DNA from: Bacteroidota bacterium
GTDB lineage: Bacteria > Bacteroidota > Bacteroidia > Bacteroidales > FEN-979
Reading direction: 5' to 3'
Assembly: GCA_037128705.1 (NCBI GenBank)
Contig: JBAXVX010000007.1
Location: 27,617-91,616 of the forward strand
Length of the DNA: 64,000 bases
Positions 1 through 64,000 of the stretch are shown here, piece after piece; position 1 is the first letter of the stretch, and every line of letters starts with the position of its first letter. The notes below the pieces were generated by a model that had not been told where the DNA came from, made no database searches, and saw only the letters and a program-made list of their open reading frames with translations. A program made the position numbers and the translations under genes.

Positions 1-19
1 GTGACGCGTGACACGTGAC
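1..19 (+). repeat. Heptamer tandem array (GTGACRC) x ~3, truncated by the window edge. An A-rich tract and solo ATCGT / GTAACAGGG units follow, up to ~49.
   Basis: Read directly: GTGACGC GTGACAC GTGACA, then AAAATAA ATCGTTC ATCAGTAACAGGGTAG. Same unit as the arrays at 3838-3880, 41116-41142 and 59606-59645. Confidence 0.7.
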
Positions 20-67
20 AAAAATAAATCGTTCATCAGTAACAGGGTAGTTTTTTCATAGATTTTT

Positions 68-1849
68 ATGCCGTCGGAAAGGAAAATATACTGGGCGCTG
101 ATCATCCTGCTGATTGTTTCGGCGGTGGTTCGTGGTTTTATTGCCGGCTTTATTGAATTGGGCAACGATGAGGTTTATTACTGGACCTATGCGAAATTTC
201 CCGCGCTCAGCCATTTCGACCATCCCCCCATGGTTGGCTTCGTGATCCAGTTCTTTACCCTGAACCTGTTCCTCGACAGTGAATTCTTCATACGGCTGGC
301 CTCCGTGGTACTGGGAACGCTGAGTACGGGAATGATGTTCCTGATCGGCCGGCAGATTAAAAGCCCGCTCACCGGGTTGTACGCCGCCCTTTTATTTACA
401 GCCTCCTTTTATGGATTCATCCTGAGCGGGATCTTTATTCTCCCCGATACCCCCCAGGTGTTTTTCTGGCTGGTCACGCTTTATTGCCTGATAAAATCAT
501 TGCCTGACCAGGATACAGCGCCGGAGAGCAGGAATTATCTCTTCTTCGCAGGGGTCACCGCCGGCCTGGCCCTTTTATCGAAATATCATTCGGTTTTCCT
601 GATTGCCGGGACCTTTATGTACCTTCTTTTATATAACCGGAGATGGTTCATGGCCAAGGAGACCTACGCCTTTTTCCTGATCATCATCATGCTGTTTCTT
701 CCTGTCATTTTCTGGAACATCGATAATGATTTTATCAGTTTTACCTTTCATGAAAAGAGGATCGGGATTTCCGAATCGGGGTTCCAGCCACTCTACTTTC
801 TCACCGAAGTCACGGGCCAGTTTTTTTATAATAACCCGGTGAATGTGGTAATCATCATTGGCTCGCTGATCGCGCTGATCCGAAGGAAACAGTTCATTGA
901 GGTCTCCTACAAGCGCATCCTGCTGTGGACCAGTGTCCCGCTCATCCTGGTGTTCCTCTCTTTTTCACTTTTCCGCAGCACCCTGCCACACTGGACCGGA
1001 CCGGGTTACCTGGGTCTCATCCTGATCGCAGCGGCCTGGCTGTCAGAACCAAAGATGAATGAATCAAAAATGCGCCTTGTTCCTTTACCGGTAGTCATAT
1101 CCCTGGCGTTCCTGATAACGGTAGCCGTAACCGGGGTCGGACAGATCCGTTTTGGCTGGATCCCGCTCCAGCGAATGAAAATCGATGATGTTTCTCTCGA
1201 CATGTATGGATGGAGGCAACTCGGTACGAAGTTCCAGGCAATGGTAAAATGGGATGAGGAGCACTTTCTTATCGACAAGGGATCGCCGATCATTACCTTC
1301 AGGTGGTTCCCCGCGGCCAATTTTGATTATTACCTGGCTCACAATGACCGTAATCCGGTATATGCCCTCGGGGAGATAGAGCGCATCCATAAGTACCATT
1401 GGATAGATCAGCTGCGCGGAAATCTCAAGAAGGGAAGCGACGCCTATTTTATCGCCCTGAGCGATGACTATGAAGATCCGGTGGCGTTATACGGCAACCT
1501 GTTCGATATGGTCCTTCCATCCGATACCCTGTTCATCACGCGGGGCCGCGACACAGTCCGCAAAGCATTTATTTTCAGGATGGTCGACCTGAAACAGGAC
1601 ATGGTCTTCGGCCGCGATAAATATGCAACCCCCAAAAAACAGGATACATCCGATACCCTTTCCTTTTTTCTTAACCAGATCAGGTCGGACCGCCAGTTTC
1701 TCGATGTCCTTGAAAGGAGATCGGTCAAACTGAAAATGCCCCTCGATGACCTGATCAGGGAAGAGGCTGCCAAGCTGTATGAAGAGTCAAAAGACAAGCT
1801 GGTTTTACCGGATACCCTTAAGGAAAAAGGTGACAAGGTGACAAGGTGA
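68..1849 (+). CDS. Polytopic membrane glycosyltransferase, ArnT/PMT-like (GT-C fold, GT39/GT83-like), with a soluble C-terminal domain
   Basis: 593-aa ORF with ATG start. The N-terminal ~2/3 has many hydrophobic helices and the family-typical N-terminal segment (ELGNDEVYYWTYAKFP..HFDHPPMVGF). The last codons (GDKVTR) and the TGA stop lie inside the GGTGACAR array. Confidence 0.75.
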   Translation: MPSERKIYWALIILLIVSAVVRGFIAGFIELGNDEVYYWTYAKFPALSHFDHPPMVGFVIQFFTLNLFLDSEFFIRLASVVLGTLSTGMMFLIGRQIKSPLTGLYAALLFTASFYGFILSGIFILPDTPQVFFWLVTLYCLIKSLPDQDTAPESRNYLFFAGVTAGLALLSKYHSVFLIAGTFMYLLLYNRRWFMAKETYAFFLIIIMLFLPVIFWNIDNDFISFTFHEKRIGISESGFQPLYFLTEVTGQFFYNNPVNVVIIIGSLIALIRRKQFIEVSYKRILLWTSVPLILVFLSFSLFRSTLPHWTGPGYLGLILIAAAWLSEPKMNESKMRLVPLPVVISLAFLITVAVTGVGQIRFGWIPLQRMKIDDVSLDMYGWRQLGTKFQAMVKWDEEHFLIDKGSPIITFRWFPAANFDYYLAHNDRNPVYALGEIERIHKYHWIDQLRGNLKKGSDAYFIALSDDYEDPVALYGNLFDMVLPSDTLFITRGRDTVRKAFIFRMVDLKQDMVFGRDKYATPKKQDTSDTLSFFLNQIRSDRQFLDVLERRSVKLKMPLDDLIREEAAKLYEESKDKLVLPDTLKEKGDKVTR

Positions 1850-1995
1850 CAGGGTGACAAGGTAACAGGGTGACAAAGTAATGGAGTAATGGAGTAATGG
1901 AGTAATGAAATCGAATATCGTAAATCGTAGATCGTAAATCGTATATCGTAAATTAATCAATCATTCGTCATTCGTCATTCGCCATTCGTCATTCA
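1829..1995. repeat. Composite tandem-repeat block of four arrays: (GGTRACAR)x6 at 1829-1876, (AGTAATGG)x4 at 1877-1908, (ATCGTAN)x~5-6 at 1909-1958, (TCATTCG)x~5 at 1959-1995
   Basis: Read directly and unit boundaries counted base by base. The block spans the whole gap between two convergent stop codons (TGA 1847-1849 on +, TGA 1993-1995 on -). Confidence 0.95.
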
Positions 1996-3390
1996 TTTGG
2001 GTCCTGTCATCTTTTTAGGATCAACGATGCGGGTGAATTCTTCATCGGTCAGCAAACCAAGTTCCAGGGTGGCTTCACGCAGGGTTTTATGCTCCTTGTG
2101 TGCTTTCTTGGCTATTTTGGCAGAATTGTCATAGCCGATGTGGGGATTGAGTGCCGTAACCAGCATCAGGGAATTTTCGAGATTTTTGTTGATGGCCGCC
2201 ATGTTCGGTTCGATGCCGATGGCGCAGTTGTCGTTGAATGAAACGCAGGCATCGCCGAGCAGCCTGGCCGACATCAGGAGGTTGGAGATGAGCAGGGGCT
2301 TGAAAACATTGAGCTGGAAATGGCCGCTGATACCGCCGATGTTGATGGCCACATCGTTGCCGAGTACCTGGGCGCATACCATGGTCATTGCTTCGGGTTG
2401 GGTGGGATTCACCTTGCCCGGCATGATGCTGGAGCCGGGTTCATTTTCGGGAAGCATGAGTTCGCCGATGCCGCAACGGGGACCGGAGGCCAGCAGGCGG
2501 ATGTTGGAGGCAATGTGCATCAGGCTTACCGCCAGCGTTTTCAGGGCGCCGGAGGTTTCAACCATCGCATCGTGAGCCGACAGCGATTCAAACTTATTGT
2601 CAGCGGTGATGAAGGGCAGCCCGGTGAGTTCGGCTATTTTTTTAGCCACCAGCACATCATAGCCTTTGGGTGCATTCAGCCCGGTGCCTACAGCTGTGCC
2701 GCCCAGCGCCAGTTCCGACAAATGGGGGAGGGTGTTTTTGAGTGCTTTCAGGCCGTGATCAAGCTGGGAGACATATCCTGAAAATTCCTGCCCCAGGGTG
2801 AGCGGGGTGGCATCCATGAGGTGGGTACGACCTGTTTTCACGATCTCCTTAAACTCTTCGGATTTTTTTGCCAGGGTGCCCTTCAGCAGATCCACACCCG
2901 GTATGGTATTGCCGGTAACCATCTTGTATGCGGCAATGCTCATGGCTGCGGGGAAGGTGTCGTTCGAAGACTGCGATTTGTTTACATCATCGTTGGGGTG
3001 GATCACCGTTTTGCCTTCGCCGCCCAGTTCACCGCCGTTCAGGACGTGGGCCCGGTTGGCGATCACCTCGTTGAGGTTCATGTTGGTTTGCGTTCCCGAA
3101 CCGGTTTGCCAGATCACCAGCGGGAACTGGTCATCCAGCTTGCCATCCAGGATCTCATCACAAACTTTCACAATCAGGGTCATCTTCTCTGAAGGCAACA
3201 CGCCAAGGTCGGCATTCACCATGGCTGCCGCCTTTTTTAGGATGGCCATTCCGCGGATCACCTCTTTGGGCATGGATCCTGGCTCACCAATTTTGAAGTT
3301 GGTTAGTGAACGCTGGGTTTGGGCTCCCCAGTACTTATCCATAGCAACCTCAATGGGCCCCATGGTGTCTTTTTCGATGCGTGTTTTCAT
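1993..3390 (-). CDS. fumC: Fumarate hydratase, class II
   Basis: 465 aa with ATG start. Carries the class II fumarase/aspartase signature [13 protein letters not shown] and matches the family over its full length. Confidence 0.95.
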
Positions 3391-3442
3391 ATGTATATGG
3401 TTTTTAATATGATATCGGGATGAAGGAGGTCATTTTCAGATA

Positions 3443-3787
3443 TTATTTCAGTAGAGATTCAATGTTTTCAACCGGGTCGCCTACCACCGCCCTGTACCTG
3501 CCCTCAACAATCGGGCGTTGAAGGAGCCTGGGATTCTGAAGGATGATCTTCACCCATTCATGATCCTCGAAATTCTTCCCCTTCAGGTTTTGCTTAAAAT
3601 ATTCCTCCTGCGTGCGTACCATCTCCGCCGGCTTCCTGTTCAGTTTTATCAGCAGGATCTCCATCTCCTTTTCCGTCAGCGGATTCCTGATGTATTCAAC
3701 CACTTCGAACGCATTTCCGGAATCCTTCAGGAATTGCAGCCCGGCCCTGGATTTTTTGCACTGGGGATGGTGGTAGATCTTTAACAT
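3443..3787 (-). CDS. ArsC/Spx-family protein (YffB-like, CxxS type)
   Basis: 114 aa. The N-terminus MLKIYHHPQCKKSRAGLQFL matches the ArsC/Spx/YffB fold family. The ATG directly abuts the repeat array. Confidence 0.8.
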   Translation of the reverse strand: MLKIYHHPQCKKSRAGLQFLKDSGNAFEVVEYIRNPLTEKEMEILLIKLNRKPAEMVRTQEEYFKQNLKGKNFEDHEWVKIILQNPRLLQRPIVEGRYRAVVGDPVENIESLLK

Positions 3788-3880
3788 ATTTACGATATAC
3801 GATTTACGATATACGATTTACGATATACGATTTTTTTCGTCACGTGTCACGCGTCACGTGTCACGCGTCACGCGTCACGC
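3788..3880 (-). repeat. Composite array read on the minus strand: (GTGACRC)x6 at 3838-3880, A7 at 3831-3837, (TCGTAWA)x6 at 3789-3830
   Basis: Read directly. It fills the 97-nt spacer between the prfB stop (3883-3885) and the ArsC-family start (3787). Confidence 0.95.
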
Positions 3881-3882
3881 TT

Positions 3883-4972
3883 TTATGCATTACCATATTC
3901 CATCAGGTAGGATTTGATAAACGCGGAGAGGTCGCCATCGAGCACAGCCTGGGTATCCGACGTTTCCTGTCCCGTGCGCAGATCCTTGACCATTTTATAG
4001 GGATGCAGCACATAACTGCGGATCTGGCTGCCCCACTCGATCTTTTTCTTCCCGCTCTCGATCACTGCGATCTTCTCACGCTGCTTTCGGAGTTCGATTT
4101 CATACAACTGCGATTTCAGCAGTTTCAGCGCTTTTTCGCGGTTTTGTCCCTGTGAGCGGGTCTCCTGGCATTCGATGATGATCCCCGAAGGTTCGTGTTT
4201 CAAGCGCACCGCGGTCTCCACCTTGTTTACATTTTGTCCGCCCGGACCGCTGCTGCGAAAGGTGTCCCAGCTGATCTCGGCCGGGTTGATGTCGATCACA
4301 ATGTCGTCGTTGATGATGGGATAGACATAGACTGACGCGAAGGAGGTATGCCGTTTGTGGTTGGAATCGAATGGGGAGAGCCGCACCAGCCGGTGCACGC
4401 CATTCTCGCCCTTGAGGTAGCCATAGGCATAGTCGCCGTCAAACTCCAGGGTCACCGATTTGATCCCCGCCACATCCCCCTCCTGGAAATCCACCTCGGC
4501 GATTTTGAAGCGGCTCCGCTCACCGTACCGGATATACATGCGCATGAGCATCTGAGCCCAATCCTGGCTTTCGGTGCCTCCCGCCCCGGAATTGATCTGG
4601 ACGATGGCGCCGAGCCGGTCTTCAACACCGCTCAGCATGTTGCGGAATTCCAACTCTTCTATAAGCGCCAGTGTTTCGTTGTAGTGATTTTCAAGCTCCT
4701 CTTCAGTTCCTTCACCCTGGATGTGGAATTCCCACATCACCATCAGGTCTTCCTGCGTTGAAAGCGCTTTTAAAAAGGCATCCGTCCAGAGTTTTTTATC
4801 ACGGATGGCACGCTGGGCTGTTTCCGCGGCTTTCGGATTATTCCAGAAATCGGGAGCCTGTGAAAGTTGTTCTTCTTCTGCTATCTGGGAAAGTTTCTTG
4901 TCGATGTCAAAGGTACCTCCTCAAGACGTCGAGCCTGGTCTTCAGGTCTCTCAGTTGGTCTTGTGCTATCAT
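3883..4972 (-). CDS. prfB: Peptide chain release factor 2, expressed through a programmed +1 frameshift
   Basis: Frame-1 leader ATG 4972 reads [21 protein letters not shown] then TGA (4907-4909). After a +1 shift it continues [25 protein letters not shown]... into the 3883..4743 ORF. SPF (RLSPFDS) and GGQ ([10 protein letters not shown]) motifs are present. Confidence 0.93.
4906..4921 (-). promoter_or_regulatory. RF2 autoregulatory +1 frameshift site: AGGAGG (SD-like), 3 nt, then CTT TGA C
   Basis: The minus strand reads TTG AGG AGG TAC CTT TGA C, which is the canonical RF2 recoding cassette. Confidence 0.9.
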
Positions 4973-4973
4973 G

Positions 4974-5468
4974 TCAGATTTTAAGTTCTTTTATTATTTC
5001 GGCAGCCAGGTCAAATTCAAAACCCTTGCCAATTACAAAAGTGATAATTTTTTCGCGGATGTTCAAGTTTTTTCCCGGTTTTATTTCTGACTTTTTTTTC
5101 AGAACCAGTTCGCGCACGGTTTTCCGGTAATCTTCCGGGCTGATCTCCAGCAGGGCCGACCGGATGATGATGTCAGGAATCTTGCGTCCCTTCAGCTCGT
5201 AACCGATCTTTAACCGGCCCCATTTGTTGATCCGGAATTTACCCCTGACGAAGGTTCGGGCAAAACGTTCATCATCAATAAAACCTTCATCTTTCAGCGA
5301 TTTCATCAGTGTGCTGATCCTGCCCCCGGGAACCTTCCATTCAGCCAGCTTCTTCTCTGCATCCCACGCACACCGCTCCTGGTAAGCGCAATAGCGGCTG
5401 ATCCTTTCATAGATGCCTGCAGGATCGGGAGCGTGCTTCATCGCGGTATTGTCCTTATCTTTTTTCAT
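4974..5468 (-). CDS. recX: RecX-family regulatory protein
   Basis: 164 aa. Has the RecX-like N-terminus (ISRYCAYQERCAWDAEKKL) and a helical-repeat body. The stop lies 1 nt from the prfB start. Confidence 0.8.
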   Translation of the reverse strand: MKKDKDNTAMKHAPDPAGIYERISRYCAYQERCAWDAEKKLAEWKVPGGRISTLMKSLKDEGFIDDERFARTFVRGKFRINKWGRLKIGYELKGRKIPDIIIRSALLEISPEDYRKTVRELVLKKKSEIKPGKNLNIREKIITFVIGKGFEFDLAAEIIKELKI

Positions 5469-5538
5469 CCCCTGTAAAGCTGAAAGAACCGTTTTTTTGG
5501 TTTCTGTTTGAAAAGTAAAGATAATATTTACTTCTCAC

Positions 5539-5580
5539 GAAAAAAAGAAAATGCCCCCGTAGCACTTAGGTCACGGGGGC
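5539..5580 (-). terminator. Rho-independent terminator downstream of the YceI gene
   Basis: On the minus strand, GCCCCCGT (12-nt loop) ACGGGGGC is followed by ATTTTCTTTTTTT. A second 7-bp stem (AGCCTGT/ACAGGCT) lies just upstream at about 5604-5625. Confidence 0.75.
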
Positions 5581-5659
5581 AAAGTCATTTAGCTACGGAT
5601 GCGCAGCCTGTTAACGGGGACAGGCTCTTGTATCAGAGGGGCTGCCAGGCGGTATGCTA

Positions 5660-6256
5660 TTATTTAGCCTTGATAAATTCCGCATTGATGTTGATTGCAA
5701 CTTCAGGGCCTACGACGGCGCCTCCGGTTTCAAGCAGCGAATTCCATTTTAGGCCGTAATCAAGACGGTTGATGGTGGTGGATGCCCTGAAGCCGGCCCG
5801 GGTGTTTCCGTAGCCATCTTTCGCGGTGCCGCCATAGGTTACGGCAAACTTTACCCGTTTTGTTACCTCGCGGATGGTCAGGTTGCCTGTAAGTTCATAT
5901 TTGTTGCCCGAGAGTTTCTTCATCGAGATACTTTTGAAGGTCATGCTGGGAAACTTTTCAGCGTTGAAGAAATCATCTGACTTCAGGTGCTTGTCACGCT
6001 GTTCATTGTCCGTATTGATGCTGGCAATATCCACACTGAATTCGATGCTTGCATCGGTAAAATCGGGTTTTGCAGCAGTCAGGGTCCCTGTAAATGATTT
6101 GAAATTCCCCTCCACTTCCGAGATGACCATGTGGGTTACGGTGAATTTGACATTTGAGTGGGAGTTGTCTACGGCCCATTTGGTTTGAGCTTCACTTTTG
6201 CCGAAGATCATCATGGTGATCACCAGGGCGAATAAAAATTTAACTGTGTTTTTCAT
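5660..6256 (-). CDS. YceI-family periplasmic (polyisoprenoid-binding) protein
   Basis: 198 aa with a signal peptide. Has the YceI-type segment WAVDNSHSNVKFTVTHMVISEVEGNFKSFTG. Confidence 0.85.
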   Translation of the reverse strand: MKNTVKFLFALVITMMIFGKSEAQTKWAVDNSHSNVKFTVTHMVISEVEGNFKSFTGTLTAAKPDFTDASIEFSVDIASINTDNEQRDKHLKSDDFFNAEKFPSMTFKSISMKKLSGNKYELTGNLTIREVTKRVKFAVTYGGTAKDGYGNTRAGFRASTTINRLDYGLKWNSLLETGGAVVGPEVAININAEFIKAK

Positions 6257-6280
6257 TGTTGCTTGTTTTAGGTTGTTTGT

Positions 6281-7099
6281 TTAACTTATTTTAATTGAAG
6301 TCATTGAAAGTGAGCCATAGATGGTTTTATCATTGAAAAACGACACAGACTCATTTTTTTCCTGCATGGCCAATACATAAAGCAATGGAAGGAAGTGTTC
6401 GGGTGTTGGCACGGAAAGGCTTATGTCAGGCCCGAGCGTGGTGTAGTCCTTAAGTTTATTATGGTTCCCCTCCAGGATCAGTTTTTTTAATTTTTCGTTG
6501 GATTCATTTGCCCATTCATGCCCGCCATCGGGGTTGTGCCAGTTTATCATGCGGAGATTATGAACCATATTCCCGCTTCCGATCACAAGGATCCCTTTGC
6601 GCCGTAATCCGGCAAGTTGCCTTCCGAGGTCATAATGGGCCGAAGGGGAGAGGGTATAATCAAGGCTGAGTTGTAAAACCGGTATGGAAGCCTCAGGGAA
6701 CATATGCGTAAGGATACTCCAGCTTCCATGATCAATGCCCCAGCTTTCATCCAGGCCCACCTGTGAAGCCGGAGCTTCATCGCGGGTTTCGTAAGCCACG
6801 GGGATACTTCCGGGGGCAGGATACTGGACCCTGAAAAGTTGCTCGGGGAATCCATAAAAATCATGGATGGTGCGCGGTTTAGGCATGGCTGTGACCATCG
6901 TTCCTGCGGTTTCCCAGTGTGCAGAGATACAAAGGATGGCCCGGGGCTTCGGGAGGGATTTGCCCAGAGATTGCCAGGCCGCGGTAAATTCGTTGTTTTC
7001 AATGGCATTCATCGGGCTCCCGTGACCCACGAACAGCACCGGCATCAGGTTGGAGCTTTGGGTGCTTCCGGCGGAGGGGTTAAATTCTTTCAGGTTCAT
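6281..7099 (-). CDS. Class III extradiol dioxygenase (4,5-DOPA dioxygenase / YgiD-like)
   Basis: 272 aa. Has PVLFVGHGSPMNA and ISAHW motifs typical of the LigB/YgiD family. Confidence 0.85.
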   Translation of the reverse strand: MNLKEFNPSAGSTQSSNLMPVLFVGHGSPMNAIENNEFTAAWQSLGKSLPKPRAILCISAHWETAGTMVTAMPKPRTIHDFYGFPEQLFRVQYPAPGSIPVAYETRDEAPASQVGLDESWGIDHGSWSILTHMFPEASIPVLQLSLDYTLSPSAHYDLGRQLAGLRRKGILVIGSGNMVHNLRMINWHNPDGGHEWANESNEKLKKLILEGNHNKLKDYTTLGPDISLSVPTPEHFLPLLYVLAMQEKNESVSFFNDKTIYGSLSMTSIKIS

Positions 7100-7187
7100 G
7101 GTCTGTTGTGTTTCGATGAATGACGATGCAAAATTGCAACCTCTTCAGTGAATGGAGGTAACACAAAACAGAAATAGAGTGGTACTT

Positions 7188-8009
7188 TTAGGACAGGACA
7201 GGTTGCATGGCTGCGCGGAAGTCGGAGGGTGTCAGCCCGGTCTTTTTCGTAAAAACCCGCGTGAAATATGACTTTTCGTTGTATCCGAGGTCGTACCCGA
7301 TCTCCGAGATATTCAGGGGGGAGCTGAGCAGCAGCCGGCGTGCCTCGATCAGTTTCCGGGTCTCAATGATCTCGGAAACACTTTTCCCGAACACCTTCCG
7401 GCACACCAGGTTGAGATTGCGGACGGAGGTGTTCAGCTTGTCTGCGTAAAAGCCGACCCCCAGGGGCCTTTTATAATTGTCCTCAAGGATTTGCAGAAAA
7501 TTCCGGAAAGCAATCCCGGCGGGAGTCCGTGCCTCTTTTTCCTCCGACAGGTTGTGTTTTCCTTCCGCTTCCAGCTTGGCCATCATGGCAGACAGGAGGT
7601 ACCGGTAAACATCAGGGCTCCCGGGATGTTGTTCATATTCAAACAGGATCATTTCGCATAAATTCCCGATCTCCTGCTGGCAGCTCCCCTGATTGAAGGT
7701 GAAGTTTATTTTGTCGAGATAGTTGGAATAAAAGTGGAAATTGCTGGTGGGGATAAAATCGTTGCGATAACGGATGCACCAGCCCCGGGTTTCAGGATCG
7801 GGCATAAATTCATGCACCTTCCCCTGCGCTACATAGATCACAACCGGGGCCTTCAGGGTTTCTTCAAAAAAGTCAATAAAATGAACGGGATTTCCCTTTG
7901 TGACGATCAGAAGCTCCTCGTATTCATGACGATGTGGTTTCGTAGGATGACTTCGGATCTCCGAGATCACCTCCGCTGAAATAACAAACATGTGGAACAG
8001 CTTCTCCAT
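7188..8009 (-). CDS. AraC-family transcriptional regulator
   Basis: 273 aa. N-terminal cupin-like domain and a C-terminal double HTH (ISEIGYDLGYNEKSYFTRVFTKKTGLTPSDFR). Confidence 0.88.
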   Translation of the reverse strand: MEKLFHMFVISAEVISEIRSHPTKPHRHEYEELLIVTKGNPVHFIDFFEETLKAPVVIYVAQGKVHEFMPDPETRGWCIRYRNDFIPTSNFHFYSNYLDKINFTFNQGSCQQEIGNLCEMILFEYEQHPGSPDVYRYLLSAMMAKLEAEGKHNLSEEKEARTPAGIAFRNFLQILEDNYKRPLGVGFYADKLNTSVRNLNLVCRKVFGKSVSEIIETRKLIEARRLLLSSPLNISEIGYDLGYNEKSYFTRVFTKKTGLTPSDFRAAMQPVLS

Positions 8010-8032
8010 TGTTTCAGGGGGTTACCTTCCCG

Positions 8033-11000
8033 TTATTTTTGTTTCTCAAAAACATCCACCTCCCTGAAATAAAAGGGACCGTGCTGGGAATTTTCACTCA
8101 CCCACAACAGGTACCTGTATTCTTTCGATTTGTCCTTCAAGGGAAGGATGGTATATAGGGCTTTGCTGTTTCCCCAGAGATCTTCGGGCGGGGCAAGAAG
8201 GATGAAATTCCATCCCGCAGTCCTGGGATCGCCCTTTACCGATGGAACTTTATCCCCGGTAGCTCCCCAGAGCGAGAAAGATTGTGCGCCTCTTTTGATG
8301 TCCTGGGTCGTGAATAGATGCATGCTGTCCAGTTCAATTTCCTTCTGAAGATCCATTAATATCCTTCCCTCACCCTTTTCTGACCACTTGTCGTTCAGTG
8401 AATCACCCGGCAGCAGATCGTACATGCCGTCGTTGAGGGCCGAAACATTCATGCCGTTACTGATTGTGCCCTTGAGTATGGAGTCTGCATCGCTGAAATA
8501 ATAGTTCACCCTGACCCCGTTCGGCTGGTGAAGGTCGGCATAATCTTTCATGGTCAGGCGGGCCGGCAGCTCCGCCAGGTTGCGGTTGTTGGTCACAACA
8601 CAGCTGGCTGCGGGGACCTGATGATCATCCACATAACTTTTTGTCAGGTTCAGGGTCATGGCTTGCCGGTCGGTGAAATCATCATAAAGGGGAGAAGCCG
8701 GGCGAACCTGGTCGGAAGGATTGTCGGAGACGGAGATGGCAAAGATTTTAATGGCCTCATTTTCAGGAAGCTGAAGGGTGCCGCTCACAGGGGAGGCTTC
8801 CAATGAATATTTAAACAGGTAGGCATACTGGTAGGGAATGTTAAGGGTGTCCTTATGCAGGTGGGTTGAGAACCATGCAACCTCATTGCGTTTGATGAAC
8901 CCTTTGCCCAAACCGGTGATGCGTCCGTACTTATCCCACAGCCTGTTATCGAATTGCCCGATGTTCCCGTGATATTTCTGGATCCGGAGGGATGTTTTTG
9001 CACCGCCTACTTTAAAGGTTCCCGAGGTATCGCTGAGGGCACAAGCCAAAAGATAAACATGGTTGTAATTGCCCACTTTGGGCAGGATGATCTTTTGTCC
9101 CTTGCAGGCGAGCATGTTGTTTTTTCCATCGGCTTTCGGGCCGAAGTTAAACTGAACACCATCGACGATCAGCGACTCCGGCATCAGTTCGGCCGGAATG
9201 CTGAGGCCCTGATCATCAAAACGGCCGTTTTTCTTGTTCTTTTCACTGCTGATGGCATCTTCATCAAACGGGAGCGGCAGTTCCGCACAGGCCGGCTCTG
9301 TCAGCTTCACGGTGGACGGTTCCAGCTGAAGTGCAAAACTCCGGATGGCAAATGGCTTCATGTCGGTCATCAGTTTCCCGTTTTTCAGGGTTGCCTCGCC
9401 TGTGAGCCGTTCCTGCCCGTCGACCTCCCAGGCCTTGAGGATCTTTGCAGACAACGACACCTCCACATTCTGAATCTCTTTTCCAACCAGTTCCTGCAGG
9501 CGGATGATCACATCCTTACCGTTCTCCGCCTTTTTTATCGTGCGGATGTCAACCTGAGGTGCCGAGACCTTGGCAAAAGAAAAGCTCTTCCCCAGGGTTC
9601 CCGGATGTTGGGAAGCCTGGAAGACGCGGAGAGGCTGGTTGAGGCTGCGGCCCTGCCATTCCGAAAGTCCCGCCCTCCAGTCGCCCTTGTGACTGTATAT
9701 TCCGTAGGTAATTTCGTGGATTCCCCAATCCTGGGTCGCCTGGTCGTGGTAAAAATTGGCGGAGGGAGTGTAGAGCATTGTCAATCTGACCGTTTGATCG
9801 CCAGGCTTGTCGGAACCGAATTTACAGTCCTCGAATATGGTCACGCCAAAAGAGCCTGATTTGTCGGTAAGGTCGAACCATTCGCGGGAGGGAACTTCAT
9901 ACTTTTTTTCGTTGTTGTTGCTCCGTTCTTCGGTCCCCAGGCCCAGGTTATAAGTGGCCACCGGGTTGGAGGCGGTGAGGGGGAACGATGCTTTCAGGCT
10001 CACCCCGCGCGACTGCCAGGCGATAATGTTCCGCACGGTTACATTTTCCTTGCCTGCCCCAAGCTGGATGTATTGGGTGAAATGAGAATTCCTGGCATCC
10101 CGTTCAATTTTCAGGGTGCCGCGTACAGGGCCGTTTTCGAGCACCGTAATGGATGCCGGACCCTTTACCCAGTCGACGGGAGGACGTTTACGGTCATTCC
10201 AGTCCATGTTCCAGGCAGGCCAGTAAGCCGGATGTTCTTTCTGAAATTCAAGTCTTGAAGGGGCCGACAGGAGCTCTTTTCCCAGTTTTTTATCAATGAT
10301 ACTTGAAATATCCCCGTTCTGGTTGACGGTTATTTTCAGGAACTCATTGTCGAGGGTTGTATTTGAAACAGACAGGGCTGTTTTATATTTGACGGCTTCG
10401 GTTGCCGGCTGAACATCAAATACCGCAAGTCCCAGGGAAGGGATTGAAGCCAGAAAAAGGATCCGGAGACTGCCTTTGTTTGCCTGTATGACCTGCGAGG
10501 GAACTTCAGCGCCTGAGGCATCAAAAACCTTCAATGCTTTCGGAGCGCTCTCAGGGTAAAGAATTTCAGCCTCCACCATATCTTTACGGGGAACTGCCAG
10601 CGGATTGTACACCACCAGTGAAATGCCTTTTCCCTGGGTATCCAGGGCACGGATCACGGCCCCGGCCGAGGTTTCAAGGTTGGCCGAAAATCTGTTCAGG
10701 GCGAGCACCTCATCGTTCCATGCATATTCGTATGCTTTCGGAAGGCTTGTCCCGGGCACGATGTCATGCATCTGGCTGCCAAGGACCAGCCACCAGGCCT
10801 CGTTCATTGAACGTTGCGGATATTTAATGGCGCCCAGCCAGTCGGCCATGACGGCCAGGGGTTCAGCGGCCAGGGCAAGTTGTTCGTTCTTGCGGTTCCA
10901 CCGTTTCATGTAGGCCTGTGAAGAGAGCGACCCGGAAGAGTGTTCGGTGAGAAGCAGGTCGCCGCTGTAAGTTGGAAGCTGTTTTTTCTGATCTTCATTC

Positions 11001-11884
11001 AAATCCCTGAAAATCTGGTCGGAGGAGGAGAGATAGACATTGATTTTACGGTCGGGCTGGTCAAGGCATTCAACGGCATTTTTCACATCCTCTTCACGCG
11101 GCGCGCCTCCTTCATCGCCGACCCCGTAGTACCGGTAATCGGCAAAAACACCATATTTATTGCCGTTGCCCATCACCCGGTTTACCCAGTAGGCAGCGGT
11201 ATCGATCCGCTTTTTAATATCGCCGCCGTAGTTGGTAGCATTCAATGCGGCTACGACCCCTTTGCCATCCGGACCGATCCAGTTGCCGATGTTGAATGGG
11301 ATCCCGGCTGCAGATCCCCAGGAAAGCTTCTGGGTGGAAAAACCTTTTAACCCGGCATGGGCAAGAACCGAAGGAAGGTGGGCCTGGAATCCGAAACAGT
11401 CGGGAAGGAGAAAATCGACACTTTCCTTGTTAAATTCACTCCTGAAATACCCGTTCCCATACAGCACCTGACGGATCACCGATTCGGGGGAGGGGATGTT
11501 GGCATCACATTCATCCACAGATGAACCACCAACGAACCAGCGTCCCTGTGCGATGTATTTTTTTACCTTTTCATATTTTTCAGGATAATACTCCTTCATC
11601 ATTTTGTAACGGCGGGCCCCGGAAAAGGTGAAAACATAGGGTTTGTATTTTTCAAGGCGCTGAAAATTCTCATCCAGGGTGTTCTTGATACACACGTTGA
11701 TGGTCGCCTCATAGTCCCATCTCCATTCCGTATCGAGGTGGGCATAACCTACCGTGTAAAGCACCGGATCTCTCGACAGGTTGTATTTCGGGGCAGGTGA
11801 TTTTGAGGCCTCAGGCTGAGCCATTACCGGATTAAAAGTCAGTGATATCAGGAGTATCCACACCAGGGCAGCGACGTTCTTCAT
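8033..11884 (-). CDS. GH38 alpha-mannosidase with extra C-terminal beta-sandwich / discoidin-like domains
   Basis: 1283 aa with a signal peptide. The N-terminal GH38 catalytic region reads VGYAHLDTEWRWDYE...LPDCFG. The size exceeds typical GH38 enzymes because of a ~250-aa C-terminal extension. Confidence 0.85.
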   Translation of the reverse strand: MKNVAALVWILLISLTFNPVMAQPEASKSPAPKYNLSRDPVLYTVGYAHLDTEWRWDYEATINVCIKNTLDENFQRLEKYKPYVFTFSGARRYKMMKEYYPEKYEKVKKYIAQGRWFVGGSSVDECDANIPSPESVIRQVLYGNGYFRSEFNKESVDFLLPDCFGFQAHLPSVLAHAGLKGFSTQKLSWGSAAGIPFNIGNWIGPDGKGVVAALNATNYGGDIKKRIDTAAYWVNRVMGNGNKYGVFADYRYYGVGDEGGAPREEDVKNAVECLDQPDRKINVYLSSSDQIFRDLNEDQKKQLPTYSGDLLLTEHSSGSLSSQAYMKRWNRKNEQLALAAEPLAVMADWLGAIKYPQRSMNEAWWLVLGSQMHDIVPGTSLPKAYEYAWNDEVLALNRFSANLETSAGAVIRALDTQGKGISLVVYNPLAVPRKDMVEAEILYPESAPKALKVFDASGAEVPSQVIQANKGSLRILFLASIPSLGLAVFDVQPATEAVKYKTALSVSNTTLDNEFLKITVNQNGDISSIIDKKLGKELLSAPSRLEFQKEHPAYWPAWNMDWNDRKRPPVDWVKGPASITVLENGPVRGTLKIERDARNSHFTQYIQLGAGKENVTVRNIIAWQSRGVSLKASFPLTASNPVATYNLGLGTEERSNNNEKKYEVPSREWFDLTDKSGSFGVTIFEDCKFGSDKPGDQTVRLTMLYTPSANFYHDQATQDWGIHEITYGIYSHKGDWRAGLSEWQGRSLNQPLRVFQASQHPGTLGKSFSFAKVSAPQVDIRTIKKAENGKDVIIRLQELVGKEIQNVEVSLSAKILKAWEVDGQERLTGEATLKNGKLMTDMKPFAIRSFALQLEPSTVKLTEPACAELPLPFDEDAISSEKNKKNGRFDDQGLSIPAELMPESLIVDGVQFNFGPKADGKNNMLACKGQKIILPKVGNYNHVYLLACALSDTSGTFKVGGAKTSLRIQKYHGNIGQFDNRLWDKYGRITGLGKGFIKRNEVAWFSTHLHKDTLNIPYQYAYLFKYSLEASPVSGTLQLPENEAIKIFAISVSDNPSDQVRPASPLYDDFTDRQAMTLNLTKSYVDDHQVPAASCVVTNNRNLAELPARLTMKDYADLHQPNGVRVNYYFSDADSILKGTISNGMNVSALNDGMYDLLPGDSLNDKWSEKGEGRILMDLQKEIELDSMHLFTTQDIKRGAQSFSLWGATGDKVPSVKGDPRTAGWNFILLAPPEDLWGNSKALYTILPLKDKSKEYRYLLWVSENSQHGPFYFREVDVFEKQK

Positions 11885-11939
11885 AAGAGTCTAATTTTCA
11901 TGGTAAAATTAGAGATTTATTTTGTTTCTCAAAAAGCCG

Positions 11940-11947
11940 TACTTTTG
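11940..11947 (+). promoter_or_regulatory. Bacteroidota -7 promoter box (TAnnTTTG): TACTTTTG
   Basis: Exact consensus match, ending 27 nt upstream of the ATG at 11975. Confidence 0.55.
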
Positions 11948-11974
11948 CAGAAATAAACCAATGGAGGGGTATCA

Positions 11975-13108
11975 ATGAAAAAATATTTGTTCATCCTGTT
12001 AGTAGGGGCAATCCTCGCTTCATGTACAGGAAATAAGGATCAGTTTACCATCAAGGGAAAGGTCAACGGCGTTGATACAGGAATGATCTACCTGCAAAAA
12101 TTCGATGTTGACCAATGGGTCAAAGTCGATTCATCAAAACTTGAAAAAGGAGCATTTTCATTCAAAGGATCCGCTGCTCTTCCGGAGATGTGGCACATCG
12201 TCATGGATGAAAAGCAAATCATACTTCCCGTGTTTGTTGAAAATGCCGGAATCAAGGTAGAGATCTATGTTGACAGCCTTGATAAATCGTTGATCACAGG
12301 ATCTCCCTCCCATGATATTTACCAGAAGTATCTCACCCTGAATGAGTCCGTGTATAAAAAGATGGATGAGAACACCATGGAGTGGAAGAAAGCCAGAGAT
12401 GCCAATGATTCGGCAACCATGAAACGCACCGATTCGGTTTCGAATGAGCTGGATAAGGAGATGAAAAAGCAGCTCCAGGATTTTGCCAGGGCCAACAACA
12501 AGACTGTTGTTTCTCCCTACCTGGTTATACGCAATAGCTGGCAATTTGAGCTCCCCGACCTGGAAGAACTACTTGCCGCCATGGATACCAGTCTGAATGG
12601 TTCCCAATATGTGCTGGCTCTGAAGAAACGCATTGAAATCCTGAAGCGTGTTGAAATTGGGCAGATGGCTCCTGATTTTACCTTGAATGATACCACCGGG
12701 GCCCCTGTTGCGCTGTCATCCCTGAAAGGGAGGGTGCTGCTGGTTGATTTCTGGGCATCGTGGTGCAGTCCCTGCCGGGCTGAGAATCCCAACGTGGTGA
12801 AGGCTTACCAGGCTTATCACAAGAAGGGATTTGATGTGCTGGGCTGTTCGTTCGACCAGAACCGGGAAAAATGGCTGAAAGCTTTAAGGAATGATAAACT
12901 TACCTGGACCCATGTTTCAGACCTGAAGGGATGGGGCAATGCTGCAGGCAAACTTTATGGCATCAATTCCATCCCGGCAAATGTCCTGCTCGACAAGGAT
13001 CAGAAGATCATCGGCCGTAACCTTCGCGGTGCGGATCTGATGAAGAAGCTGGAAGAGATTTTCGGACCGGCGGTTCCTGAGAAAAAGGGAAAAAAGGCAA
13101 CCAGGTAA
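11975..13108 (+). CDS. TlpA-family thiol:disulfide oxidoreductase lipoprotein (DUF4369 N-domain + thioredoxin fold)
   Basis: 377 aa. Has a lipobox (ILASC) and the redox motif WASWCSPC. The stop TAA lies in the first GGTAACAG unit. Confidence 0.88.
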   Translation: MKKYLFILLVGAILASCTGNKDQFTIKGKVNGVDTGMIYLQKFDVDQWVKVDSSKLEKGAFSFKGSAALPEMWHIVMDEKQIILPVFVENAGIKVEIYVDSLDKSLITGSPSHDIYQKYLTLNESVYKKMDENTMEWKKARDANDSATMKRTDSVSNELDKEMKKQLQDFARANNKTVVSPYLVIRNSWQFELPDLEELLAAMDTSLNGSQYVLALKKRIEILKRVEIGQMAPDFTLNDTTGAPVALSSLKGRVLLVDFWASWCSPCRAENPNVVKAYQAYHKKGFDVLGCSFDQNREKWLKALRNDKLTWTHVSDLKGWGNAAGKLYGINSIPANVLLDKDQKIIGRNLRGADLMKKLEEIFGPAVPEKKGKKATR

Positions 13109-13156
13109 CAGGGTAACAGGGTAACAGGGTAACAGGGTAACAGGGTAACAGGGTGA
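13104..13156 (+). repeat. Octamer tandem array (GGTAACAG)x6 + GGTGA
   Basis: Read directly, with units counted 13104-13151. It contains the upstream stop (13106-13108) and runs into the downstream GTG/ATG start (13153/13156). Confidence 0.95.
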
Positions 13157-14574
13157 TGAGTAAAGGGTTGCGGTATTTCACGTTTTCATTTCAACGCTTT
13201 TTTTTCGAACGAGTAATTTTCTTGCTCATTTTTTTGCTGACTTCATGGTTGCTTCCTGCCCAGGGTGTTTTTGACGGCACCATTTCCGGGATTGGCCAAA
13301 GCAGGATCATGCTGATGAGCATATACGGGGAGAAGCTTACTGCGATCGATTCAACCTCAGGCGATTCCCTTGGGCATTTCAGGATCTCCCTGAGCGGCCG
13401 CATGCCTGGCATTTACCGTGTCAAATGGTCCAAGGAGGGATTTGTCGACCTCGTGTGGAACAATCAAAATGTTCAGTTCAGCACCAACGGTTCAAGCCCT
13501 GAGGATAGTTTAAAGATCATCTCCTCGTTGGAAAACCAGATCAACCAGGCTTTTACAAAACTCGACCGGCTCAACCAGTCAAAACTTCAGCTGTTAATGC
13601 CGGTGGTTGACTATTATCCCCCCAATGAAGCTTTTTATACGCTCATAACCAATGAATTTGAGGGGATCCAGCGTTCGCAGCAGCACTATCTCGATTCACT
13701 GGCAAAACTGTACCCGAATGCCTACGCCGTGCGAATTGCGAAAGTTTACCAGACCCCGTTCCTGCCAGTCACCCTGAAAAAGGATGTAAGGATCAACTTC
13801 CTGAAACAGCATTATTTCGACCAGGTCGATTTCAGGGATACCGCCCTGCTGCACAGCATGGTTTTTGCAAACAAGGCGATCTCCTATCTCTCCCTATACA
13901 GCAACAACCGCCTGACTCAAAAACAACTTGAAGGGGAGTTCATCAAGGCGGTCACCATCATGCTCAGCGCGGCATCGGTGAATACCGAGATCTTTAAATT
14001 CTGGCTCGATTACCTGGTCGGCGGATTTGACAAGTACCACCTCGACGAGGTGATCACCTACATCGCGGATAATTTCCAGGATCCCTATTCATGTGAAGAC
14101 CAGCAGCGGAAAACGGCCCTGCAGAAAAAGCTCGAAACCTTCAAGAAGATCTCCATCGGGAAAATATCACCGGATATGGAGGTGGCTGACAGTAAGGGTA
14201 ACCCGGTAAAGCTATCAGCGATCAATTCGGAGTATACCCTCGTGGTATTCTGGTCGACCCAATGTCCGCACTGCACAGCCATGATGCCAAGGCTTAAGGA
14301 ATTGTACGATCAGCAAAAGCCCAGACGATTTGAGGTGATGGCGGTTTCGATCGATACCAGCCGCATTGCCTGGACGGCATTCATTAAGGAGCAGAAGCTC
14401 AACTGGATCAATGTTTCTGATCTGAAGGGATTTGCAGGCAAGCCGGCCGATGATTTCAATATCTACGCCACGCCGACCATTTTCCTCCTCAACCGGGAGA
14501 AGAAAATCCTGTCGAAACCCATTTCGCTCAGGGAACTGGAAGCAGCCCTTCGGGAGAATAAACTCATTCAATAA
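13153..14574 (+). CDS. Thioredoxin-fold (TlpA/ResA-like) protein with a large N-terminal domain of unknown function
   Basis: 473 aa with an N-terminal hydrophobic anchor. The C-terminal redox motif is FWSTQCPHC. The likely start is ATG 13156. Confidence 0.8.
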   Translation: MMSKGLRYFTFSFQRFFFERVIFLLIFLLTSWLLPAQGVFDGTISGIGQSRIMLMSIYGEKLTAIDSTSGDSLGHFRISLSGRMPGIYRVKWSKEGFVDLVWNNQNVQFSTNGSSPEDSLKIISSLENQINQAFTKLDRLNQSKLQLLMPVVDYYPPNEAFYTLITNEFEGIQRSQQHYLDSLAKLYPNAYAVRIAKVYQTPFLPVTLKKDVRINFLKQHYFDQVDFRDTALLHSMVFANKAISYLSLYSNNRLTQKQLEGEFIKAVTIMLSAASVNTEIFKFWLDYLVGGFDKYHLDEVITYIADNFQDPYSCEDQQRKTALQKKLETFKKISIGKISPDMEVADSKGNPVKLSAINSEYTLVVFWSTQCPHCTAMMPRLKELYDQQKPRRFEVMAVSIDTSRIAWTAFIKEQKLNWINVSDLKGFAGKPADDFNIYATPTIFLLNREKKILSKPISLRELEAALRENKLIQ

Positions 14575-14588
14575 ATCGGTGATTTTTT

Positions 14589-14596
14589 TACCTTTG
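14589..14596 (+). promoter_or_regulatory. -7 promoter box TACCTTTG
   Basis: Exact TAnnTTTG match about 50 nt upstream of the ruvA ATG. Confidence 0.5.
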
Positions 14597-14645
14597 CACT
14601 TTTTCCGGGAAAACCGGCATTGATTTATCTTTAGGCACTGCGCAC

Positions 14646-15230
14646 ATGTACGATTATATCCAAGGAAGGTTGGTTGAAAAGAACCCGGCCTATGCGGTTG
14701 TTGATGTCGGTGGTATCGGGTACCTGCTGAATATTTCCATCCACACCTATTCCATGCTGAGGGAAGATGAAAAATGCATCCTTTACACCCACCTGGTGGT
14801 TCGTGAAGATGACATGTTGCTGTACGGTTTTGCCGACCAGGCTGAGCGTGAACTTTTCCGACAGCTCATCAGCGTATCGGGAGTCGGCGTCAATACGGCA
14901 CGCATCATTTTATCCTCGCTTTCACCCGAAGAGGTGATCAGGGCCATTGCCGAAGGGGATGCAGTTCAGTTACAGCGAATTAAAGGAATCGGGGCAAAGA
15001 CTGCCCAAAGGATTATCATCGACTTAAAAGATAAGGTTCCACGGGAGTTGATTCCCTATGAAAAATCCGGATTTTTGCACAATACAAAGAAGGAAGAAGC
15101 GTTATCTGGATTGATCATTCTGGGCTTCCCAAAGATGCTTGCTGAGAAAGCATTGATTAAAATCATCGAAACGGAAGGAACAGGCTTGACAGTGGAACAG
15201 CTGATCAAACACGCCCTCAAGGTTTTGTAG
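14646..15230 (+). CDS. ruvA: Holliday junction branch migration complex subunit RuvA
   Basis: 194 aa. MYDYIQGRLVEK..VDVGGIGY.. plus HhH motifs (ISVSGVGVNTA, IKGIGAKTAQRI). Confidence 0.93.
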   Translation: MYDYIQGRLVEKNPAYAVVDVGGIGYLLNISIHTYSMLREDEKCILYTHLVVREDDMLLYGFADQAERELFRQLISVSGVGVNTARIILSSLSPEEVIRAIAEGDAVQLQRIKGIGAKTAQRIIIDLKDKVPRELIPYEKSGFLHNTKKEEALSGLIILGFPKMLAEKALIKIIETEGTGLTVEQLIKHALKVL

Positions 15231-15257
15231 CGTTCAGGTTCCGGAGTTTAATTCACC

Positions 15258-18200
15258 TTGAAGAGTTTAGTGAAGAAACGCATTTTATACTGTCTTATCT
15301 GCCTGGCCGTCCTGATTGCCATACGTATCCCGGTTTTTGCCGGTGAAACAATGGACAATTATGGACCTGGCCGGTTTATTCCTTTTCCCCCCGACAGCAT
15401 CATCACAAACCCTGATTCGGTAAAACTGCGTTATCCGTTCAATGATGAGAATGTCATGCCCGGTTCCGGACAGGAAAGTCCGCTCTATCTGAAGAATCCT
15501 TCGAACATGAAGACCGATGTGGAGTACGACCCCATCACGCGTCAGTATTACTATTCGTACAAGATCGGGGAAACAACCTACCGGATCCCGACCACGTTGT
15601 CTTTTGACGAATTCCAGAACCAGGACCTGCAGTCGATGATCAACCAGTACTGGAAGGAGCGCTCGGAAGCAGCAAGCATGGATAATTCGAAGGGGATCAT
15701 TCCCAAGATCCACATTCCAGGGAAGGTGTTTGAAACAATTTTCGGGAACAATACCGTGGATATCAGGCCGCAGGGATCGGCGGAAATTATGTTCGGCATC
15801 GTGTCGAACCGCCGCGACGACCCCATGCTGAATACCAACCAGCGCCGGCAGACCAACTTTGACTTTCAGGAGCAGATCCAGATGAACGTCATCGCGAAGA
15901 TCGGCGATAAGATTGAATTCAAGGTGAATTACAACACCCAGGCCACCTTTGATTTCGAGAACAAGCTGAAGTTGAAATACGAGGGTAAGGAGGATGACAT
16001 CATCCAGCTGATCGAAGCGGGTGATGTCAACCTGCCGCTCAGCACTTCATTGATCCGGGGTACGGAAAGCCTTTTCGGGATCAAAACCAAATTGCGGTTT
16101 GGCCGCGTCACCGTCACGGCACTCTATTCGCAGCAGAAGAGCGAGACCAAGAATATCACCGTACAGGGCAACGCGCAAACCTCAAAATTCAGGCTGCGTG
16201 CCGATGAATATGAGGAGAACAAGCACTTTTTCCTTGGTCAGAATTTCAGGGACACCTACAAGGCCTCGTTGCAGAATTTGCCGGTGATCACCTCCAACGT
16301 GAACATCCTGAAGATTGAGGTTTGGGTAACGAATATCGGCGCTGCCGTGACGGAGAACCGGAATGTTGTGGCATTTATGGATCTCGGGGAATACAAACCG
16401 TACAATACCAGGCTGTTCACCGGTGATCCGGGTAAAAAATTCACCTCCAATAATTCCAACGACCTGTTCCAGAAGATCATGCCTACGCCGGCCGATACCG
16501 CGCAGGTCCGCAACATCAACACTGTTTCGGGTTACCTGAAAAACCCGCCTTTCTATATGATTTCGGGTCAGGATTTCGAAAAGGTTGAAAACGCCCGGAA
16601 GCTGCTCCCTTCGGAGTTTACTTTTAACCCTAAACTGGGATTTGTCTCGCTGAACACCGCCCTCAACAGCGATCAGACCCTTGCGGTAGCTTACCAGTAC
16701 CAGGTTGTGGGCGATACTGCCGTTCACATGGTCGGAGAATTCTCCGACCAGGGGATCACCTCTCCCAAGAGTTTGATCGTTAAATTGTTGAAGAGCACCT
16801 CTCTCAATACCAAGCTTCCGCTCTGGAACCTGATGATGAAAAACGTTTATCCCCTGGGTGCCTACCAGGTGCAGGCGAACGATTTTACACTGAACGTGCT
16901 CTATTCCGGTAATGCGAACGGTGTTCCTACAGCATACATCACCGAGGGTAGGATTAAAGGGGTTCCCCTGATAAGGGTCCTCAATTTTGATAACCTGAAT
17001 CAGCAGTTCAATCCCCCGGCCGATGGAATGTTCGATTTCATCGATCAGGCGGCAACCCAGGGAGGAACGATCCAGGCCTCGAACGGGAGGGTTTTCTTCA
17101 CGGTTCTCGAACCCTTCGGCAACGACCTCAGGGACTCAATTTTAGATATGAACGATCCAAAAGGATCTGCAGCATTGGCTGATAAATATTGCTTCGATTC
17201 CTTGTATACCATGACGAAGACCATGGCCAAACAATACCCGGACAAGAATAAATTTGTCCTTGACGGATTTTATAAATCGGCCGCAGGATCTGAAATTTCC
17301 CTTAACGCATTGAACGTCCCCGCGGGATCGGTGAGGGTGACGGCAGGCGGAATCCAGTTGCAGGAAAATGTGGACTTCACCGTTGACTATACCCTTGGTC
17401 GCGTAAGGATCATCAACGACGGCATTCTCTCGTCGGGAACCCCGATCAGCATCTCCCTCGAGAGCAACGAGATGTTCAATGTTCAGACCAAACGGCTGAT
17501 GGGGGCGCACATCGATTACAAGATCAACAAGGACTTCTTTATCGGGGGTACCGTCCTGAACCTGAATGAGCGGCCCCTCACGCAAAAGGTCAATTACGGG
17601 GATGAGCCCATGTCGAATACCCTCTGGGGACTGAATCTCTCGTACCGCACCCAGTCGAGGCTGATCACCCGTTTTATTGATGCGCTGCCGCTTATTACCA
17701 CCAAGGCCCCCTCGTCCATTGCCGTAGATGCTGAATTTGCCCAGTTCATCCCCGGCCATTCAAAGGCCATCGGGGCGGCAGGAACCACCTACATCGATGA
17801 TTTTGAAGGCGCCAAGTCGACCATCGACCTGAAAAATATCGGAACCTGGTTTATGGCGAGCACCCCCCAGGGACAAACCACCAGTGCCATGTTTCCCGAA
17901 GCTGCCAACAACACCAAGCTGATGTATGGATTCAACCGCGCCAAGATAGCCTGGTATATCATTGACCCCCTGTTTTATGATAAAAATACCAGCCTGATGC
18001 CACCCAATGTTTCGAACACGGAACTGTCGAAACAATATGTCAGGCAGATCTGGGAAACCGAAATTTTTCCGAATAAGCAGCCCCTGAATGGTGTGCCGGT
18101 AAACATGGCTGTTCTGAACATGGCCTATTACCCGTCGGAAAGAGGTCCCTACAATTATGATGTATTGGCTTCCCCTTACTCCAGGGGGTTGAATGCAGAC

Positions 18201-21200
18201 GGCACCCTGGCCAACCCGGCCAGCCGCTGGGGCGGGGTGATGCGTAAGATTGAAACGACCGACTTTGAGGCCACAAACATCCAGTATATCGAGTTCTGGA
18301 TGATGGATCCTTTCGTGTATGATTCAACCAACGCAGGCCAATTGTATTTCAACCTGGGGGATGTTTCCGAGGATATTTTACGGGACGGGCGGAAGAGTTA
18401 CGAAAATGGATTGCCCACCACATCGGTCGCGACCGGGGTGGATACTACCCTGTGGGGACGGGTACCGCAGTTGCAGTCGCTCGTGGATGCCTTCGACAAC
18501 AATCCCGGTTCGCGTCCCTTCCAGGATGTCGGGTATGACGGTTTGCGCGATGCGGATGAACTTACCTTTTTTGATACGGTTTATAATGCCAAGATCAGCA
18601 ATGCGTTCGGGCAGAGTTCAGGTGCCTTTAAAAATGCAGCGACCGACCCCTCAGCCGATGACTTTCATTATTTCCGGGGAACGGATTATGACAATGACCC
18701 GAACTTCAGCGACATATTGAACCGGTATAAAAAATACAACGGGCCCGACGGGAACAGCCCAACCACTGATCAGTCACCCGAGAATTATCCAACCATCGCA
18801 ACCACACTTCCGAATGTAGAGGATATCAACAAGGACAACACCTTAAGTGAGTCGGAACGTTACTACCAGTATGTTGTTCAGCTTCGCCCCGACCAGATGA
18901 AACCGGGTATGAATTACATTACCAATGTGTATCATGCCACTGACATTCCGCTGGCCGACGGAACCCGCGGGTCCGTCAACTGGTACCAGTTCAAAATCCC
19001 CATCCGTACTCCGGATAAGGTGATCGGCGGTATCAATGATTTCAACTCGATCCGTTTCATGCGGATGTTTTTCAAGAATTTTCCGCGGCCGGTTGTCTGC
19101 CGTTTTGCCACCCTGGAACTTACCCGCGGTGAATGGCGGAAATACACCTACAGCCTGCTTTCACCGGGAGAATATATCCCGGATGATTATCAGAACCAGA
19201 CCCAGTTCGACATTGCCACGGTGAGCCTTGAAGAAAACGGAAGCAAACAGCCAATCCCCTACGTGATGCCCCCGGGTATCGACCGTGAAACAAACTGGGG
19301 ATCGACCAACATGCAAAAGCTGAATGAGCAATCGATGTCCTTCAATGTTTGCAACCTGGTGGATGGAGATGCCCGCGCCGCCTATAAAACCACGGAATTC
19401 GATTTCCGCCAGTTCAAGCGGCTGAAGATGTTTGTTCATGCCGAGCAAGCCATCCGTTCGCAAAACCTGAAAACAGGCGACCTCACCATTATCATGCGCC
19501 TTGGTTCCGACTTCACCGGAAATTATTACGAGTATGAGATCCCACTGAGCTTTACCCCCTGGGGAACGAGAAGCGATAATCCTGATGCCATCTGGCCTGA
19601 AAGCAACGCCTTCGACATTGAGCTGGACCGGCTGGTCCAGGTAAAATACAACCGGCTTGTTGCCATGCGCGACAAGGGGATAGAACTGACGGCGGCAACA
19701 CCCTATTCGGAGTATGACGGGAAAAATAAGATCACCATTGTCGGTTCACCGACCATCAGCGATGTCAAGGCGATCATGGTCGGGATCCGGAATCCAAAGA
19801 AGAGTTCGCAGACACCTGATGACGACGGGCAGGCAAAATGTGCTGAAGTGTGGGTGGATGAACTACGTCTTTCCGACTTTAACAAGCAGGGAGGATGGGC
19901 CGCCACAGCCAGGGTGGCCGTGGAACTGGCTGACCTTGGACGCATTCAGTTAACCGGGTCTTACAGCAGCGCTGGTTTTGGAACCCTCGAACAAAAACAG
20001 ACCCAACGGCAAATGGAATCGATCCTCACCTTCGGTTTCGATACCGATCTCGAATTGGGAAAGTTCTTCCCGGCCAAGTCAGGAGTCAGGATCCCGATGC
20101 ACTTCGATTATTCCATGCAGCAAAACAGCCCGAAGTACGATCCGCTTAATCCTGACCTGTACCTGTCGGATGTGCTGAATGCGTTTGACACAAAGGAGCA
20201 GAAAGATTCCATTAAAAACCTTACGCAGGGCTATACGCAGAGGAAAAACTTCAACCTGATGAATGTCAGGAAGGATCGTACCTCCAACAAAAAACCAAGG
20301 ATTTATGACATCGAGAACTTCAACATCAGTTACGCCTATTCTGAAATTTACCACCGCGATGTCGACATTGAGTATGACCTGAAGAAGACCTATGCCGGGG
20401 GACTGGGATATAATTTTGCCACCCAGCCTAAAAATGTAGTGCCGTTCCAGCGTGTGGCAGGGTTAAGCCGTTCAAAGGCATTTGCTTTGATCAAGGATTT
20501 CAATTTCTATTACCTCCCCAAATCATTTGCCTTCCGAACCGACATGAACCGGGAGTTCAACCAGCGCAAGTACAGGAACAAGAGCCAGGCCATCGTCCCG
20601 ATGGAGACCTTTTACATCAAGCGATGGGACTGGAGCCGCACCTATGACCTGAAATACGATTTCTCGAAATCATTCAGGATCAGCCTTGTCGCCAATGCCA
20701 ACGCATTTATCAATGAACCACCCGGCCAGATCGACCGTTCCAACCGCGACCAGGTTTGGAGTGAAATTTTCTCCTTCGGGACCATGAACAATTATAACCA
20801 GGGATTTAATGTAACCTGGGACATTCCCATCCCCAAGATACCCTATCTCGATTTCATTAACGTGACGGCTGCTTACCAATCAACCTACCGATGGACCGCC
20901 ACGCCGATCTCCATCCAGGCCCAATTTGGCAACTCCATCGAAAATGGATCCCAGAAGAGTTTGAACGGAGGATTGAACATGGTAACCTTGTACAATAAAA
21001 TCCCATATCTCAAAAGAATAAACCAGAACGCATCATCCAATTCCCGGAATGTCCCTCCACCCCAGCCTAAAGTGGGCAAAGATAAAAATCTTGCCAAGCA
21101 GGACAGCATCAAACTTCAGAAGACCGGTCCCAGCGTGGGCAAGATCATCCTGGATGGGACGATCCGTTTCCTGATGGGGGTGAGGACCGCAAGGTTCACC

Positions 21201-22520
21201 TATGCCCAGGGAACAGGAACCCTTTTGCCTGGCTTCAAACCTGAACCCATCGCACTGGGCAACAACTGGAATTTAAATGCGCCGGGACTTGGTTTCATTT
21301 TTGGTGATCAGCGGGATATTCGTCCAAATGCCATCGAACATGACTGGATCACGTCAGATACCATGCTGAATAACCCTTACATCAACAAATTCAATGAAAA
21401 CCTGAATATTACCGTCAGCCTTGAACCGATCAGGGATTTGAAAATTGAGGTGGTGGCAAACAGGCAATATTCAAAAACCCACCAGGAGTACTACAGGGCG
21501 GATGCCACGGGGGAATTCAAAAACTTTTCCCCCATGGATATGGGCAGTTTCTCCATGTCGTACATCATGATCGGAACCTCCTTTGATAAAGAGGATGAGT
21601 TCGGGAAGTCACAGACATTTGAATTGATGAAATCATACCGGATGCAGATTGCCATGCGATATGCCGCGGAAAACCCGAATTCGAAAACATTCAATGACTC
21701 GACCGGATTCCCTTCCGGGTATGGCCCAACCAACCAGGAGGTGCTTGTTACCGCTTTTCTTTCAGCCTATTCAGGAAAGGATCCTGCGAAAATCAAACTA
21801 TCCGCCTTCCCGAGCATTCCGCTTCCCAACTGGCGGATAACCTACGATGGACTTTCCAAACTGAAAATTTTCAAAACCTGGCTTCGCACCCTCACCCTGA
21901 GCCATGCATATCTCTCCACCTACAGCGTTGGCAGTTTCAATTCGAATATCTATTACGCGGAGCAAAACGGAATGCCTTCGGTAACGGACAATGCGGGCAA
22001 TTTCATTCCCCAGGCCCAGATGACGGTTGTTTCGCTTACCGAACAGTTTAACCCTTTGTTTAAGATCGACCTTGGTTTCATAAACAGCCTCCTGGCCAGT
22101 CTCGAACTGCGACGTGCAAGGAATTTGTCATTCAGTTTTGCAAACAACCAGATGACTGAAATAACAAGCAATGAATTTATCATCGGGATGGGATACCGGT
22201 TAAAAGGAATCCGTTTCAATCTTTCGGGAATGCTGGGCGGAGGGAAGAAGATGAAATCCAGCAGCGACCTGAACCTGAAACTTGATTTCTCGATCCGTAA
22301 AAACAAGACTGTGCTGCGGCGGGTCGACCAGGAGGTGAACCAGATTTCGGTGGGCCAGCAGGTGCTTTCGCTCAATTTCTCAGCCGACTATAACCTGAGC
22401 GCCCGGTTCAATGTACGCTTCTATTTCGATAAGATCATCAACACCCCCTATGTTTCAAATCAATACCGCACCTCGAACACCAAAGGGGGCATTGCCTTGC
22501 GGTTTACCCTGTCGCAATAA
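15258..22520 (+). CDS. sprA: T9SS translocon / gliding-motility protein SprA (Sov family)
   Basis: 2420 aa with a signal peptide and giant beta-barrel-type composition. Length and sequence character fit SprA. The start is non-ATG (TTG 15258 or GTG 15270), because no ATG precedes the signal peptide. Confidence 0.9.
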   Translation: MKSLVKKRILYCLICLAVLIAIRIPVFAGETMDNYGPGRFIPFPPDSIITNPDSVKLRYPFNDENVMPGSGQESPLYLKNPSNMKTDVEYDPITRQYYYSYKIGETTYRIPTTLSFDEFQNQDLQSMINQYWKERSEAASMDNSKGIIPKIHIPGKVFETIFGNNTVDIRPQGSAEIMFGIVSNRRDDPMLNTNQRRQTNFDFQEQIQMNVIAKIGDKIEFKVNYNTQATFDFENKLKLKYEGKEDDIIQLIEAGDVNLPLSTSLIRGTESLFGIKTKLRFGRVTVTALYSQQKSETKNITVQGNAQTSKFRLRADEYEENKHFFLGQNFRDTYKASLQNLPVITSNVNILKIEVWVTNIGAAVTENRNVVAFMDLGEYKPYNTRLFTGDPGKKFTSNNSNDLFQKIMPTPADTAQVRNINTVSGYLKNPPFYMISGQDFEKVENARKLLPSEFTFNPKLGFVSLNTALNSDQTLAVAYQYQVVGDTAVHMVGEFSDQGITSPKSLIVKLLKSTSLNTKLPLWNLMMKNVYPLGAYQVQANDFTLNVLYSGNANGVPTAYITEGRIKGVPLIRVLNFDNLNQQFNPPADGMFDFIDQAATQGGTIQASNGRVFFTVLEPFGNDLRDSILDMNDPKGSAALADKYCFDSLYTMTKTMAKQYPDKNKFVLDGFYKSAAGSEISLNALNVPAGSVRVTAGGIQLQENVDFTVDYTLGRVRIINDGILSSGTPISISLESNEMFNVQTKRLMGAHIDYKINKDFFIGGTVLNLNERPLTQKVNYGDEPMSNTLWGLNLSYRTQSRLITRFIDALPLITTKAPSSIAVDAEFAQFIPGHSKAIGAAGTTYIDDFEGAKSTIDLKNIGTWFMASTPQGQTTSAMFPEAANNTKLMYGFNRAKIAWYIIDPLFYDKNTSLMPPNVSNTELSKQYVRQIWETEIFPNKQPLNGVPVNMAVLNMAYYPSERGPYNYDVLASPYSRGLNADGTLANPASRWGGVMRKIETTDFEATNIQYIEFWMMDPFVYDSTNAGQLYFNLGDVSEDILRDGRKSYENGLPTTSVATGVDTTLWGRVPQLQSLVDAFDNNPGSRPFQDVGYDGLRDADELTFFDTVYNAKISNAFGQSSGAFKNAATDPSADDFHYFRGTDYDNDPNFSDILNRYKKYNGPDGNSPTTDQSPENYPTIATTLPNVEDINKDNTLSESERYYQYVVQLRPDQMKPGMNYITNVYHATDIPLADGTRGSVNWYQFKIPIRTPDKVIGGINDFNSIRFMRMFFKNFPRPVVCRFATLELTRGEWRKYTYSLLSPGEYIPDDYQNQTQFDIATVSLEENGSKQPIPYVMPPGIDRETNWGSTNMQKLNEQSMSFNVCNLVDGDARAAYKTTEFDFRQFKRLKMFVHAEQAIRSQNLKTGDLTIIMRLGSDFTGNYYEYEIPLSFTPWGTRSDNPDAIWPESNAFDIELDRLVQVKYNRLVAMRDKGIELTAATPYSEYDGKNKITIVGSPTISDVKAIMVGIRNPKKSSQTPDDDGQAKCAEVWVDELRLSDFNKQGGWAATARVAVELADLGRIQLTGSYSSAGFGTLEQKQTQRQMESILTFGFDTDLELGKFFPAKSGVRIPMHFDYSMQQNSPKYDPLNPDLYLSDVLNAFDTKEQKDSIKNLTQGYTQRKNFNLMNVRKDRTSNKKPRIYDIENFNISYAYSEIYHRDVDIEYDLKKTYAGGLGYNFATQPKNVVPFQRVAGLSRSKAFALIKDFNFYYLPKSFAFRTDMNREFNQRKYRNKSQAIVPMETFYIKRWDWSRTYDLKYDFSKSFRISLVANANAFINEPPGQIDRSNRDQVWSEIFSFGTMNNYNQGFNVTWDIPIPKIPYLDFINVTAAYQSTYRWTATPISIQAQFGNSIENGSQKSLNGGLNMVTLYNKIPYLKRINQNASSNSRNVPPPQPKVGKDKNLAKQDSIKLQKTGPSVGKIILDGTIRFLMGVRTARFTYAQGTGTLLPGFKPEPIALGNNWNLNAPGLGFIFGDQRDIRPNAIEHDWITSDTMLNNPYINKFNENLNITVSLEPIRDLKIEVVANRQYSKTHQEYYRADATGEFKNFSPMDMGSFSMSYIMIGTSFDKEDEFGKSQTFELMKSYRMQIAMRYAAENPNSKTFNDSTGFPSGYGPTNQEVLVTAFLSAYSGKDPAKIKLSAFPSIPLPNWRITYDGLSKLKIFKTWLRTLTLSHAYLSTYSVGSFNSNIYYAEQNGMPSVTDNAGNFIPQAQMTVVSLTEQFNPLFKIDLGFINSLLASLELRRARNLSFSFANNQMTEITSNEFIIGMGYRLKGIRFNLSGMLGGGKKMKSSSDLNLKLDFSIRKNKTVLRRVDQEVNQISVGQQVLSLNFSADYNLSARFNVRFYFDKIINTPYVSNQYRTSNTKGGIALRFTLSQ

Positions 22521-22573
22521 ATCATTTTGTCATTTTAATTAGGCATGACTGCCGGTATTTTTTAAAAAAGATG

Positions 22574-22581
22574 TATTTTTG
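22574..22581 (+). promoter_or_regulatory. -7 promoter box TATTTTTG
   Basis: Exact TAnnTTTG match, ending 17 nt upstream of the gcvH ATG. Confidence 0.5.
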
Positions 22582-22598
22582 AAAAAACATTAAATACA

Positions 22599-22985
22599 AT
22601 GACTATGAACGTTCCTGCAAATCTGAAGTACACGAAGGACCATGAATGGCTGAAAGTTGAAGGTGACCTGGCTTTGATCGGCATTACTGATTATGCACAG
22701 CATGAGTTGGGCGATATTGTTTATGTGGAGGTGGAGACTGTTGGTGAAACCATTGGCAAACATGAATCCTTTGGTACCATCGAAGCCGTTAAAACCGTGT
22801 CCGACATGTTCATGCCGGTATCCGGAGAAATCCTTGCATTCAACGAGGAACTCACAACCAAGCCTGAAACGATCAATCAGGATCCCTATGACAAAGGTTG
22901 GGTGGTAAGGATTAAGATTTCAGAGGCAGGCGAATTAGCTGATTTGCTTGATGCAGCACAATATCAGGCATTGATCGGGGACTGA
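22599..22985 (+). CDS. gcvH: Glycine cleavage system protein H
   Basis: 128 aa. YTKDHEWL.. and the lipoyl-lysine context IEAVKTVSD. Confidence 0.93.
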
Positions 22986-22990
22986 TGCAG

Positions 22991-24814
22991 TTAAAGGGAG
23001 CCGGATTTAAAGTAGTCAAAGACCAGCTTACCTTTTGCTTTCCCAATGACCTCCTGTAACTCTTCAAGGGCAGCCAGCCGGATATTTTTCACCGACTTGA
23101 ATTTCCACAGCATCTTCTGATTGAGACTGAACCCAATTCCTGGAATTTCCATGAGTTGAGGCGACATGGCTGATTTTTCGCGGAGGCGCCGGTGATGGGT
23201 GATACCAAAGCGGTGTGCTTCATCCCTCATCTGCTGGATGATCCTGAGCGACTCTGACTTTTTATCCAGGTACATCGGGAGCGGATCGTTGGGATAATAG
23301 ATCTCTTCCAGCTTTTTTGCAATCCCGATGACGGTCATTTTTCCTGTCAGTCCAAGCGCATCCAGGCTTTTAAGCGCGGCGCTCAGCTGGCCTTTCCCTC
23401 CATCGACGATGATCAGCTGGGGCAGCGGTTTCTCTTCATCCATCAATCGTTTGTACCGGCGGAAGATGATCTCCTCCATCGAGGCAAAATCGTTGGGACC
23501 CTCCACTGTTTTAATGTTGAAATGACGGTATTCGCTTTTGTCGGGTTTGGCATTTTTAAAGCAGACCATCGCAGCCACCGGATTGCTTCCCTGGATGTTG
23601 GAATTGTCGAAACATTCGATGTGTACCGGCAATTCGGTCATCCGGAGATCTTTCATCATGGTATCCAGGATGCGACGTGATTTATGTTCTGGGTCGACCA
23701 GTTCTTTTTGTTTTTCCCGTTCCAGCTGGTAATATTTTACATTACGCTCGGAAAGTTCCAGCAGTTTCTTTTTGTCGCCGATCTTGGGAACGGTGAAGGT
23801 TACCCCGGGAATCTCAAAATCCAATGTAAAGGGTAAAATGATCTCGGGGGAGACGCTTTCGAACCGCTGCCTGATCTCGGTCATGGCAAACCCGAGCAGT
23901 TCTTCGGGACTTTCATCCAGCTTTTTAATGAGCTCGATCGTGTGAACCTGGATGATGGCTCCATTCATCACCTTCATAAAATTGACATAGGCATGCGACC
24001 CGGAGGAGACGATGGAGAAGACATCCACATTGTTGATGGAGGGGTTGACCACGGTGGATTTGCTCTGGTATTTATCGAGCAGGGCCAGTTTCTCCTTGAT
24101 GAAATGTGCCTTTTCAAATTCCTGGGTACCGGCATATTGCATCATGAGCTCTCTCAGCTGTTTTGCAACCGTAGTGATGTTCCCTTTGATGATCTCCTTG
24201 ATTGCCGCGATCGAGTTGTTGTAGTCTTCGGCACTTTGATGACCTTCGCAGGGTCCCTTGCAGTTACCGATATGATATTCGAGACAGACCCTGAGTTTTT
24301 TTGCCTGAATGTTCTTTTCGGTGAGCAGCAGGGCACAGTTGCGCAAAGGATATAGCTGACGGCTCAACTCCAGCAGGGTATGCATCAGCCGCACATTGGC
24401 ATACGGTCCGAAATAGGTTGATCCGTCGCGGATTACATGGCGTGTCGAGAATATCCGCGGGAATGGTTCATTTTTAATACAGATCCAGGGGAAGGTTTTG
24501 TCATCCTTCAGCGCCACATTGTAGTGTGGCTGATACTTCTTGATCAGGTTGTTTTCAAGGAGGAGGGCATCCTGTTCGGTTTCAACCACGATGTATTTAA
24601 TGTCGGCGATTTTCCGTACCAGCATCTGCACTTTACCGCTGATGGAGTTAATTTTGGCAAAATAGGAACTTACCCGTTTCCTCAGGTCCTTGGCTTTCCC
24701 GACATAGATAATCTTGTTCTTATCATCGAAATACTGGTAAACGCCGGGTTTGTGAGGAAGGTTCCTCACGATGGATTCGAGATGCGAAAAATATTTATTC
24801 AGAGAATTGACCAC
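22991..24814 (-). CDS. uvrC: Excinuclease ABC subunit C
   Basis: 607 aa. GIY-YIG N-domain (PGVYQYF..IIYVGKAKDLRKRVSSYF) and a C-terminal RNaseH-like + (HhH)2 region. GTG start, because no ATG lies upstream of the GIY motif. Confidence 0.93.
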   Translation of the reverse strand: MVNSLNKYFSHLESIVRNLPHKPGVYQYFDDKNKIIYVGKAKDLRKRVSSYFAKINSISGKVQMLVRKIADIKYIVVETEQDALLLENNLIKKYQPHYNVALKDDKTFPWICIKNEPFPRIFSTRHVIRDGSTYFGPYANVRLMHTLLELSRQLYPLRNCALLLTEKNIQAKKLRVCLEYHIGNCKGPCEGHQSAEDYNNSIAAIKEIIKGNITTVAKQLRELMMQYAGTQEFEKAHFIKEKLALLDKYQSKSTVVNPSINNVDVFSIVSSGSHAYVNFMKVMNGAIIQVHTIELIKKLDESPEELLGFAMTEIRQRFESVSPEIILPFTLDFEIPGVTFTVPKIGDKKKLLELSERNVKYYQLEREKQKELVDPEHKSRRILDTMMKDLRMTELPVHIECFDNSNIQGSNPVAAMVCFKNAKPDKSEYRHFNIKTVEGPNDFASMEEIIFRRYKRLMDEEKPLPQLIIVDGGKGQLSAALKSLDALGLTGKMTVIGIAKKLEEIYYPNDPLPMYLDKKSESLRIIQQMRDEAHRFGITHHRRLREKSAMSPQLMEIPGIGFSLNQKMLWKFKSVKNIRLAALEELQEVIGKAKGKLVFDYFKSGSL

Positions 24815-24865
24815 TTTTTTGAACGGAATAATCCCGGCAAAGATATCTGAAATTTCCTTTGTCAG

Positions 24866-27283
24866 TTATCGGTCCATCCCGTTATCGAACTCAAACTTCG
24901 TCTCCTTTTGCTTTTTCCCGTTGGTGCCGAAATTAAAGACAAACCCGGCATAAATCACGCGTGCATCGCGGCGGCGCGTCGATTCCTGGATCAAAACAGG
25001 CGTGTTCACCGTAGCCTTGTAGGTTTGGGAATTGAAAAGGTCAGAAATGGTGGCGATCAGGGAGATCCGTTTCTTCCAGAAATCCTGGCGGAAGCCCAGG
25101 TTTACCACCCAGTTAGGCAGCCTGTTCCCCTGCGGCGTGAGGACCTCTGACCGGTATTGGCCGAAAACCTGGAACAGGGTGGTCTTTGTGATGTTGAACG
25201 ACGCATTCACCTTGGCGTTCCATGAGAAGGTGGACTTGTTGCTGCCATATCCGATGTTGGAGGCATCGATCACGCTGTAAAATCCCGAGGCACTGAAGTT
25301 AAGGTTCATGATCTTTCCCGCCTGCCAGCTGCCGCTCAAATCAACCCCGGCCGACTGGTCTTTGGCCATGTTCTCGATGGTAGTTTTGAGCACGCTGTCG
25401 TTCACACTTGTGGTGACCCTGGTAAATCCGTTGATCTTGTACCGGTAAAAGAGGGTAGGGATGATGATGAAGTTCTCGGGCCGGAATGCATAGCCAAATT
25501 CGATTGAATGAATGTCTTCGGGTTTGAGATCCGGGTTGCCTACATAAATATTTCGCGGGTCGCGGAATTCGGGAACCGGGTTCATGTCCTCCCCGTCTGG
25601 ACGGTTAACTCGCCTGCTGTAATTCAGCTGCCATTCATTTTTCCCGGATGCCAGTGCCAGGTGAAGGGTAGGGTAGAGGGCAAAGTAGTTGCTGCTGATG
25701 GCTGTGTCGAGGGTGATGAATTTCAGGTCAACGGTTGTTTCTTCGGCACGCAGCCCAGCCATGGCGGTGAACTTTTTCCATGTGCCGGTCACCGTGCCGT
25801 ACAGTGCGTAAACCGTTTGATTTGATTTAAAATGGTTGCTGGCGGCGGTATCGTTGTACCATTTCCCCGATTCCGGATCCAGGTGATCGACCACCTGGTC
25901 CTGGTCGCTGATCTGCACGATCTGCTGATAACCTCCTTCAAAGCTTGCATTTTCCCAGAGCGGCCGGGAATAGTTGGCCGAGAAGTTGAACTCCTGGTTC
26001 CCGTTATTCCCGGTTGTATGATCCTGTCCCCGGGGATAGGCTGGAAGAGTGTAATCATCAGTCCAGTAGTCATCTTCCTTTTCAGTTTCCTGCTGGTATT
26101 CAAAATCGGCCCGGAAAATATGCTCCGCCTCCCTGTTAAAGACATGCTCATAAAAGGCAGTTAATCCGGCGCTTTGTTCACCCTCTGTGCCTGAAAGGGT
26201 GCGGGTGTACTGTTCCTCCGGTTGAAAGGCATTGTCCCTGTATAGGTTTTCATCGGTATTGGATCGCTTGTTCTCACGGAAGTTATAGGTGCCCGAAATG
26301 CCTGCCACATCCTTTTTCCCCATGCTCCAGTCGGATCCCAGCTGGGCCAGGTGCGACTGGGAGCGTGCGTTTCCCGTGGAGGTTTGTTGCAGGTAGGTCG
26401 ACAGGTTCTTCACCGTGTCGATGGTCTGGGAACTGAGATCACCGCTGCGGAAGCGGTAATCCTGCCTGTAACCGTAACTTCCGAACAGGTTGATCTTGCC
26501 GGTGTTGTAGTTGATCTGAAGGTTTGTATTGAAGCGGCTGTTATTGCCGGCATTGGCCCCGAGAATGGTGTTGATCCCGGCTTTCCGTTCCTTTTTCAGG
26601 ATGATGTTGATGATGCCGCCGGTACCATCGGGACGGTATTTGGCTGATGGATTTGTGATGACTTCGATTTTTTCGACCAGGGAGGCGGGCATCTGTTCCA
26701 GGTTTGCCGAGCCGGTCATGACCGATGGCCGGCCGTTTATCAGGATCGTCACATTTCCCGATCCCCGGAGGCTGATGTTTCCGTCAATATCAACCGAAAT
26801 CGAAGGAATGGTCTGGAGCATATCGGTCACGGTCCCGGTTTGTGCCTGGATATCCTTCTGTACATTGAAAACCTTCCGGTCGATCTTGTTGATCATCATA
26901 CTCCGCTCGGCGGTAACGGTCACTTCATTCATGGTAATGGAAGAGGTTCCGATGGTCAGGGTTCCCAGGTCCGCCTTCGGGCTTTTCCGGCTGATCACCA
27001 CGGGCCGGGAACGCTGTTTTTCATAGCCGATGAAGGTGTATTCCAGGTAAAAGGTGCCATAGGGAACATCCTTCATCCTGAAAAAACCCGTGCTGTCGGA
27101 AACCACGCCGGTGACCATCGCATGGTTGATGGTGTCGCGGAGTACTATGTTGGCATACTCCACCGGGGCTTTCGTTTGCACATCGATGATTTTGCCTGAA
27201 ATGGAACCGGGAAATTTATTTTGAGCTAAAATGGGAAAAGAGAACAACGAAAAAATCAGGAGTAAAATGAGCGGTCGTGTCAT
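24866..27283 (-). CDS. TonB-dependent outer-membrane receptor with a carboxypeptidase-regulatory-like N-domain
   Basis: 805 aa. Signal peptide, CarbopepD_reg-like segment (ISGKIIDVQTKAPVEYANIVL), plug and beta-barrel sequence character. Confidence 0.82.
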   Translation of the reverse strand: MTRPLILLLIFSLFSFPILAQNKFPGSISGKIIDVQTKAPVEYANIVLRDTINHAMVTGVVSDSTGFFRMKDVPYGTFYLEYTFIGYEKQRSRPVVISRKSPKADLGTLTIGTSSITMNEVTVTAERSMMINKIDRKVFNVQKDIQAQTGTVTDMLQTIPSISVDIDGNISLRGSGNVTILINGRPSVMTGSANLEQMPASLVEKIEVITNPSAKYRPDGTGGIINIILKKERKAGINTILGANAGNNSRFNTNLQINYNTGKINLFGSYGYRQDYRFRSGDLSSQTIDTVKNLSTYLQQTSTGNARSQSHLAQLGSDWSMGKKDVAGISGTYNFRENKRSNTDENLYRDNAFQPEEQYTRTLSGTEGEQSAGLTAFYEHVFNREAEHIFRADFEYQQETEKEDDYWTDDYTLPAYPRGQDHTTGNNGNQEFNFSANYSRPLWENASFEGGYQQIVQISDQDQVVDHLDPESGKWYNDTAASNHFKSNQTVYALYGTVTGTWKKFTAMAGLRAEETTVDLKFITLDTAISSNYFALYPTLHLALASGKNEWQLNYSRRVNRPDGEDMNPVPEFRDPRNIYVGNPDLKPEDIHSIEFGYAFRPENFIIIPTLFYRYKINGFTRVTTSVNDSVLKTTIENMAKDQSAGVDLSGSWQAGKIMNLNFSASGFYSVIDASNIGYGSNKSTFSWNAKVNASFNITKTTLFQVFGQYRSEVLTPQGNRLPNWVVNLGFRQDFWKKRISLIATISDLFNSQTYKATVNTPVLIQESTRRRDARVIYAGFVFNFGTNGKKQKETKFEFDNGMDR

Positions 27284-27409
27284 AGGCAGATCGGAAATTA
27301 CAGGACCGTAAAGGTAGGTAAATATCGCTTCGGAGGATCTGTCCCGGTAGTATTTTGGGGCATTTCAGTCAGGCAATCATGGTTTCCTCTCGGGCAGGGT
27401 GAACTTTAT

Positions 27410-28255
27410 TTACTCATCTATTATTTTCAGGTACCTCAATACCTGAAGTGTGATTGTTTTCCTTGCCATCGCGAAATCGCTTATCTCCTGCTGATTTTTT
27501 GGCTCAACCAGGGTCGCGATGAAATACACCTTCCCTTTCGTTTCAATCCACCCCACAAACCAGCCGTAATTGTTGCCATTGCGCACAGCCCAGCCGGTTT
27601 TGCCGCTCAGGGTATACTCCGGGGTGGTTTCCTGTACCATGATGTCTTTCACCTCCTGAATGACTAAAGTTTTCAACGGCAGCTTCTCTTCATAAAGCCG
27701 CCTTAGAAACTCAACCTGTTGCCGTGGTGTGATCCTTGAATTTCCCTCCAGCCAGAAAAGATCAATGTTATCGTCACGGACATCCATACCGGGATAACCC
27801 ATTTCCTGCAGAAACTGCTTCATCCGCGCCGGGCCGATCTTACGTGCAAGTTCCTGGAAACAGGGAACACAGGAAACCTGGAATGCATCGCGCAGCGTTA
27901 GATCCTGCTCCCATTGCGGAAGTCGTCGTGCCTCCCCCTTCCATTTGAACAGATGGTTTGGTTTTATCACCCCGGTTTCCAGTCCGATAAGGGTATTCGG
28001 AATCTTGAAGGTGGATGCCGGGAGATATCCGCTGTCCCACCTGGCAGGATGATATCCGAATGACCGGCCTGATTTCGGGTCGAGGATCAGGATGGTCCCG
28101 GTCATGTCGTATTTGTCAAAAATGCCCTTCAGGATCAATAATGAATCATTGCCCGATTTCATGGCCGTAACCTGTTTCATGAGGTCGTTCGGAATGGTCG
28201 CAGAAAGAATCAGCGTTACCAGGAAACAAGGAATCATGACAAGAAATTTTTTCAT
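27410..28255 (-). CDS. Class D (OXA-type) beta-lactamase family protein
   Basis: 281 aa with a signal peptide. Motifs appear in the correct order: STFK, SCV (SxV), FWLEG, KTG (SGKTGW), WFVGW. The YGN box is divergent (GYPG). Confidence 0.78.
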   Translation of the reverse strand: MKKFLVMIPCFLVTLILSATIPNDLMKQVTAMKSGNDSLLILKGIFDKYDMTGTILILDPKSGRSFGYHPARWDSGYLPASTFKIPNTLIGLETGVIKPNHLFKWKGEARRLPQWEQDLTLRDAFQVSCVPCFQELARKIGPARMKQFLQEMGYPGMDVRDDNIDLFWLEGNSRITPRQQVEFLRRLYEEKLPLKTLVIQEVKDIMVQETTPEYTLSGKTGWAVRNGNNYGWFVGWIETKGKVYFIATLVEPKNQQEISDFAMARKTITLQVLRYLKIIDE

Positions 28256-28360
28256 ATGGGAAAGTGAAGGGTTACAGTAAAATTACAAAACTTATGGTAT
28301 TTATAATGTATACTCTGATCCGGATGAACTCATTTTTTTCCGACCTTTGAGAAAATCCTT

Positions 28361-29371
28361 ATGATGAAAAAAATAACCTGGTTTTTGATGGCGGTAACGC
28401 TCTTTCTGGTCCATGGCTCTTTTGCACAAAAGGGGGGACAGGAATACAAGGTGATTAAAACCATCCCCGTGGATGGTAATGGAGGTTGGGATTATCTGAC
28501 TGTTGATAAACCAACCCAACGACTGTTTATTTCGCACGGAACATGTGTGGATGTGGTTGATCTGAAGACAGATAAGCTGGTCGGGCAGATACCGAACACA
28601 CCGGGTGTTCACGGAATTGCCATTGTCAACAGCCTGAACAAGGGCTTTATTACGGCAGGCCGTATTGATTCGGTCGTTGTATTTGACCTGAATACACTTC
28701 AGGTTCTCGACCGGGTCCCCACAGGCAGGAACCCTGATGCCATCCTGTATGATCCGTTCAGTAACCGCATCTTTACCTTTAACGGCAGGGGGAGCTCGGT
28801 CACGGCCATTGATGCAAAAACAAACCAGGTGGCGGGCACCCTGCCGGTATCAGGAAAACCTGAAGCTGCGGTGACCGATGGAAAGGGAAAGATATTCTGC
28901 AACATCGAGGATAAGTCGACGGTGGTGAAGTTCGATGCACTCACCCTGAAAATTGAGGCTGAATGGCCGCTTGACCCGGGAAAAGAACCCACGGGGCTCG
29001 GTTTTGATCCTAAAAACAACCGGCTGTTTTCTGCATGCAGTGACTCAAAGCATATGGTTGCGCTGGATGCCACCAGCGGAAAGATCGTTTCGATTGTGCC
29101 CATTGGCGAAGGTTGCGACGGGCTCCTCTTTATCGCGGGAGATAAAAGCATATTGACATCCAACGGAGAGGGAACGCTCACCATCATAAACCAGGGCGGA
29201 CCCGACGATTACAAAGTTGTGCAAACGCTGGCCACCCGGAAAAGTGCCCGTACCATCACCTATGATGAAACAACGAAAAGAATCTATCTGTCATCTGCAG
29301 AAGTAAGCATGGAAAATGGTAAACGGAGCATCACTCCCAGATCCTTTGAGATCCTTGTAGTCGGTAAATAG
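28361..29371 (+). CDS. Secreted YVTN/YncE-like beta-propeller protein
   Basis: 336 aa with a signal peptide and repeated ~40-aa blades of YncE/YVTN character. Confidence 0.65.
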   Translation: MMKKITWFLMAVTLFLVHGSFAQKGGQEYKVIKTIPVDGNGGWDYLTVDKPTQRLFISHGTCVDVVDLKTDKLVGQIPNTPGVHGIAIVNSLNKGFITAGRIDSVVVFDLNTLQVLDRVPTGRNPDAILYDPFSNRIFTFNGRGSSVTAIDAKTNQVAGTLPVSGKPEAAVTDGKGKIFCNIEDKSTVVKFDALTLKIEAEWPLDPGKEPTGLGFDPKNNRLFSACSDSKHMVALDATSGKIVSIVPIGEGCDGLLFIAGDKSILTSNGEGTLTIINQGGPDDYKVVQTLATRKSARTITYDETTKRIYLSSAEVSMENGKRSITPRSFEILVVGK

Positions 29372-29464
29372 TTCCCTGCCGGGAGATGGCTTCCGTGCAA
29401 CCTGGTTTTGACTTAACAGGGATGCATGGTCCGATGACGAAAAAATATCGTAAAATAAAGTTCA

Positions 29465-30517
29465 ATGATCGATTTAAGAAGTGACACAGTTACACGTCCG
29501 TCAAAGGAGATGCTCGAAGCCATGTTTGCCGCGCAGGTTGGCGATGATGTTTTTGGTGATGACCCGACGGTGAATGCCCTGGAGGCGAAGGCTGCGGAGA
29601 TGTTTGGCAGGGAAGCAGCCATCTTTTGCCCATCAGGCACCATGACCAACCAGATTGCCATCAACGTACATACCCGGCCGGGGGATGAGGTGATCTGCCA
29701 TAAATATGCTCACATCTATTATTACGAGGGCGGATCCATCATGCGCAATTCGGGGGCGTCGGTATGCCTGCTTGACGGACCCCGCGGGCAAATTACCGCG
29801 GAGGAGGTTGAAAGCCATATTAACCCCGATGATATTCACCGGCCGGTGACATCGCTGGTTGAAGTTGAAAATACCATGAACAAGGGAGGGGGAACCATAT
29901 ACAGGTATGATGACCTGGTATCGATCTCAGCTGTATGCCGGAAACACGGGCTCAGGCTTCATCTCGATGGAGCGCGTTTATTCCATGCCCTGGTGGAGAC
30001 CGGCGAAAAACCGGATGATTATGCCAGGCTGTTCGACTCGGTTTCAATCTGCCTGTCGAAAGGACTTGGAGCGCCCATAGGTTCTTTGCTGATAGGAGAC
30101 AAGCTGTTCATCAAGCGTGCACGCAGGGTAAGGAAGGCATTTGGAGGTGCCATGCGTCAGGCCGGGTACCTGGCTGCTGCCGGAATCTATGCCCTCGGCA
30201 ACAACATTGACCGGCTGAAGGTGGATAATGAAAGGGCCCGGTATCTTGGAAATATACTTGAAAAACTCTCCTTTGTTGAGTCGGTGATCCCGGTCGAATC
30301 AAACATTGTGATTTTCCGGCTGCGGAAAAAGGATGGTGCCAAAGAATTCCTGTCAGTGTTCAGGGATCATGACATCCATGCCCTGCCGATGGACCCGCAG
30401 ACCGTGCGTTTTGTAACCCATCTTGATTTTACCGATGCCATGCTGATGAAGGTGGAAACCGTGCTGAAAGCGCTCAAATTTACTTCCCCCGCATCCCATC
30501 CCATCCCTGGGCCATAA
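29465..30517 (+). CDS. ltaE: Low-specificity L-threonine aldolase
   Basis: 350 aa. IDLRSDTVTRPS N-terminal motif and PLP-fold character with a SxSKGLGAP lysine region. Confidence 0.88.
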   Translation: MIDLRSDTVTRPSKEMLEAMFAAQVGDDVFGDDPTVNALEAKAAEMFGREAAIFCPSGTMTNQIAINVHTRPGDEVICHKYAHIYYYEGGSIMRNSGASVCLLDGPRGQITAEEVESHINPDDIHRPVTSLVEVENTMNKGGGTIYRYDDLVSISAVCRKHGLRLHLDGARLFHALVETGEKPDDYARLFDSVSICLSKGLGAPIGSLLIGDKLFIKRARRVRKAFGGAMRQAGYLAAAGIYALGNNIDRLKVDNERARYLGNILEKLSFVESVIPVESNIVIFRLRKKDGAKEFLSVFRDHDIHALPMDPQTVRFVTHLDFTDAMLMKVETVLKALKFTSPASHPIPGP

Positions 30518-31550
30518 TCGGGATGGATTTCCCATCGGGAGTGATCATGTTTTTTCCCTCCGAGGCTGCAGTCATATGGCCGATGATGGAAATCCCGGTG
30601 ATATCTTTGACCTTTTCGTAATCCTCCTGTTTAACCGTGAAGAGCAGTTCATAATCCTCCCCGCCACTCAGGGCCGCAACACTCGGGATGATTTTATATT
30701 CCTTAGCGAGTTCCTTTGTGTATTCATCCATTGGAATTTTTCCCTCGAAAAGTTTACATCCAACGCCCGATTGTTTACAAAGATGGAGGATCTCGGAGGC
30801 CAGCCCGTCGGAAATGTCGATCATCGACGTTGGTTTTACCCCGATTCCCAGGAGCAGATTGCGAACATCGGTGCGGGCCTCGGGCCTTAATTGCCGCCCG
30901 ATCTGGTAGTCAAACCCCGTCAGTTCGGGCTGCATGTTGGGATCAGCCTGGAACACCGACTTCTCTCGTTCAAGGATGAGCAGCCCGATATAGGCACTTC
31001 CCAGGTCGCCGGTAACGCAGAGCAGGTCGCCCGATCTGGCGCCGCTCCGGTAGGTGACCTCCTCTTTTTTAGCCTCACCCAGGATGGAGACGGAGATCAT
31101 CAGTCCTTTGACATTCGAGCTGGTGTCGCCGCCAACCAGGTCGATCCTGTATTTTTCACAAGCCATCAGAACACCGGCGTAAAGTTCGTCGAGCGCCTCA
31201 GCTGAAAACCGGCTTGAAACAGCCAATGAAACGGTCATTTGCCTGGGAATACCGTTCATTGCGGCAATATCTGAGATGTTCACAACCGCAGCCTTGTAGC
31301 CAAGGTGTTTGAAGGGCATGTAGGTCAGGTCAAAATGAATTCCCTCCACCAGCAGGTCAGTGGAAAACAGGATGACTTTGTCCCCGGCATCAATCACGGC
31401 TGCATCGTCGCCAATCCCCATCAATGTTTCTGCATGATGGTATTTTACATCCTTTGTCAGCCGGTCAATCAGACCAAATTCACCCAGTTCGGCCAGGGAG
31501 GTTAACTTCGGTTTTTTCTCTGCCGGCTGCTTGTCTTTTTTCTCAAACAT
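30480..31550 (-). CDS. thiL: Thiamine-monophosphate kinase
   Basis: 356 aa. GEFGLIDRL.. and GIGDDAAV motifs of the AIR-synthase-related fold. Confidence 0.9.
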   Translation of the reverse strand: MFEKKDKQPAEKKPKLTSLAELGEFGLIDRLTKDVKYHHAETLMGIGDDAAVIDAGDKVILFSTDLLVEGIHFDLTYMPFKHLGYKAAVVNISDIAAMNGIPRQMTVSLAVSSRFSAEALDELYAGVLMACEKYRIDLVGGDTSSNVKGLMISVSILGEAKKEEVTYRSGARSGDLLCVTGDLGSAYIGLLILEREKSVFQADPNMQPELTGFDYQIGRQLRPEARTDVRNLLLGIGVKPTSMIDISDGLASEILHLCKQSGVGCKLFEGKIPMDEYTKELAKEYKIIPSVAALSGGEDYELLFTVKQEDYEKVKDITGISIIGHMTAASEGKNMITPDGKSIPIMAQGWDGMRGK

Positions 31551-31594
31551 GTGTTATTCTTCAGGGAAACAGTGAGTTCCCCGGTAATTCCAAC

Positions 31595-31696
31595 CTACTT
31601 CTTTGCTTTCTTCTCTTTCTTTTCCAGTCTTTTTTCTTTCAGTGATTTGGTTGGCTCTTTCTTAGCCTCTTTTTTTTGATCTTGTCCTTTTGACAT
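31595..31696 (-). CDS. Possible 33-aa lysine-rich micro-protein (MSKGQDQKKEAKKEPTKSLKEKRLEKKEKKAKK)
   Basis: Hand-translated ATG..TAG ORF, below the ORF-track cutoff, 40 nt downstream of the DUF3127 gene on the same strand. There is no independent support. Confidence 0.3.
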   Translation of the reverse strand: MSKGQDQKKEAKKEPTKSLKEKRLEKKEKKAKK

Positions 31697-31736
31697 GACG
31701 TTCAGTATTTAAGTTATTAAATAGGTTTACTGTATA

Positions 31737-32081
31737 TTAAAATGGCATTCCATCGCCCGAAGGCATTTCATCATAACCTGGAATCGGCTCCTGTTCCTGC
31801 GGAATCGATTGCCCTGCGCCTTTTTTGACAATTTTCCAGGCTTTGGCTTCCGTGTACCACCGGCTGTTGAATTCCCGGCTTTCCAGGTCAAAGGAAACCT
31901 CGGTATTTTCTCCCTCCGTAAGTTTAAACTGATCGATTTTATCACCCCAGAGCGAAAAACAAATTTTCCGGGGAACCTGAGCAGCAGTTTCCAGGATAAA
32001 TTCCTGTTTTTTCCAGGTCCCGTTCTTTCCAGCACCAGACTGAAGGGGCAAAAGTTTGATAATCGTTCCCGTTATATCCAT
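31737..32081 (-). CDS. DUF3127-family protein
   Basis: MDITGTIIKLLPLQSGAGKNGTWKKQEFILE is typical of DUF3127. The ORF-track start at 32090 is a TTG artefact, and ATG 32081 is the likely start. Confidence 0.75.
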   Translation of the reverse strand: MDITGTIIKLLPLQSGAGKNGTWKKQEFILETAAQVPRKICFSLWGDKIDQFKLTEGENTEVSFDLESREFNSRWYTEAKAWKIVKKGAGQSIPQEQEPIPGYDEMPSGDGMPF

Positions 32082-32190
32082 GATAATCAATTGTTTTTAA
32101 ATTGAGACCCAGAATGAATTCAAGAAAGCTAAATTAACACAATTCAATGAGATTTCTCAGCAGGGAAAAAATGGATATGAACATATTTGT

Positions 32191-34311
32191 TTATCCATAT
32201 TTTTTGACGATCCTCTTCAGATCTTCCTGTGATACCGGTTTGGCAAGAAAATCGTTGAAGCCTGCATCCTGCGCCTTGTATTTATCCTCATTCGAAGTAA
32301 ATGCTGTAAGCGCGATCACAGGCAACTCGGGGCGGAAAGATCGAATGATCTTGGTGGCCGTATATCCATCCATTACAGGCATTTTCAGATCCATGAGCAC
32401 CATGGAGATCTCCGGATGCTCTTTGCACCGATCTACGGCCTCTTTACCGTCGACGGCAAAGTAGGTCTTGGAGGAATATTCCTTCATGATGATTTCAAGA
32501 AAATAACTGCTGATGGACTCATCTTCAGCAATGAGGATGACGGGAGCTTTTGAAGCGGATGGTTCAGGAACATTGTCTGCCTGCTGGGTCAATTCCTCCG
32601 ATCGTACCTCATAAGGCAGTGAGAATTTAACAGTTGTACCGAGCCCTGTTTCTGATTCTATTCTGATATCCCCTCCAAGTATACGGACGAGTCCGACTGC
32701 GATCGTCAGCCCGAGTCCGCTGCCTTCGTAACTCCGCGTGGTTGTATGATCTCCCTGCATAAAGGGGATGAAGATCTTATCCAGTACATCACTGCTGATG
32801 CCAATCCCTGTGTCGGTTAAAAAAAAATCAATCTGGCCGGGCTGAACTGTATAACCAATCGTGATGGAGCCCTTCTTTGTGAACTTGAATGCATTGTCAA
32901 GCAGGGCATTAAAAACTTTTTGCAGGAACTCCTCGTCTGTTTGCAGCATGCTGACATGAGGAACTTCAGGGATCTTCAGGAACAGAGAGAGGTGATTTAT
33001 TATACAGAGCCGGTCGTACTTCTTCACCATTTTCTGAAGGAACTTCCCGATTTCCAGCTCCCTGATAATAGGCTTGTGAGATCCGGCCGCCAGCAACGAA
33101 ACATCTATATAATCGGTGATGGTCCGGAGTAACCTGTCGCTCGAAGTCTTAAGCAGGAAAACATACTCTTCCCTTTCAGACTGGGAGACATTTTCCTGGG
33201 AAAGCAAATTGCCAAACCCGATGATCCCATTAAGCGGAGTGCGCACTTCGTGGGAGATGTTATTCATGAAAGCAGTCTTGATCCGGTCACTGGCTTCAGC
33301 GTTTTCTTTTGCCTTGATCAACTCTTTCTCCATGATCGTACGTTCCGTGATGTCGGCATCAGATCCCCGGTATCCTGCCAGCACTCCGGCCTGGTCAAAA
33401 ACGGGGATCCCGTTGGTTGAAATCCAGACCTCTTTTCCTTCGGCGGTGGTGATCTTATTGATAAGATCATGAAAGTGCCCTTTTTTCTCGAAAACCTCCA
33501 GGGCTGCGAGTGTGATTGTTTTCTGTTCAACCACCGGGTAGAGGTCATAATAATGCATTTTCCCAACCATCTCCTCCGGCGTATAACCATAAACCGTCTT
33601 TGAAACGGGACTCACATAGGTATACAATCCTTTGCTGTCAACTTCCCAAACAACTTCCCGGTTGTGTTCTGTAAGCTGCCGCAACCGTTCTTCGCTGTTT
33701 TTCAAATTCAAGGTGATCTGTTCTTCGAGCTCCTTCACGGGTTTTTCGGTCCACGGATGATCAGGAATGCCACTGATCATCACCTGGTAACCGGGAGTGC
33801 CTTCTGCATCAGGCGCGGTGGAGATCTCCATCCCGACCCTGAAAGGATTCCCGTGATTGCGTTTAATCCTTATCGCATAATGCTTCGGTGCACTTGTTTC
33901 AAAACGGGTTTTAAAATGATGTTGAAGGATGCCCTGGTCTTCATGGACGATATAATCTGCGAATGGTTGTTTGATCAGGGATTCTTTTGAAACGCCGAAC
34001 ATGCTCGCAACAGAATGGTTGGCCTCTATGATGAAGCCTTTTTCATTCAGCAGCAGGTAACCCACAGGTCCAAAATCAAAAAAGTTAAAATACCGGTCGC
34101 GTGAAACCTCAATCTCCTTCACTGTTCGGCGGAGTTCATCATTTTGCATCGACATTTCAATCTGCGCTGTCAGGAGTTGATAATAAACCTGGCGGGCCTC
34201 CGTAATGGTATTAAAACCAGGCTCATTGATACCGGATTCGGTTATCTTTTTCTCTGGCTGACTGGAATTTGCAGCAGCTTTATCTCCAATTAGGATCTTC
34301 ATTATTGTCAT
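32191..34311 (-). CDS. Hybrid sensor histidine kinase / response regulator (PAS-PAS-HisKA-HATPase-REC)
   Basis: 706 aa. H-box SHEVRTPLNGI, G-boxes (GSGLGL), and a C-terminal receiver domain (ILIAEDE..MDLKMPVMDG). Confidence 0.9.
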   Translation of the reverse strand: MTIMKILIGDKAAANSSQPEKKITESGINEPGFNTITEARQVYYQLLTAQIEMSMQNDELRRTVKEIEVSRDRYFNFFDFGPVGYLLLNEKGFIIEANHSVASMFGVSKESLIKQPFADYIVHEDQGILQHHFKTRFETSAPKHYAIRIKRNHGNPFRVGMEISTAPDAEGTPGYQVMISGIPDHPWTEKPVKELEEQITLNLKNSEERLRQLTEHNREVVWEVDSKGLYTYVSPVSKTVYGYTPEEMVGKMHYYDLYPVVEQKTITLAALEVFEKKGHFHDLINKITTAEGKEVWISTNGIPVFDQAGVLAGYRGSDADITERTIMEKELIKAKENAEASDRIKTAFMNNISHEVRTPLNGIIGFGNLLSQENVSQSEREEYVFLLKTSSDRLLRTITDYIDVSLLAAGSHKPIIRELEIGKFLQKMVKKYDRLCIINHLSLFLKIPEVPHVSMLQTDEEFLQKVFNALLDNAFKFTKKGSITIGYTVQPGQIDFFLTDTGIGISSDVLDKIFIPFMQGDHTTTRSYEGSGLGLTIAVGLVRILGGDIRIESETGLGTTVKFSLPYEVRSEELTQQADNVPEPSASKAPVILIAEDESISSYFLEIIMKEYSSKTYFAVDGKEAVDRCKEHPEISMVLMDLKMPVMDGYTATKIIRSFRPELPVIALTAFTSNEDKYKAQDAGFNDFLAKPVSQEDLKRIVKKYG

Positions 34312-34334
34312 CTAATTTAGCTTAGGCGCCTTCT

Positions 34335-34697
34335 CTAAGTTAACTTTTCCAGGGTGTTTAATAAATCTGAGAAAGAGTATGGTTTTGAAAGGATGGCATC
34401 TGCTTTAAAGGCTTTTGCCATGGTAAGATATTCGTAAGCTGTTGCCCTTCCTCCTCCCGAAATGGCAATGATCTTGGACTGGATATTCCTTTGTTTAATG
34501 TCCAAAATGAGTTCAATCCCCTCTTTACGCGGCATAACAATGTCGGTAATGATAAAATCATACTGGTTTGATTCCAGGAAGGATTCTGCATCCACTCCGT
34601 CCATGGCTGTATCTACTTTGTAACCGGCACCCTCCAGAAGTTTCCTGGAAGCATCTCTAAAGGCCTTTTCATCATCGACAAACAGGATCTTTTTCAT
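34335..34697 (-). CDS. Single-domain response regulator (CheY-like receiver)
   Basis: 120 aa. MKKILFVDDE...ITDIVMPRKEGIE.. Confidence 0.9.
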   Translation of the reverse strand: MKKILFVDDEKAFRDASRKLLEGAGYKVDTAMDGVDAESFLESNQYDFIITDIVMPRKEGIELILDIKQRNIQSKIIAISGGGRATAYEYLTMAKAFKADAILSKPYSFSDLLNTLEKLT

Positions 34698-34700
34698 AGC

Positions 34701-37700
34701 TCAGATATTATTAATTATGTCAGAATTACTTGTAAATAATATATCAACCGATGTCCCTTTATTGGGCTCAGAATCAATCTTGATGGTTGCATTGTGTTTC
34801 TTTACGATGCCAAGCACGGTTGCTAATCCCAAACCTGTTCCTTCTCCAACACCTTTGGTGGTAAAAAAAGGATCAAATACCCGGTCGAGCACCTCCTTCT
34901 TCATCCCTATTCCATTGTCGGTGACCTGAAGCATGATATCATGTTTTGAACTCTTTTCAAGTGTTTTAATTCTTGTCAGGTTGACTGTAATTGTGCCTCT
35001 TCCGCTCATAGCATCAATGGCGTTGTTGAACAGGTTGAAGATGATCTGCTGAATCTGAACCGGATCGCATAATACCATACCGGTCGGTTCAATTTTCAAA
35101 ATTATTTCTACGGATGTAGGAAAGATTGGACGGGCAATGTGGATAATTTCCTTCACCAGGAAATCAAAGCTGTACGGCGCCATCTCATTGGGAGCCTGTC
35201 TGCTGAAGGAGAGAATGTTGTTGACCAGGCTTTTTCCCCTGGTGCAAGCCCTGATGATTTCCTTTATATTCGCAGAAACCTGGGTGTTGTCCTTTTCCTG
35301 GTATTCGATCAGCTCGGTATAAGCCTGTACAATTTGCAGAATGTTGTTGAAATCATGGGCAATGCCTCCCGCGAGCGTTCCGAGAGAGCGAAGCTTCTCC
35401 GACTGCTGAATCACCTGGTCATGCCTCAACTCCTGGGTGATGTCCCGGGTGATCGCAATAAAATTAGTGATATTGCCGTCGGAACTTCGCACCGGCGAAA
35501 TCACATCATCTTCGGTATATTCTGTGCCATCCTTCCTTTTATTGATGATCCGCCCTTTCCAGGTCTGACCCGACTGAATGGCTTGAGAAAGCTCAAGATA
35601 GAATTCATCGGTGTGTTTATAGGACCGCACGATTTTCGGAGTTTTTCCCAGCAGTTCCTCCAGGCTGTATCCGCATGTCAGCACATACTGCTGATTGACA
35701 TACAGGATTTTATGGTCAATATCGGTTATCATGATCCCGCTTGCAGAATGGTCGGCGGCCTGCCATAATATCTTCAGCTCCTGTTCTCCCTTTTTTCTTT
35801 CAGTCAGGTCGGTAAAGGATACTACAAAAAACATCAGGAATCCCTCCTTGTCAAAAATCGCTGAGGCATTGGCCAGTGCGGGAATCTTTTTACCGGAAAG
35901 GTGAATGATCATCACCTCCATGGAGGTGATATCAGAACGTCGTTTTATAAATTGTGAAAATTTATTGTAATTCGGCCCTTCGTGATCGACGAACTTATTT
36001 ATAAATTCGGAATTTGCCAGAGTTTGCTCAGAACAGCCGGTGATCCTGGAAATCATCCTGTTTGAATAGACGACCAATCCTTTTGAGGACAACAGCATGA
36101 TGGGGTAGTTGGCCTTATCGGCAATGGTTTTGAACTTCACTAATTCGTCATTCTGCTTTGCCAGCTTTCCCAGGGATTCATTCAGTGCTTTATAGCTGGC
36201 CTCAAGCTCCCCGGTTCTCTCTTTGATCAGAACTTCGAGATGATTCTTGTAATTTTCAATCGCCGATTCATTCTCTTTACGCTGAAGGGCATTGGTGATG
36301 GCGATCGATGCATTTCGCAGCAACAGTTCCGTATCGCTGTCCCATTGCTTGTATTCCATAACTGCATCAAATCCGACAAAGCCGGTCACTCCCAATTTAC
36401 TGATCAGCGGGACTACAATGATAGACTTGATATCCTGGGATTCCAGAAGTTCCTTCTCCACCGATGCTTCCGGCGGCATTTTTCTTACATCCTCAATATT
36501 GATTGACTGTTTCGCTGAAATTTTAGCCATCCACCAGGGTAAAATGGAAACCGGTATATTCTGCAGATTCTCTTTCTGGGGAATTATACCCTTTCTGCAC
36601 CATTCATGCGTGTTTGATGATTCGATTCCCAACGGATCCATTAAAAATATGTAGGCCCGGTCAACCCCGATAAACCCGCCTATTTTTTTTAGCAGCACTT
36701 CCAGTTGTTCGTCAATCTGAGGTAAAGGGATGTTAATCAGTCCTGTAGCAACCTCGTTGATGAGCTGCTCGAACGACTCACGAAAAAGCAATTTCTTCTC
36801 TGCCAGTTTTTTTTCTGTAATGTCAGCGTGGGTTCCTGCCATTCTCAAAGGACGATTCTCCTGGTCCCACTCCACAATTTTTCCACGGTCGAGGATCCAA
36901 ACCCAACTGCCATCTTTACTTTTCACCCGGTGTTCAGACTGATACCGGGATATTTTTCCTTTTAAATGATTTTCAATCTCAGAAAACACCTCCTGCTGAT
37001 CATCGGGATGGACGATTTCTTCCCAGAATTTCACATTGTGTTCGAACTCATCCAGCCTGTATCCTATCATTTCGGCCCACCGGGTACTGAATACTACCTC
37101 ACCCGTTTGTATATTCCAGTCCCAGAACCCGTCATTTGCCCCATCCAGAACCTGACTCAACTGTTTCTGGCTGGTTGCCAGGGCTACCTCATTCTTCTTC
37201 TTTTCAGTGATGTCTTCTGCAACCGTAAGCAGGTATTTATGGCTGTTCAATTCGAATATGATGGCATCAAATGAACAGAGGATCGTTTTATCCTTTCGTG
37301 AGAAATAAATTTCAAACTCCTCCCCTCTGACCGATTTCCCGTTTTTCAGATCATTGATCAGCTTGTCACGCAAACTTGGTTTAAACAGTTGAAGATCGAT
37401 CGAAGTCTTGCCAATAACCTCCTGACGTTCATATCCTGTTAAAAGTGTAAACTGTTCATTGATATCGAGATACTCCCCGGTTTCGTAATCACTGATGGCC
37501 TTCATCCGGGAGCTTAATTCAAACGATTTTTTAAATTTTTCTTCCGATTGAGACAACATCCGGTTGGAGTTGATCCACGCTGAAATATCTCTTGAAATGC
37601 CGAGAATATAGGTTTTGTCTTTCAATTTCAGGGTGGATACTTTCGTTTCGACGGGTACTGTATCTCCCGATTTTGCCAACAGGGGGATCGGACAAACCGA

Positions 37701-37955
37701 TTCGATCCCGGCAAGCATATTTTGCACAATGATGCCTGCCTGGTTGCGCTGGTCGACCGGGTGGACCTCCATAACATTCATTCCCGAAAACTCTTCAGCC
37801 GTATATCCAAGCTTCCTGATCACAGCATCATTGGCAAATACGATCATCCCCTTTTCATCAAGCAGAAACACGTAGTCATCGAAACTGTTTAGCGCCTTTA
37901 TGAGGACCTGATCGAGGGTCGAAGAAGTATGCATGAGGTTAAAGTTAGCAACCAA
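34701..37955 (-). CDS. Multi-PAS/GAF sensor histidine kinase
   Basis: ~1080 aa with several PAS/PAC repeats and a GAF-like region. H-box GGIAHDFNNILQ and a HATPase C-terminus. The ORF-track start is TTG, and ATG 37934 is a likelier start. Confidence 0.9.
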   Translation of the reverse strand: MVANFNLMHTSSTLDQVLIKALNSFDDYVFLLDEKGMIVFANDAVIRKLGYTAEEFSGMNVMEVHPVDQRNQAGIIVQNMLAGIESVCPIPLLAKSGDTVPVETKVSTLKLKDKTYILGISRDISAWINSNRMLSQSEEKFKKSFELSSRMKAISDYETGEYLDINEQFTLLTGYERQEVIGKTSIDLQLFKPSLRDKLINDLKNGKSVRGEEFEIYFSRKDKTILCSFDAIIFELNSHKYLLTVAEDITEKKKNEVALATSQKQLSQVLDGANDGFWDWNIQTGEVVFSTRWAEMIGYRLDEFEHNVKFWEEIVHPDDQQEVFSEIENHLKGKISRYQSEHRVKSKDGSWVWILDRGKIVEWDQENRPLRMAGTHADITEKKLAEKKLLFRESFEQLINEVATGLINIPLPQIDEQLEVLLKKIGGFIGVDRAYIFLMDPLGIESSNTHEWCRKGIIPQKENLQNIPVSILPWWMAKISAKQSINIEDVRKMPPEASVEKELLESQDIKSIIVVPLISKLGVTGFVGFDAVMEYKQWDSDTELLLRNASIAITNALQRKENESAIENYKNHLEVLIKERTGELEASYKALNESLGKLAKQNDELVKFKTIADKANYPIMLLSSKGLVVYSNRMISRITGCSEQTLANSEFINKFVDHEGPNYNKFSQFIKRRSDITSMEVMIIHLSGKKIPALANASAIFDKEGFLMFFVVSFTDLTERKKGEQELKILWQAADHSASGIMITDIDHKILYVNQQYVLTCGYSLEELLGKTPKIVRSYKHTDEFYLELSQAIQSGQTWKGRIINKRKDGTEYTEDDVISPVRSSDGNITNFIAITRDITQELRHDQVIQQSEKLRSLGTLAGGIAHDFNNILQIVQAYTELIEYQEKDNTQVSANIKEIIRACTRGKSLVNNILSFSRQAPNEMAPYSFDFLVKEIIHIARPIFPTSVEIILKIEPTGMVLCDPVQIQQIIFNLFNNAIDAMSGRGTITVNLTRIKTLEKSSKHDIMLQVTDNGIGMKKEVLDRVFDPFFTTKGVGEGTGLGLATVLGIVKKHNATIKIDSEPNKGTSVDILFTSNSDIINNI

Positions 37956-38040
37956 TCATATCCAATAAACATGCCGTGTTTGTAAATGCATGATAATCAT
38001 TTACATGCAAAAAGAACAAATCAGAATGCCATGGATTTAC

Positions 38041-38077
38041 ATTACGGAATCGGAAGATTGCCTTCCGATTCCGTAAT
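38041..38077 (-). other. Perfect 16-bp stem / 5-nt loop hairpin (ATTACGGAATCGGAAG attgc CTTCCGATTCCGTAAT)
   Basis: Verified base by base. It begins 6 nt downstream of the EBP stop codon. Neither strand has a U-tract. Confidence 0.9.
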
Positions 38078-38082
38078 GTCTG

Positions 38083-39486
38083 TTATACAGGGAGTGTGAT
38101 TCCGAATTTCTTGATTCTTCTCAGCAACGACTGATCTGTAATCTGAAGTATCCTGGCAGCCCTGGCAATCACATTATCCGATTTTTTCAAAGCGTCGATG
38201 ATAAGGTTGGCCTCCAGCCGGGCCATACTGTTGTTTGTTGTTTCCACGGGTTTTCCGGCCAGGTTATGCCGGTCCATCACATTGGAAATCATTCTGTTGG
38301 TTATCCTGGATTCATCGTTGAGGATGATGATCTGCTCAGCCATGTTTTTTAACTCGCGCACATTGCCAGGGAATGAATAGCCGAGAAGCAGATCAATGGC
38401 CTGCTGCTGGATACTCACCGGGTTTCGCTGATGTTCCATGACTGCCTGATTAATGAAAAGTTCGAACAAGGCTGGAATATCTTCCTTTCGATCGCGTAAA
38501 GGAGGCACATGGATAGAAAAAATATTCAGCCGGTAAAAGAGATCCATCCTGAATTTATTTTCAACACAAAGCCCCTGAAGATCGTTGTTAGAGGCTGCAA
38601 TCACCCTGACATTCAATGGGATAATGCTTGAACTTCCTACCTTGTTCAGATTTTTTTCTTCCAGGACTCTCAGCAGTTTTGGTTGCATCGATAATGGAAG
38701 CTCATTTATTTCATCCAGTAAAAGGGTGCTGTCCTGCGCCGTCTCAAACCATCCTTTATGGTCGCTGATCGCATTGGTGAATGCCCCCTTTACATGCCCG
38801 AAAAACTCACTCTCGAACAGCTGCTCAGGAACGGTCGCACAATTTTTCGCAAAAAAGGGATGTGATTTACGTGGACTCATCCTGTGAATTTGCCGCGCGA
38901 TGATCTCCTTCCCTGTTCCTGTTTCTCCCGTGATCAGGACAGAAGTATCATTGGTCCTGGCTATTTTTTCGATTAAAAGGCGAATGTTTTCAATTGACTT
39001 ACTTATCCCGACCACCTCCGGGAATTGATTGTTTGACACGGTGGAGGATGGTTTACCGGTATGTTTTTTTCCGGTCGCCTTGCCCCTGATGCTGATGAAT
39101 TTGACAGCCCGGTCCACGCTGGCTTTCAGCATATCGAGCGGGAAGGGTTTTTCCAAAAAATCAATGGCGCCCAGCCTGAGGCATTGAATGGCATTCCATT
39201 TTTCACCATACCCGGTAATGATAATGATCTCCGGTTGGTTCCCGGGCAGTTCCTTGACCATTTTGATGAAAGAGATGCCATCGGTTTCAGGAAGGTTCAG
39301 GTCGCAAATCAGGATATCGGGAGCTGAATTTTTAATGGCCGCCATCGCTTCGGCGGGGTGACCAAATGCTGTGACCTGGTGATGAAGATAGGTCGACAAA
39401 AAATGTTTCAGTGCTGCGGAAATAGACTTGTCGTCATCGAGGATTAAAATCGATAAAGTTTCGTGATTCATAGGGACAGACAACAT
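38083..39486 (-). CDS. Sigma-54-dependent response regulator (REC - AAA+ - Fis-type HTH; NtrC family)
   Basis: 467 aa. Receiver domain (ILILDDD..CDLNLPETDG), Walker A GETGTGKE, the ESEFFGH..GAFTNA loop, and a C-terminal HTH. Confidence 0.92.
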   Translation of the reverse strand: MLSVPMNHETLSILILDDDKSISAALKHFLSTYLHHQVTAFGHPAEAMAAIKNSAPDILICDLNLPETDGISFIKMVKELPGNQPEIIIITGYGEKWNAIQCLRLGAIDFLEKPFPLDMLKASVDRAVKFISIRGKATGKKHTGKPSSTVSNNQFPEVVGISKSIENIRLLIEKIARTNDTSVLITGETGTGKEIIARQIHRMSPRKSHPFFAKNCATVPEQLFESEFFGHVKGAFTNAISDHKGWFETAQDSTLLLDEINELPLSMQPKLLRVLEEKNLNKVGSSSIIPLNVRVIAASNNDLQGLCVENKFRMDLFYRLNIFSIHVPPLRDRKEDIPALFELFINQAVMEHQRNPVSIQQQAIDLLLGYSFPGNVRELKNMAEQIIILNDESRITNRMISNVMDRHNLAGKPVETTNNSMARLEANLIIDALKKSDNVIARAARILQITDQSLLRRIKKFGITLPV

Positions 39487-39586
39487 GAAATCATATACGG
39501 AATTAACAGCACGAAATTAACAAATTTATGGCAGTTTACTACAATTGCGAATTTTCAAATCAGGCATTCGAATACTTAAATTATTG

Positions 39587-39594
39587 TATCTTTG
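39587..39594 (+). promoter_or_regulatory. -7 promoter box TATCTTTG
   Basis: Exact TAnnTTTG match, ending 64 nt upstream of the sufB ATG. Confidence 0.5.
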
Positions 39595-39658
39595 CATGTC
39601 GGGTTGTCAGAGCCTTTTTATTTGACAAATTGACGGGATTGAAATTAATATCTGATCT

Positions 39659-41107
39659 ATGGAATCCGAAGCAAATAAGATCCTTGACGAAGTTACCCAG
39701 GGTGATTACAAGTATGGCTTTGTCACGGACATCGATACGGAATTTGCGCCGGTTGGACTTTCTGAAGATACCATTCGCTATATCTCCGCAAAAAAAAACG
39801 AACCGGAATTCCTTCTCGAATTCCGGTTGAAGGCATACCGTCACTGGCTTACCATGTCCATGCCCAAATGGGGTCACCTGAAGGTCGCGCCCATCAATTT
39901 TCAGGATATCATCTTTTATGCCGCGCCAAAGCAAAAGAAAGAACTTGCGAGCCTGGATGAGGTTGATCCGGAGTTGCTGGCAACTTTCACCAAGCTCGGG
40001 ATCTCGCTCGATGAACAGAAAAAGCTGTCGGGGGTGGCTGTTGACGCGGTAATTGACAGTGTATCCGTTAAAACCACCTTCTCCGAAACGTTATCAAAAC
40101 ACGGTATCATTTTCTGCTCCTTCAGCGAGGCAGTGCAGAATCATCCTGACCTGGTGAAACAATACATGGGATCGGTGGTTCCCTACACCGACAACTATTT
40201 TGCAGCACTTAATTCCGCCGTGTTCAGCGATGGCTCCTTTTGTTTTATTCCGAAAGGGGTTCGCTGTCCCATGGAGTTATCGACCTATTTTCGTATCAAT
40301 GCTGCCAATACCGGGCAGTTTGAACGTACCCTTATCGTAGCCGAAGAGGGAGCCTATGTCAGTTATATGGAGGGCTGTACGGCGCCCCGGCGAGATGAAA
40401 ATCAGCTGCATGCAGCCATTGTTGAGATCGTGGCCATGAAGGATGCGGAAGTAAAATATTCAACTGTGCAGAACTGGTATCCCGGTGATAAAAACGGGGT
40501 GGGAGGGATCTACAACTTTGTTACCAAACGCGGCATCTGCAAGGGAAGCAATTCGAAGATCAGCTGGACGCAGGTGGAGACCGGATCGGCCATCACCTGG
40601 AAATATCCCAGTTGTATCCTGATGGGAGATCATTCGGTGGGAGAGTTTTATTCTGTTGCCGTGACAAACAACCATCAGCAGGCCGATACAGGAACTAAAA
40701 TGATACACCTGGGCAAAAATACCCGGAGTACCATCATCTCAAAGGGAATTTCGGCCGGGAAGAGCAACAACTCCTACCGGGGACTGGTCCGCATCTCAAA
40801 GAATGCGGTCAATTCGCGCAATTACAGCCAGTGCGATTCCCTGCTTCTCGGCTCCATGTGCGGGGCCCATACCTGGCCTTACATCCAGGTTGATAATAAA
40901 TCGTCGATCGTGGAGCATGAGGCCACCACGTCAAAAATTTCGGAAGATCAGCTTTTTTATTGCCAGCAGCGGGGTATTTCTGCCGAAAGCGCCATCGGGC
41001 TTATTGTAAACGGATATGCGAAAGAGGTTTTAAAGCAGCTGCCCATGGAGTTTGCCGTAGAGGCCCAGAAACTGCTGTCGATCAGCCTGGAGGGAAGCGT
41101 GGGATGA
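39659..41107 (+). CDS. sufB: Fe-S cluster assembly protein SufB
   Basis: 482 aa. Full-length SufB character, followed by sufC and sufD. Confidence 0.95.
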
Positions 41108-41142
41108 CGAATCGCGTGACACGTGACGCGTGACGCGTGACC
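41108..41142 (+). repeat. Solo CGAATCG unit + heptamer array (GTGACRC)x4 (41116-41142)
   Basis: Read directly. It begins immediately after the sufB TGA (41105-41107). Confidence 0.9.
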
Positions 41143-41196
41143 AATGAAGAGTGTTGTTAAGGAAACAGATAATTTTGAATATTGAGTTAAAAAAGT

Positions 41197-41952
41197 ATGT
41201 TGTTACAAATTAAAAATCTGCATGCCGGCATCAACGGCAAAGAAATTCTCCGGGGTGTCAATCTTGAGGTGAACAAAGGCGAGGTGCATGCCATCATGGG
41301 TCCCAACGGAACCGGAAAGAGTACGCTTGCATCGGTCATTGCCGGCCGGGAGGTGTTCAACATCACCGCCGGTGAAATTCTTTACAAGGGGAAAGATCTG
41401 CAGGCGCTTTCAATCGAGGACCGCGCCCGCGAAGGGATATTCCTGGGATTCCAGTACCCGGTGGAAATCCCGGGTGTGAGCATCACCAACTTCATGCGCA
41501 CTTCCGTGAATGAAATACGGAAATTCAAAGGGCTTGATCCGCTCCCGGGAGGAGAATTTTTGCGGCTGATGGAGGAAAAAAAGCGACTGGTGGAGATCAC
41601 TTCAAACCTGACCAACCGTTCGGTGAACGAAGGATTTTCGGGTGGTGAAAAGAAAAAGAATGAGATATTCCAGATGGCCATGCTGGAGCCCATGCTGGCG
41701 ATCCTGGATGAAACCGATTCGGGGCTCGACATTGATGCTTTGCGTATCGTGGCCAATGGGGTGAATAACCTTCGTCGCGCCGATAATGCGTTCGTGGTGA
41801 TCACCCATTACCAGCGCCTGCTCGAATATATCGTTCCCGATTTTGTTCATGTGCTTTTTGAAGGAAAGATCGTAAAATCGGGCGGCAAAGAGCTGGCGAT
41901 CGAGCTGGAAGAAAAAGGTTACGACTGGATCAAAAAGGAACAGGAGGCGTGA
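41197..41952 (+). CDS. sufC: Fe-S cluster assembly ATPase SufC
   Basis: 251 aa. Walker A GPNGTGKST, ABC signature FSGGEKK, Walker B ILDETDSGLD. Confidence 0.95.
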   Translation: MLLQIKNLHAGINGKEILRGVNLEVNKGEVHAIMGPNGTGKSTLASVIAGREVFNITAGEILYKGKDLQALSIEDRAREGIFLGFQYPVEIPGVSITNFMRTSVNEIRKFKGLDPLPGGEFLRLMEEKKRLVEITSNLTNRSVNEGFSGGEKKKNEIFQMAMLEPMLAILDETDSGLDIDALRIVANGVNNLRRADNAFVVITHYQRLLEYIVPDFVHVLFEGKIVKSGGKELAIELEEKGYDWIKKEQEA

Positions 41953-43367
41953 TGCAGACTGAAAATAAAGAGATCATTTCAAAGGCACGGCTGATCAATC
42001 TTTTCAGGAAGAACAGAACTTTCCTGATAAAGAATGACACCCCTGAGCTTGCAGCAAAACGCGATAAGGCCTTCACCTCTTTCGAAAAACTTGGATTTCC
42101 CGACAACAGCCTGGAAGCCTGGCGTCTTACCGACCTGGACGATAGTTTTGCACGCGGATATGATTATCATTTGCATCCGATAAAGGAGATGGATATCCAG
42201 AAGGTATTCCGCTGCAACATTCCGCACCTCGATACGGCCGTGATCGGTCAGCTGAATGGCTGGTATGTTTCAAAAGACGTGCCCCTGATGGAGCTTGGAA
42301 ATGGCATCATCATGGGCAGCCTGGCCGAAGCCAGGAAAACCTATCCTCATCTGATCGAAAAATATTATGGCACCATGGCCGATGATGAGGCCGAAGGATT
42401 AACCGCGCTGAATACTGCTTTTGCCCAGGACGGGGTGTTTATCTATGTGCCTGATCATATCAAAAGCCCCAAGCCGGTTCAACTGATCAATGTAATCCAT
42501 CATGGGGAGAACCTTTTCCTTCAGCCGCGAAACCTGATCGTAGTGGGCGCCCATGCAAAATTATCTTTGGTTCATTGCGATGATTCCTATAATCACCAGG
42601 CCAGTTTTTCGAACATTGTCACCGAGGTCCACCTGGGAGCACATGGCACGCTTGATCATTACAAACTCCAGAATCTGAACAACGAAAGCACCCTGGTGAG
42701 TTCGGTCTATTTCAGGCTGGAAGAGGCGGCCAGTCTTGAATCGCATTATATTTCACTGAACGGGGGAATGCTGAGGAACAACATCCGCCTGCTGTTCAAT
42801 GGTCCGCATGGAAATGCCAATATTTACGGCATCTATCTCATGGATGGCAGGCAGCACGTTGATAACCAGGTATTTGTTGATCATGCCTTTCCCGATTGCA
42901 CCAGCCATGAAATGTTCAAGGGGATCCTCGATGAACATGCCCATGCCATATTCAACGGCCATGTGCTGGTTCGCCGCGATGCTGTCAAAACGGATGCCCG
43001 CCAGACGAACAAGAATATTTTGCTCACCGATACAGCCAGGGTCAATTCAAAACCCTTCCTGGAGATCTACAATGATGACGTGAAATGTTCACACGGTTCA
43101 ACAACCGGCCAGCTTGATACGGAGTCGATGTTCTACATGCGCCAGCGTGGCATCGGAGAGGATACGGCGCGCATGCTGCTGATGTTTGCCTTTGCCGATG
43201 AAATCGTTTGTAAAATTGCCATTCCCCAACTGCGCCAGCGCATTGAAGACATGGTCAAAAAGCGGCTGCAGGGAGAATTGCAGATCTGCGAACAATGCGT
43301 TCTTCACTGCAGCACGCCGGAGCACCCGGTTGAGTTTCAGATAGACATGAGCAAAATCCTTGCATGA
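41949..43367 (+). CDS. sufD: Fe-S cluster assembly protein SufD
   Basis: ~471 aa with SufB/D-family C-terminal beta-helix character. The likely start is ATG 41952, overlapping the sufC TGA (TGATG). Confidence 0.9.
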   Translation: MMQTENKEIISKARLINLFRKNRTFLIKNDTPELAAKRDKAFTSFEKLGFPDNSLEAWRLTDLDDSFARGYDYHLHPIKEMDIQKVFRCNIPHLDTAVIGQLNGWYVSKDVPLMELGNGIIMGSLAEARKTYPHLIEKYYGTMADDEAEGLTALNTAFAQDGVFIYVPDHIKSPKPVQLINVIHHGENLFLQPRNLIVVGAHAKLSLVHCDDSYNHQASFSNIVTEVHLGAHGTLDHYKLQNLNNESTLVSSVYFRLEEAASLESHYISLNGGMLRNNIRLLFNGPHGNANIYGIYLMDGRQHVDNQVFVDHAFPDCTSHEMFKGILDEHAHAIFNGHVLVRRDAVKTDARQTNKNILLTDTARVNSKPFLEIYNDDVKCSHGSTTGQLDTESMFYMRQRGIGEDTARMLLMFAFADEIVCKIAIPQLRQRIEDMVKKRLQGELQICEQCVLHCSTPEHPVEFQIDMSKILA

Positions 43368-45181
43368 GTACCCCTCTTTCAATCTATCAGCAGCGCATAG
43401 GTGAATTCTCTGCCCGAATTGATCAATTGGAAAAACCACTCCGATGGATACCATGGCTGAGGCTGCTCCTGATTATCATTACAGGTTTTTCCATCTTTTA
43501 TACTGTCAAATTTCCGGGAGCCCTTTTTGTGGTCGTCTCCATTTTGGCATTCACAGGGTTCCTGTTTGCAGGATGGTACGACGCCCGGTTAAAAAGGAAG
43601 ATGCTTCACCTGAATAAACTGATAAGGATCAACTCCCGGGAAACAGAGGTGCTGAATGGTAATTATTCCACACTGGATTCCGGAAATGAATTTGTAAACG
43701 AGGATCATCCCTATACCCATGACCTGGATATTTTTGGCATGGGATCCTTATTCCAGTATATAAACAGGACTTCGACCATTTTTGGGAAGGAGAGGCTTGC
43801 CGATTATTTCAACAGTGCCTTTCAATACAAGGATGTAATCCCGGAGCGCCAGAAGGCGGTTGAAGAACTTGCAGGCAGTATTGAATTCAGGCAGCGACTC
43901 CAGCTGATTTTCCAGGATCAGGAGACCTCCCGCCACGACCTGGCCGCACTTTCCGGATGGCTGAACGGAAATGAGGGAATCCAATGGGCCGGTCCCTTGA
44001 AGTTTTTATCGTTTTTTCTTCCGGCCATTACATTGTGTACAATGATCTTATCAGGCGCCGGAATCCTGCCATACCAGCTGCCTGTTTTCATGGTCATCAT
44101 GCAACTGCTGGTGGTATTTGGTTATGGCCGGAAAACCCTGTCGGTTCATCAACAGGTTACTTCACAGGTCGACATCCTGGGAAAATACGCCCTGGCTCTT
44201 TCATTGATCGAGGAAAACAACTTCAATGCAGCATTCAATAAAAAATTGCACGGCCAGCTGAGGTCCCAATCCCAGGGGATGCCTGCCCGCCTGATCAAAC
44301 GGCTGTCGAAGCTGCTGAATATGATGGATTCAAACCTCAACATCCTGGTTTCGGTGATCATGAACGGACTTTTCATGTTCAACATCCATGTATTGATCGC
44401 AGTGGAGCAGTGGCGGCTGACCTACCGCAGCATGGTTCCAGATTGGTTCAAGGTACTGGCTGAATTTGACGCCCTGTCGAGCCTTGGAACTTTCGCTTTC
44501 AACAACCCGAAGTACATTTACCCCGAACCGGTCACGGACAGTTTTCAGTTCGTTGCCGAAAAAATTGGCCATCCGCTGATCCCGTTTGAAGCTTGTGTTA
44601 CGAATGATATAGAGATTTGTGGCTGGAACCAGTTCCGAATCATTACCGGGGCCAACATGTCGGGAAAGAGCACCTTTTTACGGACCATTGGCACAAACCT
44701 CCTGCTGGCCATGATGGGCGCGCCTGTTTTTGCATCGAGGCTCACCTTTTATCCCATCGAAATCCACAGCAGCATCCGGACCAATGATTCGCTTACAAAG
44801 CGTGAGTCATACTTTTATGCTGAGCTCAGGCGGCTGAAGAAGATCATTTCCGAACTTGAAACCGGCCGTCAGAAGCTGATCCTGCTTGATGAGATCCTGA
44901 AGGGGACCAATTCATCAGACAAGCAAACCGGGTCGATCGCCCTGATCAGGCAACTGATGAAATACAAACTGGCAGGACTGTTTGCAACGCATGACCTGGC
45001 GCTTGGCGAACTGATAAACCATTATCCTGAAAATATCAGGAACCTCTGTTTTGAGATTCACATCACCGGCGAGCGGATGGAGATCGATTACAAGCTTTCG
45101 ACGGGCGTATGCCGCAACCTGAATGCATCCTTCCTGATGAAAAACATGGGGATTATCCTGGATGAACCCCCTCACATTTAA
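43364..45181 (+). CDS. Membrane-anchored MutS-related ATPase (MutS domain V only, no mismatch-binding domain)
   Basis: 605 aa with at least 4-5 predicted TM helices in the N-terminal and middle parts. The C-terminal MutS ATPase has Walker A GANMSGKST and Walker B LILLDEILKGTN. Its ATG overlaps the sufD stop (ATGA). Confidence 0.85.
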   Translation: MSTPLSIYQQRIGEFSARIDQLEKPLRWIPWLRLLLIIITGFSIFYTVKFPGALFVVVSILAFTGFLFAGWYDARLKRKMLHLNKLIRINSRETEVLNGNYSTLDSGNEFVNEDHPYTHDLDIFGMGSLFQYINRTSTIFGKERLADYFNSAFQYKDVIPERQKAVEELAGSIEFRQRLQLIFQDQETSRHDLAALSGWLNGNEGIQWAGPLKFLSFFLPAITLCTMILSGAGILPYQLPVFMVIMQLLVVFGYGRKTLSVHQQVTSQVDILGKYALALSLIEENNFNAAFNKKLHGQLRSQSQGMPARLIKRLSKLLNMMDSNLNILVSVIMNGLFMFNIHVLIAVEQWRLTYRSMVPDWFKVLAEFDALSSLGTFAFNNPKYIYPEPVTDSFQFVAEKIGHPLIPFEACVTNDIEICGWNQFRIITGANMSGKSTFLRTIGTNLLLAMMGAPVFASRLTFYPIEIHSSIRTNDSLTKRESYFYAELRRLKKIISELETGRQKLILLDEILKGTNSSDKQTGSIALIRQLMKYKLAGLFATHDLALGELINHYPENIRNLCFEIHITGERMEIDYKLSTGVCRNLNASFLMKNMGIILDEPPHI

Positions 45182-45187
45182 CTTTAC

Positions 45188-45195
45188 TATTTTTG
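45188..45195 (+). promoter_or_regulatory. -7 promoter box TATTTTTG
   Basis: Exact TAnnTTTG match, ending 17 nt upstream of the sufS ATG and starting 7 nt after the MutS-like stop. Confidence 0.5.
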
Positions 45196-45212
45196 TATTT
45201 TAATCCCGATCC

Positions 45213-46433
45213 ATGATTTTTAATATCGAACAGATAAGAGCTGATTTTCCCATCCTGCACCAGCAGATTTACAAAAGGCCCCTGGTCTATTTGGATAATG
45301 CTGCCTCCACGCAGAAACCGCGACAGGTCATTGATGCCATCCGGCATTACTATGAACATGATAACTGCAACATCCATCGTGGTGTGCATTACCTCAGTGT
45401 GAAGGCCACCGAGGCGTACGAAGAGGCGCGGAAGGAGATCCGCCAGTTTATCAATGCAAGGAACACCCATGAAATAATCTTCACAAAAGGGACAACGGAA
45501 TCCCTGAACCTTGTTGCTTCTACCTTCGGGAAGCGTTACCTGGCGGCGGGGGATGAGGTGATCACCACCATCATGGAACACCACTCCAATTTTGTTCCCT
45601 GGCAGCAAATGTGCCTTGAGCGGGGGGCCAGGCTGCAGGTTGCGGGGATCGATGACAAGGGCGGGCTGGATGTGGCCGGGCTGAAAGGTCTGGTGAACGA
45701 AAAGACCAGGCTGATTGCACTTACGCATGTTTCGAATGTACTCGGAACCATCAACCCGGTTAAGGAGATCATTGAATTTGCTCATCTGCACAACATCCCG
45801 GTTCTGATCGACGGAGCACAGGGGGTGTCGCATATACAGGTTGATGTACAGGATCTTGATTGCGATTTTTACTGTTTTTCCGGTCATAAGATGTACGCCC
45901 CGATGGGAATAGGGGTGATGTACGGGAAGGAAAAATACCTGGAAGAACTGCCGCCTTACCAGTTTGGCGGCGAGATGATCAAAGAGGTGCACCTCGATCA
46001 TACCACCTTTAACGACCTGCCATTCAAGTTCGAAGCCGGAACACCGAATGTGGAAGGGGTATTGGGGCTGCAGGCGGCCGTTTCCTACCTCACATCGCTG
46101 GGAATGGCGGAGATTGCCAGGTACGAGCACGATCTGCTGAAATATGCCACCGGAAAACTGTCCGGAATCGAAGGAATGAAATTCTTTGGTACCTCCCCTC
46201 AAAAAGCCGGTGTCATCTCCTTTCTCATCGGAGATATTCATCCTTACGATGCCGGGATGATCATTGATAAAATGGGGATCGCGGTTCGCACCGGCCACCA
46301 TTGTGCCCAGCCCCTGATGGAATTCCTCGGAATTCCGGGAACTGTAAGGGCATCCTTCTCTTTCTATAACACCTTCGAAGAGGTTGACCGGCTGGCGGAA
46401 GCCATCCTGAAAGTGAAACAGATGTTTGCATGA
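45213..46433 (+). CDS. sufS: Cysteine desulfurase SufS (class V aminotransferase, group II)
   Basis: 406 aa. PLP lysine context FSGHKMYAP and catalytic cysteine loop RTGHHCAQP. Confidence 0.95.
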   Translation: MIFNIEQIRADFPILHQQIYKRPLVYLDNAASTQKPRQVIDAIRHYYEHDNCNIHRGVHYLSVKATEAYEEARKEIRQFINARNTHEIIFTKGTTESLNLVASTFGKRYLAAGDEVITTIMEHHSNFVPWQQMCLERGARLQVAGIDDKGGLDVAGLKGLVNEKTRLIALTHVSNVLGTINPVKEIIEFAHLHNIPVLIDGAQGVSHIQVDVQDLDCDFYCFSGHKMYAPMGIGVMYGKEKYLEELPPYQFGGEMIKEVHLDHTTFNDLPFKFEAGTPNVEGVLGLQAAVSYLTSLGMAEIARYEHDLLKYATGKLSGIEGMKFFGTSPQKAGVISFLIGDIHPYDAGMIIDKMGIAVRTGHHCAQPLMEFLGIPGTVRASFSFYNTFEEVDRLAEAILKVKQMFA

Positions 46434-46460
46434 CGCCGGCCCACCGTGGCATCTGATGGA

Positions 46461-48089
46461 TTACCTCGCACTGTCGGCTGCAGGGATTTCCTTGTTGGCC
46501 AGGGAGTCTGATGCCGGATCAAATTCCTCAATCCCCGAACCGGTCATTTTAAAGAGGAGCTCACCTTCTGAATCGGTCAAATAATACCAGTTCGGCTTTA
46601 AATCCCTGAAACGTTTGTCAAACCGGATAAACTTTCCCTGCGGGATACGGATCAGTATGTTCACCCCCTCACCGCGCCAGCATTCCTCCCTGGGTAACCT
46701 GGCAAAGGGACTTATCCTGAGCGCAGAACCCGAAGCGGCCGACTGGAACCTGATCCCGGCCAGGTGCTGCAAGGCCTCGAGGCGGTTCTTCCCCCGGGCC
46801 AGGGTGACTTGTGATACGGAGAACAGGCTGTCGCTGCTCTCCTCCATCCTGATCTGCGGGATCATATACAATTCTTTATTGTCGGTGATTATTCCTCTCC
46901 AGTTGTCTGCAAACACATATTTTTCATAACCAAGGTAGGCCATCCCGGGGTCATCCTCAAAAAAGTTCACCTGAAGTGTATCCGAAGCTGGCTTTTCGAG
47001 GGCGATCTCGATCTTTTTTTCTTCCTTGAACTGAAAGAGGCGGTACACCTTAAATCCCGACCAGGCAAGAAAGAAAAGCCCAACAACCCAGATGTTGAAC
47101 ATGGTGAGCCCGAGATGCCTGATCCGGTCGAAGCGGAAGATCATACGCAGGCCGTTGTAAAACATCATGAACAGCGGGATTCCTACGACCACCATGAGGA
47201 TCACCTGCAGGTATCCCACCGGTATGTTACAGCCAATCAACAGCCGGGTGAAGTATGGGAAGGTGAGCATCGAAAAGTCATTGTCGGCATACAAACCACC
47301 GGTCCATCCGAAGGCAAATGCCACAAGGGCAATGATCAGCCCCAGTCCAAGCAGCGCGAGCACCAGCCCGGTCAAAATTACAAGGCCTCTTCCAATGTAG
47401 GTTAACACTTCAACAATCCCTTTCCCGGCCACCTCAAAGAACCGGCCCGAGCCGGCTCCGGCGCGCTTGATGGTGGCCATCGATTCAACGGCCATCGAAC
47501 CCAGTTTACCCTGGAGCTCGGTGATCTCTTCGCGGACCGACTTTTCGATGTTGGAAATGTTGATTTTCGCACCCCGCATTTCCAGCTTATCCGAAGTGGT
47601 TTTTGCCTCAGGAATCACGATCCACAGAACGAGATAAACAAGAAGCCCAAAGCCCCCTGCGGCCAGGCTGACCAGGAAAATCAACCGGATCCAGACAGGA
47701 TCCATATGAAGCCAGGCGGCAATGCCGGAACAGACTCCTGCGATCATCTTTTCATCCGGATTTCTGAAAAACCGTTTGTCACCCCTGTCATTACCGGATG
47801 AATCTGCGTTTGTTTCCCGGCCCTCTTCCCGGTCAATTTCAACAGGTTGCCCCATGACAACGATCACCTCGTTCACATCCACGATGGTAATCACCTGCTT
47901 TGTTCCTGAACATTTTTCACTGAACAATTCCGCGATCCGTGATTCAATATCGTTCAGGATATCCTGTGATCCCTCCAGCCGGCTGAAATGTTTGTTCAAC
48001 CTGTTCAGGTACTGACTCAGCAACAGATAGGCATCTTCATCGATATGGAAGACAATGCCTCCCAGGTTTATTGTTAAGGTCTTTTTCAT
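46461..48089 (-). CDS. PspC-domain membrane protein (envelope-stress type)
   Basis: 542 aa. PspC domain (KMIAGVCSGIAAWLHMDPVWIRLIF), several TM helices and a C-terminal extracytoplasmic domain. Confidence 0.85.
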   Translation of the reverse strand: MKKTLTINLGGIVFHIDEDAYLLLSQYLNRLNKHFSRLEGSQDILNDIESRIAELFSEKCSGTKQVITIVDVNEVIVVMGQPVEIDREEGRETNADSSGNDRGDKRFFRNPDEKMIAGVCSGIAAWLHMDPVWIRLIFLVSLAAGGFGLLVYLVLWIVIPEAKTTSDKLEMRGAKINISNIEKSVREEITELQGKLGSMAVESMATIKRAGAGSGRFFEVAGKGIVEVLTYIGRGLVILTGLVLALLGLGLIIALVAFAFGWTGGLYADNDFSMLTFPYFTRLLIGCNIPVGYLQVILMVVVGIPLFMMFYNGLRMIFRFDRIRHLGLTMFNIWVVGLFFLAWSGFKVYRLFQFKEEKKIEIALEKPASDTLQVNFFEDDPGMAYLGYEKYVFADNWRGIITDNKELYMIPQIRMEESSDSLFSVSQVTLARGKNRLEALQHLAGIRFQSAASGSALRISPFARLPREECWRGEGVNILIRIPQGKFIRFDKRFRDLKPNWYYLTDSEGELLFKMTGSGIEEFDPASDSLANKEIPAADSAR

Positions 48090-48189
48090 AATCTTTTTAC
48101 TTTACTTTTGGTGGCCGCCTGCATGATCTGCAGTTCCATAATCCCTTGAGGCCGTTGTTTTCTAAATAGTTTTTTTGGTTTTCAGTCCT

Positions 48190-48537
48190 TTAGGTCGACT
48201 GGATTATCTTTTCAACTGATCCGACCAGGTCTTTCCAGTCGGCCTTCAGATCGGCAAGGGTCTGTATGCCCATGTCAGTGATCTGGTGATATTTCCTCGG
48301 GGGCCCCGATTTTGATTCTTCCCAACGGTAGGTCGTGAGGCCTTCGTTTTTTAACCGGGTGAGCAAAGGGTAGAGGGTTCCCTCGACCACGATGAGTCTG
48401 GCTTCCTTCAGCTTGGCGATGATGTCGGAAGCATATGCGTCTTGTTCCTTTACAATTGAAAGGATACAGAGTTCAAGAACTCCTTTTCGCATCTGGGCAT
48501 TCTGATTGTCTGTATTCATGCGGCAAATATAATACAT
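48190..48537 (-). CDS. PadR-family transcriptional regulator
   Basis: Winged HTH (RKGVLELCILSIV...GTLYPLLTRLKNEGL). A -7 box on the minus strand (TATATTTG, 48524-48531) argues that the real start is ATG 48519. Confidence 0.88.
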   Translation of the reverse strand: MYYICRMNTDNQNAQMRKGVLELCILSIVKEQDAYASDIIAKLKEARLIVVEGTLYPLLTRLKNEGLTTYRWEESKSGPPRKYHQITDMGIQTLADLKADWKDLVGSVEKIIQST

Positions 48538-48542
48538 TATTT

Positions 48543-48565
48543 AGTACTATGCAAGACATAGTATT
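48543..48565. promoter_or_regulatory. Candidate PadR operator: inverted repeat TACTATG-N5-CATAGTA
   Basis: Perfect 7-bp arms at 48545-48551 and 48557-48563. They sit just upstream of the padR -7 box, in the -33 region. Confidence 0.45.
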
Positions 48566-48625
48566 AAATATTTCAGAGAAGTTATGAACATACACCCGGA
48601 TGACCGCTGATCTGCTCATTTTTCG

Positions 48626-48633
48626 TACCTTTG
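48626..48633 (+). promoter_or_regulatory. -7 promoter box TACCTTTG
   Basis: Exact TAnnTTTG match. Only 9 nt separate it from the sufE ATG at 48643. Confidence 0.5.
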
Positions 48634-48642
48634 TATACCAAT

Positions 48643-49074
48643 ATGCGGCCCATGACCATTTCTGAAATACAATCCCAGATCATCGGTGAGTTTTCAATGT
48701 TTGATGACTGGATGGATAAGTACAATTACCTGATTGAACTTGGGAAAACCTTACCTCTCATTGATGAACAGTACAAAACAGACCAGTTTACCATCACGGG
48801 ATGCCAGTCAAAAGTTTGGCTGCATGCATCGGTTCTTGACGGGCATGTTTTTTTTACCGCCGACAGCGATGCCATCATCACCAAAGGAATTGTCGGTTTG
48901 CTGGTCAGGGTTTTATCGGGACAGACTCCGGATGCCATCCTGGGGGCCGATCTCCAGTTTATTGACCAGATCGGCCTGCGGGAACACCTGTCCCCGACAC
49001 GGAGCAACGGCCTGAGCTCCATGATCAGGCAGATGAAGCTTTACGCCACGGTGTTCAAAATGAAGAATAACTGA
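48643..49074 (+). CDS. sufE: Sulfur acceptor protein SufE
   Basis: ~143 aa. SufE catalytic-Cys context ITGCQSKVWL. The ORF-track start at 48631 is a TTG inside the promoter box. Confidence 0.9.
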   Translation: MRPMTISEIQSQIIGEFSMFDDWMDKYNYLIELGKTLPLIDEQYKTDQFTITGCQSKVWLHASVLDGHVFFTADSDAIITKGIVGLLVRVLSGQTPDAILGADLQFIDQIGLREHLSPTRSNGLSSMIRQMKLYATVFKMKNN

Positions 49075-49081
49075 TAAAAAT

Positions 49082-52000
49082 TCACATCTCCATTTCCGGG
49101 AACAAGAATTCAACCCGCGTACCTGACGGCATTCCATCGGGCCCTTCGAGATCGGTGATGATGATTTTAAAGTCCTCGGTATGATGTGTCTCATTCAGTA
49201 AGCGGATGCGGTCAACGGAAATTTGCAATCCAAGCGATTTGTGTTCACCATTCATCCGGCGTCCCATTTCCTGGCTCTGCTTTCGGCCCACCCCGTTATC
49301 CTGAATCACCATTTTGAATATGTTTTTCCGTTCGCGGGAGAGTTCCACCAGCAGGAATCCACCGTTTGCCCTATGCATCAGTCCGTGCTTAATTGAATTT
49401 TCAATAAACAGCTGAGCAATCATCGGCGGAATCAGTGTGGTTTCAACAGGTAAATCCTGAGCAATATGGATTTCATATTCGAACAGACCTTCGAATCTCA
49501 TTTTTTCAATTTCAATGTAATATTTCAGGTAATCCAGCTCCTCGACGATGGGGATAAATTCTTTTGAGGCATTTTCCAGCGTTTTCCTGATCAGCTTTGA
49601 AAACACAGAGAGATAGTGCAAGGCCTTGTCGATGTTATTGTTCAGGATATAGCTCTGCATTGAATTTATGGCGTTGAAGATGAAGTGGGGCTTCATCTGT
49701 GCCTGAAGTGCCTCCATTTCCATCCGGGAAACCTGAAGCAAAAGGACATTCCTTTCTTCCGCGCGTTTTTTGATCAATTTGATTCGCCACAGGAAGATCC
49801 CGTAAGCGGATGTGAATATCAAAATGATGGAAACAGCGATGAACCACCAGGTTGAATACCATGGCCTTCGGATGGTAAAGGGGTATTCAATGTGCATGAT
49901 CTTCAGATTATCTGATTTATTGTAACACTCGGCTTTAAGTATGTATTTTCCCGGGTCGAGGTTGGTGAACACGGCTTTATGATCGGTGGTGAATTGGCTC
50001 CAGCCATTGTTCAAGCCGTCAAGCCTGTAGCGGTACATAATGTGTCCGGGATTTGAAAAGTCCTGGCCTTCGAGATAAAATGTCAGGGAATTCTCCGTGT
50101 GACTGAATTTCCATGAAGGCACAGGGGAAACGCTCCAACCATCGGAACCGGCCTCCCCGGGAAATAAAAACGGCATGTTGTTTACATCCAAACCGGAGAT
50201 TTGAAAGTTAAGCTGATGGTTGCCCACAGAGGAAAGCTGCCGGGGGTTGAACATCAGTAAATGTGAGGCAGTTCCTACCCAGATATTCCCGGAACTATCA
50301 ATTTCAGCAGTACTTCCTGTATAATCGTAATAGCCTTCATCCTGATCATAAAAGTTGATGTGCAGAACCCGGTCATGGTAAAGCCTGTTCAGGTCGATGC
50401 GGTTCAGACCCTGGTTGGTGCCTGCATAAAGCATGTTGTCGTGATCAACCAGCATCCACTGGATGGTGCTGCCTGTTAAACCCTGGACTGAAGAGATCCT
50501 GTGCAGGATGGTCAGTTTCCGTCCCTCGGTTTTTGCGATGATAATCTCCCCGTTGATGCCTCCTGCGATGACATTCCCCTGTTGATCGAAGCAAATTTCG
50601 GTGATGATTTTCGGAAGGGACGAATCCTGCGTGTTGAAGGCATCAACCTGGCCGTCGATCATCCGGAACAGCCCTTCACTCCGGCTTCCGCACCAGATTT
50701 CATTGCCCCGGCCTGCCATACTGATCACATTGGGCGGGCCCTTCTCCTCCTCCCATCCGCAGTAGGGATGTATGGCATGCCGGAATGTTGGAAACAAAGC
50801 GGCAATAAAAACGCCCTTGTGCCAGACATCACCTATAAAAAGGGTATCGGTCTTATCAATCGCAAAAATGGTTGTCCTTACCTGAATATAAAACGTTTCC
50901 TGTAACTGATATCCTTGTTCTTCGGAAAATTTGTTTATAAACCTGATGTTGCTGGCATAAATATTCCCCTTGGTGTCTTTTCCCAGGCATGTATTACGGA
51001 TCAGGCGTTCTGAAGAATACTGTTGAATCAGTTTGAGATATCTTTGATATTCTTTAGGACTGTATAGCGAACCCGGAGGTTCAATCCGGGTGGCTCCAAA
51101 CTCTGCCATGATATTCAGGTAGGGGTTTATGTAAGGCCAGCTCCCATTCCTGATCAGCTCCTCGTACTTTTCAAAGGAACCCTGCCTGTCGAGATACACT
51201 TTGCTTAAGACAGCTGCGCTCTTTTTCCAAATTTCCAGCTGTGATTTGAGATAACCGGAAGGATCAATGATTTCAACATGGTTATCAGAAAATTTACGGA
51301 TGAGGCCTGTATTTGCTGCAATCCAAAGGGTTCCGGTGCGATCGAACTGAAGATCATTGATAATCAGGGATTTGCATTTAAAAAATCCGGTATCGTACCA
51401 GGTGAAGCAAGGCTCCGGGATTTTGAAAAGGCCCTGGTTTAAGGTTCCTGCCCAGGCCTGATGAAAACTGGTGTCGTAATAAACCGTCCACACACTGCGG
51501 TCGGTGATGCCCGTTTTTTCACTGAGTGGTTCCGCCGTTTTGCCGTCATATCTGAAGAGCCCGCTGGTATAAGTTTTCGGATCCATCGGATCGGCCCAGC
51601 CAGCGATCCAAACATTCCCGCGGGCATCGGCCGACAGCCCGAATACCTGACCTGCACCCAAACTGGGTGAAATCCCCTGTTTATTGTAAATTAACATCCC
51701 GTTTCTTCCTGCGCCTGAAATGGTATCGCCCGATGCAAGGATGAGGGGTGAAACCGAGGTGGCATAGCTCCAGTTTTTCTCACCTGTGTGCCTATACCGT
51801 TTTTTTTCCGGATCATAAAGAACACGGATCGGAGAGGAATAGGCGTAAACATTGATGGAATGAAGGCCATCGAGGAACCCGGTCACGAAAATCTTGACAG
51901 ACTCCGGGTTCCATTCTTTCGACGTAAAGGAGACAAATTTTCCCTGTTCCATCGCGCTGCATCCATCGTTGGTGCCGATCATCAGCACATCGAACTTTTT

Positions 52001-52402
52001 AGAGTACCAAACAATCCTGACATTGTTGCTTACCAGTCCGTTTTTTGTGGTGTAATTGTAAAATTTCCTGCCATTGAACCTCGATATTCCGGCTGCCATG
52101 CAACCGATCCAGAGATCGCCATTTTTATCCTCGGCAATCGAGTACACATTGTCGCCCACCAGTCCATGGCTGGTGTTGTAAACCTGGAAGTTGGTGCCAT
52201 CAAAGCGGCATAAACCGCCCCCGGTGCCAATCCACATGATTCCCCTGGAATCCTTTAGGACGGAGTGGATGATGTTACTGGGCAATCCTTCGTTGATCGT
52301 GAAATTCCGGGAATAAAAATGCTGGGCCGACCCTGTTAAGGTAAAAATCAGGAAGGTGATGATGACAGATGCCCGGCATTTAAACATTACCAAATTTAAC
52401 AT
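49082..52402 (-). CDS. Sensor kinase with two-component-regulator beta-propeller repeats + Y_Y_Y domain + TM + LytS/YehU-type His_kinase/HATPase
   Basis: 1106 aa with many propeller repeats (..IWIGT..GL.RF..) and one TM helix (WWFIAVSIILIFTSAYGIFLW). The His_kinase motif is MKPHFIFNAINSM. Confidence 0.85.
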   Translation of the reverse strand: MLNLVMFKCRASVIITFLIFTLTGSAQHFYSRNFTINEGLPSNIIHSVLKDSRGIMWIGTGGGLCRFDGTNFQVYNTSHGLVGDNVYSIAEDKNGDLWIGCMAAGISRFNGRKFYNYTTKNGLVSNNVRIVWYSKKFDVLMIGTNDGCSAMEQGKFVSFTSKEWNPESVKIFVTGFLDGLHSINVYAYSSPIRVLYDPEKKRYRHTGEKNWSYATSVSPLILASGDTISGAGRNGMLIYNKQGISPSLGAGQVFGLSADARGNVWIAGWADPMDPKTYTSGLFRYDGKTAEPLSEKTGITDRSVWTVYYDTSFHQAWAGTLNQGLFKIPEPCFTWYDTGFFKCKSLIINDLQFDRTGTLWIAANTGLIRKFSDNHVEIIDPSGYLKSQLEIWKKSAAVLSKVYLDRQGSFEKYEELIRNGSWPYINPYLNIMAEFGATRIEPPGSLYSPKEYQRYLKLIQQYSSERLIRNTCLGKDTKGNIYASNIRFINKFSEEQGYQLQETFYIQVRTTIFAIDKTDTLFIGDVWHKGVFIAALFPTFRHAIHPYCGWEEEKGPPNVISMAGRGNEIWCGSRSEGLFRMIDGQVDAFNTQDSSLPKIITEICFDQQGNVIAGGINGEIIIAKTEGRKLTILHRISSVQGLTGSTIQWMLVDHDNMLYAGTNQGLNRIDLNRLYHDRVLHINFYDQDEGYYDYTGSTAEIDSSGNIWVGTASHLLMFNPRQLSSVGNHQLNFQISGLDVNNMPFLFPGEAGSDGWSVSPVPSWKFSHTENSLTFYLEGQDFSNPGHIMYRYRLDGLNNGWSQFTTDHKAVFTNLDPGKYILKAECYNKSDNLKIMHIEYPFTIRRPWYSTWWFIAVSIILIFTSAYGIFLWRIKLIKKRAEERNVLLLQVSRMEMEALQAQMKPHFIFNAINSMQSYILNNNIDKALHYLSVFSKLIRKTLENASKEFIPIVEELDYLKYYIEIEKMRFEGLFEYEIHIAQDLPVETTLIPPMIAQLFIENSIKHGLMHRANGGFLLVELSRERKNIFKMVIQDNGVGRKQSQEMGRRMNGEHKSLGLQISVDRIRLLNETHHTEDFKIIITDLEGPDGMPSGTRVEFLFPEMEM

Positions 52403-52517
52403 TCTTGTTTGAGAACAGCCGGATGAATTAGTAAACGTGGCATTTTATCAATGAATGCTCGCTTCTGATAAACGATCGCTGAAATGATTGAATCCTGGCT
52501 GAATTTCACGGTTTCAT

Positions 52518-52525
52518 TACCTTTG
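52518..52525 (+). promoter_or_regulatory. -7 promoter box TACCTTTG
   Basis: Exact TAnnTTTG match, ending 15 nt upstream of ATG 52541. Confidence 0.5.
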
Positions 52526-52540
52526 CAAAAATTTTCTAAA

Positions 52541-52873
52541 ATGGACAACAGGAATTCGCCGATCCAATCTCCTTTTGAAGCGAAGGTTGTAGCTGCCCTG
52601 CGATCAGTTTTTGATCCGGAGATCCCGGTCAATATTTATGATCTCGGGCTGATATATAACCTTCAGATCAATGAACAGACCAACGATGTGTCAATTCTGA
52701 TGACCCTGACCACCCCCAACTGCCCGGTTGCAGAAGACATGCCCGGCCAGGTGCAGGATGCTGTTAAACTGGTCGAAGGCGTGGGCAGCGTGAAGGTAGA
52801 GCTTACCTTCGAACCTCCCTGGGATAAGGAGATGCTTTCAGAATCAGCATTGCTGGATTTGGGATTACTTTAA
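52541..52873 (+). CDS. sufT: SUF-associated DUF59/MIP18-family Fe-S assembly protein (SufT-like)
   Basis: 110 aa. VFDPEIPVNIYDLGLIY and TLTTPNCPVAE motifs. The start is set by the promoter box. Confidence 0.85.
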   Translation: MDNRNSPIQSPFEAKVVAALRSVFDPEIPVNIYDLGLIYNLQINEQTNDVSILMTLTTPNCPVAEDMPGQVQDAVKLVEGVGSVKVELTFEPPWDKEMLSESALLDLGLL

Positions 52874-52888
52874 TGCATTTGAAACTAT

Positions 52889-52935
52889 GTCACGCGTCAC
52901 GCTTTTCCGTCACGCGTCACGCTTCATGTGTCACG
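52889..52935 (-). repeat. Interrupted heptamer array: plus strand reads (GTCACGC)x2 ttttcc (GTCACGC)x2 ttcatgt GTCACG, then T7
   Basis: Read directly. This is the reverse orientation of the GTGACRC family. The 16-nt super-unit GTCACGCGTCACGCTT occurs twice, 20 nt apart. Confidence 0.9.
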
Positions 52936-52943
52936 TTTTTTTA

Positions 52944-52951
52944 TACCTTTG
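52944..52951 (+). promoter_or_regulatory. -7 promoter box TACCTTTG
   Basis: Exact TAnnTTTG match, ending 21 nt upstream of the dxs ATG at 52973. Confidence 0.5.
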
Positions 52952-52972
52952 CCCACCTAATTGATCAGAACA

Positions 52973-54874
52973 ATGCCCCCGTTTTCCGGACCCCTTTTAT
53001 CTAAGGTCAACCTGCCATCCGATCTGAAAAAACTCAAGCTGGAAGAGCTTCCGCAGTTGTGTGAAGAGGTCAGGAAATTCATCATTGAGGTGATGTCTGA
53101 AAATCCCGGCCACCTGGGAGCCAGCCTTGGCGCTGTTGAGCTGGCTGTCGCGCTCCATTATGTTTATGATGCCCCTTTTGATAAGATTATCTGGGATGTC
53201 GGGCATCAGGCCTATGCCCACAAGATCCTGACCGGGAGAAAAGAACGTTTTGAAACCATCCGAACCTACCAGGGGATCAGCGGGTTTCCCAAAATGTCGG
53301 AAAGCGAATTTGATGCCTTTGGAGTCGGACATTCATCCACCTCCATCTCGGCTGCACTTGGGATGGCTGTAGCGGCCAAGTTGGGCGGCCAGGCCAACCG
53401 TCATCATGTGGCCGTCATCGGCGATGGGGCCATGACCGGTGGTATGGCCATGGAGGCGCTGAACAACGCCGGGGTTTCAAATGCCAACCTCATGGTAATC
53501 CTCAACGACAACCAGATTGCCATTGATAAAAATGTAGGAGCCATCAAGGATTATCTTGCTGATATTGTCACTTCAAGAACCTATAATAAATTTCGCGACA
53601 AGGTTTGGCTGTTACTGGGAGGTGGTACAAAATATGGCCAAAACTCCCGTGCCATCGTCAAGCAGTTGGGAAATGCACTGAAAACGACCCTTCTGAATAG
53701 CGGAAATCTGTTTGAAGCATTTAATTTCCGGTATTTTGGCCCGGTGGATGGGAACGATGTGATCCGCCTTGCGAAATTACTTAAGGACATGAACGACATC
53801 AAAGGCCCCAAACTTCTGCACATTCATACCATCAAAGGAAAAGGATTTGAGAAGGCGGAGAAGGACCAGACGGTGTATCACGCCCCGGGCGTATTTGACA
53901 AGAACACCGGTACCATCAGGGCAGATAACTGCCATGGAATGGCCCCGAAATACCAGACGGTTTTTGGCAGGACGATCATTGAACTTGCCGAGGCGAATCC
54001 GAAAATCGTCGGGATAACCCCGGCCATGTCGACGGGTTGCTCCCTCAACCTGATGATGAACAAGATGCCCGATCGCACCTTCGATGTTGGCATCGCCGAG
54101 CAGCATGCCGTTACCTTCAGTGCCGGAATGGCTGCTTCAGGATACATCCCATTCTGCAACATTTATTCAACCTTCATGCAGCGCGGATATGACCAGATCA
54201 TCCACGACGTTGCGCTGCAGAAACTCCATGTCGTGTTTTGCCTCGACCGGGGAGGACTGGTTGGAGAAGATGGGGCAACCCACCATGGTGCATTCGACCT
54301 CGCTTACCTTCGCTGTATTCCAAACATGGTTGTGGCTTCACCCATGAATGAGGAGGATTTGCGGAATATGATGTATACCGCGCAACTGGAAGGAATGGGC
54401 CCTTTTGCAATTCGATATCCAAAAGGTCGCGGCGTGATGCCCCACTGGAAAACACCGATGGTCCCTCTTGAGGTAGGAAAAGGACGAATGGTCAGGGATG
54501 GAAAGGATGCAGCCATTATAACCCTGGGTCATGTGGGGAATTATGCGGTGGAGGCCTGTGCGGCCGTGGAAGCAGCAGGACATTCCGTCGCACTGTTTGA
54601 TCTTCGGTTCCTGAAGCCGCTGGACGAGGCGCTCCTTCATGAAATTTTCGGACGGTTTAAAAAAATATTCACGGTTGAAGATGGTTCAGTGATGGGAGGC
54701 ATGGGGTCGGCGGTGCTGGAATTCATGGCCGATCATGGTTATTCAGCCCGGGTCATCCGCCTTGGGGTTCCCGATCACTTCATCGAACAGGGTTCTGTTG
54801 CAGAGCTGCATCACGAATGCGGCTTCGACAAGGAGGGAATCATTCATTCACTGACTGAACTTCTTGGCAACTAG
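52973..54874 (+). CDS. dxs: 1-deoxy-D-xylulose-5-phosphate synthase
   Basis: ~633 aa. GHSSTSISAALGMA and the TPP-binding motif GDGAMTGGMAMEALNN. The ORF-track start at 52961 is a TTG. Confidence 0.95.
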   Translation: MPPFSGPLLSKVNLPSDLKKLKLEELPQLCEEVRKFIIEVMSENPGHLGASLGAVELAVALHYVYDAPFDKIIWDVGHQAYAHKILTGRKERFETIRTYQGISGFPKMSESEFDAFGVGHSSTSISAALGMAVAAKLGGQANRHHVAVIGDGAMTGGMAMEALNNAGVSNANLMVILNDNQIAIDKNVGAIKDYLADIVTSRTYNKFRDKVWLLLGGGTKYGQNSRAIVKQLGNALKTTLLNSGNLFEAFNFRYFGPVDGNDVIRLAKLLKDMNDIKGPKLLHIHTIKGKGFEKAEKDQTVYHAPGVFDKNTGTIRADNCHGMAPKYQTVFGRTIIELAEANPKIVGITPAMSTGCSLNLMMNKMPDRTFDVGIAEQHAVTFSAGMAASGYIPFCNIYSTFMQRGYDQIIHDVALQKLHVVFCLDRGGLVGEDGATHHGAFDLAYLRCIPNMVVASPMNEEDLRNMMYTAQLEGMGPFAIRYPKGRGVMPHWKTPMVPLEVGKGRMVRDGKDAAIITLGHVGNYAVEACAAVEAAGHSVALFDLRFLKPLDEALLHEIFGRFKKIFTVEDGSVMGGMGSAVLEFMADHGYSARVIRLGVPDHFIEQGSVAELHHECGFDKEGIIHSLTELLGN

Positions 54875-54937
54875 CATCTCACCGATTCAATCATTCCGGT
54901 AAACCAGTTTTCCTGATCAGGCTATCTGTCCGGGTTA

Positions 54938-55336
54938 TTATTCCGATGCATCGGTTCCGGGGTTTTTCCTTTTGAGAAAGTGGCTCAGGACAAAGAGGAT
55001 GCCAACGACAATGAACGGGACATTGATGACCAGTACAATACCAACGCTCATCCATACGGAATGATTCATGTGGTAGTTGGTCATATAGATGAAGGGCAGC
55101 AACCCAAGGCCGAGGATCACAAACATTCCCCCACCGATGAGTTCCCATCTCCATGCGACGATCAAAAACAGGATCAGAGCGAAGGAGGGGATCAGATGCA
55201 TAAAAAAGCCGCCAATTTGTTGCCAAAGCGGCGCTCCCGGCTGAAATGCATCCAATGCGAACATGCTCACGAACAAAATAGCCAGGATGCACAGGATTCT
55301 AGGGAGCCAATGAATGATGCGAATGGTTGTCTTCAT
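54938..55336 (-). CDS. Small integral membrane protein (4 TM), unknown function
   Basis: 132 aa with four clear hydrophobic helices. Preferred over the overlapping alternative-frame ORF 54891..55292. Confidence 0.6.
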   Translation of the reverse strand: MKTTIRIIHWLPRILCILAILFVSMFALDAFQPGAPLWQQIGGFFMHLIPSFALILFLIVAWRWELIGGGMFVILGLGLLPFIYMTNYHMNHSVWMSVGIVLVINVPFIVVGILFVLSHFLKRKNPGTDASE

Positions 55337-55449
55337 GCTCAGGCGTTTTATAATTTACCCTGCAAGGTATTATAATTTTAAACATCACTGTTGCCCATGA
55401 TGAATTGGTTAAAAAGATATCTCTATTTTTGAATTCAAATTATCATGTG

Positions 55450-56247
55450 ATGGAACCAAACAGTAAATCTGCCATTGTTACAGGGGCGTATGGCGCCATT
55501 GGCCTGGCAATTTGTGAAGGGATTGCTGAACGGGGTTTTGAAGTCACCCTGGTGGGCCGCGACCCGTCGAGCCTGGAGAAATTGCGCGTGAAGCTCAATC
55601 AGCATACCGAAAACGACCGGGTTTTTTGCGAAACAGTGGATCTCTCATCTCAGAAAGAGATTTTTGAATTCAGCCGGAGATGGAATCGGCCCCTCCACCT
55701 GCTTGTGAACAATGCAGCCACGGCCCCCCGGAGACGAACTGAATCAGATGATGGGACCGAGATGCAATGGGCCGTTAATGTCCTTGGATACTTCAGGATG
55801 ATGCGTTTTTTTCATTCGTTTATGGAGGGTATCCCCAATGCCAGAATCATAAATGTTGCAAGTTACTGGGCCGGAGGAATGGATCTGGATGATCCTGAAT
55901 TTAAAAGAAGACCCTATGACAATGATGTGGCCTATCGCCAGGCCAAACAGGCCGACCGCATGCTCAGCGTGGCTTTCGCAGAAAGGCTGAAGTCAAAAGG
56001 AATATCCGTAAATTCCTGTCACCCGGGAGATGTCAATTCAAAACTCAGCAATGCATTTGGCTTTGGGGGGTCCGAATCCCCAGCCCAGGGCGCCTCAACG
56101 CCGCTCTTCCTGGCATTTTCAGAATCGATAAAGGAGGTGACGGGAAAATATTTTGAACACCGCAAAGAGGTGAGGTGCCCGTTCTCATCAGATATGGAGG
56201 CGGTGGAAAAGTTATACCGGCTTTGTGAAAAAAGCACGCTACTCTAA
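55450..56247 (+). CDS. SDR-family oxidoreductase
   Basis: ~265 aa. Rossmann motif VTGAYGAIG, NNAA, and the catalytic Y..xK (YRQAK). The ORF-track start at 55405 is a TTG. Confidence 0.85.
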   Translation: MEPNSKSAIVTGAYGAIGLAICEGIAERGFEVTLVGRDPSSLEKLRVKLNQHTENDRVFCETVDLSSQKEIFEFSRRWNRPLHLLVNNAATAPRRRTESDDGTEMQWAVNVLGYFRMMRFFHSFMEGIPNARIINVASYWAGGMDLDDPEFKRRPYDNDVAYRQAKQADRMLSVAFAERLKSKGISVNSCHPGDVNSKLSNAFGFGGSESPAQGASTPLFLAFSESIKEVTGKYFEHRKEVRCPFSSDMEAVEKLYRLCEKSTLL

Positions 56248-56251
56248 CCCG

Positions 56252-57001
56252 TTAAATTTCAATCCGCTTTTTAACAGTCTCCCAGGTTTCAGTGATCAGG
56301 AAACTTTCATCCATGTTGCCGACCATGGTTTCAAATTTTTTCATGGGGATGGCAAATGAAAGGGTGTCCCTGGGAACACATGGCCTGGCAGATGCATCAA
56401 ACATGCCGAGGACGGCCTTTTGATTTTCCTTGTCCTGCTGAATGACGGTCTGGTATACGATTGATCCGCACCCTGAACCAAAAGGAGCAATCACTGCGTC
56501 ACCATCCAGCTGATCAAAATTAGCAAGCGTAAAGAGGCCGGAAAGTACGTCGGGTTTGGCAAAAAAGATGACCGCCAACGGCTCTTCCTCCGGGGTCAGC
56601 TGGTCAAACCGTTTAAAAACAATGTATTTTCCCCTGGCCGGGATACACCGCATATTGGTCATGATCTCCTTTACCATTTCAGGTGTTTTGATGTACCGTT
56701 CCCCCTCCATTTTGCCGGGGATCCCGTGCGAAAGGAAGTACTCGAAATCTGTCCTCATGGTGTCGGCAAAGCCGAGATACCGGCGCGCTCCGCCACAACC
56801 AATGGATTGTACATTCCAGGCAAGCGGTCTGCCTTTTCGCACGATGGCCAGTTCGCAAACGATGCAATTGTGACCTTTCGGAAGGTTTGCCCGGTCAATG
56901 TCTCCGGGATCTTCAGTATAGAAGAAGGTAACGGGCAGTTCACTATCGCCAAAGTAGGCAGCCCATTTTTGAAGGAATGTGTTTTTAAATTTCAAATTCA
57001 T
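56252..57001 (-). CDS. DUF169-family protein
   Basis: 249 aa. Recognised as DUF169-like by overall sequence character. No catalytic motif was identified. Confidence 0.6.
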   Translation of the reverse strand: MNLKFKNTFLQKWAAYFGDSELPVTFFYTEDPGDIDRANLPKGHNCIVCELAIVRKGRPLAWNVQSIGCGGARRYLGFADTMRTDFEYFLSHGIPGKMEGERYIKTPEMVKEIMTNMRCIPARGKYIVFKRFDQLTPEEEPLAVIFFAKPDVLSGLFTLANFDQLDGDAVIAPFGSGCGSIVYQTVIQQDKENQKAVLGMFDASARPCVPRDTLSFAIPMKKFETMVGNMDESFLITETWETVKKRIEI

Positions 57002-57032
57002 GGCAACGGTTATTGGTCACAATCATAATTCA

Positions 57033-57647
57033 TTAACTGGAAAGGGCAGGCATTTTGCCATCATACTGCGTATCATTCAGTAATTTAAGCATAAAATCAG
57101 CCACATCTGCACGGGGAATGCTTCTTGAAGCCGGAATTTCGAGGTTCACCTTGTAGGAGTTGGTTTTTGGTGAATCGGTAAGCATGGTTGGACGAAGGAT
57201 CACCCAGTTGGCGCTGCTTTCGCGGATAATGTCGGCCTGGCGGCGTTTATCGGCAAATACATGACGCAGAAACAGGGGCATGAACACCTTCCCGAACCAG
57301 AAACCGCTGTCATTCCCCAGGATCCCGGCAGACGACATGCAGATAAACCGTTTGACCCCCGATGCTTTCATGGCATCCAGTATGTTTTTTGTGCCATCGG
57401 AAAGCACGGTATTGGGCTTGTTTATGTTCACGCCAAGTGCACAGAGGACTGCCGCCTGGCCTTCAACAGCCAGTTTGACTTTATCGGCGTCCAGGATATC
57501 ACCCTCGATGACCCGGAGATTTTTATGCTGGATGGGAACTTTGGAGGTCACCCGGGCAAAGGCTGTTACCTCATGACCCTGGTTCAGTGCCTGGTAGATA
57601 ATCAGGATCCCCGTCTTTCCGCTCGCACCAAATACTGCTATTTTCAT
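57033..57647 (-). CDS. NAD(P)H-binding protein (atypical SDR, NmrA / flavin-reductase-like)
   Basis: 204 aa. MKIAVFGASGKTG Rossmann start, typical of the NAD(P)-binding domain family. Confidence 0.8.
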   Translation of the reverse strand: MKIAVFGASGKTGILIIYQALNQGHEVTAFARVTSKVPIQHKNLRVIEGDILDADKVKLAVEGQAAVLCALGVNINKPNTVLSDGTKNILDAMKASGVKRFICMSSAGILGNDSGFWFGKVFMPLFLRHVFADKRRQADIIRESSANWVILRPTMLTDSPKTNSYKVNLEIPASRSIPRADVADFMLKLLNDTQYDGKMPALSS

Positions 57648-57795
57648 GGGTTATCCATTTTTTTGAAGTAAACGATAATTTCTCCACTAAATTACAATTT
57701 TTCTCCATTTCTCTAGCCCAATTCATGTAACTAAGTACGGGATCTTCGGTTCACCCTTCAATTGAAAATATTCTATCTTTATAAAAATTTTTTCA

Positions 57796-59600
<1,805 letters not shown>

Positions 59601-59616
<16 letters not shown>

Positions 59617-59685
59617 CAAAAAAATCGTGACACGTGACGCGTGACAAAAAATATTGTAAATCGTAAATCATACATCGTAAATTTT
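59601..59685 (+). repeat. Composite array: [ATC (GTGACRC)1-2 GTGAC A6-7] x2 (59603-59651) followed by (ATYGTAA)-type units x4 (59653-59681)
   Basis: Read directly. It contains the permease stop (59614-59616) and ends 12 nt before the tauE-family ATG. Confidence 0.92.
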
Positions 59686-59696
59686 AAAAGAGTCTC

Positions 59697-60479
59697 ATGT
59701 CAGTCACCACAATCATCGTAATCATCTTAGCCGGCATCCTGGTCGGCTTTATCAACACCCTTTCAGGAGGAGGTTCGGTGATCAGCCTTTCCCTCCTGTT
59801 GCTCCTGGGACTCCCGGCAAACATTGCAAACGGAACAAACCGGATCAGTATTTTTTTCCAAACCCTCTCCTCGGTTGGCAGTTTTACCCGCCAGAAAATG
59901 TTTACGGATCTCCGCCCTGTGTGGCTGGCCATCCCGGCAACCATTGGGGCCATCCTTGGGGCTTATGTGGCTGTTGATGTAAATACCCGGGTTATTGAAA
60001 TCGCCATGGCAACCTCCATGGTCATCATGTTGTTCTTCCTGTTTTACAAACCTGATAAGTGGCTCAAAGAAAACCCCGGACTTCTCTCGGGCCCTGTCAG
60101 GTGGTGGCAACTGGTCATCTTTTTCATGGTTGGTTTTTATGGCGGATTTATCCAGGTGGGGGTTGGTTATTTTTTATTGATGGCGCTGGTATTGGGAACC
60201 GGGTATGACCTGGTGAAGGCCAATGCGGTAAAAAACCTGATCGTCTTTTTCTACGCAATATTTGCCTTGCTTGTCTTTATGATTGATGGAAAGGTGAATT
60301 ACCTTTATGGCATCATCCTTTCGGTGGGAAGTATGATCGGTGCTCTGGTCGCCTCCTACCTGGCTGTAAAAAAGGGAGGCGGATTTATCCGTGCGGTCAT
60401 ATTGTTGTCAGTGGTATTGACAATTCTGCAACTTTCAGGATTGATTAACTTTACCACCCTGCTGAAATACATATTGTAA
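59697..60479 (+). CDS. TauE/SafE-family anion exporter (sulfite exporter family membrane protein)
   Basis: 260 aa, about 8 TM helices, with glycine-rich TM segments typical of TauE/SafE. Confidence 0.82.
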   Translation: MSVTTIIVIILAGILVGFINTLSGGGSVISLSLLLLLGLPANIANGTNRISIFFQTLSSVGSFTRQKMFTDLRPVWLAIPATIGAILGAYVAVDVNTRVIEIAMATSMVIMLFFLFYKPDKWLKENPGLLSGPVRWWQLVIFFMVGFYGGFIQVGVGYFLLMALVLGTGYDLVKANAVKNLIVFFYAIFALLVFMIDGKVNYLYGIILSVGSMIGALVASYLAVKKGGGFIRAVILLSVVLTILQLSGLINFTTLLKYIL

Positions 60480-60510
60480 CATTTGCAAGTGGGATTTAGA
60501 ACCATCACGG

Positions 60511-61629
60511 ATGAATAAAATGAACAGGATAACCATTGGAATGAACCCGGGACCTGCGCGCCATTCAACCCTTCGCGGGTACCATTTTGGGATGATCGGT
60601 TGCCTGGTGCTGTTTTTCTTGCCCGGGATTTTAATTTTTGCACAGCCCGGGGCTCCTGTTGCAAAATCATCAGCCCCCGATTCCGGTAAATGGGCCCTCG
60701 TGATACACGGAGGTGCTGGAGGACCGGCCAGGGGAACCATGTCGGCCGAATCGGAAAAGGAATACCTGGTGAAGCTGGAGGAGGCGCTTAAACGGGGCTC
60801 TGATATTCTTGCCGCGGGTGGCAGCAGCCTGGATGCAGTGGAGAGGGTCGTTCGGTTCATGGAGGATTGTCCCTTGTTTAATGCCGGGAAGGGAGCGGTG
60901 CTGGATGAGGAGGGGAAAGCAGAACTTGATGCTGCCATTATGGACGGTAGAACAGGGATGGCCGGGGCGGTTGCCGGGGTCAGTGTGATCAAGAACCCGG
61001 TTACGGCAGCACGTTGCGTAATGGAGAAATCCAACCATGTGCTGCTGATTGGAGCAGGAGCTGAAAAATTTGCAAAAGAACATGGACTTGACCTGGTCGA
61101 TCCTTCCTATTTCATAACCCCTGAACGGCTGAAAGCCTGGGAAAAATGGAAATCTGGAACTCAGACAAAACCTGCTGCTCCTGCAGACAAGCCTGGAAAT
61201 TCAGGGCCTGACGCTGAGAAACATGGTACAGTGGGAGCGGTCGCTTTGGATCAGCAGGGCAATCTCGCAGCAGCCACATCCACAGGCGGGATGACCGGAA
61301 AAATGGTTGGCCGGATAGGGGATTCGCCCATCATCGGTGCCGGAACCTATGCGAACAATCAAACCTGCGCCGTTTCGGCAACGGGTCACGGTGAGTATTT
61401 TATCCGGAATGTGGTAGCTTACGATCTTTCTTCGCTGATGGAATACCGCGGACTATCGCTTGAAGAGGCAGGTAAATCGATTATCATGGATAAGCTGGTC
61501 CGTCAGAAAGCCAACGGCGGATTGATCGCGGTGGACCGGGAAGGAAACATCAGCATGCCGTTTAATACCAATGCCATGTTCAGGGGTGTTGCAGCCTCAG
61601 ACGGGAGACACGAAGTGGCAATATATTGA
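60511..61629 (+). CDS. Isoaspartyl peptidase / L-asparaginase (Ntn hydrolase, plant-type asparaginase family)
   Basis: 372 aa. LVIHGGAG and the autoprocessing site HGTVGAVALD. A possible later start is M at 60592, which would give a signal peptide. Confidence 0.88.
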   Translation: MNKMNRITIGMNPGPARHSTLRGYHFGMIGCLVLFFLPGILIFAQPGAPVAKSSAPDSGKWALVIHGGAGGPARGTMSAESEKEYLVKLEEALKRGSDILAAGGSSLDAVERVVRFMEDCPLFNAGKGAVLDEEGKAELDAAIMDGRTGMAGAVAGVSVIKNPVTAARCVMEKSNHVLLIGAGAEKFAKEHGLDLVDPSYFITPERLKAWEKWKSGTQTKPAAPADKPGNSGPDAEKHGTVGAVALDQQGNLAAATSTGGMTGKMVGRIGDSPIIGAGTYANNQTCAVSATGHGEYFIRNVVAYDLSSLMEYRGLSLEEAGKSIIMDKLVRQKANGGLIAVDREGNISMPFNTNAMFRGVAASDGRHEVAIY

Positions 61630-61631
61630 CG

Positions 61632-62384
61632 ATGATGAGAGCATTTAAAATCAGGTATATCCAAATCCTTTTCCTTGCCATATCGGTGACAGCAGGGTTC
61701 ACCTCCTGCCGGAAAGAGGCTGTTCAGCCCTCCAAAACCGAATATTACCTGGTCAACAATACAAGGCACTGGTTTGTTTTATATTATTACAATGAAAGAC
61801 GGATCCAGGATTCCAGCAGGATTCCACCACACGCCAAATTTCAGATATATCAGGCGACAGGTGTCGCCGGGAACAGGTCACTGGAATCCCTGGTTGGCCA
61901 GCGAATGATCCGGCTGGTGGATGAACACAACGTGGACTGGCTTCCCCGGATCTCGGATACAAACAAATGGTCGGATTTGAAATTACCTGCAGGATCCGGA
62001 ACGAGGGAATTGTATTTTATCCTGATGAATCCACTCGACGATGAGATGCCCCGGATTCAGCGCCTCGGGTTGGTTAAAATTTTCCGTGTTTCGCAGGGCC
62101 TTGCCTACCTTGTGGTACTTTCATCTGTTTTGGGGCTGTTCTATATGCGGCTCAGGTTCAAATCCCTTTATATCCTGGTGGCTGTTTTTCTTAATTTTCC
62201 GGTGATCTGTTACACGGCCGATTTCGGATATTTCATCCGGTACTCACTTGATCCATGGTTTATTATCCCCAATTGGGTTCTGGATTCCGCGCAGTATTAT
62301 GTGCAGTTCTCGATCCCGGTGGGTGCCATGATCGTATGGGCCCTGCTGATCGGCCGGAAGTTGCTGCAAAATGGTAAGAATTGA
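61632..62384 (+). CDS. Hypothetical lipoprotein-like N-domain fused to a 4-TM C-terminal region
   Basis: ~250 aa. Signal peptide and lipobox (GFTSC) with C-terminal hydrophobic helices. I recognise no family. Confidence 0.5.
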   Translation: MMRAFKIRYIQILFLAISVTAGFTSCRKEAVQPSKTEYYLVNNTRHWFVLYYYNERRIQDSSRIPPHAKFQIYQATGVAGNRSLESLVGQRMIRLVDEHNVDWLPRISDTNKWSDLKLPAGSGTRELYFILMNPLDDEMPRIQRLGLVKIFRVSQGLAYLVVLSSVLGLFYMRLRFKSLYILVAVFLNFPVICYTADFGYFIRYSLDPWFIIPNWVLDSAQYYVQFSIPVGAMIVWALLIGRKLLQNGKN

Positions 62385-62394
62385 GAAGGAGGAA

Positions 62395-62892
62395 TTACTG
62401 TTTATCGTACTGCTGAATTTCGTCGTGCACATATTCAAGCAATACCCCAGCCTGCGTAAACATCACTTCCGATTCTTTTGAATCATGGTATTTCCGTTCA
62501 CAAACAACGCGCAAAATGCCGCAATTGATGATAAGCATGGCACAGGTGCGGCAGGGCGTCATACGGCAATACAGGGTTCCCTTATCCAGGGAAATTCCCC
62601 TGCGGGCAGCCTGGCAGATGGCGTTTTGTTCGGCATGCACGGTGCGCATGCAATGCTGCGTTGTACGGTCATCCTCATGCATGACCTTTTTCATCAGATG
62701 ACCAACCTCATCACAATGAGGCAATCCCTGCGGAGAACCGACATAGCCGGTCACCAGTATCTGCTTGTCGCGGACAATAACGCAGCCACTGCGGCCACGA
62801 TCACAGGTGGCACGGGTTGATACCGTACGCGCAATTTCCATAAAATATTCATCCCAGGATGGACGGACGTAGGCTGTGGGTTCCATAGGCAT
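62395..62892 (-). CDS. dCMP deaminase (ComEB/CMP-dCMP deaminase zinc-binding family)
   Basis: 165 aa. SWDEYFM.. N-terminus and zinc motifs HAEQNA and PCRTCA. Confidence 0.88.
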   Translation of the reverse strand: MPMEPTAYVRPSWDEYFMEIARTVSTRATCDRGRSGCVIVRDKQILVTGYVGSPQGLPHCDEVGHLMKKVMHEDDRTTQHCMRTVHAEQNAICQAARRGISLDKGTLYCRMTPCRTCAMLIINCGILRVVCERKYHDSKESEVMFTQAGVLLEYVHDEIQQYDKQ

Positions 62893-62923
62893 TTATAAAG
62901 TCAAAGTGAATGTACAAATTGTT

Positions 62924-63514
62924 TCATGATGATGTCGGCGGCTGAGGATCATTTAAATTTTTTCCGATCTGGCTGAGGATTTTTTCGACCTGAAGAAACA
63001 GATCCTCCCTGGAGCCATCATTGTTCAGGACAAAGTCAGCCCGGCTGATACAAGCCCGGAGATTTTGTTTGTTCGGATCGGTGGCATTCATCTCCCTGGT
63101 CTCATTTTCAATGAATGTGTCGAAGGAGATCTTATCCGTTTCCGACGACCGCTGCACAATGCGTTCGTACCGCAAACCAGGATCCGCATCCACGGCAAAG
63201 AGGAAAAATTGTCCCTTCTTCCGTAACGAATCGATCTCGCCCGGAGTCCTGATGCTTTCAATGATGCAGTTTTTTCCAACCTGTGCAGCGTCGAAAAAAA
63301 GCTGATCGGTTACATACGACGGACCATGTTTGCTGCGTAATTCGTTTGCAACGACCACCATGCTGTCACGGTTTTCGGCCATGCCCCGCAGGTGGATCTC
63401 TTTCAGCAGAAAGGCCCGCACCGAATAGTGATCAAAACCCTTATGCTTTTCAAGGTATTCAACCACGGTTCCTTTCCCGGCACCCAGTGTTCCTGTTATT
63501 CCGATGATTATCAT
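62924..63514 (-). CDS. P-loop nucleotide/nucleoside-monophosphate kinase-like protein (dephospho-CoA-kinase-like fold)
   Basis: 196 aa. Walker A GITGTLGAGKGT at the extreme N-terminus. The substrate cannot be told from sequence. Confidence 0.6.
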   Translation of the reverse strand: MIIIGITGTLGAGKGTVVEYLEKHKGFDHYSVRAFLLKEIHLRGMAENRDSMVVVANELRSKHGPSYVTDQLFFDAAQVGKNCIIESIRTPGEIDSLRKKGQFFLFAVDADPGLRYERIVQRSSETDKISFDTFIENETREMNATDPNKQNLRACISRADFVLNNDGSREDLFLQVEKILSQIGKNLNDPQPPTSS

Positions 63515-63524
63515 GCAAGATTGT

Positions 63525-63573
63525 TAATTCGTCATTCGCAATTCATCATTTGTCATTCGTCATTCGTCATTCC
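63525..63573 (-). repeat. Heptamer tandem array (TCATTCG)x7 on plus, which reads (CGAATGA)x7 on the gene-sense minus strand
   Basis: Read directly, with units counted. It begins 1 nt after the LOG-family stop (63575-63577), and 10 nt separate it from the kinase ATG (63514). Confidence 0.92.
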
Positions 63574-63574
63574 T

Positions 63575-64000
63575 TCAAATGCTCCCCGCCTTCAGCCTTT
63601 CAATCCATTTTTCAGCCGTTACGGGCTGATAGGTTTCCAGTTTATGGAAAAGCCGCTCAAAGTCGTCATCGGTCACAAGCAGGTTGCGATGTTCGGGGCG
63701 CAGAAATTTTTCCTCAACAGCATGATCCAGCATCTGGAGTAAAGGCTCGAAAAACCCGTCAAGGTTCAGCAATCCGATGGGTTTGTTGATGATGCCCAGC
63801 TGATTCCAGGTGAGTACTTCAAACAGTTCATCCAGTGTTCCATAGGCGCCGGGAAGGGCGACAAATGCATCAGAAAGATCGGCCATCAGGGCCTTCCGCT
63901 CCTGCATCCCTTCAACAATGTGCATCTCCGTGAGAGAAGTGTGCGCAACTTCACGCTGCACAAGCGATTTGGGCATGACCCCAATTACTTTCCCTCCGGC
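63575..64000 (-). CDS. LOG-family (TIGR00730) nucleotide phosphoribohydrolase, N-terminus off-window
   Basis: PGAYGTLDELFE (PGGxGTxxE motif). The reading frame stays open to the window edge (..AGGKVIGVMPKSL..). Confidence 0.85.
   Translation of the reverse strand, partial: AGGKVIGVMPKSLVQREVAHTSLTEMHIVEGMQERKALMADLSDAFVALPGAYGTLDELFEVLTWNQLGIINKPIGLLNLDGFFEPLLQMLDHAVEEKFLRPEHRNLLVTDDDFERLFHKLETYQPVTAEKWIERLKAGSI

Follow-up and report, generated by a model that had tools for sequence, protein, structure and literature searches.

Intergenic 7- and 8-base tandem-repeat arrays in an uncultured freshwater Bacteroidales bacterium: probable slippage microsatellites of an already described repeat class

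The 64-kb stretch of DNA analyzed here (the window) stems from an uncultured freshwater Bacteroidales bacterium, in which short gaps behind many genes carry 7- and 8-base tandem repeats. By TRF and direct reading of the sequence, 13 array modules of period 7 or 8 were found in eight intergenic gaps, at the places given in a first-pass annotation, which had sorted the units into five families (F1 to F5). Behind the first array (F1, GTGACRC, 2.9 copies; 1-20, plus strand) come an A-run and a single AAATCGT unit. The array lies 48 nt upstream of a glycosyltransferase start; its upstream gene, Nramp, lies outside the window and stops 24 nt before the array. The gap between this PMT-family glycosyltransferase gene and fumC holds four modules. 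An F4 array (AAGGTGAC, 6.2 copies; 1827-1876, plus strand) encodes the last ~7 glycosyltransferase residues and the TGA stop (1847-1849). It is followed on the same strand by an F5 array (AGTAATGG, 3.9 copies, 100% identical; 1877-1907) and an F2 array (AAATCGT/ATATCGT, 6.6 copies; 1908-1953). The fourth module, an F3 array (4.9 copies; 1961-1994, minus strand), reads CGAATGA on the fumC sense strand and TCATTCG on the other, and starts at the native fumC stop (MTGPK*; 1993-1995), the position of which is the same in all relatives.

Between prfB and the arsC-family gene, an F1 array (GTGACRC, read as CGTCACG, 6.1 copies, then A7; 3838-3880, minus strand) starts 2 nt past the prfB stop, and an F2 array (ATCGTAT/ATCGTAA, read as ATTTACG/ATATACG, 6.5 copies; 3788-3833, minus strand) runs right up to the arsC ATG. 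An F4 array of 6.4 identical (100%) copies of GGTAACAG (13104-13154, plus strand) occupies the entire gap from the stop of one tlpA-like gene to the start of a second, and provides the former with its last three codons and TAA stop (13106-13108). Downstream of the sufB stop (41105-41107), one F3-like unit (ATGACGAAT), which shares its TGA with that stop, precedes 4.1 copies of F1 (41108-41141, plus strand; TRF 41113-41141). Degenerate F1 blocks and A-runs (68% matches; 52889-52935, minus strand) lie antisense to both neighbours, the FeS_assembly_P gene and dxs, 15 nt past a stop and 37 nt ahead of the dxs start. Two F1 blocks separated by A7 (59601-59646, plus strand) contain the TGA stop of an amino-acid permease gene (59614-59616), and an F2 array (3.9 copies; 59656-59682, plus strand) ends 14 nt upstream of the TauE-family ATG. 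The last array (F3, CGAATGA, 6.6 copies; 63527-63572, minus strand) starts 1 nt past the LOG/LDcluster4 stop and ends ~10 nt ahead of the AAA_18 ATG. The arrays thus abut or include stop codons as had been described, except that the first one does not lie within 0-5 nt of the Nramp stop.

A lag self-match scan of the window revealed long arrays at periods 7 and 8 only. Of arrays with three or more copies, it had nine at period 7 and three at period 8, while 20 pooled mononucleotide shuffles yielded zero and two, respectively. None lay inside any of the 47 ORF-based genes or the Pfam-supported gene calls, as had been noted at first reading. More than 20 independent contigs, which stem from differing samples and assemblers, also carry the arrays, so that these are genuine and not assembly artefacts; some of the contigs break or have N-gaps at the arrays.

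The arrays are genuine and clear-cut representatives of a repeat class described earlier in cyanobacteria, Xanthomonas, Beggiatoaceae and some Bacteroidetes. [quoted passage not shown] The supposed lack of a Bacteroidota equivalent did not hold, since multi-heptamer intergenic assemblages were reported for Gramella, Aequorivita, Elizabethkingia, Flexibacter and Paludibacter (MacGregor 2015, PMC4679880).

On one strand every unit carries a stop triplet (TGA, TAA or TAG), and its complement is stop-free, although the F2 variants ATCGTAT and ATCGTAC are stop-free on both. In 12 of the 13 modules, at least one stop falls in each of the three frames of one strand and the other strand is stop-free. 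The exception is 59656-59682, with one sense frame lacking a stop and one antisense stop; otherwise the claim of all-frame stops confined to one strand stands. The ORFs 1468..1860 and 3844..4155, which had been ascribed to the arrays, are present and antisense. It was conceivable that the arrays are selected as cassettes terminating ribosomes in three frames after frameshift or read-through. Array triplets are indeed the stops of four genes (the glycosyltransferase, fumC, upstream tlpA-like and permease genes, as first noted), and only 37.5% of random heptamers bear stops on exactly one strand. However, three units would be enough, and arrays extend to 6-22 copies. In other array-rich genomes, units are enriched for TGA, specifically GTGA, and not for TAA or TAG. 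One relative (L131) has the stop-free variants ACGGGAC and CGGGACG in the corresponding gaps, relatives without arrays are viable, and the Xanthomonas heptamer GGGAATC, which has no stop codon, obeys the same placement rule (Rehm 2015). A dedicated stop-cassette role, one of those suggested initially, is therefore not supported and appears very improbable. Moreover, the all-frame argument had already been made by MacGregor 2015 (PMC4679880), according to which forward repeats interrupt every frame with a stop and can reach only a short way into the end of an ORF. Together with the placement at stops on the coding strand (Rehm 2015; MacGregor 2015), it is already published for heptamer repeats.

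In the window with its 10-kb flanks (84 kb), the stop-bearing strand was co-directional with transcription in eight of nine gaps (two-sided binomial 0.04), with arrays on both DNA strands, and none of the seven divergent (promoter) gaps of the window held an array. The co-orientation noted at first reading thus applies here, but in co-directional gaps of other genomes 58 arrays were sense and 77 antisense. The rule that generalises is positional: within 40 nt of 3' ends, 61 arrays were sense and 24 antisense (other low-GC genomes), while near 5' ends 6 were sense and 49 antisense. Survivorship, too, would lead one to expect the 3'-end bias that a stop cassette would produce, since a protein would be lengthened wherever an antisense array reaches the end of its ORF; MacGregor 2015 argued likewise. 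In addition, the stop-bearing strand is the purine-rich strand in all arrays but three, so that stop content and purine richness are confounded.

Comparison of strains showed that the arrays are hypervariable microsatellites changing copy number. The GGTAACAG array has 3, 4 or 6 copies in conspecific strains with an identical adjacent 377-aa protein, and an N-gap at this site in one scaffold. The permease/TauE gap region measures 110, 131 or 166 nt, the differences being 7-nt units and a 35-nt higher-order unit (A7 plus four heptamers); across strains, this locus has 2-4 F1 units per block and the 35-nt unit once or twice. In four other strains the gap with the degenerate array 52889-52935 kept its length, whereas pure arrays vary. 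Families also replace one another: lineages with identical SufC have either an F1 or an F3-like array between sufB and sufC, the sister lineage L148/L152 has CGAATGA/CGAATTA in place of F1, and F3 remnants flank the F1 array of the window on both sides.

Syntenic relatives (RecX 92-57% identical) retain arrays in matching gaps with drifting unit sequences, which are homogenised within each array. In the glycosyltransferase/fumC gap, nearly all have arrays, with TCATTCG, TCATTGG, GTCATTG, GTGTCCC, CTCTACTTCCCTACCT or GTCATGAG as units. The prfB-arsC gap is 2 nt long in L136, contains a GC hairpin in L133/L135, and in L130 is 13 nt with one copy of AAATCGTAAAT; the tlpA gap of outgroups is 31-36 nt without an array. 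Since outgroups have array-free gaps of 2-36 nt at corresponding operon junctions, the arrays are dispensable.

No significant RNA structure was found in the window arrays (fold z from -0.9 to +1.7), and F2-F5 had less structure than their shuffled counterparts (z +1.1 to +1.7). Terminator-like sites did not exceed the shuffle level, in line with the initial view that the arrays are not classical terminators, and an Rfam search with the window arrays, suggested for finding a catalogued family, gave zero matches. The low structure of F2-F5 would suit an RNA-level cis element, i.e., unstructured purine-rich 3' UTR or intercistronic platforms whose copy number tunes the flanking cistrons, either through a cooperative or multimeric ssRNA-binding protein with a ~7-nt footprint (CSD/Csp-, S1-, HutP- or TRAP-like) or by setting termination-reinitiation spacing. 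Co-orientation with transcription, a GTRA core common to all families, arrays making up the whole region upstream of the arsC and second tlpA-like starts, and the order F1, A-run, F2, ATG, kept here and at non-orthologous loci, are compatible with it. Binding of S1, Csp or CsrA was proposed for TAACTGA repeats (MacGregor 2015), and heptamer deletion changed recO reporter activity in Nostoc/E. coli constructs (bioRxiv 10.1101/2022.06.06.494920). Yet the array-free outgroup junctions, the polymorphism within species, the free turnover of units with loss of the core in L131, the opposite 5'-end orientation in other genomes and a literature without any known array-binding protein in any organism make this element fairly improbable.

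The five families are present as described but are not independent: all fit N3-4 followed by [G/A]T[G/A]A (an N3-4-GTRA core) and intergrade. Since the L014 array grades along its length from CGTGAAA over CGTGAAG and CGTAATT to CGTAAAT, families can interconvert. Among 111 other heptamer families, GTGA was the most enriched tetramer (43% vs 6% expected), a value biased by the choice of loci for a GTGA-containing unit. As noted at first reading, F1 generates palindromes every 7 bp, with ACGCGT occurring 10 times and CACGTG 5 times within arrays. Outside arrays (~83 kb), ACGCGT has three sites and CACGTG none, with 3.3 expected from a maximal-order and 12.7 from a first-order Markov model; part of this deficit is due to the general depletion of ACGT-core words. 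A DNA-level function (protein binding, nucleoid structuring or restriction-modification related sites) could be imagined, as heptameric direct repeats are reported to be DNA-binding sites of SARP regulators in Streptomyces. However, F2-F5 form no palindromes, divergent gaps lack arrays, and array orientation follows the transcription of the neighbours, for which a symmetric DNA site has no need. This leaves a DNA-level function the least probable reading.

Beyond the window, period 7 dominated 118 loci of many phyla (392 arrays vs at most 32 for any other period), in favour of the slippage reading given below. Occurrences of (GTGACRC)3 span more than 10 phyla and number at least 118 stretches, with ~2 estimated by chance in 596 Gb. 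IMG/VR viral contigs carry F1 arrays, F3 arrays and an F3 + AAATCGT combination, and extra genes in outgroups are flanked on both sides by arrays of one family. At non-orthologous loci of other Bacteroidales MAGs, the orders stop, F1, (A-run), F2 and F4, F1, A7, TTGGTCA recur. This could suggest an actively dispersed element, with composite blocks such as F4n-F1n-A7-F2n copied from locus to locus, and perhaps carried by phages from one genome to another, through a dedicated mechanism or by hitch-hiking, and slippage only adjusting length later; the F1 array within an older F3 array at sufB/sufC would fit. Such dispersal is nevertheless improbable: the window shows neither terminal inverted repeats nor target-site duplications, no transposase or RT genes accompany its arrays, unit gradients within one array indicate in-situ evolution, ectopic recombination among unit-sharing arrays would give an identical picture, and with ~1,200 heptamer classes and very many database arrays, ~100 hits per class are possible.

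Judged from sequence comparisons, the arrays are probably STRR/LSSR-type slippage arrays which selection sifts for harmless positions and orientations. The gain and loss of units and higher-order blocks between conspecific strains and the swapping of families within a gap favour this reading, which the first-pass annotation had listed as slippage-prone neutral microsatellites; slippage was also proposed for such repeats by Mrazek, as cited in later papers. Origin and turnover would involve replication slippage and unequal or ectopic recombination, and loops of 7-8 nt should also evade mismatch repair. The sites would be short, probably transcribed spacers behind stop codons and between cistrons. 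Selection would act as a filter, not a designer, and 7- or 8-nt units could not live inside ORFs. An array touching a 3' end would persist only where the reading frame is closed after a few units on its sense strand, which would be the purine-rich strand with T[GA]A. Beside a downstream start, units would mostly be rich in A/T and lack start codons (F2, pure GGTAACAG). Because the arrays are periodic, copy-number change would preserve local stop and start contexts and be nearly neutral, at most shifting intercistronic spacing. Units common to many loci would permit ectopic conversion, which would explain recurring families and module order.

Pure slippage leaves unexplained the recurrence of five families at 8-9 loci in 84 kb. 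Against it also stand the module orders at non-orthologous loci, the common core and GTGA enrichment, the coupling of position and orientation, and the persistence of arrays in matching gaps over deep divergence, most gaps never having any. The recurring module order, the GTRA core and the F1 unit across phyla form a residue for the slippage reading. Finally, stable hairpins (z down to -5.5) form by pairing of arrays in MAGs labelled Vulcanimicrobiota and Synergistia, which also speaks against slippage; these arrays look functional in those genomes.

Thirteen modules with a period of 7 or 8 nt, distributed over eight intergenic gaps, were identified in the window by low-threshold TRF and direct reading of each. 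They belong to five unit families. F1 (GTGACRC) was found at 1-20, 3838-3880, 41113-41141, 52889-52935 and 59601-59646, F2 (ATCGTAN) at 1908-1953, 3788-3833 and 59656-59682, F3 (CGAATGA) at 1961-1994 and 63527-63572, F4 (GGTRACAR) at 1827-1876 and 13104-13154, and F5 (AGTAATGG) at 1877-1907. TRF returned period-7 or period-8 arrays, of 2.9-6.9 copies, at every location named in the first-pass annotation. Its statement that the arrays lie outside coding sequence also held, with no module within any window gene. In a lag self-match scan of the window, long runs were seen for periods 7 and 8 only. With a minimum of three copies, the window contained nine arrays of period 7 and three of period 8, as compared with zero and two, respectively, in 20 window shuffles pooled. 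By our own arithmetic, the modules sum to about 520 nt, i.e., about one seventh of the approximately 3.6 kb of intergenic DNA.

The genes flanking the arrays, identified from Pfam hits already available for these contigs, encode a PMT-family glycosyltransferase, FumC, an ArsC-family protein, PrfB, two TlpA-like thiol-disulfide proteins, SufB/SufC, an FeS_assembly_P protein, Dxs, an amino-acid permease, TauE, a LOG/LDcluster4 protein and an AAA_18 kinase. Genes for SprA (SprA_N), Por_Secre_tail and Peptidase_C25 proteins on the host contigs indicated a type IX secretion system (T9SS), and the same repeat families are carried by MAGs labelled Bacteroidales. On this basis the organism, known from anoxic freshwater-lake metagenomes, was assigned to Bacteroidota and probably to Bacteroidales. 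All five families match the form N3-4 + [G/A]T[G/A]A, with a purine fraction of 0.57-0.75 on the stop-bearing strand, and do not represent independent inventions. A separate observation concerned CACGTG, which was absent from about 83 kb of F1-free DNA (window plus the flanking stretches L158:1-9930 and L162:1-9240), with 3.3 occurrences expected outside arrays under a maximal-order and 12.7 under a first-order Markov model. GACGTC and CTCGAG were likewise strongly depleted there. In this small sample, the deficit may reflect restriction avoidance or a general depletion of ACGT cores.

More than 20 further contigs, from various samples and assemblers, encode proteins identical to those of the window. 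The GGTAACAG array beside an identical TlpA-like protein had 6, 4 or 3 copies, and one NCBI scaffold carried an N-gap at its exact site. In the window, the permease/TauE gap region was 110 nt long. Longer forms, of 131 or 166 nt, occurred in other strains, with the F1 blocks expanded from 2-3 units to 4 each and with duplication of a 35-nt higher-order unit (A7 plus four heptamers). The sufB/sufC gap holds F1 in the window and a CGAATGA/CGAATTA array in a sister lineage with identical SufC. Since the F1 block is bounded on each side by one F3-like unit, the interior of one family was replaced by another. The gap with the degenerate array at 52889 was unchanged in length in four more strains, and the arsC/prfB and 63527 arrays did not differ among the strains available. 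Several strain contigs terminate within arrays, and short-read assemblies were broken or N-scaffolded at them (L003:8172-8359, the end of L160 and the start of L146, all contigs compared with the window). Array-bearing MAGs will thus fragment at these sites, and copy numbers from single assemblies need caution.

More distant relatives with shared gene order were obtained through a RecX-based scan of metagenome contigs (RecX identities of 92, 90, 76-74, 68 and 58-55%). The convergent gap between the glycosyltransferase gene and fumC held arrays in almost all of them, with differing unit sequences: AAGGTGAC, AGTAATGG, AAATCGT and TCATTCG in the window, TCATTGG in L125, GTGACAC and GTCATTG in L130, GTGTCCC in L131, and GTCATGAG, CCCTACCT and the 16-mer CTCTACTTCCCTACCT in the group with 57% RecX identity. 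In L133 the array was essentially absent. The FumC C-terminus MTGPK* was constant in all cases, and the array begins 0-2 nt past the native stop. The prfB-arsC gap was filled by F1(n), an A-run and F2(n) in the nearer relatives, by stop-free CGGGACG in place of F1 in L131, by 13 nt comprising one copy of AAATCGTAAAT in L130, and by only 2 nt in L136. L133 and L135 (57-58% RecX identity) had a perfect GC hairpin, CCCGGGGTGAAGCCCCGGG, at the position of the window's F1 and F2. On this sequence comparison, the junction is tolerant of very different fillers. In the outgroups, the gap between the two tlpA-like genes was array-free and 31-36 nt long. Thus, the arrays are lineage-specific expansions and dispensable for these junctions. 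At least one appears to have been seeded from a native single copy, and persistence is, as judged across the aligned gaps, a matter of drift and homogenisation, not of sequence conservation.

In the outgroups, tlpA2 and ruvA are also separated by additional genes spanning 1.3-2.1 kb (L136:17580-19760, L133:16915-18220, L135:17660-18722), where the window gap is 71 nt. These genes encode a SIR2-family deacylase, an S23 intervening-sequence-type four-helix protein and a methyltransferase-like ORF. Each junction bears AGAAGTT/AACTTCT-family arrays in both orientations, and in L135 the region has the inverted pair (AAGTACG)9 and (ACTTCGT)9.

The interpretation that we favour, and hold to be somewhat probable, is that the arrays are STRR/LSSR-type microsatellites. 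They would be driven by slippage and by unequal or ectopic recombination, with selection filtering the positions and orientations in which they can persist.

The first-pass annotation had emphasised stop codons. TGA, TAA or TAG occurs on one strand per unit with the complement clear, as it had stated for TGA and TAA. At the level of modules, 12 of the 13 have stops in all three frames of one strand and none opposite, the exception being that at 59656-59682. About 37.5% of random heptamers of the same composition carry stops on exactly one strand. An array triplet does serve as the stop codon of four genes. Because the array stops end the ORF within the first 1-3 units, the protein is unaffected by copy number. 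Repeat-encoded C-termini were noted for the glycosyltransferase (last approximately 7 residues, KGDKVTR; window 1827-1849) and the TlpA-like protein (last 3 residues, VTG; window 13100-13108), and the outgroup orthologues are without these tails. The entries 1468..1860 and 3844..4155, previously suspected to be spurious, are in the ORF list as antisense ORFs starting in stop-free array strands. A distance of 0-5 nt from a stop had been claimed for array 1-19 as well; its upstream gene encodes an Nramp protein, with the stop 24 nt before the array.

The proposed co-orientation with the adjacent gene, i.e., the stop-bearing strand of the array lying on that gene's coding strand (sense), was seen here in eight of nine gaps including the 10-kb flanks, but fails in other genomes. 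The ninth gap of this tally was taken from the flanks and holds an extra F3 array, at the LOG gene's 5' end. The same tally of eight in nine gaps agrees with the stop-proximal placement on the coding strand described by Rehm 2015 (PMC4692102). Those window arrays that adjoin a start (F2, F4 and F3) lie on the coding strand and 52889-52935 on the non-coding strand; this last, the orientation exception, resembles the 5'-proximal array class of other genomes. Arrays were present in none of 7 divergent gaps vs. 7 of the 39 other window gaps, numbers too small for significance. A replication-strand explanation was rejected, since arrays of either orientation are found in the 64 kb and track gene direction; GC skew was flat over the window, without a trend from which the replichore could be inferred. 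The CGAATGA array at the LOG-family gene (L162:9245-9278) lies just past the window end, in the divergent gap between PMI and LOG-LDcluster4, and contains the gene's called ATG. Its copy number is about 5 for the strain of the window vs. 20-22 in a sister lineage (L141:9569-9721, L142:9569-9707), and its sense strand can be read as a mini-ORF, MTNDE*, per unit pair.

Tests for structured or catalogued elements were negative for the window. No Rfam match was obtained at the gathering threshold over its whole length. The sense transcripts of its arrays did not fold significantly (z of -0.9 to +1.7): F2-F5 folded more weakly than their own shuffles, and F1 reached about -23 kcal/mol via its palindromes, as did its shuffles. 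Terminator-like sites were at shuffle level and not linked to arrays, where none was found save one marginal 5-bp stem, in agreement with the earlier view that the arrays are not classical terminators. Sigma-70-like consensus sites, a consensus that does not cover Bacteroidota promoters, occurred at shuffle frequency and were not array-linked. A REP/BIME-like hairpin or intrinsic terminator was rejected, as fold z-scores and terminator scan gave no stable stem-loop. A CRISPR array was rejected because it needs repeats of 24-48 nt and unique spacers, and the units here are of 7-8 nt, contiguous and spacer-free. A phase-variation contingency locus was rejected because the arrays lie behind stops or between housekeeping cistrons, not in an ORF or promoter.

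Beyond this lineage, at least 118 stretches of (GTGACRC)3 were found among GTDB representative genomes, with about 2 estimated by chance. Many were in freshwater Bacteroidales MAGs, others in MAGs labelled Vulcanimicrobiota, Synergistia, Nitrospirota, Verrucomicrobiota, Planctomycetota and Chloroflexota, and some in Streptomyces. None of the loci was conspecific with the window by blastn, and protein matches were distant only. The 118 loci contained 392 period-7 arrays, with at most 32 for any other period, and many unit families, and the window's F2, F3, F4 and F5 recur in other Bacteroidales MAGs. Module order recurs as well: L034, a non-orthologous locus, repeats the order stop, F1, F2, and L029, also non-orthologous, reads F4, F1, A7, TTGGTCA. 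At L014, a single array grades along its length from CGTGAAA through CGTGAAG and CGTAATT to CGTAAAT. Predicted viral contigs of IMG/VR (L165-L191) carried F1 or F3 arrays and many other heptamers (93 period-7 arrays at 27 loci), many at a GC content around 0.6; L175 had AATGACG at several loci and AAATCGT.

Orientation statistics for other genomes were restricted to low-GC loci, since ORF-heuristic gene calls are unreliable at high GC. A general co-orientation rule was rejected on these calls, with 58 sense vs. 77 antisense arrays in co-directional gaps. Arrays within 40 nt of a 3' end were 61 sense vs. 24 antisense, and those within 40 nt of a 5' end were 49 antisense vs. 6 sense. A regular layout was seen in co-directional gaps of MAGs labelled Vulcanimicrobiota ER1/ER2/CTOTU7676 and Synergistia CAYSLJ (GC about 0.37; L008, L031, L040, L059, L060, L062, L084, L086, L087, L094): the stop is the first triplet of (NNNGTGA)n, followed by a linker, (TCACNNN)m, the SD and ATG. 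In these low-GC MAGs, the strong dependence of orientation on position reflects the stop-anchored GTGA array and the TCAC array before the SD and start. These two arms pair to give long hairpins (z of -5.5, -3.9, -3.8, -2.2 and -1.0), and unit families are common to the Vulcanimicrobiota- and Synergistia-labelled groups. Such GTGA/TCAC pairing was not seen in the window's genome. Among heptamer units of the scanned loci, themselves selected by a GTGA-containing unit, GTGA was enriched and stops in general were not. The stop-bearing and the purine-rich strand disagreed in only 3 arrays, so the two properties are confounded; stop-free arrays, at 7 to 5, were too few to separate them.

These observations qualify the first-pass interpretation: the STRR-like character and the all-frame stops are real and the stops are used by four genes. 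In our reading, the stops are a condition for sitting against an ORF end and not the purpose of the array. First, arrays at the same sites are stop-free in L131, as are those of Xanthomonas. Second, GTGA alone, and not stops generally, is enriched among units. Third, stop strand and purine-rich strand are confounded. Finally, relatives manage without arrays.

The slippage account leaves several features poorly explained: the module grammar that recurs between non-orthologous loci, the GTRA core common to the families, the deep persistence in particular gaps and the hairpins in other phyla. These features keep two alternatives alive, namely an RNA-level role of the arrays, which we consider rather unlikely, and an active dispersal mechanism spreading them, which we consider improbable. 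A further RNA-level reading, to which we attach little probability, is that the arrays are members of a cross-phylum class of N3-4-GTRA heptads working as register-tolerant intercistronic elements. The GTGA-TCAC hairpin of MAGs labelled Vulcanimicrobiota and Synergistia could then couple termination to downstream initiation, and the SD-less Bacteroidales would keep one arm alone, single-stranded and purine-rich, to serve for binding or scanning. If true, copy-number slippage would be an evolvable dial on operon stoichiometry. The resemblance to binding sites for ring or cooperative RNA-binding proteins (HutP-, TRAP- or Csp-like) presumably extends to the 7-nt period and a conserved 3-4-nt core only.

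The window arrays are a well-resolved example of a described phenomenon, not a new one. STRR, attributed to Mazel et al. (1990), reportedly comprise several tandem-heptanucleotide families (units CCCCAGT, TTGGTCA and CAACAGT) at many intergenic loci per genome in heterocystous cyanobacteria. The window resembles them in having several tandem families scattered over many intergenic loci of one genome, with five families across eight gaps in 64 kb and further ones in the 10-kb flanks and relatives. It differs in unit sequence, in the inclusion of octamers and in its Bacteroidales host with T9SS genes. Only TCATTGG/ATTGGTC, of the relatives L125, L130 and L029, is a rotation of one of those STRR units, TTGGTCA. 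Contingency SSRs mostly have units of 1-5 nt and lie in ORFs or in promoter/5' UTR spacers of surface or host-interaction genes; 7-bp repeats are, however, reported upstream of the hmw genes of H. influenzae. Slippage-driven copy-number polymorphism within a species is common to both, but the window units are 7-8 nt long, lie behind housekeeping stops (fumC, prfB, sufB) and cannot switch the frame.

LSSR (Mrazek 2007, as cited in PMC4679880 and PMC4692102) are over-represented tandem units of 5-11 nt, heptamers being commonest; in those accounts, units whose length is no multiple of three are kept out of coding regions, and polymerase slippage is proposed. The window arrays have units in this range and are far longer than composition predicts, and heptamer dominance (118 loci) and absence from coding sequence (window genes) were both found. 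The LSSR class is defined statistically rather than by mechanism, and is silent on stop proximity, module order and shared cores.

Of the heptamer SSRs described for Xanthomonas (GGGAATC) and Nostoc (GGGGA(C/T)T), 89-93% are intergenic. They occupy the coding strand where they overlap a stop codon or lie 0-50 bp from it, and the non-coding strand where they lie upstream of ORFs; between divergent genes they are depleted, and inverted pairs exist (Rehm 2015, PMC4692102). Sister species share gaps with extensive length and sequence variation, and the SSRs are mostly transcribed, with no function identified (PMC4692102). They are G-tract-rich and G-quadruplex-forming, with a preferred size of 4 units, and carry no stop codon (PMC4692102); thus, the placement rule is independent of stops. 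The window arrays are likewise intergenic tandem heptamers, stop-proximal and in variable shared gaps. In contrast, their units carry T[GA]A, several 7- and 8-mer families are joined head-to-tail, and no unit family has a run of three or more G, except GGG at some F4 junctions. A preprint on Nostoc reports an effect of heptamer deletion on a reporter and gives no mechanism (bioRxiv 10.1101/2022.06.06.494920).

Arrays of TAACTGA and other heptamers were described for Beggiatoaceae, Cyanobacteria and five Bacteroidetes (MacGregor 2015, PMC4679880). The forward repeats have stops in every frame, so that overlap with ORF ends is at most 18 nt, and the complement is translatable; the arrays have no predicted RNA structure, are sporadic across phyla and break assemblies (PMC4679880). 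Multi-heptamer assemblages occur in Bacteroidetes gaps and are missing in close relatives, and the Beggiatoaceae repeats are short (2-6 copies) and mainly just upstream of start codons (PMC4679880). Intergenic heptamers, all-frame stops on one strand and contig breaks are shared with the window. Unlike TAACTGA, which was absent from the window TRF output, the window has other unit sequences and most of its arrays begin at stop codons; strain-level copy-number data are given here and not in that study.

Interest in what heptamer arrays do, and in the choice of 7 nt, dates back to 1990, when STRR were first described. The present locus is unusually tractable, with dozens of independently assembled strains and graded syntenic relatives, which together display arrays being born from one native copy, expanding, drifting in unit sequence, changing family and duplicating at the higher-order level. 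The series of arrays at defined operon junctions thus makes a neutral-vs.-functional test feasible. For annotation, it is of value that arrays yield spurious antisense ORFs, real stops, short C-terminal tails and short-read assembly breaks. Finally, prfB (RF2) was observed to carry the canonical programmed +1 frameshift site CTT TGA C at about 4900-4925 of the window (minus strand), with an SD-like AGGAGG upstream. Its N-terminal approximately 22 codons are in another frame, and the 286-aa ORF 3883..4743 represents the downstream part only.

What the first reader, a model, noticed from the sequence alone, without database searches (positions are those of the whole stretch)
1829..1995. A convergent-gene gap built entirely from four back-to-back repeat families, with both stop codons supplied by repeat units
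Every base between the glycosyltransferase stop (TGA 1847-1849) and the fumC stop (TGA on minus, 1993-1995) belongs to a tandem unit. The order is (GGTRACAR)x6, (AGTAATGG)x4, (ATCGTAN)x~5-6 and (TCATTCG)x~5, with short hybrid transition units (AATCGAAT, ATTAATC, AATCATTCG). The last six codons of the glycosyltransferase (GDKVTR) are repeat-encoded. The three families nearest that + strand gene carry stops on +. The family nearest fumC carries stops on -. There is no hairpin terminator between two convergent, presumably well-expressed genes.
Basis: seen in the sequence. Interest (0 to 1): 0.75.

Follow-up and report, generated by a model that had tools for sequence, protein, structure and literature searches.

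The report
Variable short tandem repeats between genes
The gap between these two genes really is built from four runs of 7-8-base tandem repeats, but it is one example of fast-changing repeat arrays that fill many gene gaps in this group of uncultured Bacteroidota, a known kind of bacterial repeat whose function is still unknown.

Summary
Positions 1829-1995 parse into (GGTRACAR)x6, (AGTAATGG)x4, (ATCGTAN)x5 and (TCATTCG)x5. The glycosyltransferase's last six codons and its stop are repeat-encoded. No significant hairpin is predicted.

The gap is not a one-off. Nine such arrays lie in the 64 kb window, against none expected by chance, and they use the same unit families.

Strains with identical fumC differ by whole units. 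Relatives with 85-94% fumC nucleotide identity keep the same module order, with different units and copy numbers, and the glycosyltransferase tail changes among close relatives. In three within-species comparisons, every indel longer than one base inside the aligned region lies in an array and is a multiple of seven.

The fumC stop is the ancestral stop and sits at the edge of its array. Two "hybrid" stretches are a deletion scar and a conserved spacer.

Best explanation: slippage-driven 7-8-base tandem arrays, tolerated at gene 3' ends. Arrays that touch a gene end survive only in the orientation that places stop codons in all three frames. That filter would produce the face-to-face layout seen here.

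This is a new member of a known kind (long simple sequence repeats, cyanobacterial heptamer arrays, TAACTGA repeats). A role in termination through Rho is possible but untested.

The parts
68..1849 (+). Family 39 glycosyltransferase (PMT_2), 593 aa. Its last six codons and its stop lie in the first octamer array.
   Evidence: ORF; Pfam families listed for the gene calls; source name; tail variants.
1829..1876 (+). (GGTRACAR)x6 octamer array. It holds a TGA in each of the three frames (1831, 1839, 1847). The TGA at 1847-1849 is the glycosyltransferase stop.
   Evidence: The sister species L120 codes single-copy GGAGACAA (QGDN) at the aligned position.
1877..1908 (+). (AGTAATGG)x4 octamer array; the last unit is AGTAATGA.
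   Evidence: Present in L134-136, reduced in L132, absent in L120.
1909..1916 (.). AATCGAAT, a junction scar. Relatives have AGTGAAAT-CGTGACG-CGTGACA-AAAAA-TCGTAAA at this point.
1917..1951 (+). (ATCGTAN)x5 heptamer array, the TCGTAWA family.
   Evidence: The same family occurs at 3788-3833 and 59656-59682.
1952..1960 (.). ATTAATCAA, a conserved non-repeat spacer (TTMMTCAA) at the point where array orientation switches.
   Evidence: The same spacer is present in L120, L132 and L134-136.
1961..1995 (-). (CGAATGA)x5 on the minus strand (TCATTCG on plus). Its last unit contains the native fumC stop, TGA at 1993-1995.
   Evidence: There are 8 units in L004. The unit is AATGACC in L120/L121 and CCAATGA in L132.
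1993..3390 (-). Class II fumarate hydratase (fumC), 465 aa.
1..20 (+). Same system: (GTGACRC)x2.9, cut by the window edge, followed by A5 and TAAATCGT. Lies between the Nramp gene and the glycosyltransferase.
3788..3880 (-). Same system: (GTGACRC)x6-A7-(TCGTAWA)x6, filling the prfB-arsC gap and ending one base (a T) before the arsC ATG.
13104..13154 (+). Same system: (GGTAACAG)x6.4, filling a 47-nt gap. It supplies the TAA stop of the upstream gene.
41113..41141 (+). Same system: (CGTGACR)x4 between sufB and sufC.
52889..52935 (-). Same system: GTCACGC units on the plus strand, followed by T7. This is the only array in the window that is antisense to both neighbouring genes.
59626..59682 (+). 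Same system: (CGTGACR)x3-A6-(TCGTAAA)x4. The upstream gene's TGA lies in a GCGTGAC unit.
63527..63572 (-). Same system: (GACGAAT)x6.6 on the minus strand, starting 2 nt after the stop of the upstream gene.

Best explanation
The gap is a compound locus of hypervariable 7- and 8-base tandem arrays. These are bacterial long simple sequence repeats, comparable to the cyanobacterial heptamer arrays.

Inferred: the arrays grow, shrink and change unit sequence by replication slippage or unequal exchange. Selection tolerates them where they damage neither a coding region nor a promoter.

Inferred: a unit length that is not a multiple of three gives a stop in every frame whenever the unit contains TGA or TAA. 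An array that touches or invades a gene's 3' end is therefore harmless only in the orientation that carries stops on that gene's sense strand. Between two convergent genes this filter produces stop-bearing arrays facing each other, as seen here.

Shown: the arrays themselves, the whole-unit copy-number differences between strains, the turnover of units between species, the repeat-encoded and variable glycosyltransferase tail, and the face-to-face rule.

Inferred: slippage as the molecular cause, the selective filter, and the absence of a dedicated function.
For: (1) The arrays are genome-wide. Nine strong arrays lie in 64 kb against 0 expected. They make up 491 of 3640 intergenic nt and none is internal to a gene.

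(2) They change in whole units. In five assemblies of this species over 13.4 kb there are 35 SNP columns, and the only indel longer than one base is +21 nt (3 units) in the fumC-proximal array. In two related species every indel inside the aligned region lies in an array: 14 nt in one, and 7-49 nt plus 7 nt in the other. (ATGTACG)n runs from 8.7 to 15.7 copies among strains with identical fumC.

(3) The junction keeps its module order, [GGTRACAR]-[AGTAATGG]-[CGTGACR-A5]-[TCGTAWA]-spacer-[TCAYTSG], in lineages with 94, 92 and 85% fumC nucleotide identity. Copy numbers and unit sequences differ between lineages and are homogenised within each array. More distant relatives have a single array or none.

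(4) Among glycosyltransferases of at least 90% identity the tail reads KGDKVTR*, KVTR*, GNRVIR*, GNKVTR* or K*. It is always short.

(5) Arrays lie inside probable operons (sufB-sufC, prfB-arsC), so they are not obligatory terminators.

(6) Octamer arrays in metagenomes show no overall orientation preference towards an incoming gene (51 sense, 54 antisense). When the gene's stop lies at or inside the array, the array is sense in 29 cases and antisense in 2. Opposed pairs are always arranged stop-bearing arm first, 14 to 0. In convergent gaps of Bacteroidales loci, 14 of 15 arrays are sense to the nearer gene.

(7) The four families in this gap have no significant fold.
Against: Purely local slippage does not explain why the same few unit families recur. 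GTGACRC, GGTRACAR, TCGTAWA and AATGACS appear at many loci, and the composite GTGACRC-A5-7-TCGTAWA appears at three loci in this window. CGTGACR and GGTGACAR arrays also occur in distant phyla.

The module order has persisted down to 85% fumC nucleotide identity, which could reflect selection.

The 29-to-2 result is partly built in, because any ORF that enters a sense array must stop there.

Orientation in tandem gaps is mixed (17 sense, 12 antisense), so the filter explains only arrays that touch a gene end.

No transcript data were available.
Confidence: 0.6

Rival explanations
1. The arrays form a hairpin-free, two-way terminator that works through Rho. Each mRNA first crosses its own G-rich array, whose stops in all frames strip off ribosomes. 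It then runs into the partner gene's arrays in antisense. That RNA is C-rich, G-poor and unstructured, so Rho can load on it.
For: Read on the minus strand, as the continuation of the fumC mRNA, 1829-1908 is 38% C and 7% G. It ranks in the top 0.03% of all 80-nt windows for C-over-G excess. There is no hairpin or U-tract. Opposed arrays always have the G-rich arm first.
Against: For the glycosyltransferase mRNA the C-rich stretch is only about 39 nt, and its C-over-G excess is unremarkable (16th percentile). In tandem gaps of Bacteroidales loci the G-rich and C-rich orientations are about equal, roughly 14 to 13 by my count. That is not expected if the C-rich orientation caused Rho polarity. 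Arrays come and go between close relatives. The RNA preference of Bacteroidota Rho is not known to me.
Confidence: 0.15
2. The arrays are landing pads for a protein that reads single-stranded RNA or DNA in steps of about 7 nt, such as a cold-shock-domain protein, ribosomal protein S1 or an unknown regulator. Binding would tune mRNA stability or the translation of neighbouring genes.
For: A few specific units recur across loci, species and phyla. TCGTAWA arrays end next to the arsC start codon in several lineages. This role has been proposed for TAACTGA repeats and for Nostoc heptamers (PMC4679880; bioRxiv 10.1101/2022.06.06.494920). In low-GC genomes assembled from metagenomes, the CGTGACG array has a fixed length of four units.
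Against: Copy number is free to vary between strains. Units drift between sister species. The sister species lacks the array in the prfB-arsC gap altogether. This gap contains no start codon. No candidate protein was identified.
Confidence: 0.12
3. The composite, for example GTGACRC-A5-7-TCGTAWA, is a small mobile or recombination-spread cassette that inserts after stop codons and then expands.
For: The same composite occurs at three loci in the window and in the junction of relatives. The prfB-arsC site is 'filled' here and 'empty' (TGAAATCGTAAATATG) in L120. The distribution across phyla is patchy.
Against: There are no terminal inverted repeats and no consistent target duplication. No transposase, integrase or reverse-transcriptase gene was noticed in the limited gene calls available, but the window was not screened for one. 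The empty site is explained equally well by deletion between the flanking AAATCG repeats. CGTGACR arrays gave no hits in 2.9 million viral contigs. At orthologous sites heptamers and octamers replace each other gradually.
Confidence: 0.08
4. The region is an assembly artefact: short-read assemblers stitched or collapsed low-complexity reads.
For: Contigs L004, L005, L006 and L133 end inside these arrays.
Against: Three independent assemblies from different samples give a junction identical to the window's. The gap is 143 nt, which should be within typical short-read or read-pair length (my assumption; read lengths were not checked). Related lineages carry homologous composites.
Confidence: 0.02

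Closest known systems
Long simple sequence repeats with 5-11-nt units (Mrazek et al. 2007, as summarised in PMC4679880)
   Same: Tandem units that are mostly heptamers. Units that are not multiples of three are kept out of coding DNA. The distribution across phyla is sporadic. Slippage is the proposed cause.
   Different: Here several unit families are concatenated into one inherited composite, and arrays touch or supply stop codons. This clade was not part of that survey, as far as I could check.
Cyanobacterial short tandemly repeated repetitive (STRR) heptamers (from my own knowledge, Mazel et al. 1990; related heptamer repeats in Nostoc in bioRxiv 10.1101/2022.06.06.494920)
   Same: Many intergenic heptamer arrays of a few families, dispersed through the genome. 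Function unknown.
   Different: Different phylum and unit sequences. No tandem CCCCAGT, TTGGTCA or CAACAGT occurs in the window. Octamers occur here as well.
TAACTGA direct repeats of Beggiatoaceae, Cyanobacteria and five Bacteroidetes (PMC4679880)
   Same: An intergenic heptamer with TAA and TGA in the unit. Indels between strains come in steps of 7 nt. Arrays are mixed with other heptamers in Bacteroidetes. Contigs break inside the repeats.
   Different: Those repeats sit mostly just upstream of start codons, with 2-6 copies. The unit is absent as a tandem repeat here. The gap studied here lies between two 3' ends.
Geobacter metallireducens multicopy elements made of four tandem hepta- or octanucleotide repeats, often paired on opposite strands (PMC2700814)
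   Same: Octamer and heptamer arrays on opposite strands, facing each other in intergenic DNA.
   Different: Those have a fixed copy number of four or five and were read as regulator binding sites. The arrays here vary freely in copy number.
Rho-dependent terminators (rut sites)
   Same: Untranslated, unstructured, C-rich and G-poor RNA downstream of a stop codon, for the fumC transcript only.
   Different: There is no evidence of Rho action, and the composition is a by-product of the repeat units.

Membership tests
Long simple sequence repeats / variable-number tandem repeats of bacteria | Head-to-tail copies of a 5-11-nt unit, longer than chance allows | tested here: met
   TRF scores of 61-79 in the gap. 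Nine arrays with score >=50 in the window against 0.0 in 100 simulations.
Long simple sequence repeats / variable-number tandem repeats of bacteria | Copy number differs between strains by whole units | tested here: met
   +21 nt in L004, 14 nt between L120 and L121, 14 nt between L134 and L135, and 7-49 nt among L127-131.
Long simple sequence repeats / variable-number tandem repeats of bacteria | Units that are not multiples of three are excluded from coding DNA | tested here: met
   All window arrays are intergenic. They overlap only the last codons of a gene.
Cyanobacterial STRR | Canonical units CCCCAGT, TTGGTCA or CAACAGT in tandem | tested here: not met
   No tandem copies on either strand.
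Cyanobacterial STRR | Host is a cyanobacterium | tested here: not met
   Sources name the proteins as Bacteroidota or Bacteroidales genomes assembled from metagenomes.
TAACTGA direct repeats | Unit TAACTGA repeated in tandem | tested here: not met
   Seven single copies and no tandem copies.
Intrinsic hairpin terminator (one-way or two-way) | Stable stem-loop followed by a U-tract | tested here: not met
   No site found by the scan. z = -0.65 and -0.42. The best 45-nt hairpins are -3.6 and -2.1 kcal/mol.
Rho-dependent terminator | About 80 nt of C-rich, G-poor, unstructured RNA after the stop codon | tested here: inconclusive
   Met for the fumC transcript (C 38%, G 7%, top 0.03% of windows). 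Weak for the glycosyltransferase transcript.
Rho-dependent terminator | Transcript ends depend on Rho | not testable with these tools
   No transcript data.
REP/BIME or miniature transposable elements | Palindromic unit or terminal inverted repeats with a target duplication | tested here: not met
   The four families do not fold, and none of these features is seen at the three composite loci.
Phase-variable contingency locus | Repeat length switches a gene on and off, through reading frame or promoter spacing | tested here: not met
   Only the last 1-7 residues of the glycosyltransferase change, and all variants stop within the array. No promoter lies in the gap.
CRISPR array | Repeats of 24-48 nt separated by unique spacers | tested here: not met
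   Units of 7-8 nt with no spacers.
Known RNA families (Rfam 15) | A match at the family's gathering score | tested here: not met
   No matches in the whole window.

The most novel reading that the evidence does not exclude
Stop-anchored arrays that face each other are a selected, widespread way of separating convergent genes without a classical terminator. Each gene's own array closes all reading frames. The partner's array, read in antisense, is a C-rich loading site for Rho. Where both arms use the same unit, the pair also forms a long hairpin. The rule that the stop-bearing arm always comes first (14 of 14 octamer pairs, in contigs of 44-73% GC) would then reflect function, not just a tolerance filter.
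Probability: 0.15. Interest if true: 0.7.

Novelty: new member of a known kind. Interest (0 to 1): 0.4.

Why it matters
The origin and role of bacterial heptamer arrays have been open questions since they were first seen in cyanobacteria.

This clade offers a dense natural series. Homologous composite loci can be followed across strains and species, so gain, loss and drift of units can be read directly.

It also gives a simple, testable rule: arrays that touch a gene end carry stops in all frames on that gene's strand.

There are practical consequences. These arrays break short-read contigs. They change annotated C-termini between strains. They create false ORFs on their stop-free strand.

Tried and rejected
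- Rfam search of the whole window: no matches.
- Terminator scan and folding of the gap on both strands: nothing significant. The minimum-energy fold pairs AGUAAUGG with UCAUUCG units, but z is only -0.4.
- Do 3' ends with arrays lack hairpins compared with those without? The median best hairpin is -5.0 against -11.4 kcal/mol, but p = 0.19, and GTGACRC arrays themselves fold.
- Arrays only at 3' ends? 7 of 22 gaps containing a 3' end have arrays against 0 of 7 divergent gaps. This is not significant, and a relative has arrays in a divergent gap.
- A general sense-strand orientation rule is rejected. Tandem gaps give 17 to 12 and 11 to 10. Overall the split is 51 to 54.
- Spread by phages: no viral contigs carry CGTGACR arrays, and only 8 carry octamer arrays.
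- Literature search for the unit sequences: no relevant paper in the library.
- The idea that the four-unit CGTGACG cassette of low-GC metagenome-assembled genomes always sits upstream of a ribosome-binding site: only 20 of 69 fit.
- The mobile-cassette reading could be neither confirmed nor excluded.
Full report
WHAT IS THERE. The window encodes a family 39 glycosyltransferase on the plus strand (68-1849, 593 aa). It encodes a class II fumarase, fumC, on the minus strand (1993-3390). Tandem Repeats Finder reports four adjoining arrays between them: (AAGGTGAC)x6.2 at 1827-1876, (AGTAATGG)x3.9 at 1877-1907, (AAATCGT)x6.6 at 1908-1953 and (TCATTCG)x4.9 at 1961-1994.

The glycosyltransferase ends GGT GAC AAG GTG ACA AGG TGA. 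Its last six residues and its stop are therefore repeat-encoded, and all three plus-strand frames are closed by position 1849. Stops are strongly one-sided. In 1850-1953 there are 12 on the plus strand and none on the minus strand. In 1954-1992 there are one and five. No terminator-like site is found. Neither strand folds better than shuffled sequence, with z = -0.65 and -0.42. Rfam finds nothing in the window.

NOT A ONE-OFF. The window has nine period-7/8 arrays with TRF score of 50 or more, against none in 100 simulated windows. They use the same few unit families:
- GTGACRC at 1-20, 3838-3880, 41113-41141, 52889-52935 and 59626-59646
- GGTAACAG at 13104-13154
- TCGTAWA at 3788-3833 and 59656-59682
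- GACGAAT at 63527-63572

Arrays take up 491 of about 3640 intergenic bases, and none lies inside a gene. The composite GTGACRC - A5-7 - TCGTAWA recurs at three places. Several arrays start at or contain the upstream gene's stop codon: 13106-13108, 59614-59616 and 1847-1849.

Two arrays lie inside probable operons. One sits between sufB and sufC. The other fills the prfB-arsC gap and ends one base before the arsC start codon. Arrays are therefore not obligatory terminators.

STRAINS AND RELATIVES. An exact look-up of fumC found six contigs from metagenome assemblies. Three carry a junction identical to the window's, so the sequence is not an assembly artefact. One, L004, has eight instead of five fumC-proximal units. 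Three contigs end inside the arrays.

Over 13.4 kb these assemblies differ at 35 SNP columns. Their only indel longer than one base is that 21-nt array change. In two related species, every indel inside the aligned region also lies in an array and is a multiple of seven. In one of them an (ATGTACG) array ranges from 8.7 to 15.7 copies among strains with identical fumC.

Lineages with 94%, 92% and 85% fumC nucleotide identity (L134-136, L132, L120) keep the same convergent junction. They also keep the same order of modules:

[GGTRACAR]n - [AGTAATGG]n - [CGTGACR]2-5 - A5-6 - [TCGTAWA]n - TTMMTCAA - [TCAYTSG]n

Copy numbers and unit spellings differ between lineages. They are uniform within each array, for example AATGACG here and AATGACC in L120.

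AATCGAAT at 1909-1916 is what remains after loss of the CGTGACR-A5 module. ATTAATCAA at 1952-1960 is a conserved spacer at the point where orientation switches. More distant relatives have a single (AGTGACA)x8.6 array (L126) or no array and a different neighbouring gene (L122, L125, L127).

THE TWO STOP CODONS. Glycosyltransferases of at least 90% identity end ...LKEKGDKVTR...LKEKVTR...LKEGNRVIR...LKEGNKVTR or ...LKEK. In every lineage inspected at the DNA level the stop lies in the array. The sister species L120 ends ...QGDNYRDT. At the position aligned with this window's GGTGACAA units it codes a single GGAGACAA, which may be the seed of the array.

The fumC stop is different. All relatives end GPK followed by a stop at the same codon, including relatives with no array. 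It is therefore the ancestral stop. The unit AATGACS looks as if it grew out of the AAATGA context, but that is my inference.

ORIENTATION. In convergent gaps of Bacteroidales loci, 14 of 15 arrays with one-sided stops are sense to the nearer gene. In tandem gaps there is no clear rule: 17 sense against 12 antisense.

I then scanned metagenomes for the octamer family, which returned 120 loci from contigs of 32-73% GC. Genes running towards an array meet sense and antisense arrays equally often, 51 against 54. When the stop codon lies at or inside the array, the array is sense in 29 cases and antisense in 2. When two opposed arrays share a gap, the stop-bearing arm always comes first, 14 to 0. 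Part of the 29-to-2 result is unavoidable, because an ORF that enters a sense array must end there.

The pattern fits a filter. Arrays may sit in either orientation, but only the stop-bearing orientation can touch or invade a gene end without adding a long tail to the protein.

OTHER PROPERTIES. CGTGACG is a six-of-seven palindrome. GTGACRC arrays fold well, at -15 to -23 kcal/mol with z of -2 to -3.5. The four families of this gap do not, with z of about 0 to -0.4. This may help explain why that heptamer expands in many phyla, but that is conjecture.

Read as the continuation of the fumC mRNA, 1829-1908 is 38% C and 7% G, in the top 0.03% of 80-nt windows for C-over-G excess. That composition resembles a Rho loading site. 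The equivalent stretch for the glycosyltransferase mRNA is short and unremarkable.

MOST LIKELY MECHANISM. I commit, at about 0.6, to slippage-driven variable arrays that persist where tolerated, shaped at gene ends by the all-frame-stop filter and with no dedicated function.

Shown: the arrays, whole-unit polymorphism, unit turnover, tail variation, and the face-to-face rule. Inferred: slippage as the cause, the filter, and neutrality.

The main weakness is the recurrence of the same units and composites across loci, species and phyla. Local slippage alone does not predict this. It keeps three rivals alive: a Rho-dependent two-way terminator (0.15), a platform for a protein that reads in 7-nt steps (0.12), and a cassette spread by recombination or transposition (0.08).

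COMPARISON WITH WHAT IS KNOWN. The locus meets the defining features of bacterial long simple sequence repeats, in which heptamers predominate (Mrazek et al. 2007, as summarised in PMC4679880). It behaves like the cyanobacterial heptamer arrays and the TAACTGA repeats. The TAACTGA study already noted mixed heptamer assemblages in Bacteroidetes, 7-nt indels between strains and contigs that end in repeats.

It is not a member of either family by unit sequence. Geobacter metallireducens has octamer and heptamer arrays paired on opposite strands, but with fixed copy number (PMC2700814). Experimental work on Nostoc heptamers points to regulatory effects without a defined mechanism. I found no paper containing these unit sequences in the searchable library.

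VERDICT. This is a real and well-described feature. It is a new member of a known kind, not a new kind. Interest is moderate, 0.4. The general question of what such arrays do is old and open, and this clade gives a clear comparative series and a testable orientation rule. The organisms are uncultured, however, and nothing found here requires a new mechanism.

Noticed in passing
L007, L014, L015, L022, L030, L039, L045, L065 and other loci: In low-GC genomes assembled from metagenomes (36-40% GC, labelled Vulcanimicrobiota and Synergistia), the CGTRAYG array is not variable. 70 of 114 arrays are exactly four units (28 nt). They often sit in a recurring context such as ...TTAAT-AT-(CGTGACG)4-CGAGGA... 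Only 20 of 69 have a ribosome-binding-site-like motif nearby on the other strand. This may be a dispersed regulatory or mobile element.
   Followed up: partly
L145-L264 (metagenome contigs): GGTGACAR octamer arrays are widespread in contigs of 32-73% GC. Fourteen gaps hold two opposed arrays, always stop-bearing arm first. Same-unit pairs such as L163 and L170 would form long hairpins between apparently convergent ORFs.
   Followed up: partly
L137-L144 (viral contigs): Eight phage contigs, mostly high-GC (46-67% GC), carry GGTGACAR arrays. Some run between a stop codon and the next ribosome-binding site and start codon, for example L144 and L140. AAGGTGA resembles an extended ribosome-binding site.
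   Followed up: no
window 4906-4922, minus strand: The classic programmed +1 frameshift site of release factor 2 (prfB): GAGGAGG TAC CTT TGA C. This explains why the long prfB ORF (3883-4743) looks truncated at its 5' end.
   Followed up: partly
window about 5550-5590 (minus) and about 38040-38080 (minus): Conventional strong hairpins downstream of genes, at -19.3 and -29.8 kcal/mol, the first followed by a T-run. This genome therefore also has ordinary terminator-like structures.
   Followed up: no
window 52889-52942: The one array that is antisense to its neighbouring genes. On the plus strand it reads (GTCACGC)n followed by T7, directly upstream of a Bacteroidota-type promoter box (TACCTTTG). 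It folds with z = -1.95 on plus and -3.5 on minus, so it may act as a hairpin-plus-U terminator.
   Followed up: partly
L127-L131, 540-960 and 4390-4980: A related species has (ATCGTAC)x12-21 and (ATAGCAG)x6-8 in a divergent gap. Its arsC-fumC gap is filled by three or four back-to-back families. Gene callers merged the arrays into an ORF in some assemblies.
   Followed up: partly
window 1620-1849, and L120, L127: The glycosyltransferase carries a C-terminal extension of about 75 residues (DKYATPKK...LVLPDT). It is shared with L120 and L127 and absent from L122, L125 and L126.
   Followed up: no
window 1805-1960, minus strand: The stop-free strand of the arrays produces a spurious 51-codon ORF. 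Such arrays will create false gene calls.
   Followed up: no

What the first reader, a model, noticed from the sequence alone, without database searches (positions are those of the whole stretch)
3788..3880. Recurrent higher-order architecture: GTGAC array, A-tract, ATCGTA array, used as the entire prfB-to-arsC-family spacer
Read on the gene-sense minus strand, the 97-nt spacer is TAA-aagc-(GTGACRC)x6-A7-(TCGTAWA)x6-T-ATG. The downstream ATG therefore has no conventional upstream sequence, only the AT-rich heptamer array. The same ordered module (GTGAC units, A6-7, then ATCGTA units) recurs at 59603-59681 and 1-35, and in degenerate single-copy form at 29433-29456. I see no TAnnTTTG box here, so the ArsC-family gene is probably co-transcribed with prfB, with the array inside the mRNA. 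An A/U-rich, stop-saturated, unstructured spacer could suit termination and reinitiation in a phylum that largely lacks Shine-Dalgarno use. That last point is inference.
Basis: partly seen in the sequence, partly recalled or inferred. Interest (0 to 1): 0.6.

Follow-up and report, generated by a model that had tools for sequence, protein, structure and literature searches.

The report
Heptamer repeat arrays filling an operon spacer
The gap between two co-oriented housekeeping genes of an uncultured lake Bacteroidota bacterium consists entirely of two short tandem-repeat arrays that were inserted into a once-compact gene junction; they belong to a known but functionally unexplained class of bacterial heptamer repeats, here arranged in an unusually regular, recurring order.

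Summary
The spacer between the prfB TAA and the ArsC-family ATG is 95 nt, not 97. It reads TAA-AAGC-(GTGACRC)5-GTGACG-A7-(TCGTAWA)6-T-ATG.

It is one of at least 9 intergenic blocks of 7-8-nt tandem arrays in the window: 11 arrays, against 1 in 50 shuffles. The junction TGACR-A4+-ATYGT occurs 5 times (0.08 expected), always on the gene-sense strand.

The block is a lineage-specific insertion into a compact junction. Relatives have -8 to +10 nt there. A 91%-identical sister species carries the same module with fewer units. This copy is identical in 10 assemblies, but the sister module at 59603 and the fumC 3' array vary in unit number between strains.

I found no promoter box, terminator, Rfam family or unusual structure. 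The GC-rich half can form a weak hairpin. The AU-rich half is unstructured, AUG-free and has A at -3.

Verdict: these are slippage-prone heptamer arrays of the LSSR/STRR/TAACTGA class, probably co-transcribed and tolerated or mildly modulatory. They are not needed for reinitiation.

Two further points: the sub-array order recurs in unrelated contigs, which suggests a dispersed mosaic element; and PF05635 four-helix-bundle genes are flanked by inverted 7-8-mer arrays in 13 of 14 cases.

The parts
3883..4972 (-). prfB (release factor 2). ATG at 4972-4970, programmed +1 frameshift site AGGAGG-TAC-CTT-TGA-C at 4926-4906, stop TAA at 3885-3883.
   Evidence: Pfam PCRF and RF-1; sequence read.
3879..3882 (-). 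4-nt linker AAGC between the prfB stop codon and the first repeat unit.
3838..3878 (-). GTGACRC array: five full heptamers plus GTGACG. TGA falls in all three sense frames. It can form an imperfect hairpin (-22 kcal/mol).
3831..3837 (-). A7 tract joining the two arrays. It is part of the recurrent junction TGACR-A4+-ATYGT.
3789..3830 (-). TCGTAWA array: six heptamers, equal to a perfect 14-mer x3. It is AU-rich, predicted unstructured, contains no AUG, and has TAA in all three frames.
3443..3788 (-). T plus the ArsC/Spx-family gene (ATG at 3787-3785, 114 aa). A at -3.
   Evidence: Pfam ArsC; NCBIfam arsC, below cut-off; start supported by alignment from residue 1 in relatives.
1..50 (+). Sister module upstream of the PMT gene: (A9)-GTGACGC-GTGACAC-GTGAC-A5-T-AAATCGT-TCATCAG-TAACAGG. 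The A9 and the Nramp stop codon lie just outside the window.
1827..1994 (+). Four consecutive arrays that fill the convergent PMT/fumC spacer: (AAGGTGAC)6, (AGTAATGG)4, (AAATCGT)6.6, (TCATTCG)5. The stop codons of both genes lie inside arrays.
13104..13154 (+). (GGTAACAG)6.4 fills the whole 47-nt spacer. The upstream TAA is part of the first unit.
29433..29456 (+). Single-copy form of the junction: ATGACG-A6-T-ATCGTAA.
41113..41141 (+). (GTGACRC)4, 5 nt after the sufB stop codon, inside the sufB-sufC spacer.
52889..52935 (+). Interrupted GTCACGC units (antisense orientation) with T-runs, between the sufT-like stop codon and a TACCTTTG box upstream of dxs. The position is conserved in the related species L201.
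59603..59682 (+). Sister module: AAATC-(GTGACRC)2-A7-TC-(GTGACRC)3-A6-T-ATTGTAA-ATCGTAA... The permease stop TGA (59614-59616) lies inside it. Unit and block numbers vary between strains.
63527..63572 (+). (ATTCGTC)6.6, which reads (ATGACGA)n on the gene-sense minus strand. It fills the 60-nt spacer between two minus-strand genes.

Best explanation
What it is. The spacer is a lineage-specific insertion or expansion of two short tandem-repeat arrays. It belongs to a genome-wide population of 7-8-nt arrays, all with a GTRA/TGAC-type core on the gene-sense strand, that colonise intergenic DNA in this uncultured lake Bacteroidota lineage.

How it changes. The arrays grow and shrink by replication slippage. 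They are kept out of coding sequence and are preferentially oriented so that the purine-rich, stop-containing strand is the mRNA strand.

This copy. It sits inside a recX-prfB-arsC(-fumC) transcription unit, at a junction that is overlapping or at most about 10 nt long in relatives. It is therefore most probably transcribed as part of the mRNA. Its effect is that of a tolerated spacer. It abolishes the ancestral stop-start coupling. The ArsC-family gene is then initiated de novo on about 50 nt of unstructured, AUG-free, A-rich RNA with A at -3. A weak hairpin sits just behind the prfB stop codon.

Shown versus inferred. Shown: the anatomy, the recurrence, the absence from relatives, the polymorphism at sister loci, and the lack of promoter, terminator or structure signals. 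Inferred: co-transcription, slippage as the mechanism, and the consequences for translation. The fixed order of sub-arrays across loci suggests that a small mosaic element disperses and then expands locally. That part is inference.
For: Anatomy and statistics.

Genome-wide intergenic arrays that fill whole spacers, including a convergent one and the sufB-sufC spacer.

Insertion into a compact junction:
- L244 (80% nt identity): 8-nt overlap.
- L010: 1 nt. L039: 3 nt. L050: 4 nt. L011: 10 nt.
- L237 (91% nt identity): 52 nt carrying the same module with 3-4 and 2 units.
- The fumC/PMT spacer is 13 nt in L244 and 143 nt here.

Slippage:
- The fumC 3' array has 5 units here and 8 in L002.
- The module at 59603 occurs as [2]-A7-[3], [2]-A7-[4], [4]-A7-[4] and [4]-A7-[4]-A7-[4] among strains with identical flanking protein. 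(TCGTAAA) occurs as 3 or 4 units in a diverged strain.
- The 14-mer copies are perfect, which implies recent expansion.

Operon context: conserved synteny, the recX-prfB 1-nt junction, and a canonical terminator upstream of recX. No terminator or -7 box lies in the spacer.

Initiation context: the AU half folds at -3.2 kcal/mol, has A at -3 and no AUG. This matches the determinants in PMC6847099.

Orientation:
- All six unit types in the window carry stop triplets only on the sense strand.
- In convergent spacers 13 arrays follow the rule and 2 do not.
- In low-GC loci the split is 78 against 35.

Independent heptamer arrays occupy the same prfB junction in L063 and L077.

The same class is described in PMC4679880: heptamer assemblages in Bacteroidetes spacers that are absent from close relatives.
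Against: - This particular copy is identical in 10 assemblies that differ by about 0.1-0.3% elsewhere. It is therefore less mutable than its sister module and may be constrained.
- The same units and the same sub-array order recur at non-orthologous loci and in unrelated contigs. GTCAC units persist at an orthologous spacer in L201 while the flanks have diverged. Local slippage alone does not explain either point. Both hint at sequence-specific function or at a dispersal mechanism.
- There are no expression data, so co-transcription and the translational effect are untested.
- The sense-strand stop statistic may be partly inflated by my simple ORF caller. The convergent-spacer subset avoids this bias, but it is small and not fully independent.
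Confidence: 0.6

Rival explanations
1. The array is an adapted intercistronic leader that promotes termination at prfB and reinitiation at the ArsC-family ATG in an organism without Shine-Dalgarno use.
For: - The spacer has no promoter box and no terminator.
- The AU half is unstructured, stop-saturated, AUG-free and has A at -3.
- Arrays also abut start codons at 13156, 63514 and 59697.
Against: - Relatives achieve coupling with -8 to +10 nt and no array. The insertion therefore lengthens the path to 95 nt and adds a -22 kcal/mol hairpin.
- The same arrays occur in a convergent spacer and between a stop codon and a downstream TAnnTTTG box.
- The other array-fed starts lack A at -3.
- Unit number varies freely at the sister module.
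Confidence: 0.1
2. The arrays are binding platforms for a sequence-specific nucleic-acid-binding factor acting on the transcript: an OB-fold CSP/S1-type protein, as proposed for TAACTGA repeats, or another lineage-specific protein. They would regulate stability, processing or translation of flanking genes, in the manner of REP/BIME elements.
For: - Strand bias relative to genes.
- A conserved GTRA/TGAC core across unit types and across relatives: GTGACGA in L010, GTGACTG in L011, GTGACRC in L201 and L237.
- GTCAC units retained at an orthologous spacer while the flanks diverged.
- A fixed sub-array order across loci.
- This copy is invariant in 10 assemblies.
- The literature proposes this role for heptamers.
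Against: - No factor has been identified.
- Unit numbers and whole blocks vary between strains.
- The arrays are absent from the same junction in relatives.
- The flanking genes are functionally unrelated.
- There is no excess RNA structure.
Confidence: 0.2
3. The arrays are remnants or derivatives of a mobile or RNA-processed cassette whose arms are tandem 7-8-mers. Such cassettes carry a PF05635/TIGR02436 four-helix-bundle (Avd-like) gene.
For: - 13 of 14 independent PF05635 genes are flanked by inverted arrays of 7-8-mers. Many have GTRAY-type units, and they abut the neighbouring genes' stop and start codons.
- One cassette, with GTGACTG arms, sits directly upstream of recX-prfB in the relative L011.
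- Left and right flanks of the insert both resemble the L244 junction ATGCTTAAAATC, which may be a target duplication.
Against: - The two arrays here are direct repeats, not complementary, and are not predicted to pair.
- No PF05635 homologue occurs in the 74 kb available for this species.
- The duplication reading assumes that an L244-like ancestor existed.
Confidence: 0.08
4. It is a phase-variable contingency locus: unit-number changes switch a promoter or reading frame on and off.
For: Unit-number polymorphism at sister arrays. Some arrays supply the stop codon of the upstream ORF.
Against: - This copy is invariant in 10 assemblies.
- No promoter motif spans it.
- Stops in all three frames make the ORF ends insensitive to unit number.
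- The flanking genes are housekeeping genes.
Confidence: 0.03

Closest known systems
TAACTGA heptamer direct repeats of Beggiatoaceae, cyanobacteria and some Bacteroidetes (MacGregor 2015, PMC4679880)
   Same: - Tandem heptamers in intergenic DNA, mostly 'forward' and immediately upstream of start codons that lack SD sequences.
- Stop triplets on the forward strand.
- In Gramella, Aequorivita and Elizabethkingia the spacers hold assemblages of several different heptamer arrays, and close relatives have shorter spacers without repeats.
- Contigs break at the arrays.
- Function unknown; a translational role or binding by S1 or CSP has been proposed.
   Different: - The units differ (GTGACRC, TCGTAWA and others).
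- 8-mers are mixed with 7-mers.
- Here the sub-arrays keep a fixed order with an A-tract joint that recurs across loci and contigs.
- Many arrays start at or over the upstream stop codon rather than at the start codon.
- Strain-level unit polymorphism and a dated insertion series are documented here.
Long simple sequence repeats with 5-11-nt units (Mrazek et al. 2007, as summarised in PMC4679880; also PMC4692102)
   Same: - Heptanucleotide units predominate.
- Sporadic, lineage-specific distribution.
- Units that are not multiples of 3 are excluded from coding sequence.
- Slippage is the proposed origin.
   Different: That work is a statistical survey. It does not describe ordered multi-array mosaics or operon-internal insertions.
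Cyanobacterial STRR heptamers (Mazel et al. 1990; from my own knowledge, not tested here)
   Same: Lineage-specific heptamers repeated in tandem at many intergenic loci, some within operons. Function unresolved. The (ATGACCA)5 array of L237 is, as I recall it, STRR2 (TTGGTCA) read on the other strand.
   Different: A different phylum and mostly different units. The STRR sequences were recalled from memory, not checked against a source.
REP/BIME mosaic elements of enterobacteria (own knowledge)
   Same: Short extragenic elements at gene 3' ends and between cistrons, built from sub-motifs in a characteristic order, with orientation relative to transcription.
   Different: REPs are 20-40-nt imperfect palindromes mobilised by RAYT transposases. 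Here the building blocks are direct 7-8-nt tandem repeats, most show no excess structure, and no RAYT was seen.
23S rRNA intervening-sequence protein (PF05635/TIGR02436) cassettes
   Same: In the loci sampled, these genes are bracketed by arrays of 7-8-mers of the same general type (GTRAY cores) that abut the neighbouring stop and start codons.
   Different: Those arms are inverted copies that would form a long duplex and enclose a gene. The prfB-arsC block has two different direct arrays and no gene.

Membership tests
Intergenic heptanucleotide / long simple sequence repeat arrays (LSSR, STRR-like) | Head-to-tail copies (3 or more) of a 5-11-nt unit | tested here: met
   TRF finds 6.1 copies of a 7-mer and 5.9 copies of a 7-mer (also a 14-mer x3.3, 100% match).
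Intergenic heptanucleotide / long simple sequence repeat arrays (LSSR, STRR-like) | Far more arrays than chance, and confined to non-coding DNA | tested here: met
   11 arrays against 1 in 50 shuffles. All lie in the 5.8% non-coding fraction or overlap ORF ends.
Intergenic heptanucleotide / long simple sequence repeat arrays (LSSR, STRR-like) | The same unit used at several loci of one genome; lineage-specific | tested here: met
   GTGACRC occurs at 5-6 loci, ATCGTAW at 4-5 and TCATTCG at 2. Other Bacteroidota loci use other units.
Intergenic heptanucleotide / long simple sequence repeat arrays (LSSR, STRR-like) | Unit-number change between strains or species (slippage) | tested here: met
   Met at 59603 and at the fumC 3' array between strains. 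Met at the prfB-arsC spacer between the window and the 91%-identical species L237. Not seen among 10 near-identical assemblies.
TAACTGA repeat family (MacGregor 2015) | Unit TAACTGA | tested here: not met
   The units are GTGACRC and TCGTAWA.
TAACTGA repeat family (MacGregor 2015) | Forward orientation within a few nt upstream of a start codon that lacks an SD sequence | tested here: met
   The TCGTAWA array ends 1 nt before the ATG and is on the sense strand.
REP/BIME | Imperfect palindromic unit of 20-40 nt forming a stable stem-loop | tested here: not met
   The repeats are direct. The fold z-score is +0.28 for the spacer, and the other arrays have z of -0.6 to +2.2.
REP/BIME | Associated RAYT (IS200/IS605-like) transposase in the genome | not tested
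   Only 74 kb of this species was available, and its proteins were not all scanned.
Intrinsic terminator | GC-rich hairpin followed by a T-run | tested here: not met
   No terminator-like sites in 3300-5300 or 1500-2300. The hairpin is followed by A7.
Bacteroidota promoter | TAnnTTTG -7 box | tested here: not met
   No match between 2589 and 4908. The match at 4908-4915 is the prfB frameshift site.
Known structured RNA (Rfam 15) | Match to a covariance model | tested here: not met
   No hits at the gathering threshold over the whole window, and none at E<=1 for 3700-3960.
Contingency-locus SSR (phase variation) | Repeat within an ORF or promoter, so that unit number switches expression; length heterogeneity within populations | tested here: not met
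   No promoter motif spans it, it lies outside the ORFs, and it is invariant in 10 assemblies.
PF05635 cassette arms | Two inverted arrays of the same unit that bracket a four-helix-bundle gene | tested here: not met
   The two arrays differ, are direct and enclose no gene. No PF05635 homologue in the window or its 10-kb extension.

The most novel reading that the evidence does not exclude
The arrays may not be independent slippage products. They may be copies of a previously undescribed dispersed mosaic element of a Bacteroidota lineage. The sense-strand order would be GGTRACAR -> AGTAATGG -> GTGACRC -> A-run -> TCGTAWA -> TCATTCG. The element would insert behind stop codons, possibly with a target duplication of about 12 nt. 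It would be mechanistically linked to the inverted tandem-array arms that bracket PF05635/TIGR02436 Avd-like four-helix-bundle genes. On this reading, heptamer arrays in Bacteroidota (and perhaps STRR-type repeats generally) would be the cis-elements of a cassette system with a trans-acting nucleic-acid-binding protein.
Probability: 0.15. Interest if true: 0.75.

Novelty: new variant of a known kind. Interest (0 to 1): 0.45.

Why it matters
Heptamer tandem repeats have been known in cyanobacteria, Beggiatoaceae and some Bacteroidetes for decades, with no accepted function or origin.

This locus gives an unusually clean natural experiment. A housekeeping gene pair is overlapping or adjacent in relatives. 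It carries a short version of the module in a 91%-identical species and an expanded version here, while a sister module in the same genome is polymorphic among strains. Both the cost or benefit of such arrays for operon expression in an SD-blind ribosome system and the mode of array dispersal therefore become directly testable.

The ordered mosaic, and the association of such arrays with PF05635 genes, are leads to a mechanism, if they hold up. If they do not, the finding is an ordinary though tidy example of bacterial simple-sequence repeats.

Tried and rejected
- Promoter inside the array. No TAnnTTTG is present, and the only sigma-70-like hit is on the wrong strand. The nearby TACCTTTG at 4908-4915 turned out to be the prfB frameshift site, not a promoter.
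- Intrinsic terminator. None found.
- Structured RNA. There is no Rfam hit. Fold energies are no better than shuffles. GTGACGC ranks only 8th of 60 permutations for self-pairing.
- Assembly artefact. Rejected, because the spacer is identical in 10 assemblies.
- Copy-number variation at this spacer among near-identical strains. None found. Variation appeared only at sister arrays and in the sister species.
- Orthologous metagenome copies. I therefore cannot say whether the contigs sharing the mosaic come from the same species.
- PF05635 homologue in the window. None.
- Literature link between PF05635 and tandem arrays. None found in the held library.
- Rho-utilisation idea (C>G on the antisense strand). 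The skew is too small for GTGACRC and TCGTAWA to argue from.
- Method correction. My first junction print-out for L011 and L039 was wrong because of a coordinate bug. It was corrected.

Full report
OBSERVATION

On the minus strand the sequence reads prfB ...GGT AAT GCA TAA, AAGC, GTGACGC GTGACGC GTGACAC GTGACGC GTGACAC GTGACG, AAAAAAA, TCGTATA TCGTAAA TCGTATA TCGTAAA TCGTATA TCGTAAA, T, ATG TTA AAG. The spacer is 95 nt (3788-3882). TRF reports both arrays, and the AU array is a perfect 14-mer x3.3. The flanking ORFs are RF2 (PCRF and RF-1 domains) and an ArsC/Spx-family protein.

THE ARRAYS ARE A PROPERTY OF THE GENOME

This is not a one-off. The window holds 11 non-overlapping arrays of 7-8-nt units, against 1 in 50 dinucleotide shuffles. 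All lie in the 5.8% of the window that is non-coding, or overlap ORF 3' ends.

Several spacers consist of nothing else:
- 1850-1992, between convergent PMT and fumC, holds four arrays in a row.
- 13109-13155 is (GGTAACAG)6.
- 63515-63574 is an array throughout.
- Most of 59617-59696 is array.

One array lies between sufB and sufC.

All hits are intergenic and gene-sense. The fifth copy, at 1-50, is complete in a longer contig: A9-(GTGACRC)2-GTGAC-A5-T-AAATCGT....

ORGANISM AND OPERON CONTEXT

The window matches contigs of lake-water metagenomes and MAGs. Its nearest relatives among species representatives are unnamed Bacteroidota/Bacteroidales MAGs, with at most 87% RF2 identity.

- prfB carries the classical +1 frameshift site AGGAGG-TAC-CTT-TGA-C. 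This accounts for the only TAnnTTTG match near the locus.
- The recX stop codon and the prfB ATG are 1 nt apart.
- A canonical hairpin-plus-T terminator lies upstream of recX.
- No terminator-like site and no -7 box lie between prfB and the ArsC-family gene.

COMPARATIVE EVIDENCE

The prfB-arsC-fumC order is conserved in 20 of 80 Bacteroidota loci. The junction forms a series:

| Locus | Relatedness to window | prfB-arsC junction |
|---|---|---|
| L244 | 80% nt identity | 8-nt overlap (ATGCTTAA) |
| L010 | 87% RF2 identity | 1 nt |
| L039 | more distant | 3 nt |
| L050 | more distant | 4 nt |
| L011 | 81% RF2 identity | 10 nt |
| L237 | 91% nt identity | 52 nt: AAATC-(GTGACRY)3-4-A5-(TCGTAAA)2 |
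| window | - | 95 nt |
| L241 | 83% nt identity | 173 nt: different arrays plus two small hairpins |

The fumC/PMT convergent spacer is 13 nt in L244. It is an all-array mosaic in L237 and in the window. The arrays are therefore insertions or expansions into junctions that were compact. The module predates the split between the window species and L237, and its unit numbers have changed since.

Independent heptamer arrays occupy the same prfB junction in two Flavobacteriales MAGs: (GATGAAA)10 in L063 and (ATTGAAG)4 in L077.

The left and right flanks of the insert (ATGCATAAAA.. and ATGTTAAAGATC) both resemble the L244 junction ATGCTTAAAATC. This is compatible with a duplication of about 12 nt at insertion. 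That reading assumes an L244-like ancestor.

POPULATION VARIATION

The prfB-arsC spacer is identical in 10 assemblies whose flanks differ by about 0.1-0.3%. Other arrays do vary:
- The array after fumC has 5 units here and 8 in L002.
- The sister module at 59603 occurs as [2]-A7-[3], [2]-A7-[4], [4]-A7-[4] and [4]-A7-[4]-A7-[4] GTGACRC units among strains with an identical downstream protein.
- A 94%-identical strain has (TCGTAAA)3 or (TCGTAAA)4 at that module.

This is the signature of replication slippage at both unit level and block level.

TESTS OF FUNCTION

- There is no Rfam family.
- The spacer folds no better than shuffles (z = +0.28). The GTGAC half can form an imperfect hairpin (-22 kcal/mol), and the AU half is essentially unpaired (-3.2).
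- Other arrays are as unstructured as shuffles, or more so.
- The AU array gives the ArsC-family start codon A at -3, no upstream AUG and low structure. These match the determinants reported for Bacteroidia, whose ribosomes ignore SD sequences (PMC6847099; PMC7797042 and PMC10798248 listed).
- Other array-fed start codons in the window lack A at -3.
- Two GTGAC arrays lie upstream of a TAnnTTTG box rather than in a leader (41113 and 52889).

ORIENTATION

On the gene-sense strand every unit type in the window has a GTRA or TGAC core and hence a stop triplet: GTGACRC, AAGGTGAC, GGTAACAG, AGTAATGG, GTAAATC, ATGACGA. The complements have none. With periods of 7 or 8 nt, all three frames are closed.

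Several upstream ORFs actually end inside an array: PMT, the permease, the gene ending at 13108, fumC, and prfB of L063.

- In convergent spacers, where start-codon calling cannot bias the result, 13 arrays follow the rule and 2 do not.
- Over all low-GC loci the split is 78 against 35. That figure may be inflated by my ORF caller.
- For GTGACRC arrays with assignable context I counted, by eye, about 16 sense and 6 antisense.
- The antisense arrays tend to carry T-runs and precede a -7 box, as at 52889. That one is positionally conserved in the related species L201 although its flanks have diverged.

WIDER DISTRIBUTION AND THE MOSAIC

(GTGACRC)3 or longer occurs in more than 120 metagenome contigs of very different GC content. 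In contigs of 41-50% GC, the arrays are bounded by A-runs and combine with the window's other units.

Annotating unit classes gives one recurring sense-strand order: GGTRACAR -> AGTAATGG -> GTGACRC -> A-run -> TCGTAWA -> TCATTCG.
- It holds in three non-orthologous spacers of the window.
- It also holds in L092 (two blocks), L098, L142 (two blocks, one with the first class recurring at its end), L144, L178 (two blocks), L199 and L158.
- One or two blocks are exceptions.

Slippage explains growth of arrays. It does not explain this dispersal of an ordered mosaic.

SIDE FINDING

A PF05635/TIGR02436 four-helix-bundle (Avd-like) gene is bracketed by inverted arrays of 7-8-mers in 13 of 14 independent cases. 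One such cassette has GTGACTG arms and lies directly upstream of recX-prfB in L011. The units differ between organisms, and the arms abut the neighbouring genes' stop and start codons. I found no report of this in the held literature. No homologue occurs in the 74 kb available for the window's species. The prfB-arsC arrays are direct and non-complementary, so a link to this locus is only a lead.

WHAT IS KNOWN

The closest description is MacGregor 2015 (PMC4679880). It reports tandem heptamers upstream of SD-less start codons, assemblages of different heptamers in Bacteroidetes spacers, absence from close relatives with shorter spacers, and no known function. Mrazek's LSSR survey found heptanucleotide units to be the commonest and proposed slippage. 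PMC4692102 notes that SSRs of 6-9 nt are rarely studied. Cyanobacterial STRRs and enterobacterial BIMEs are analogies from my own knowledge.

The locus meets the defining features of the heptamer/LSSR class. It fails those of REP/BIME, terminators, promoters, Rfam RNAs, contingency loci and PF05635 arms.

VERDICT

The proposed purpose, reinitiation, is not supported, because the arrays replaced a tightly coupled junction and occur in contexts where no initiation takes place.

The best-supported reading is a slippage-prone, sense-oriented heptamer mosaic that invaded a compact operon junction and is tolerated or mildly modulatory (confidence about 0.6). The main alternative is a sequence-specific binding platform (about 0.2).

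It is a new variant of a known kind. Its interest lies in the clean evolutionary series, the ordered mosaic, and the possible link to PF05635 cassettes.

Noticed in passing
L011 7776-8331; L201 5000-5690; L113 8440-8930; L191, L164, L208, L100, L040; L224, L231, L232, L234/L236 (L228 is the exception): Genes for PF05635/TIGR02436 four-helix-bundle (23S rRNA IVS protein, Avd-like) proteins are bracketed by inverted arrays of 7-8-nt tandem units in 13 of 14 independent cases. The units differ between organisms, and the arms abut the neighbouring stop and start codons. L234 and L236 differ in unit number. I found no report of this in the held literature.
   Followed up: partly
window 4926-4906 (-): The prfB programmed +1 frameshift site AGGAGG-TAC-CTT-TGA-C, with its SD-like element, is present in this Bacteroidota genome. 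It produces a spurious TAnnTTTG 'promoter box' match at 4908-4915. The recX stop codon and the prfB ATG are 1 nt apart (TGA-C-ATG).
   Followed up: yes
window 59603-59682 and L214-L221: This module varies among strains at both unit level and block level ([2]-A7-[3] up to [4]-A7-[4]-A7-[4]). The amino-acid permease ORF ends on a TGA inside the array, and the annotated permease length differs between strain groups (584 and 602 aa).
   Followed up: yes
window 1850-1992: The convergent PMT/fumC spacer consists only of four arrays and has no terminator-like hairpin. The genome uses canonical hairpin-plus-T terminators elsewhere (for example about 5590-5545, minus strand). How the two convergent transcripts end is unclear.
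   Followed up: partly
window 52889-52951 and L201 2960-3087: Antisense GTCACGC units with T-runs lie just upstream of a conserved TACCTTTG box before dxs. The units and the box are conserved between two species (about 80-90% protein identity), while the rest of the spacer is not alignable.
   Followed up: partly
L109, L129, L134, L152, L159, L161, L164, L189, L202, L205 (high-GC metagenome contigs): A (GTGACRC)n array is followed 20-40 nt later by an inverted (YTGTCAC)n array, often right after a stop codon. These look like long hairpins built from tandem heptamers, that is, 'empty' versions of the PF05635 cassette arms.
   Followed up: no
L241 2328-2500; L215 about 540-560: A small palindromic element (GGCTCCGTAGGAGCC / GCTCCGTAGGAGC) occurs twice in the L241 prfB-arsC spacer. 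A similar insert (GGCTCCACCGAGCTCC) interrupts the L215 module. This may be another small dispersed element.
   Followed up: no
L237 4295-4334: The array after fumC in the sister species is (ATGACCA)5. On the other strand this reads TTGGTCA, which as I recall it is the cyanobacterial STRR2 heptamer. I did not check this against a source.
   Followed up: no
L002, L003, L007, L009, L222, L223 (contig ends): Many metagenome contigs of this species start or stop inside the arrays. The repeats therefore break short-read assemblies and will be under-represented in MAGs.
   Followed up: no
L137 (Ga0181533_1005811, 11.6 kb): This peat-metagenome contig has ten (GTGACRC)3+ matches. They are arranged as higher-order repeats [A-run-TC-(GTGACGC)n], mixed with long (AGTGACAG/AGTAACAG)n and (GTGAAGA)n arrays. 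It is an extreme case of the same mosaic.
   Followed up: no
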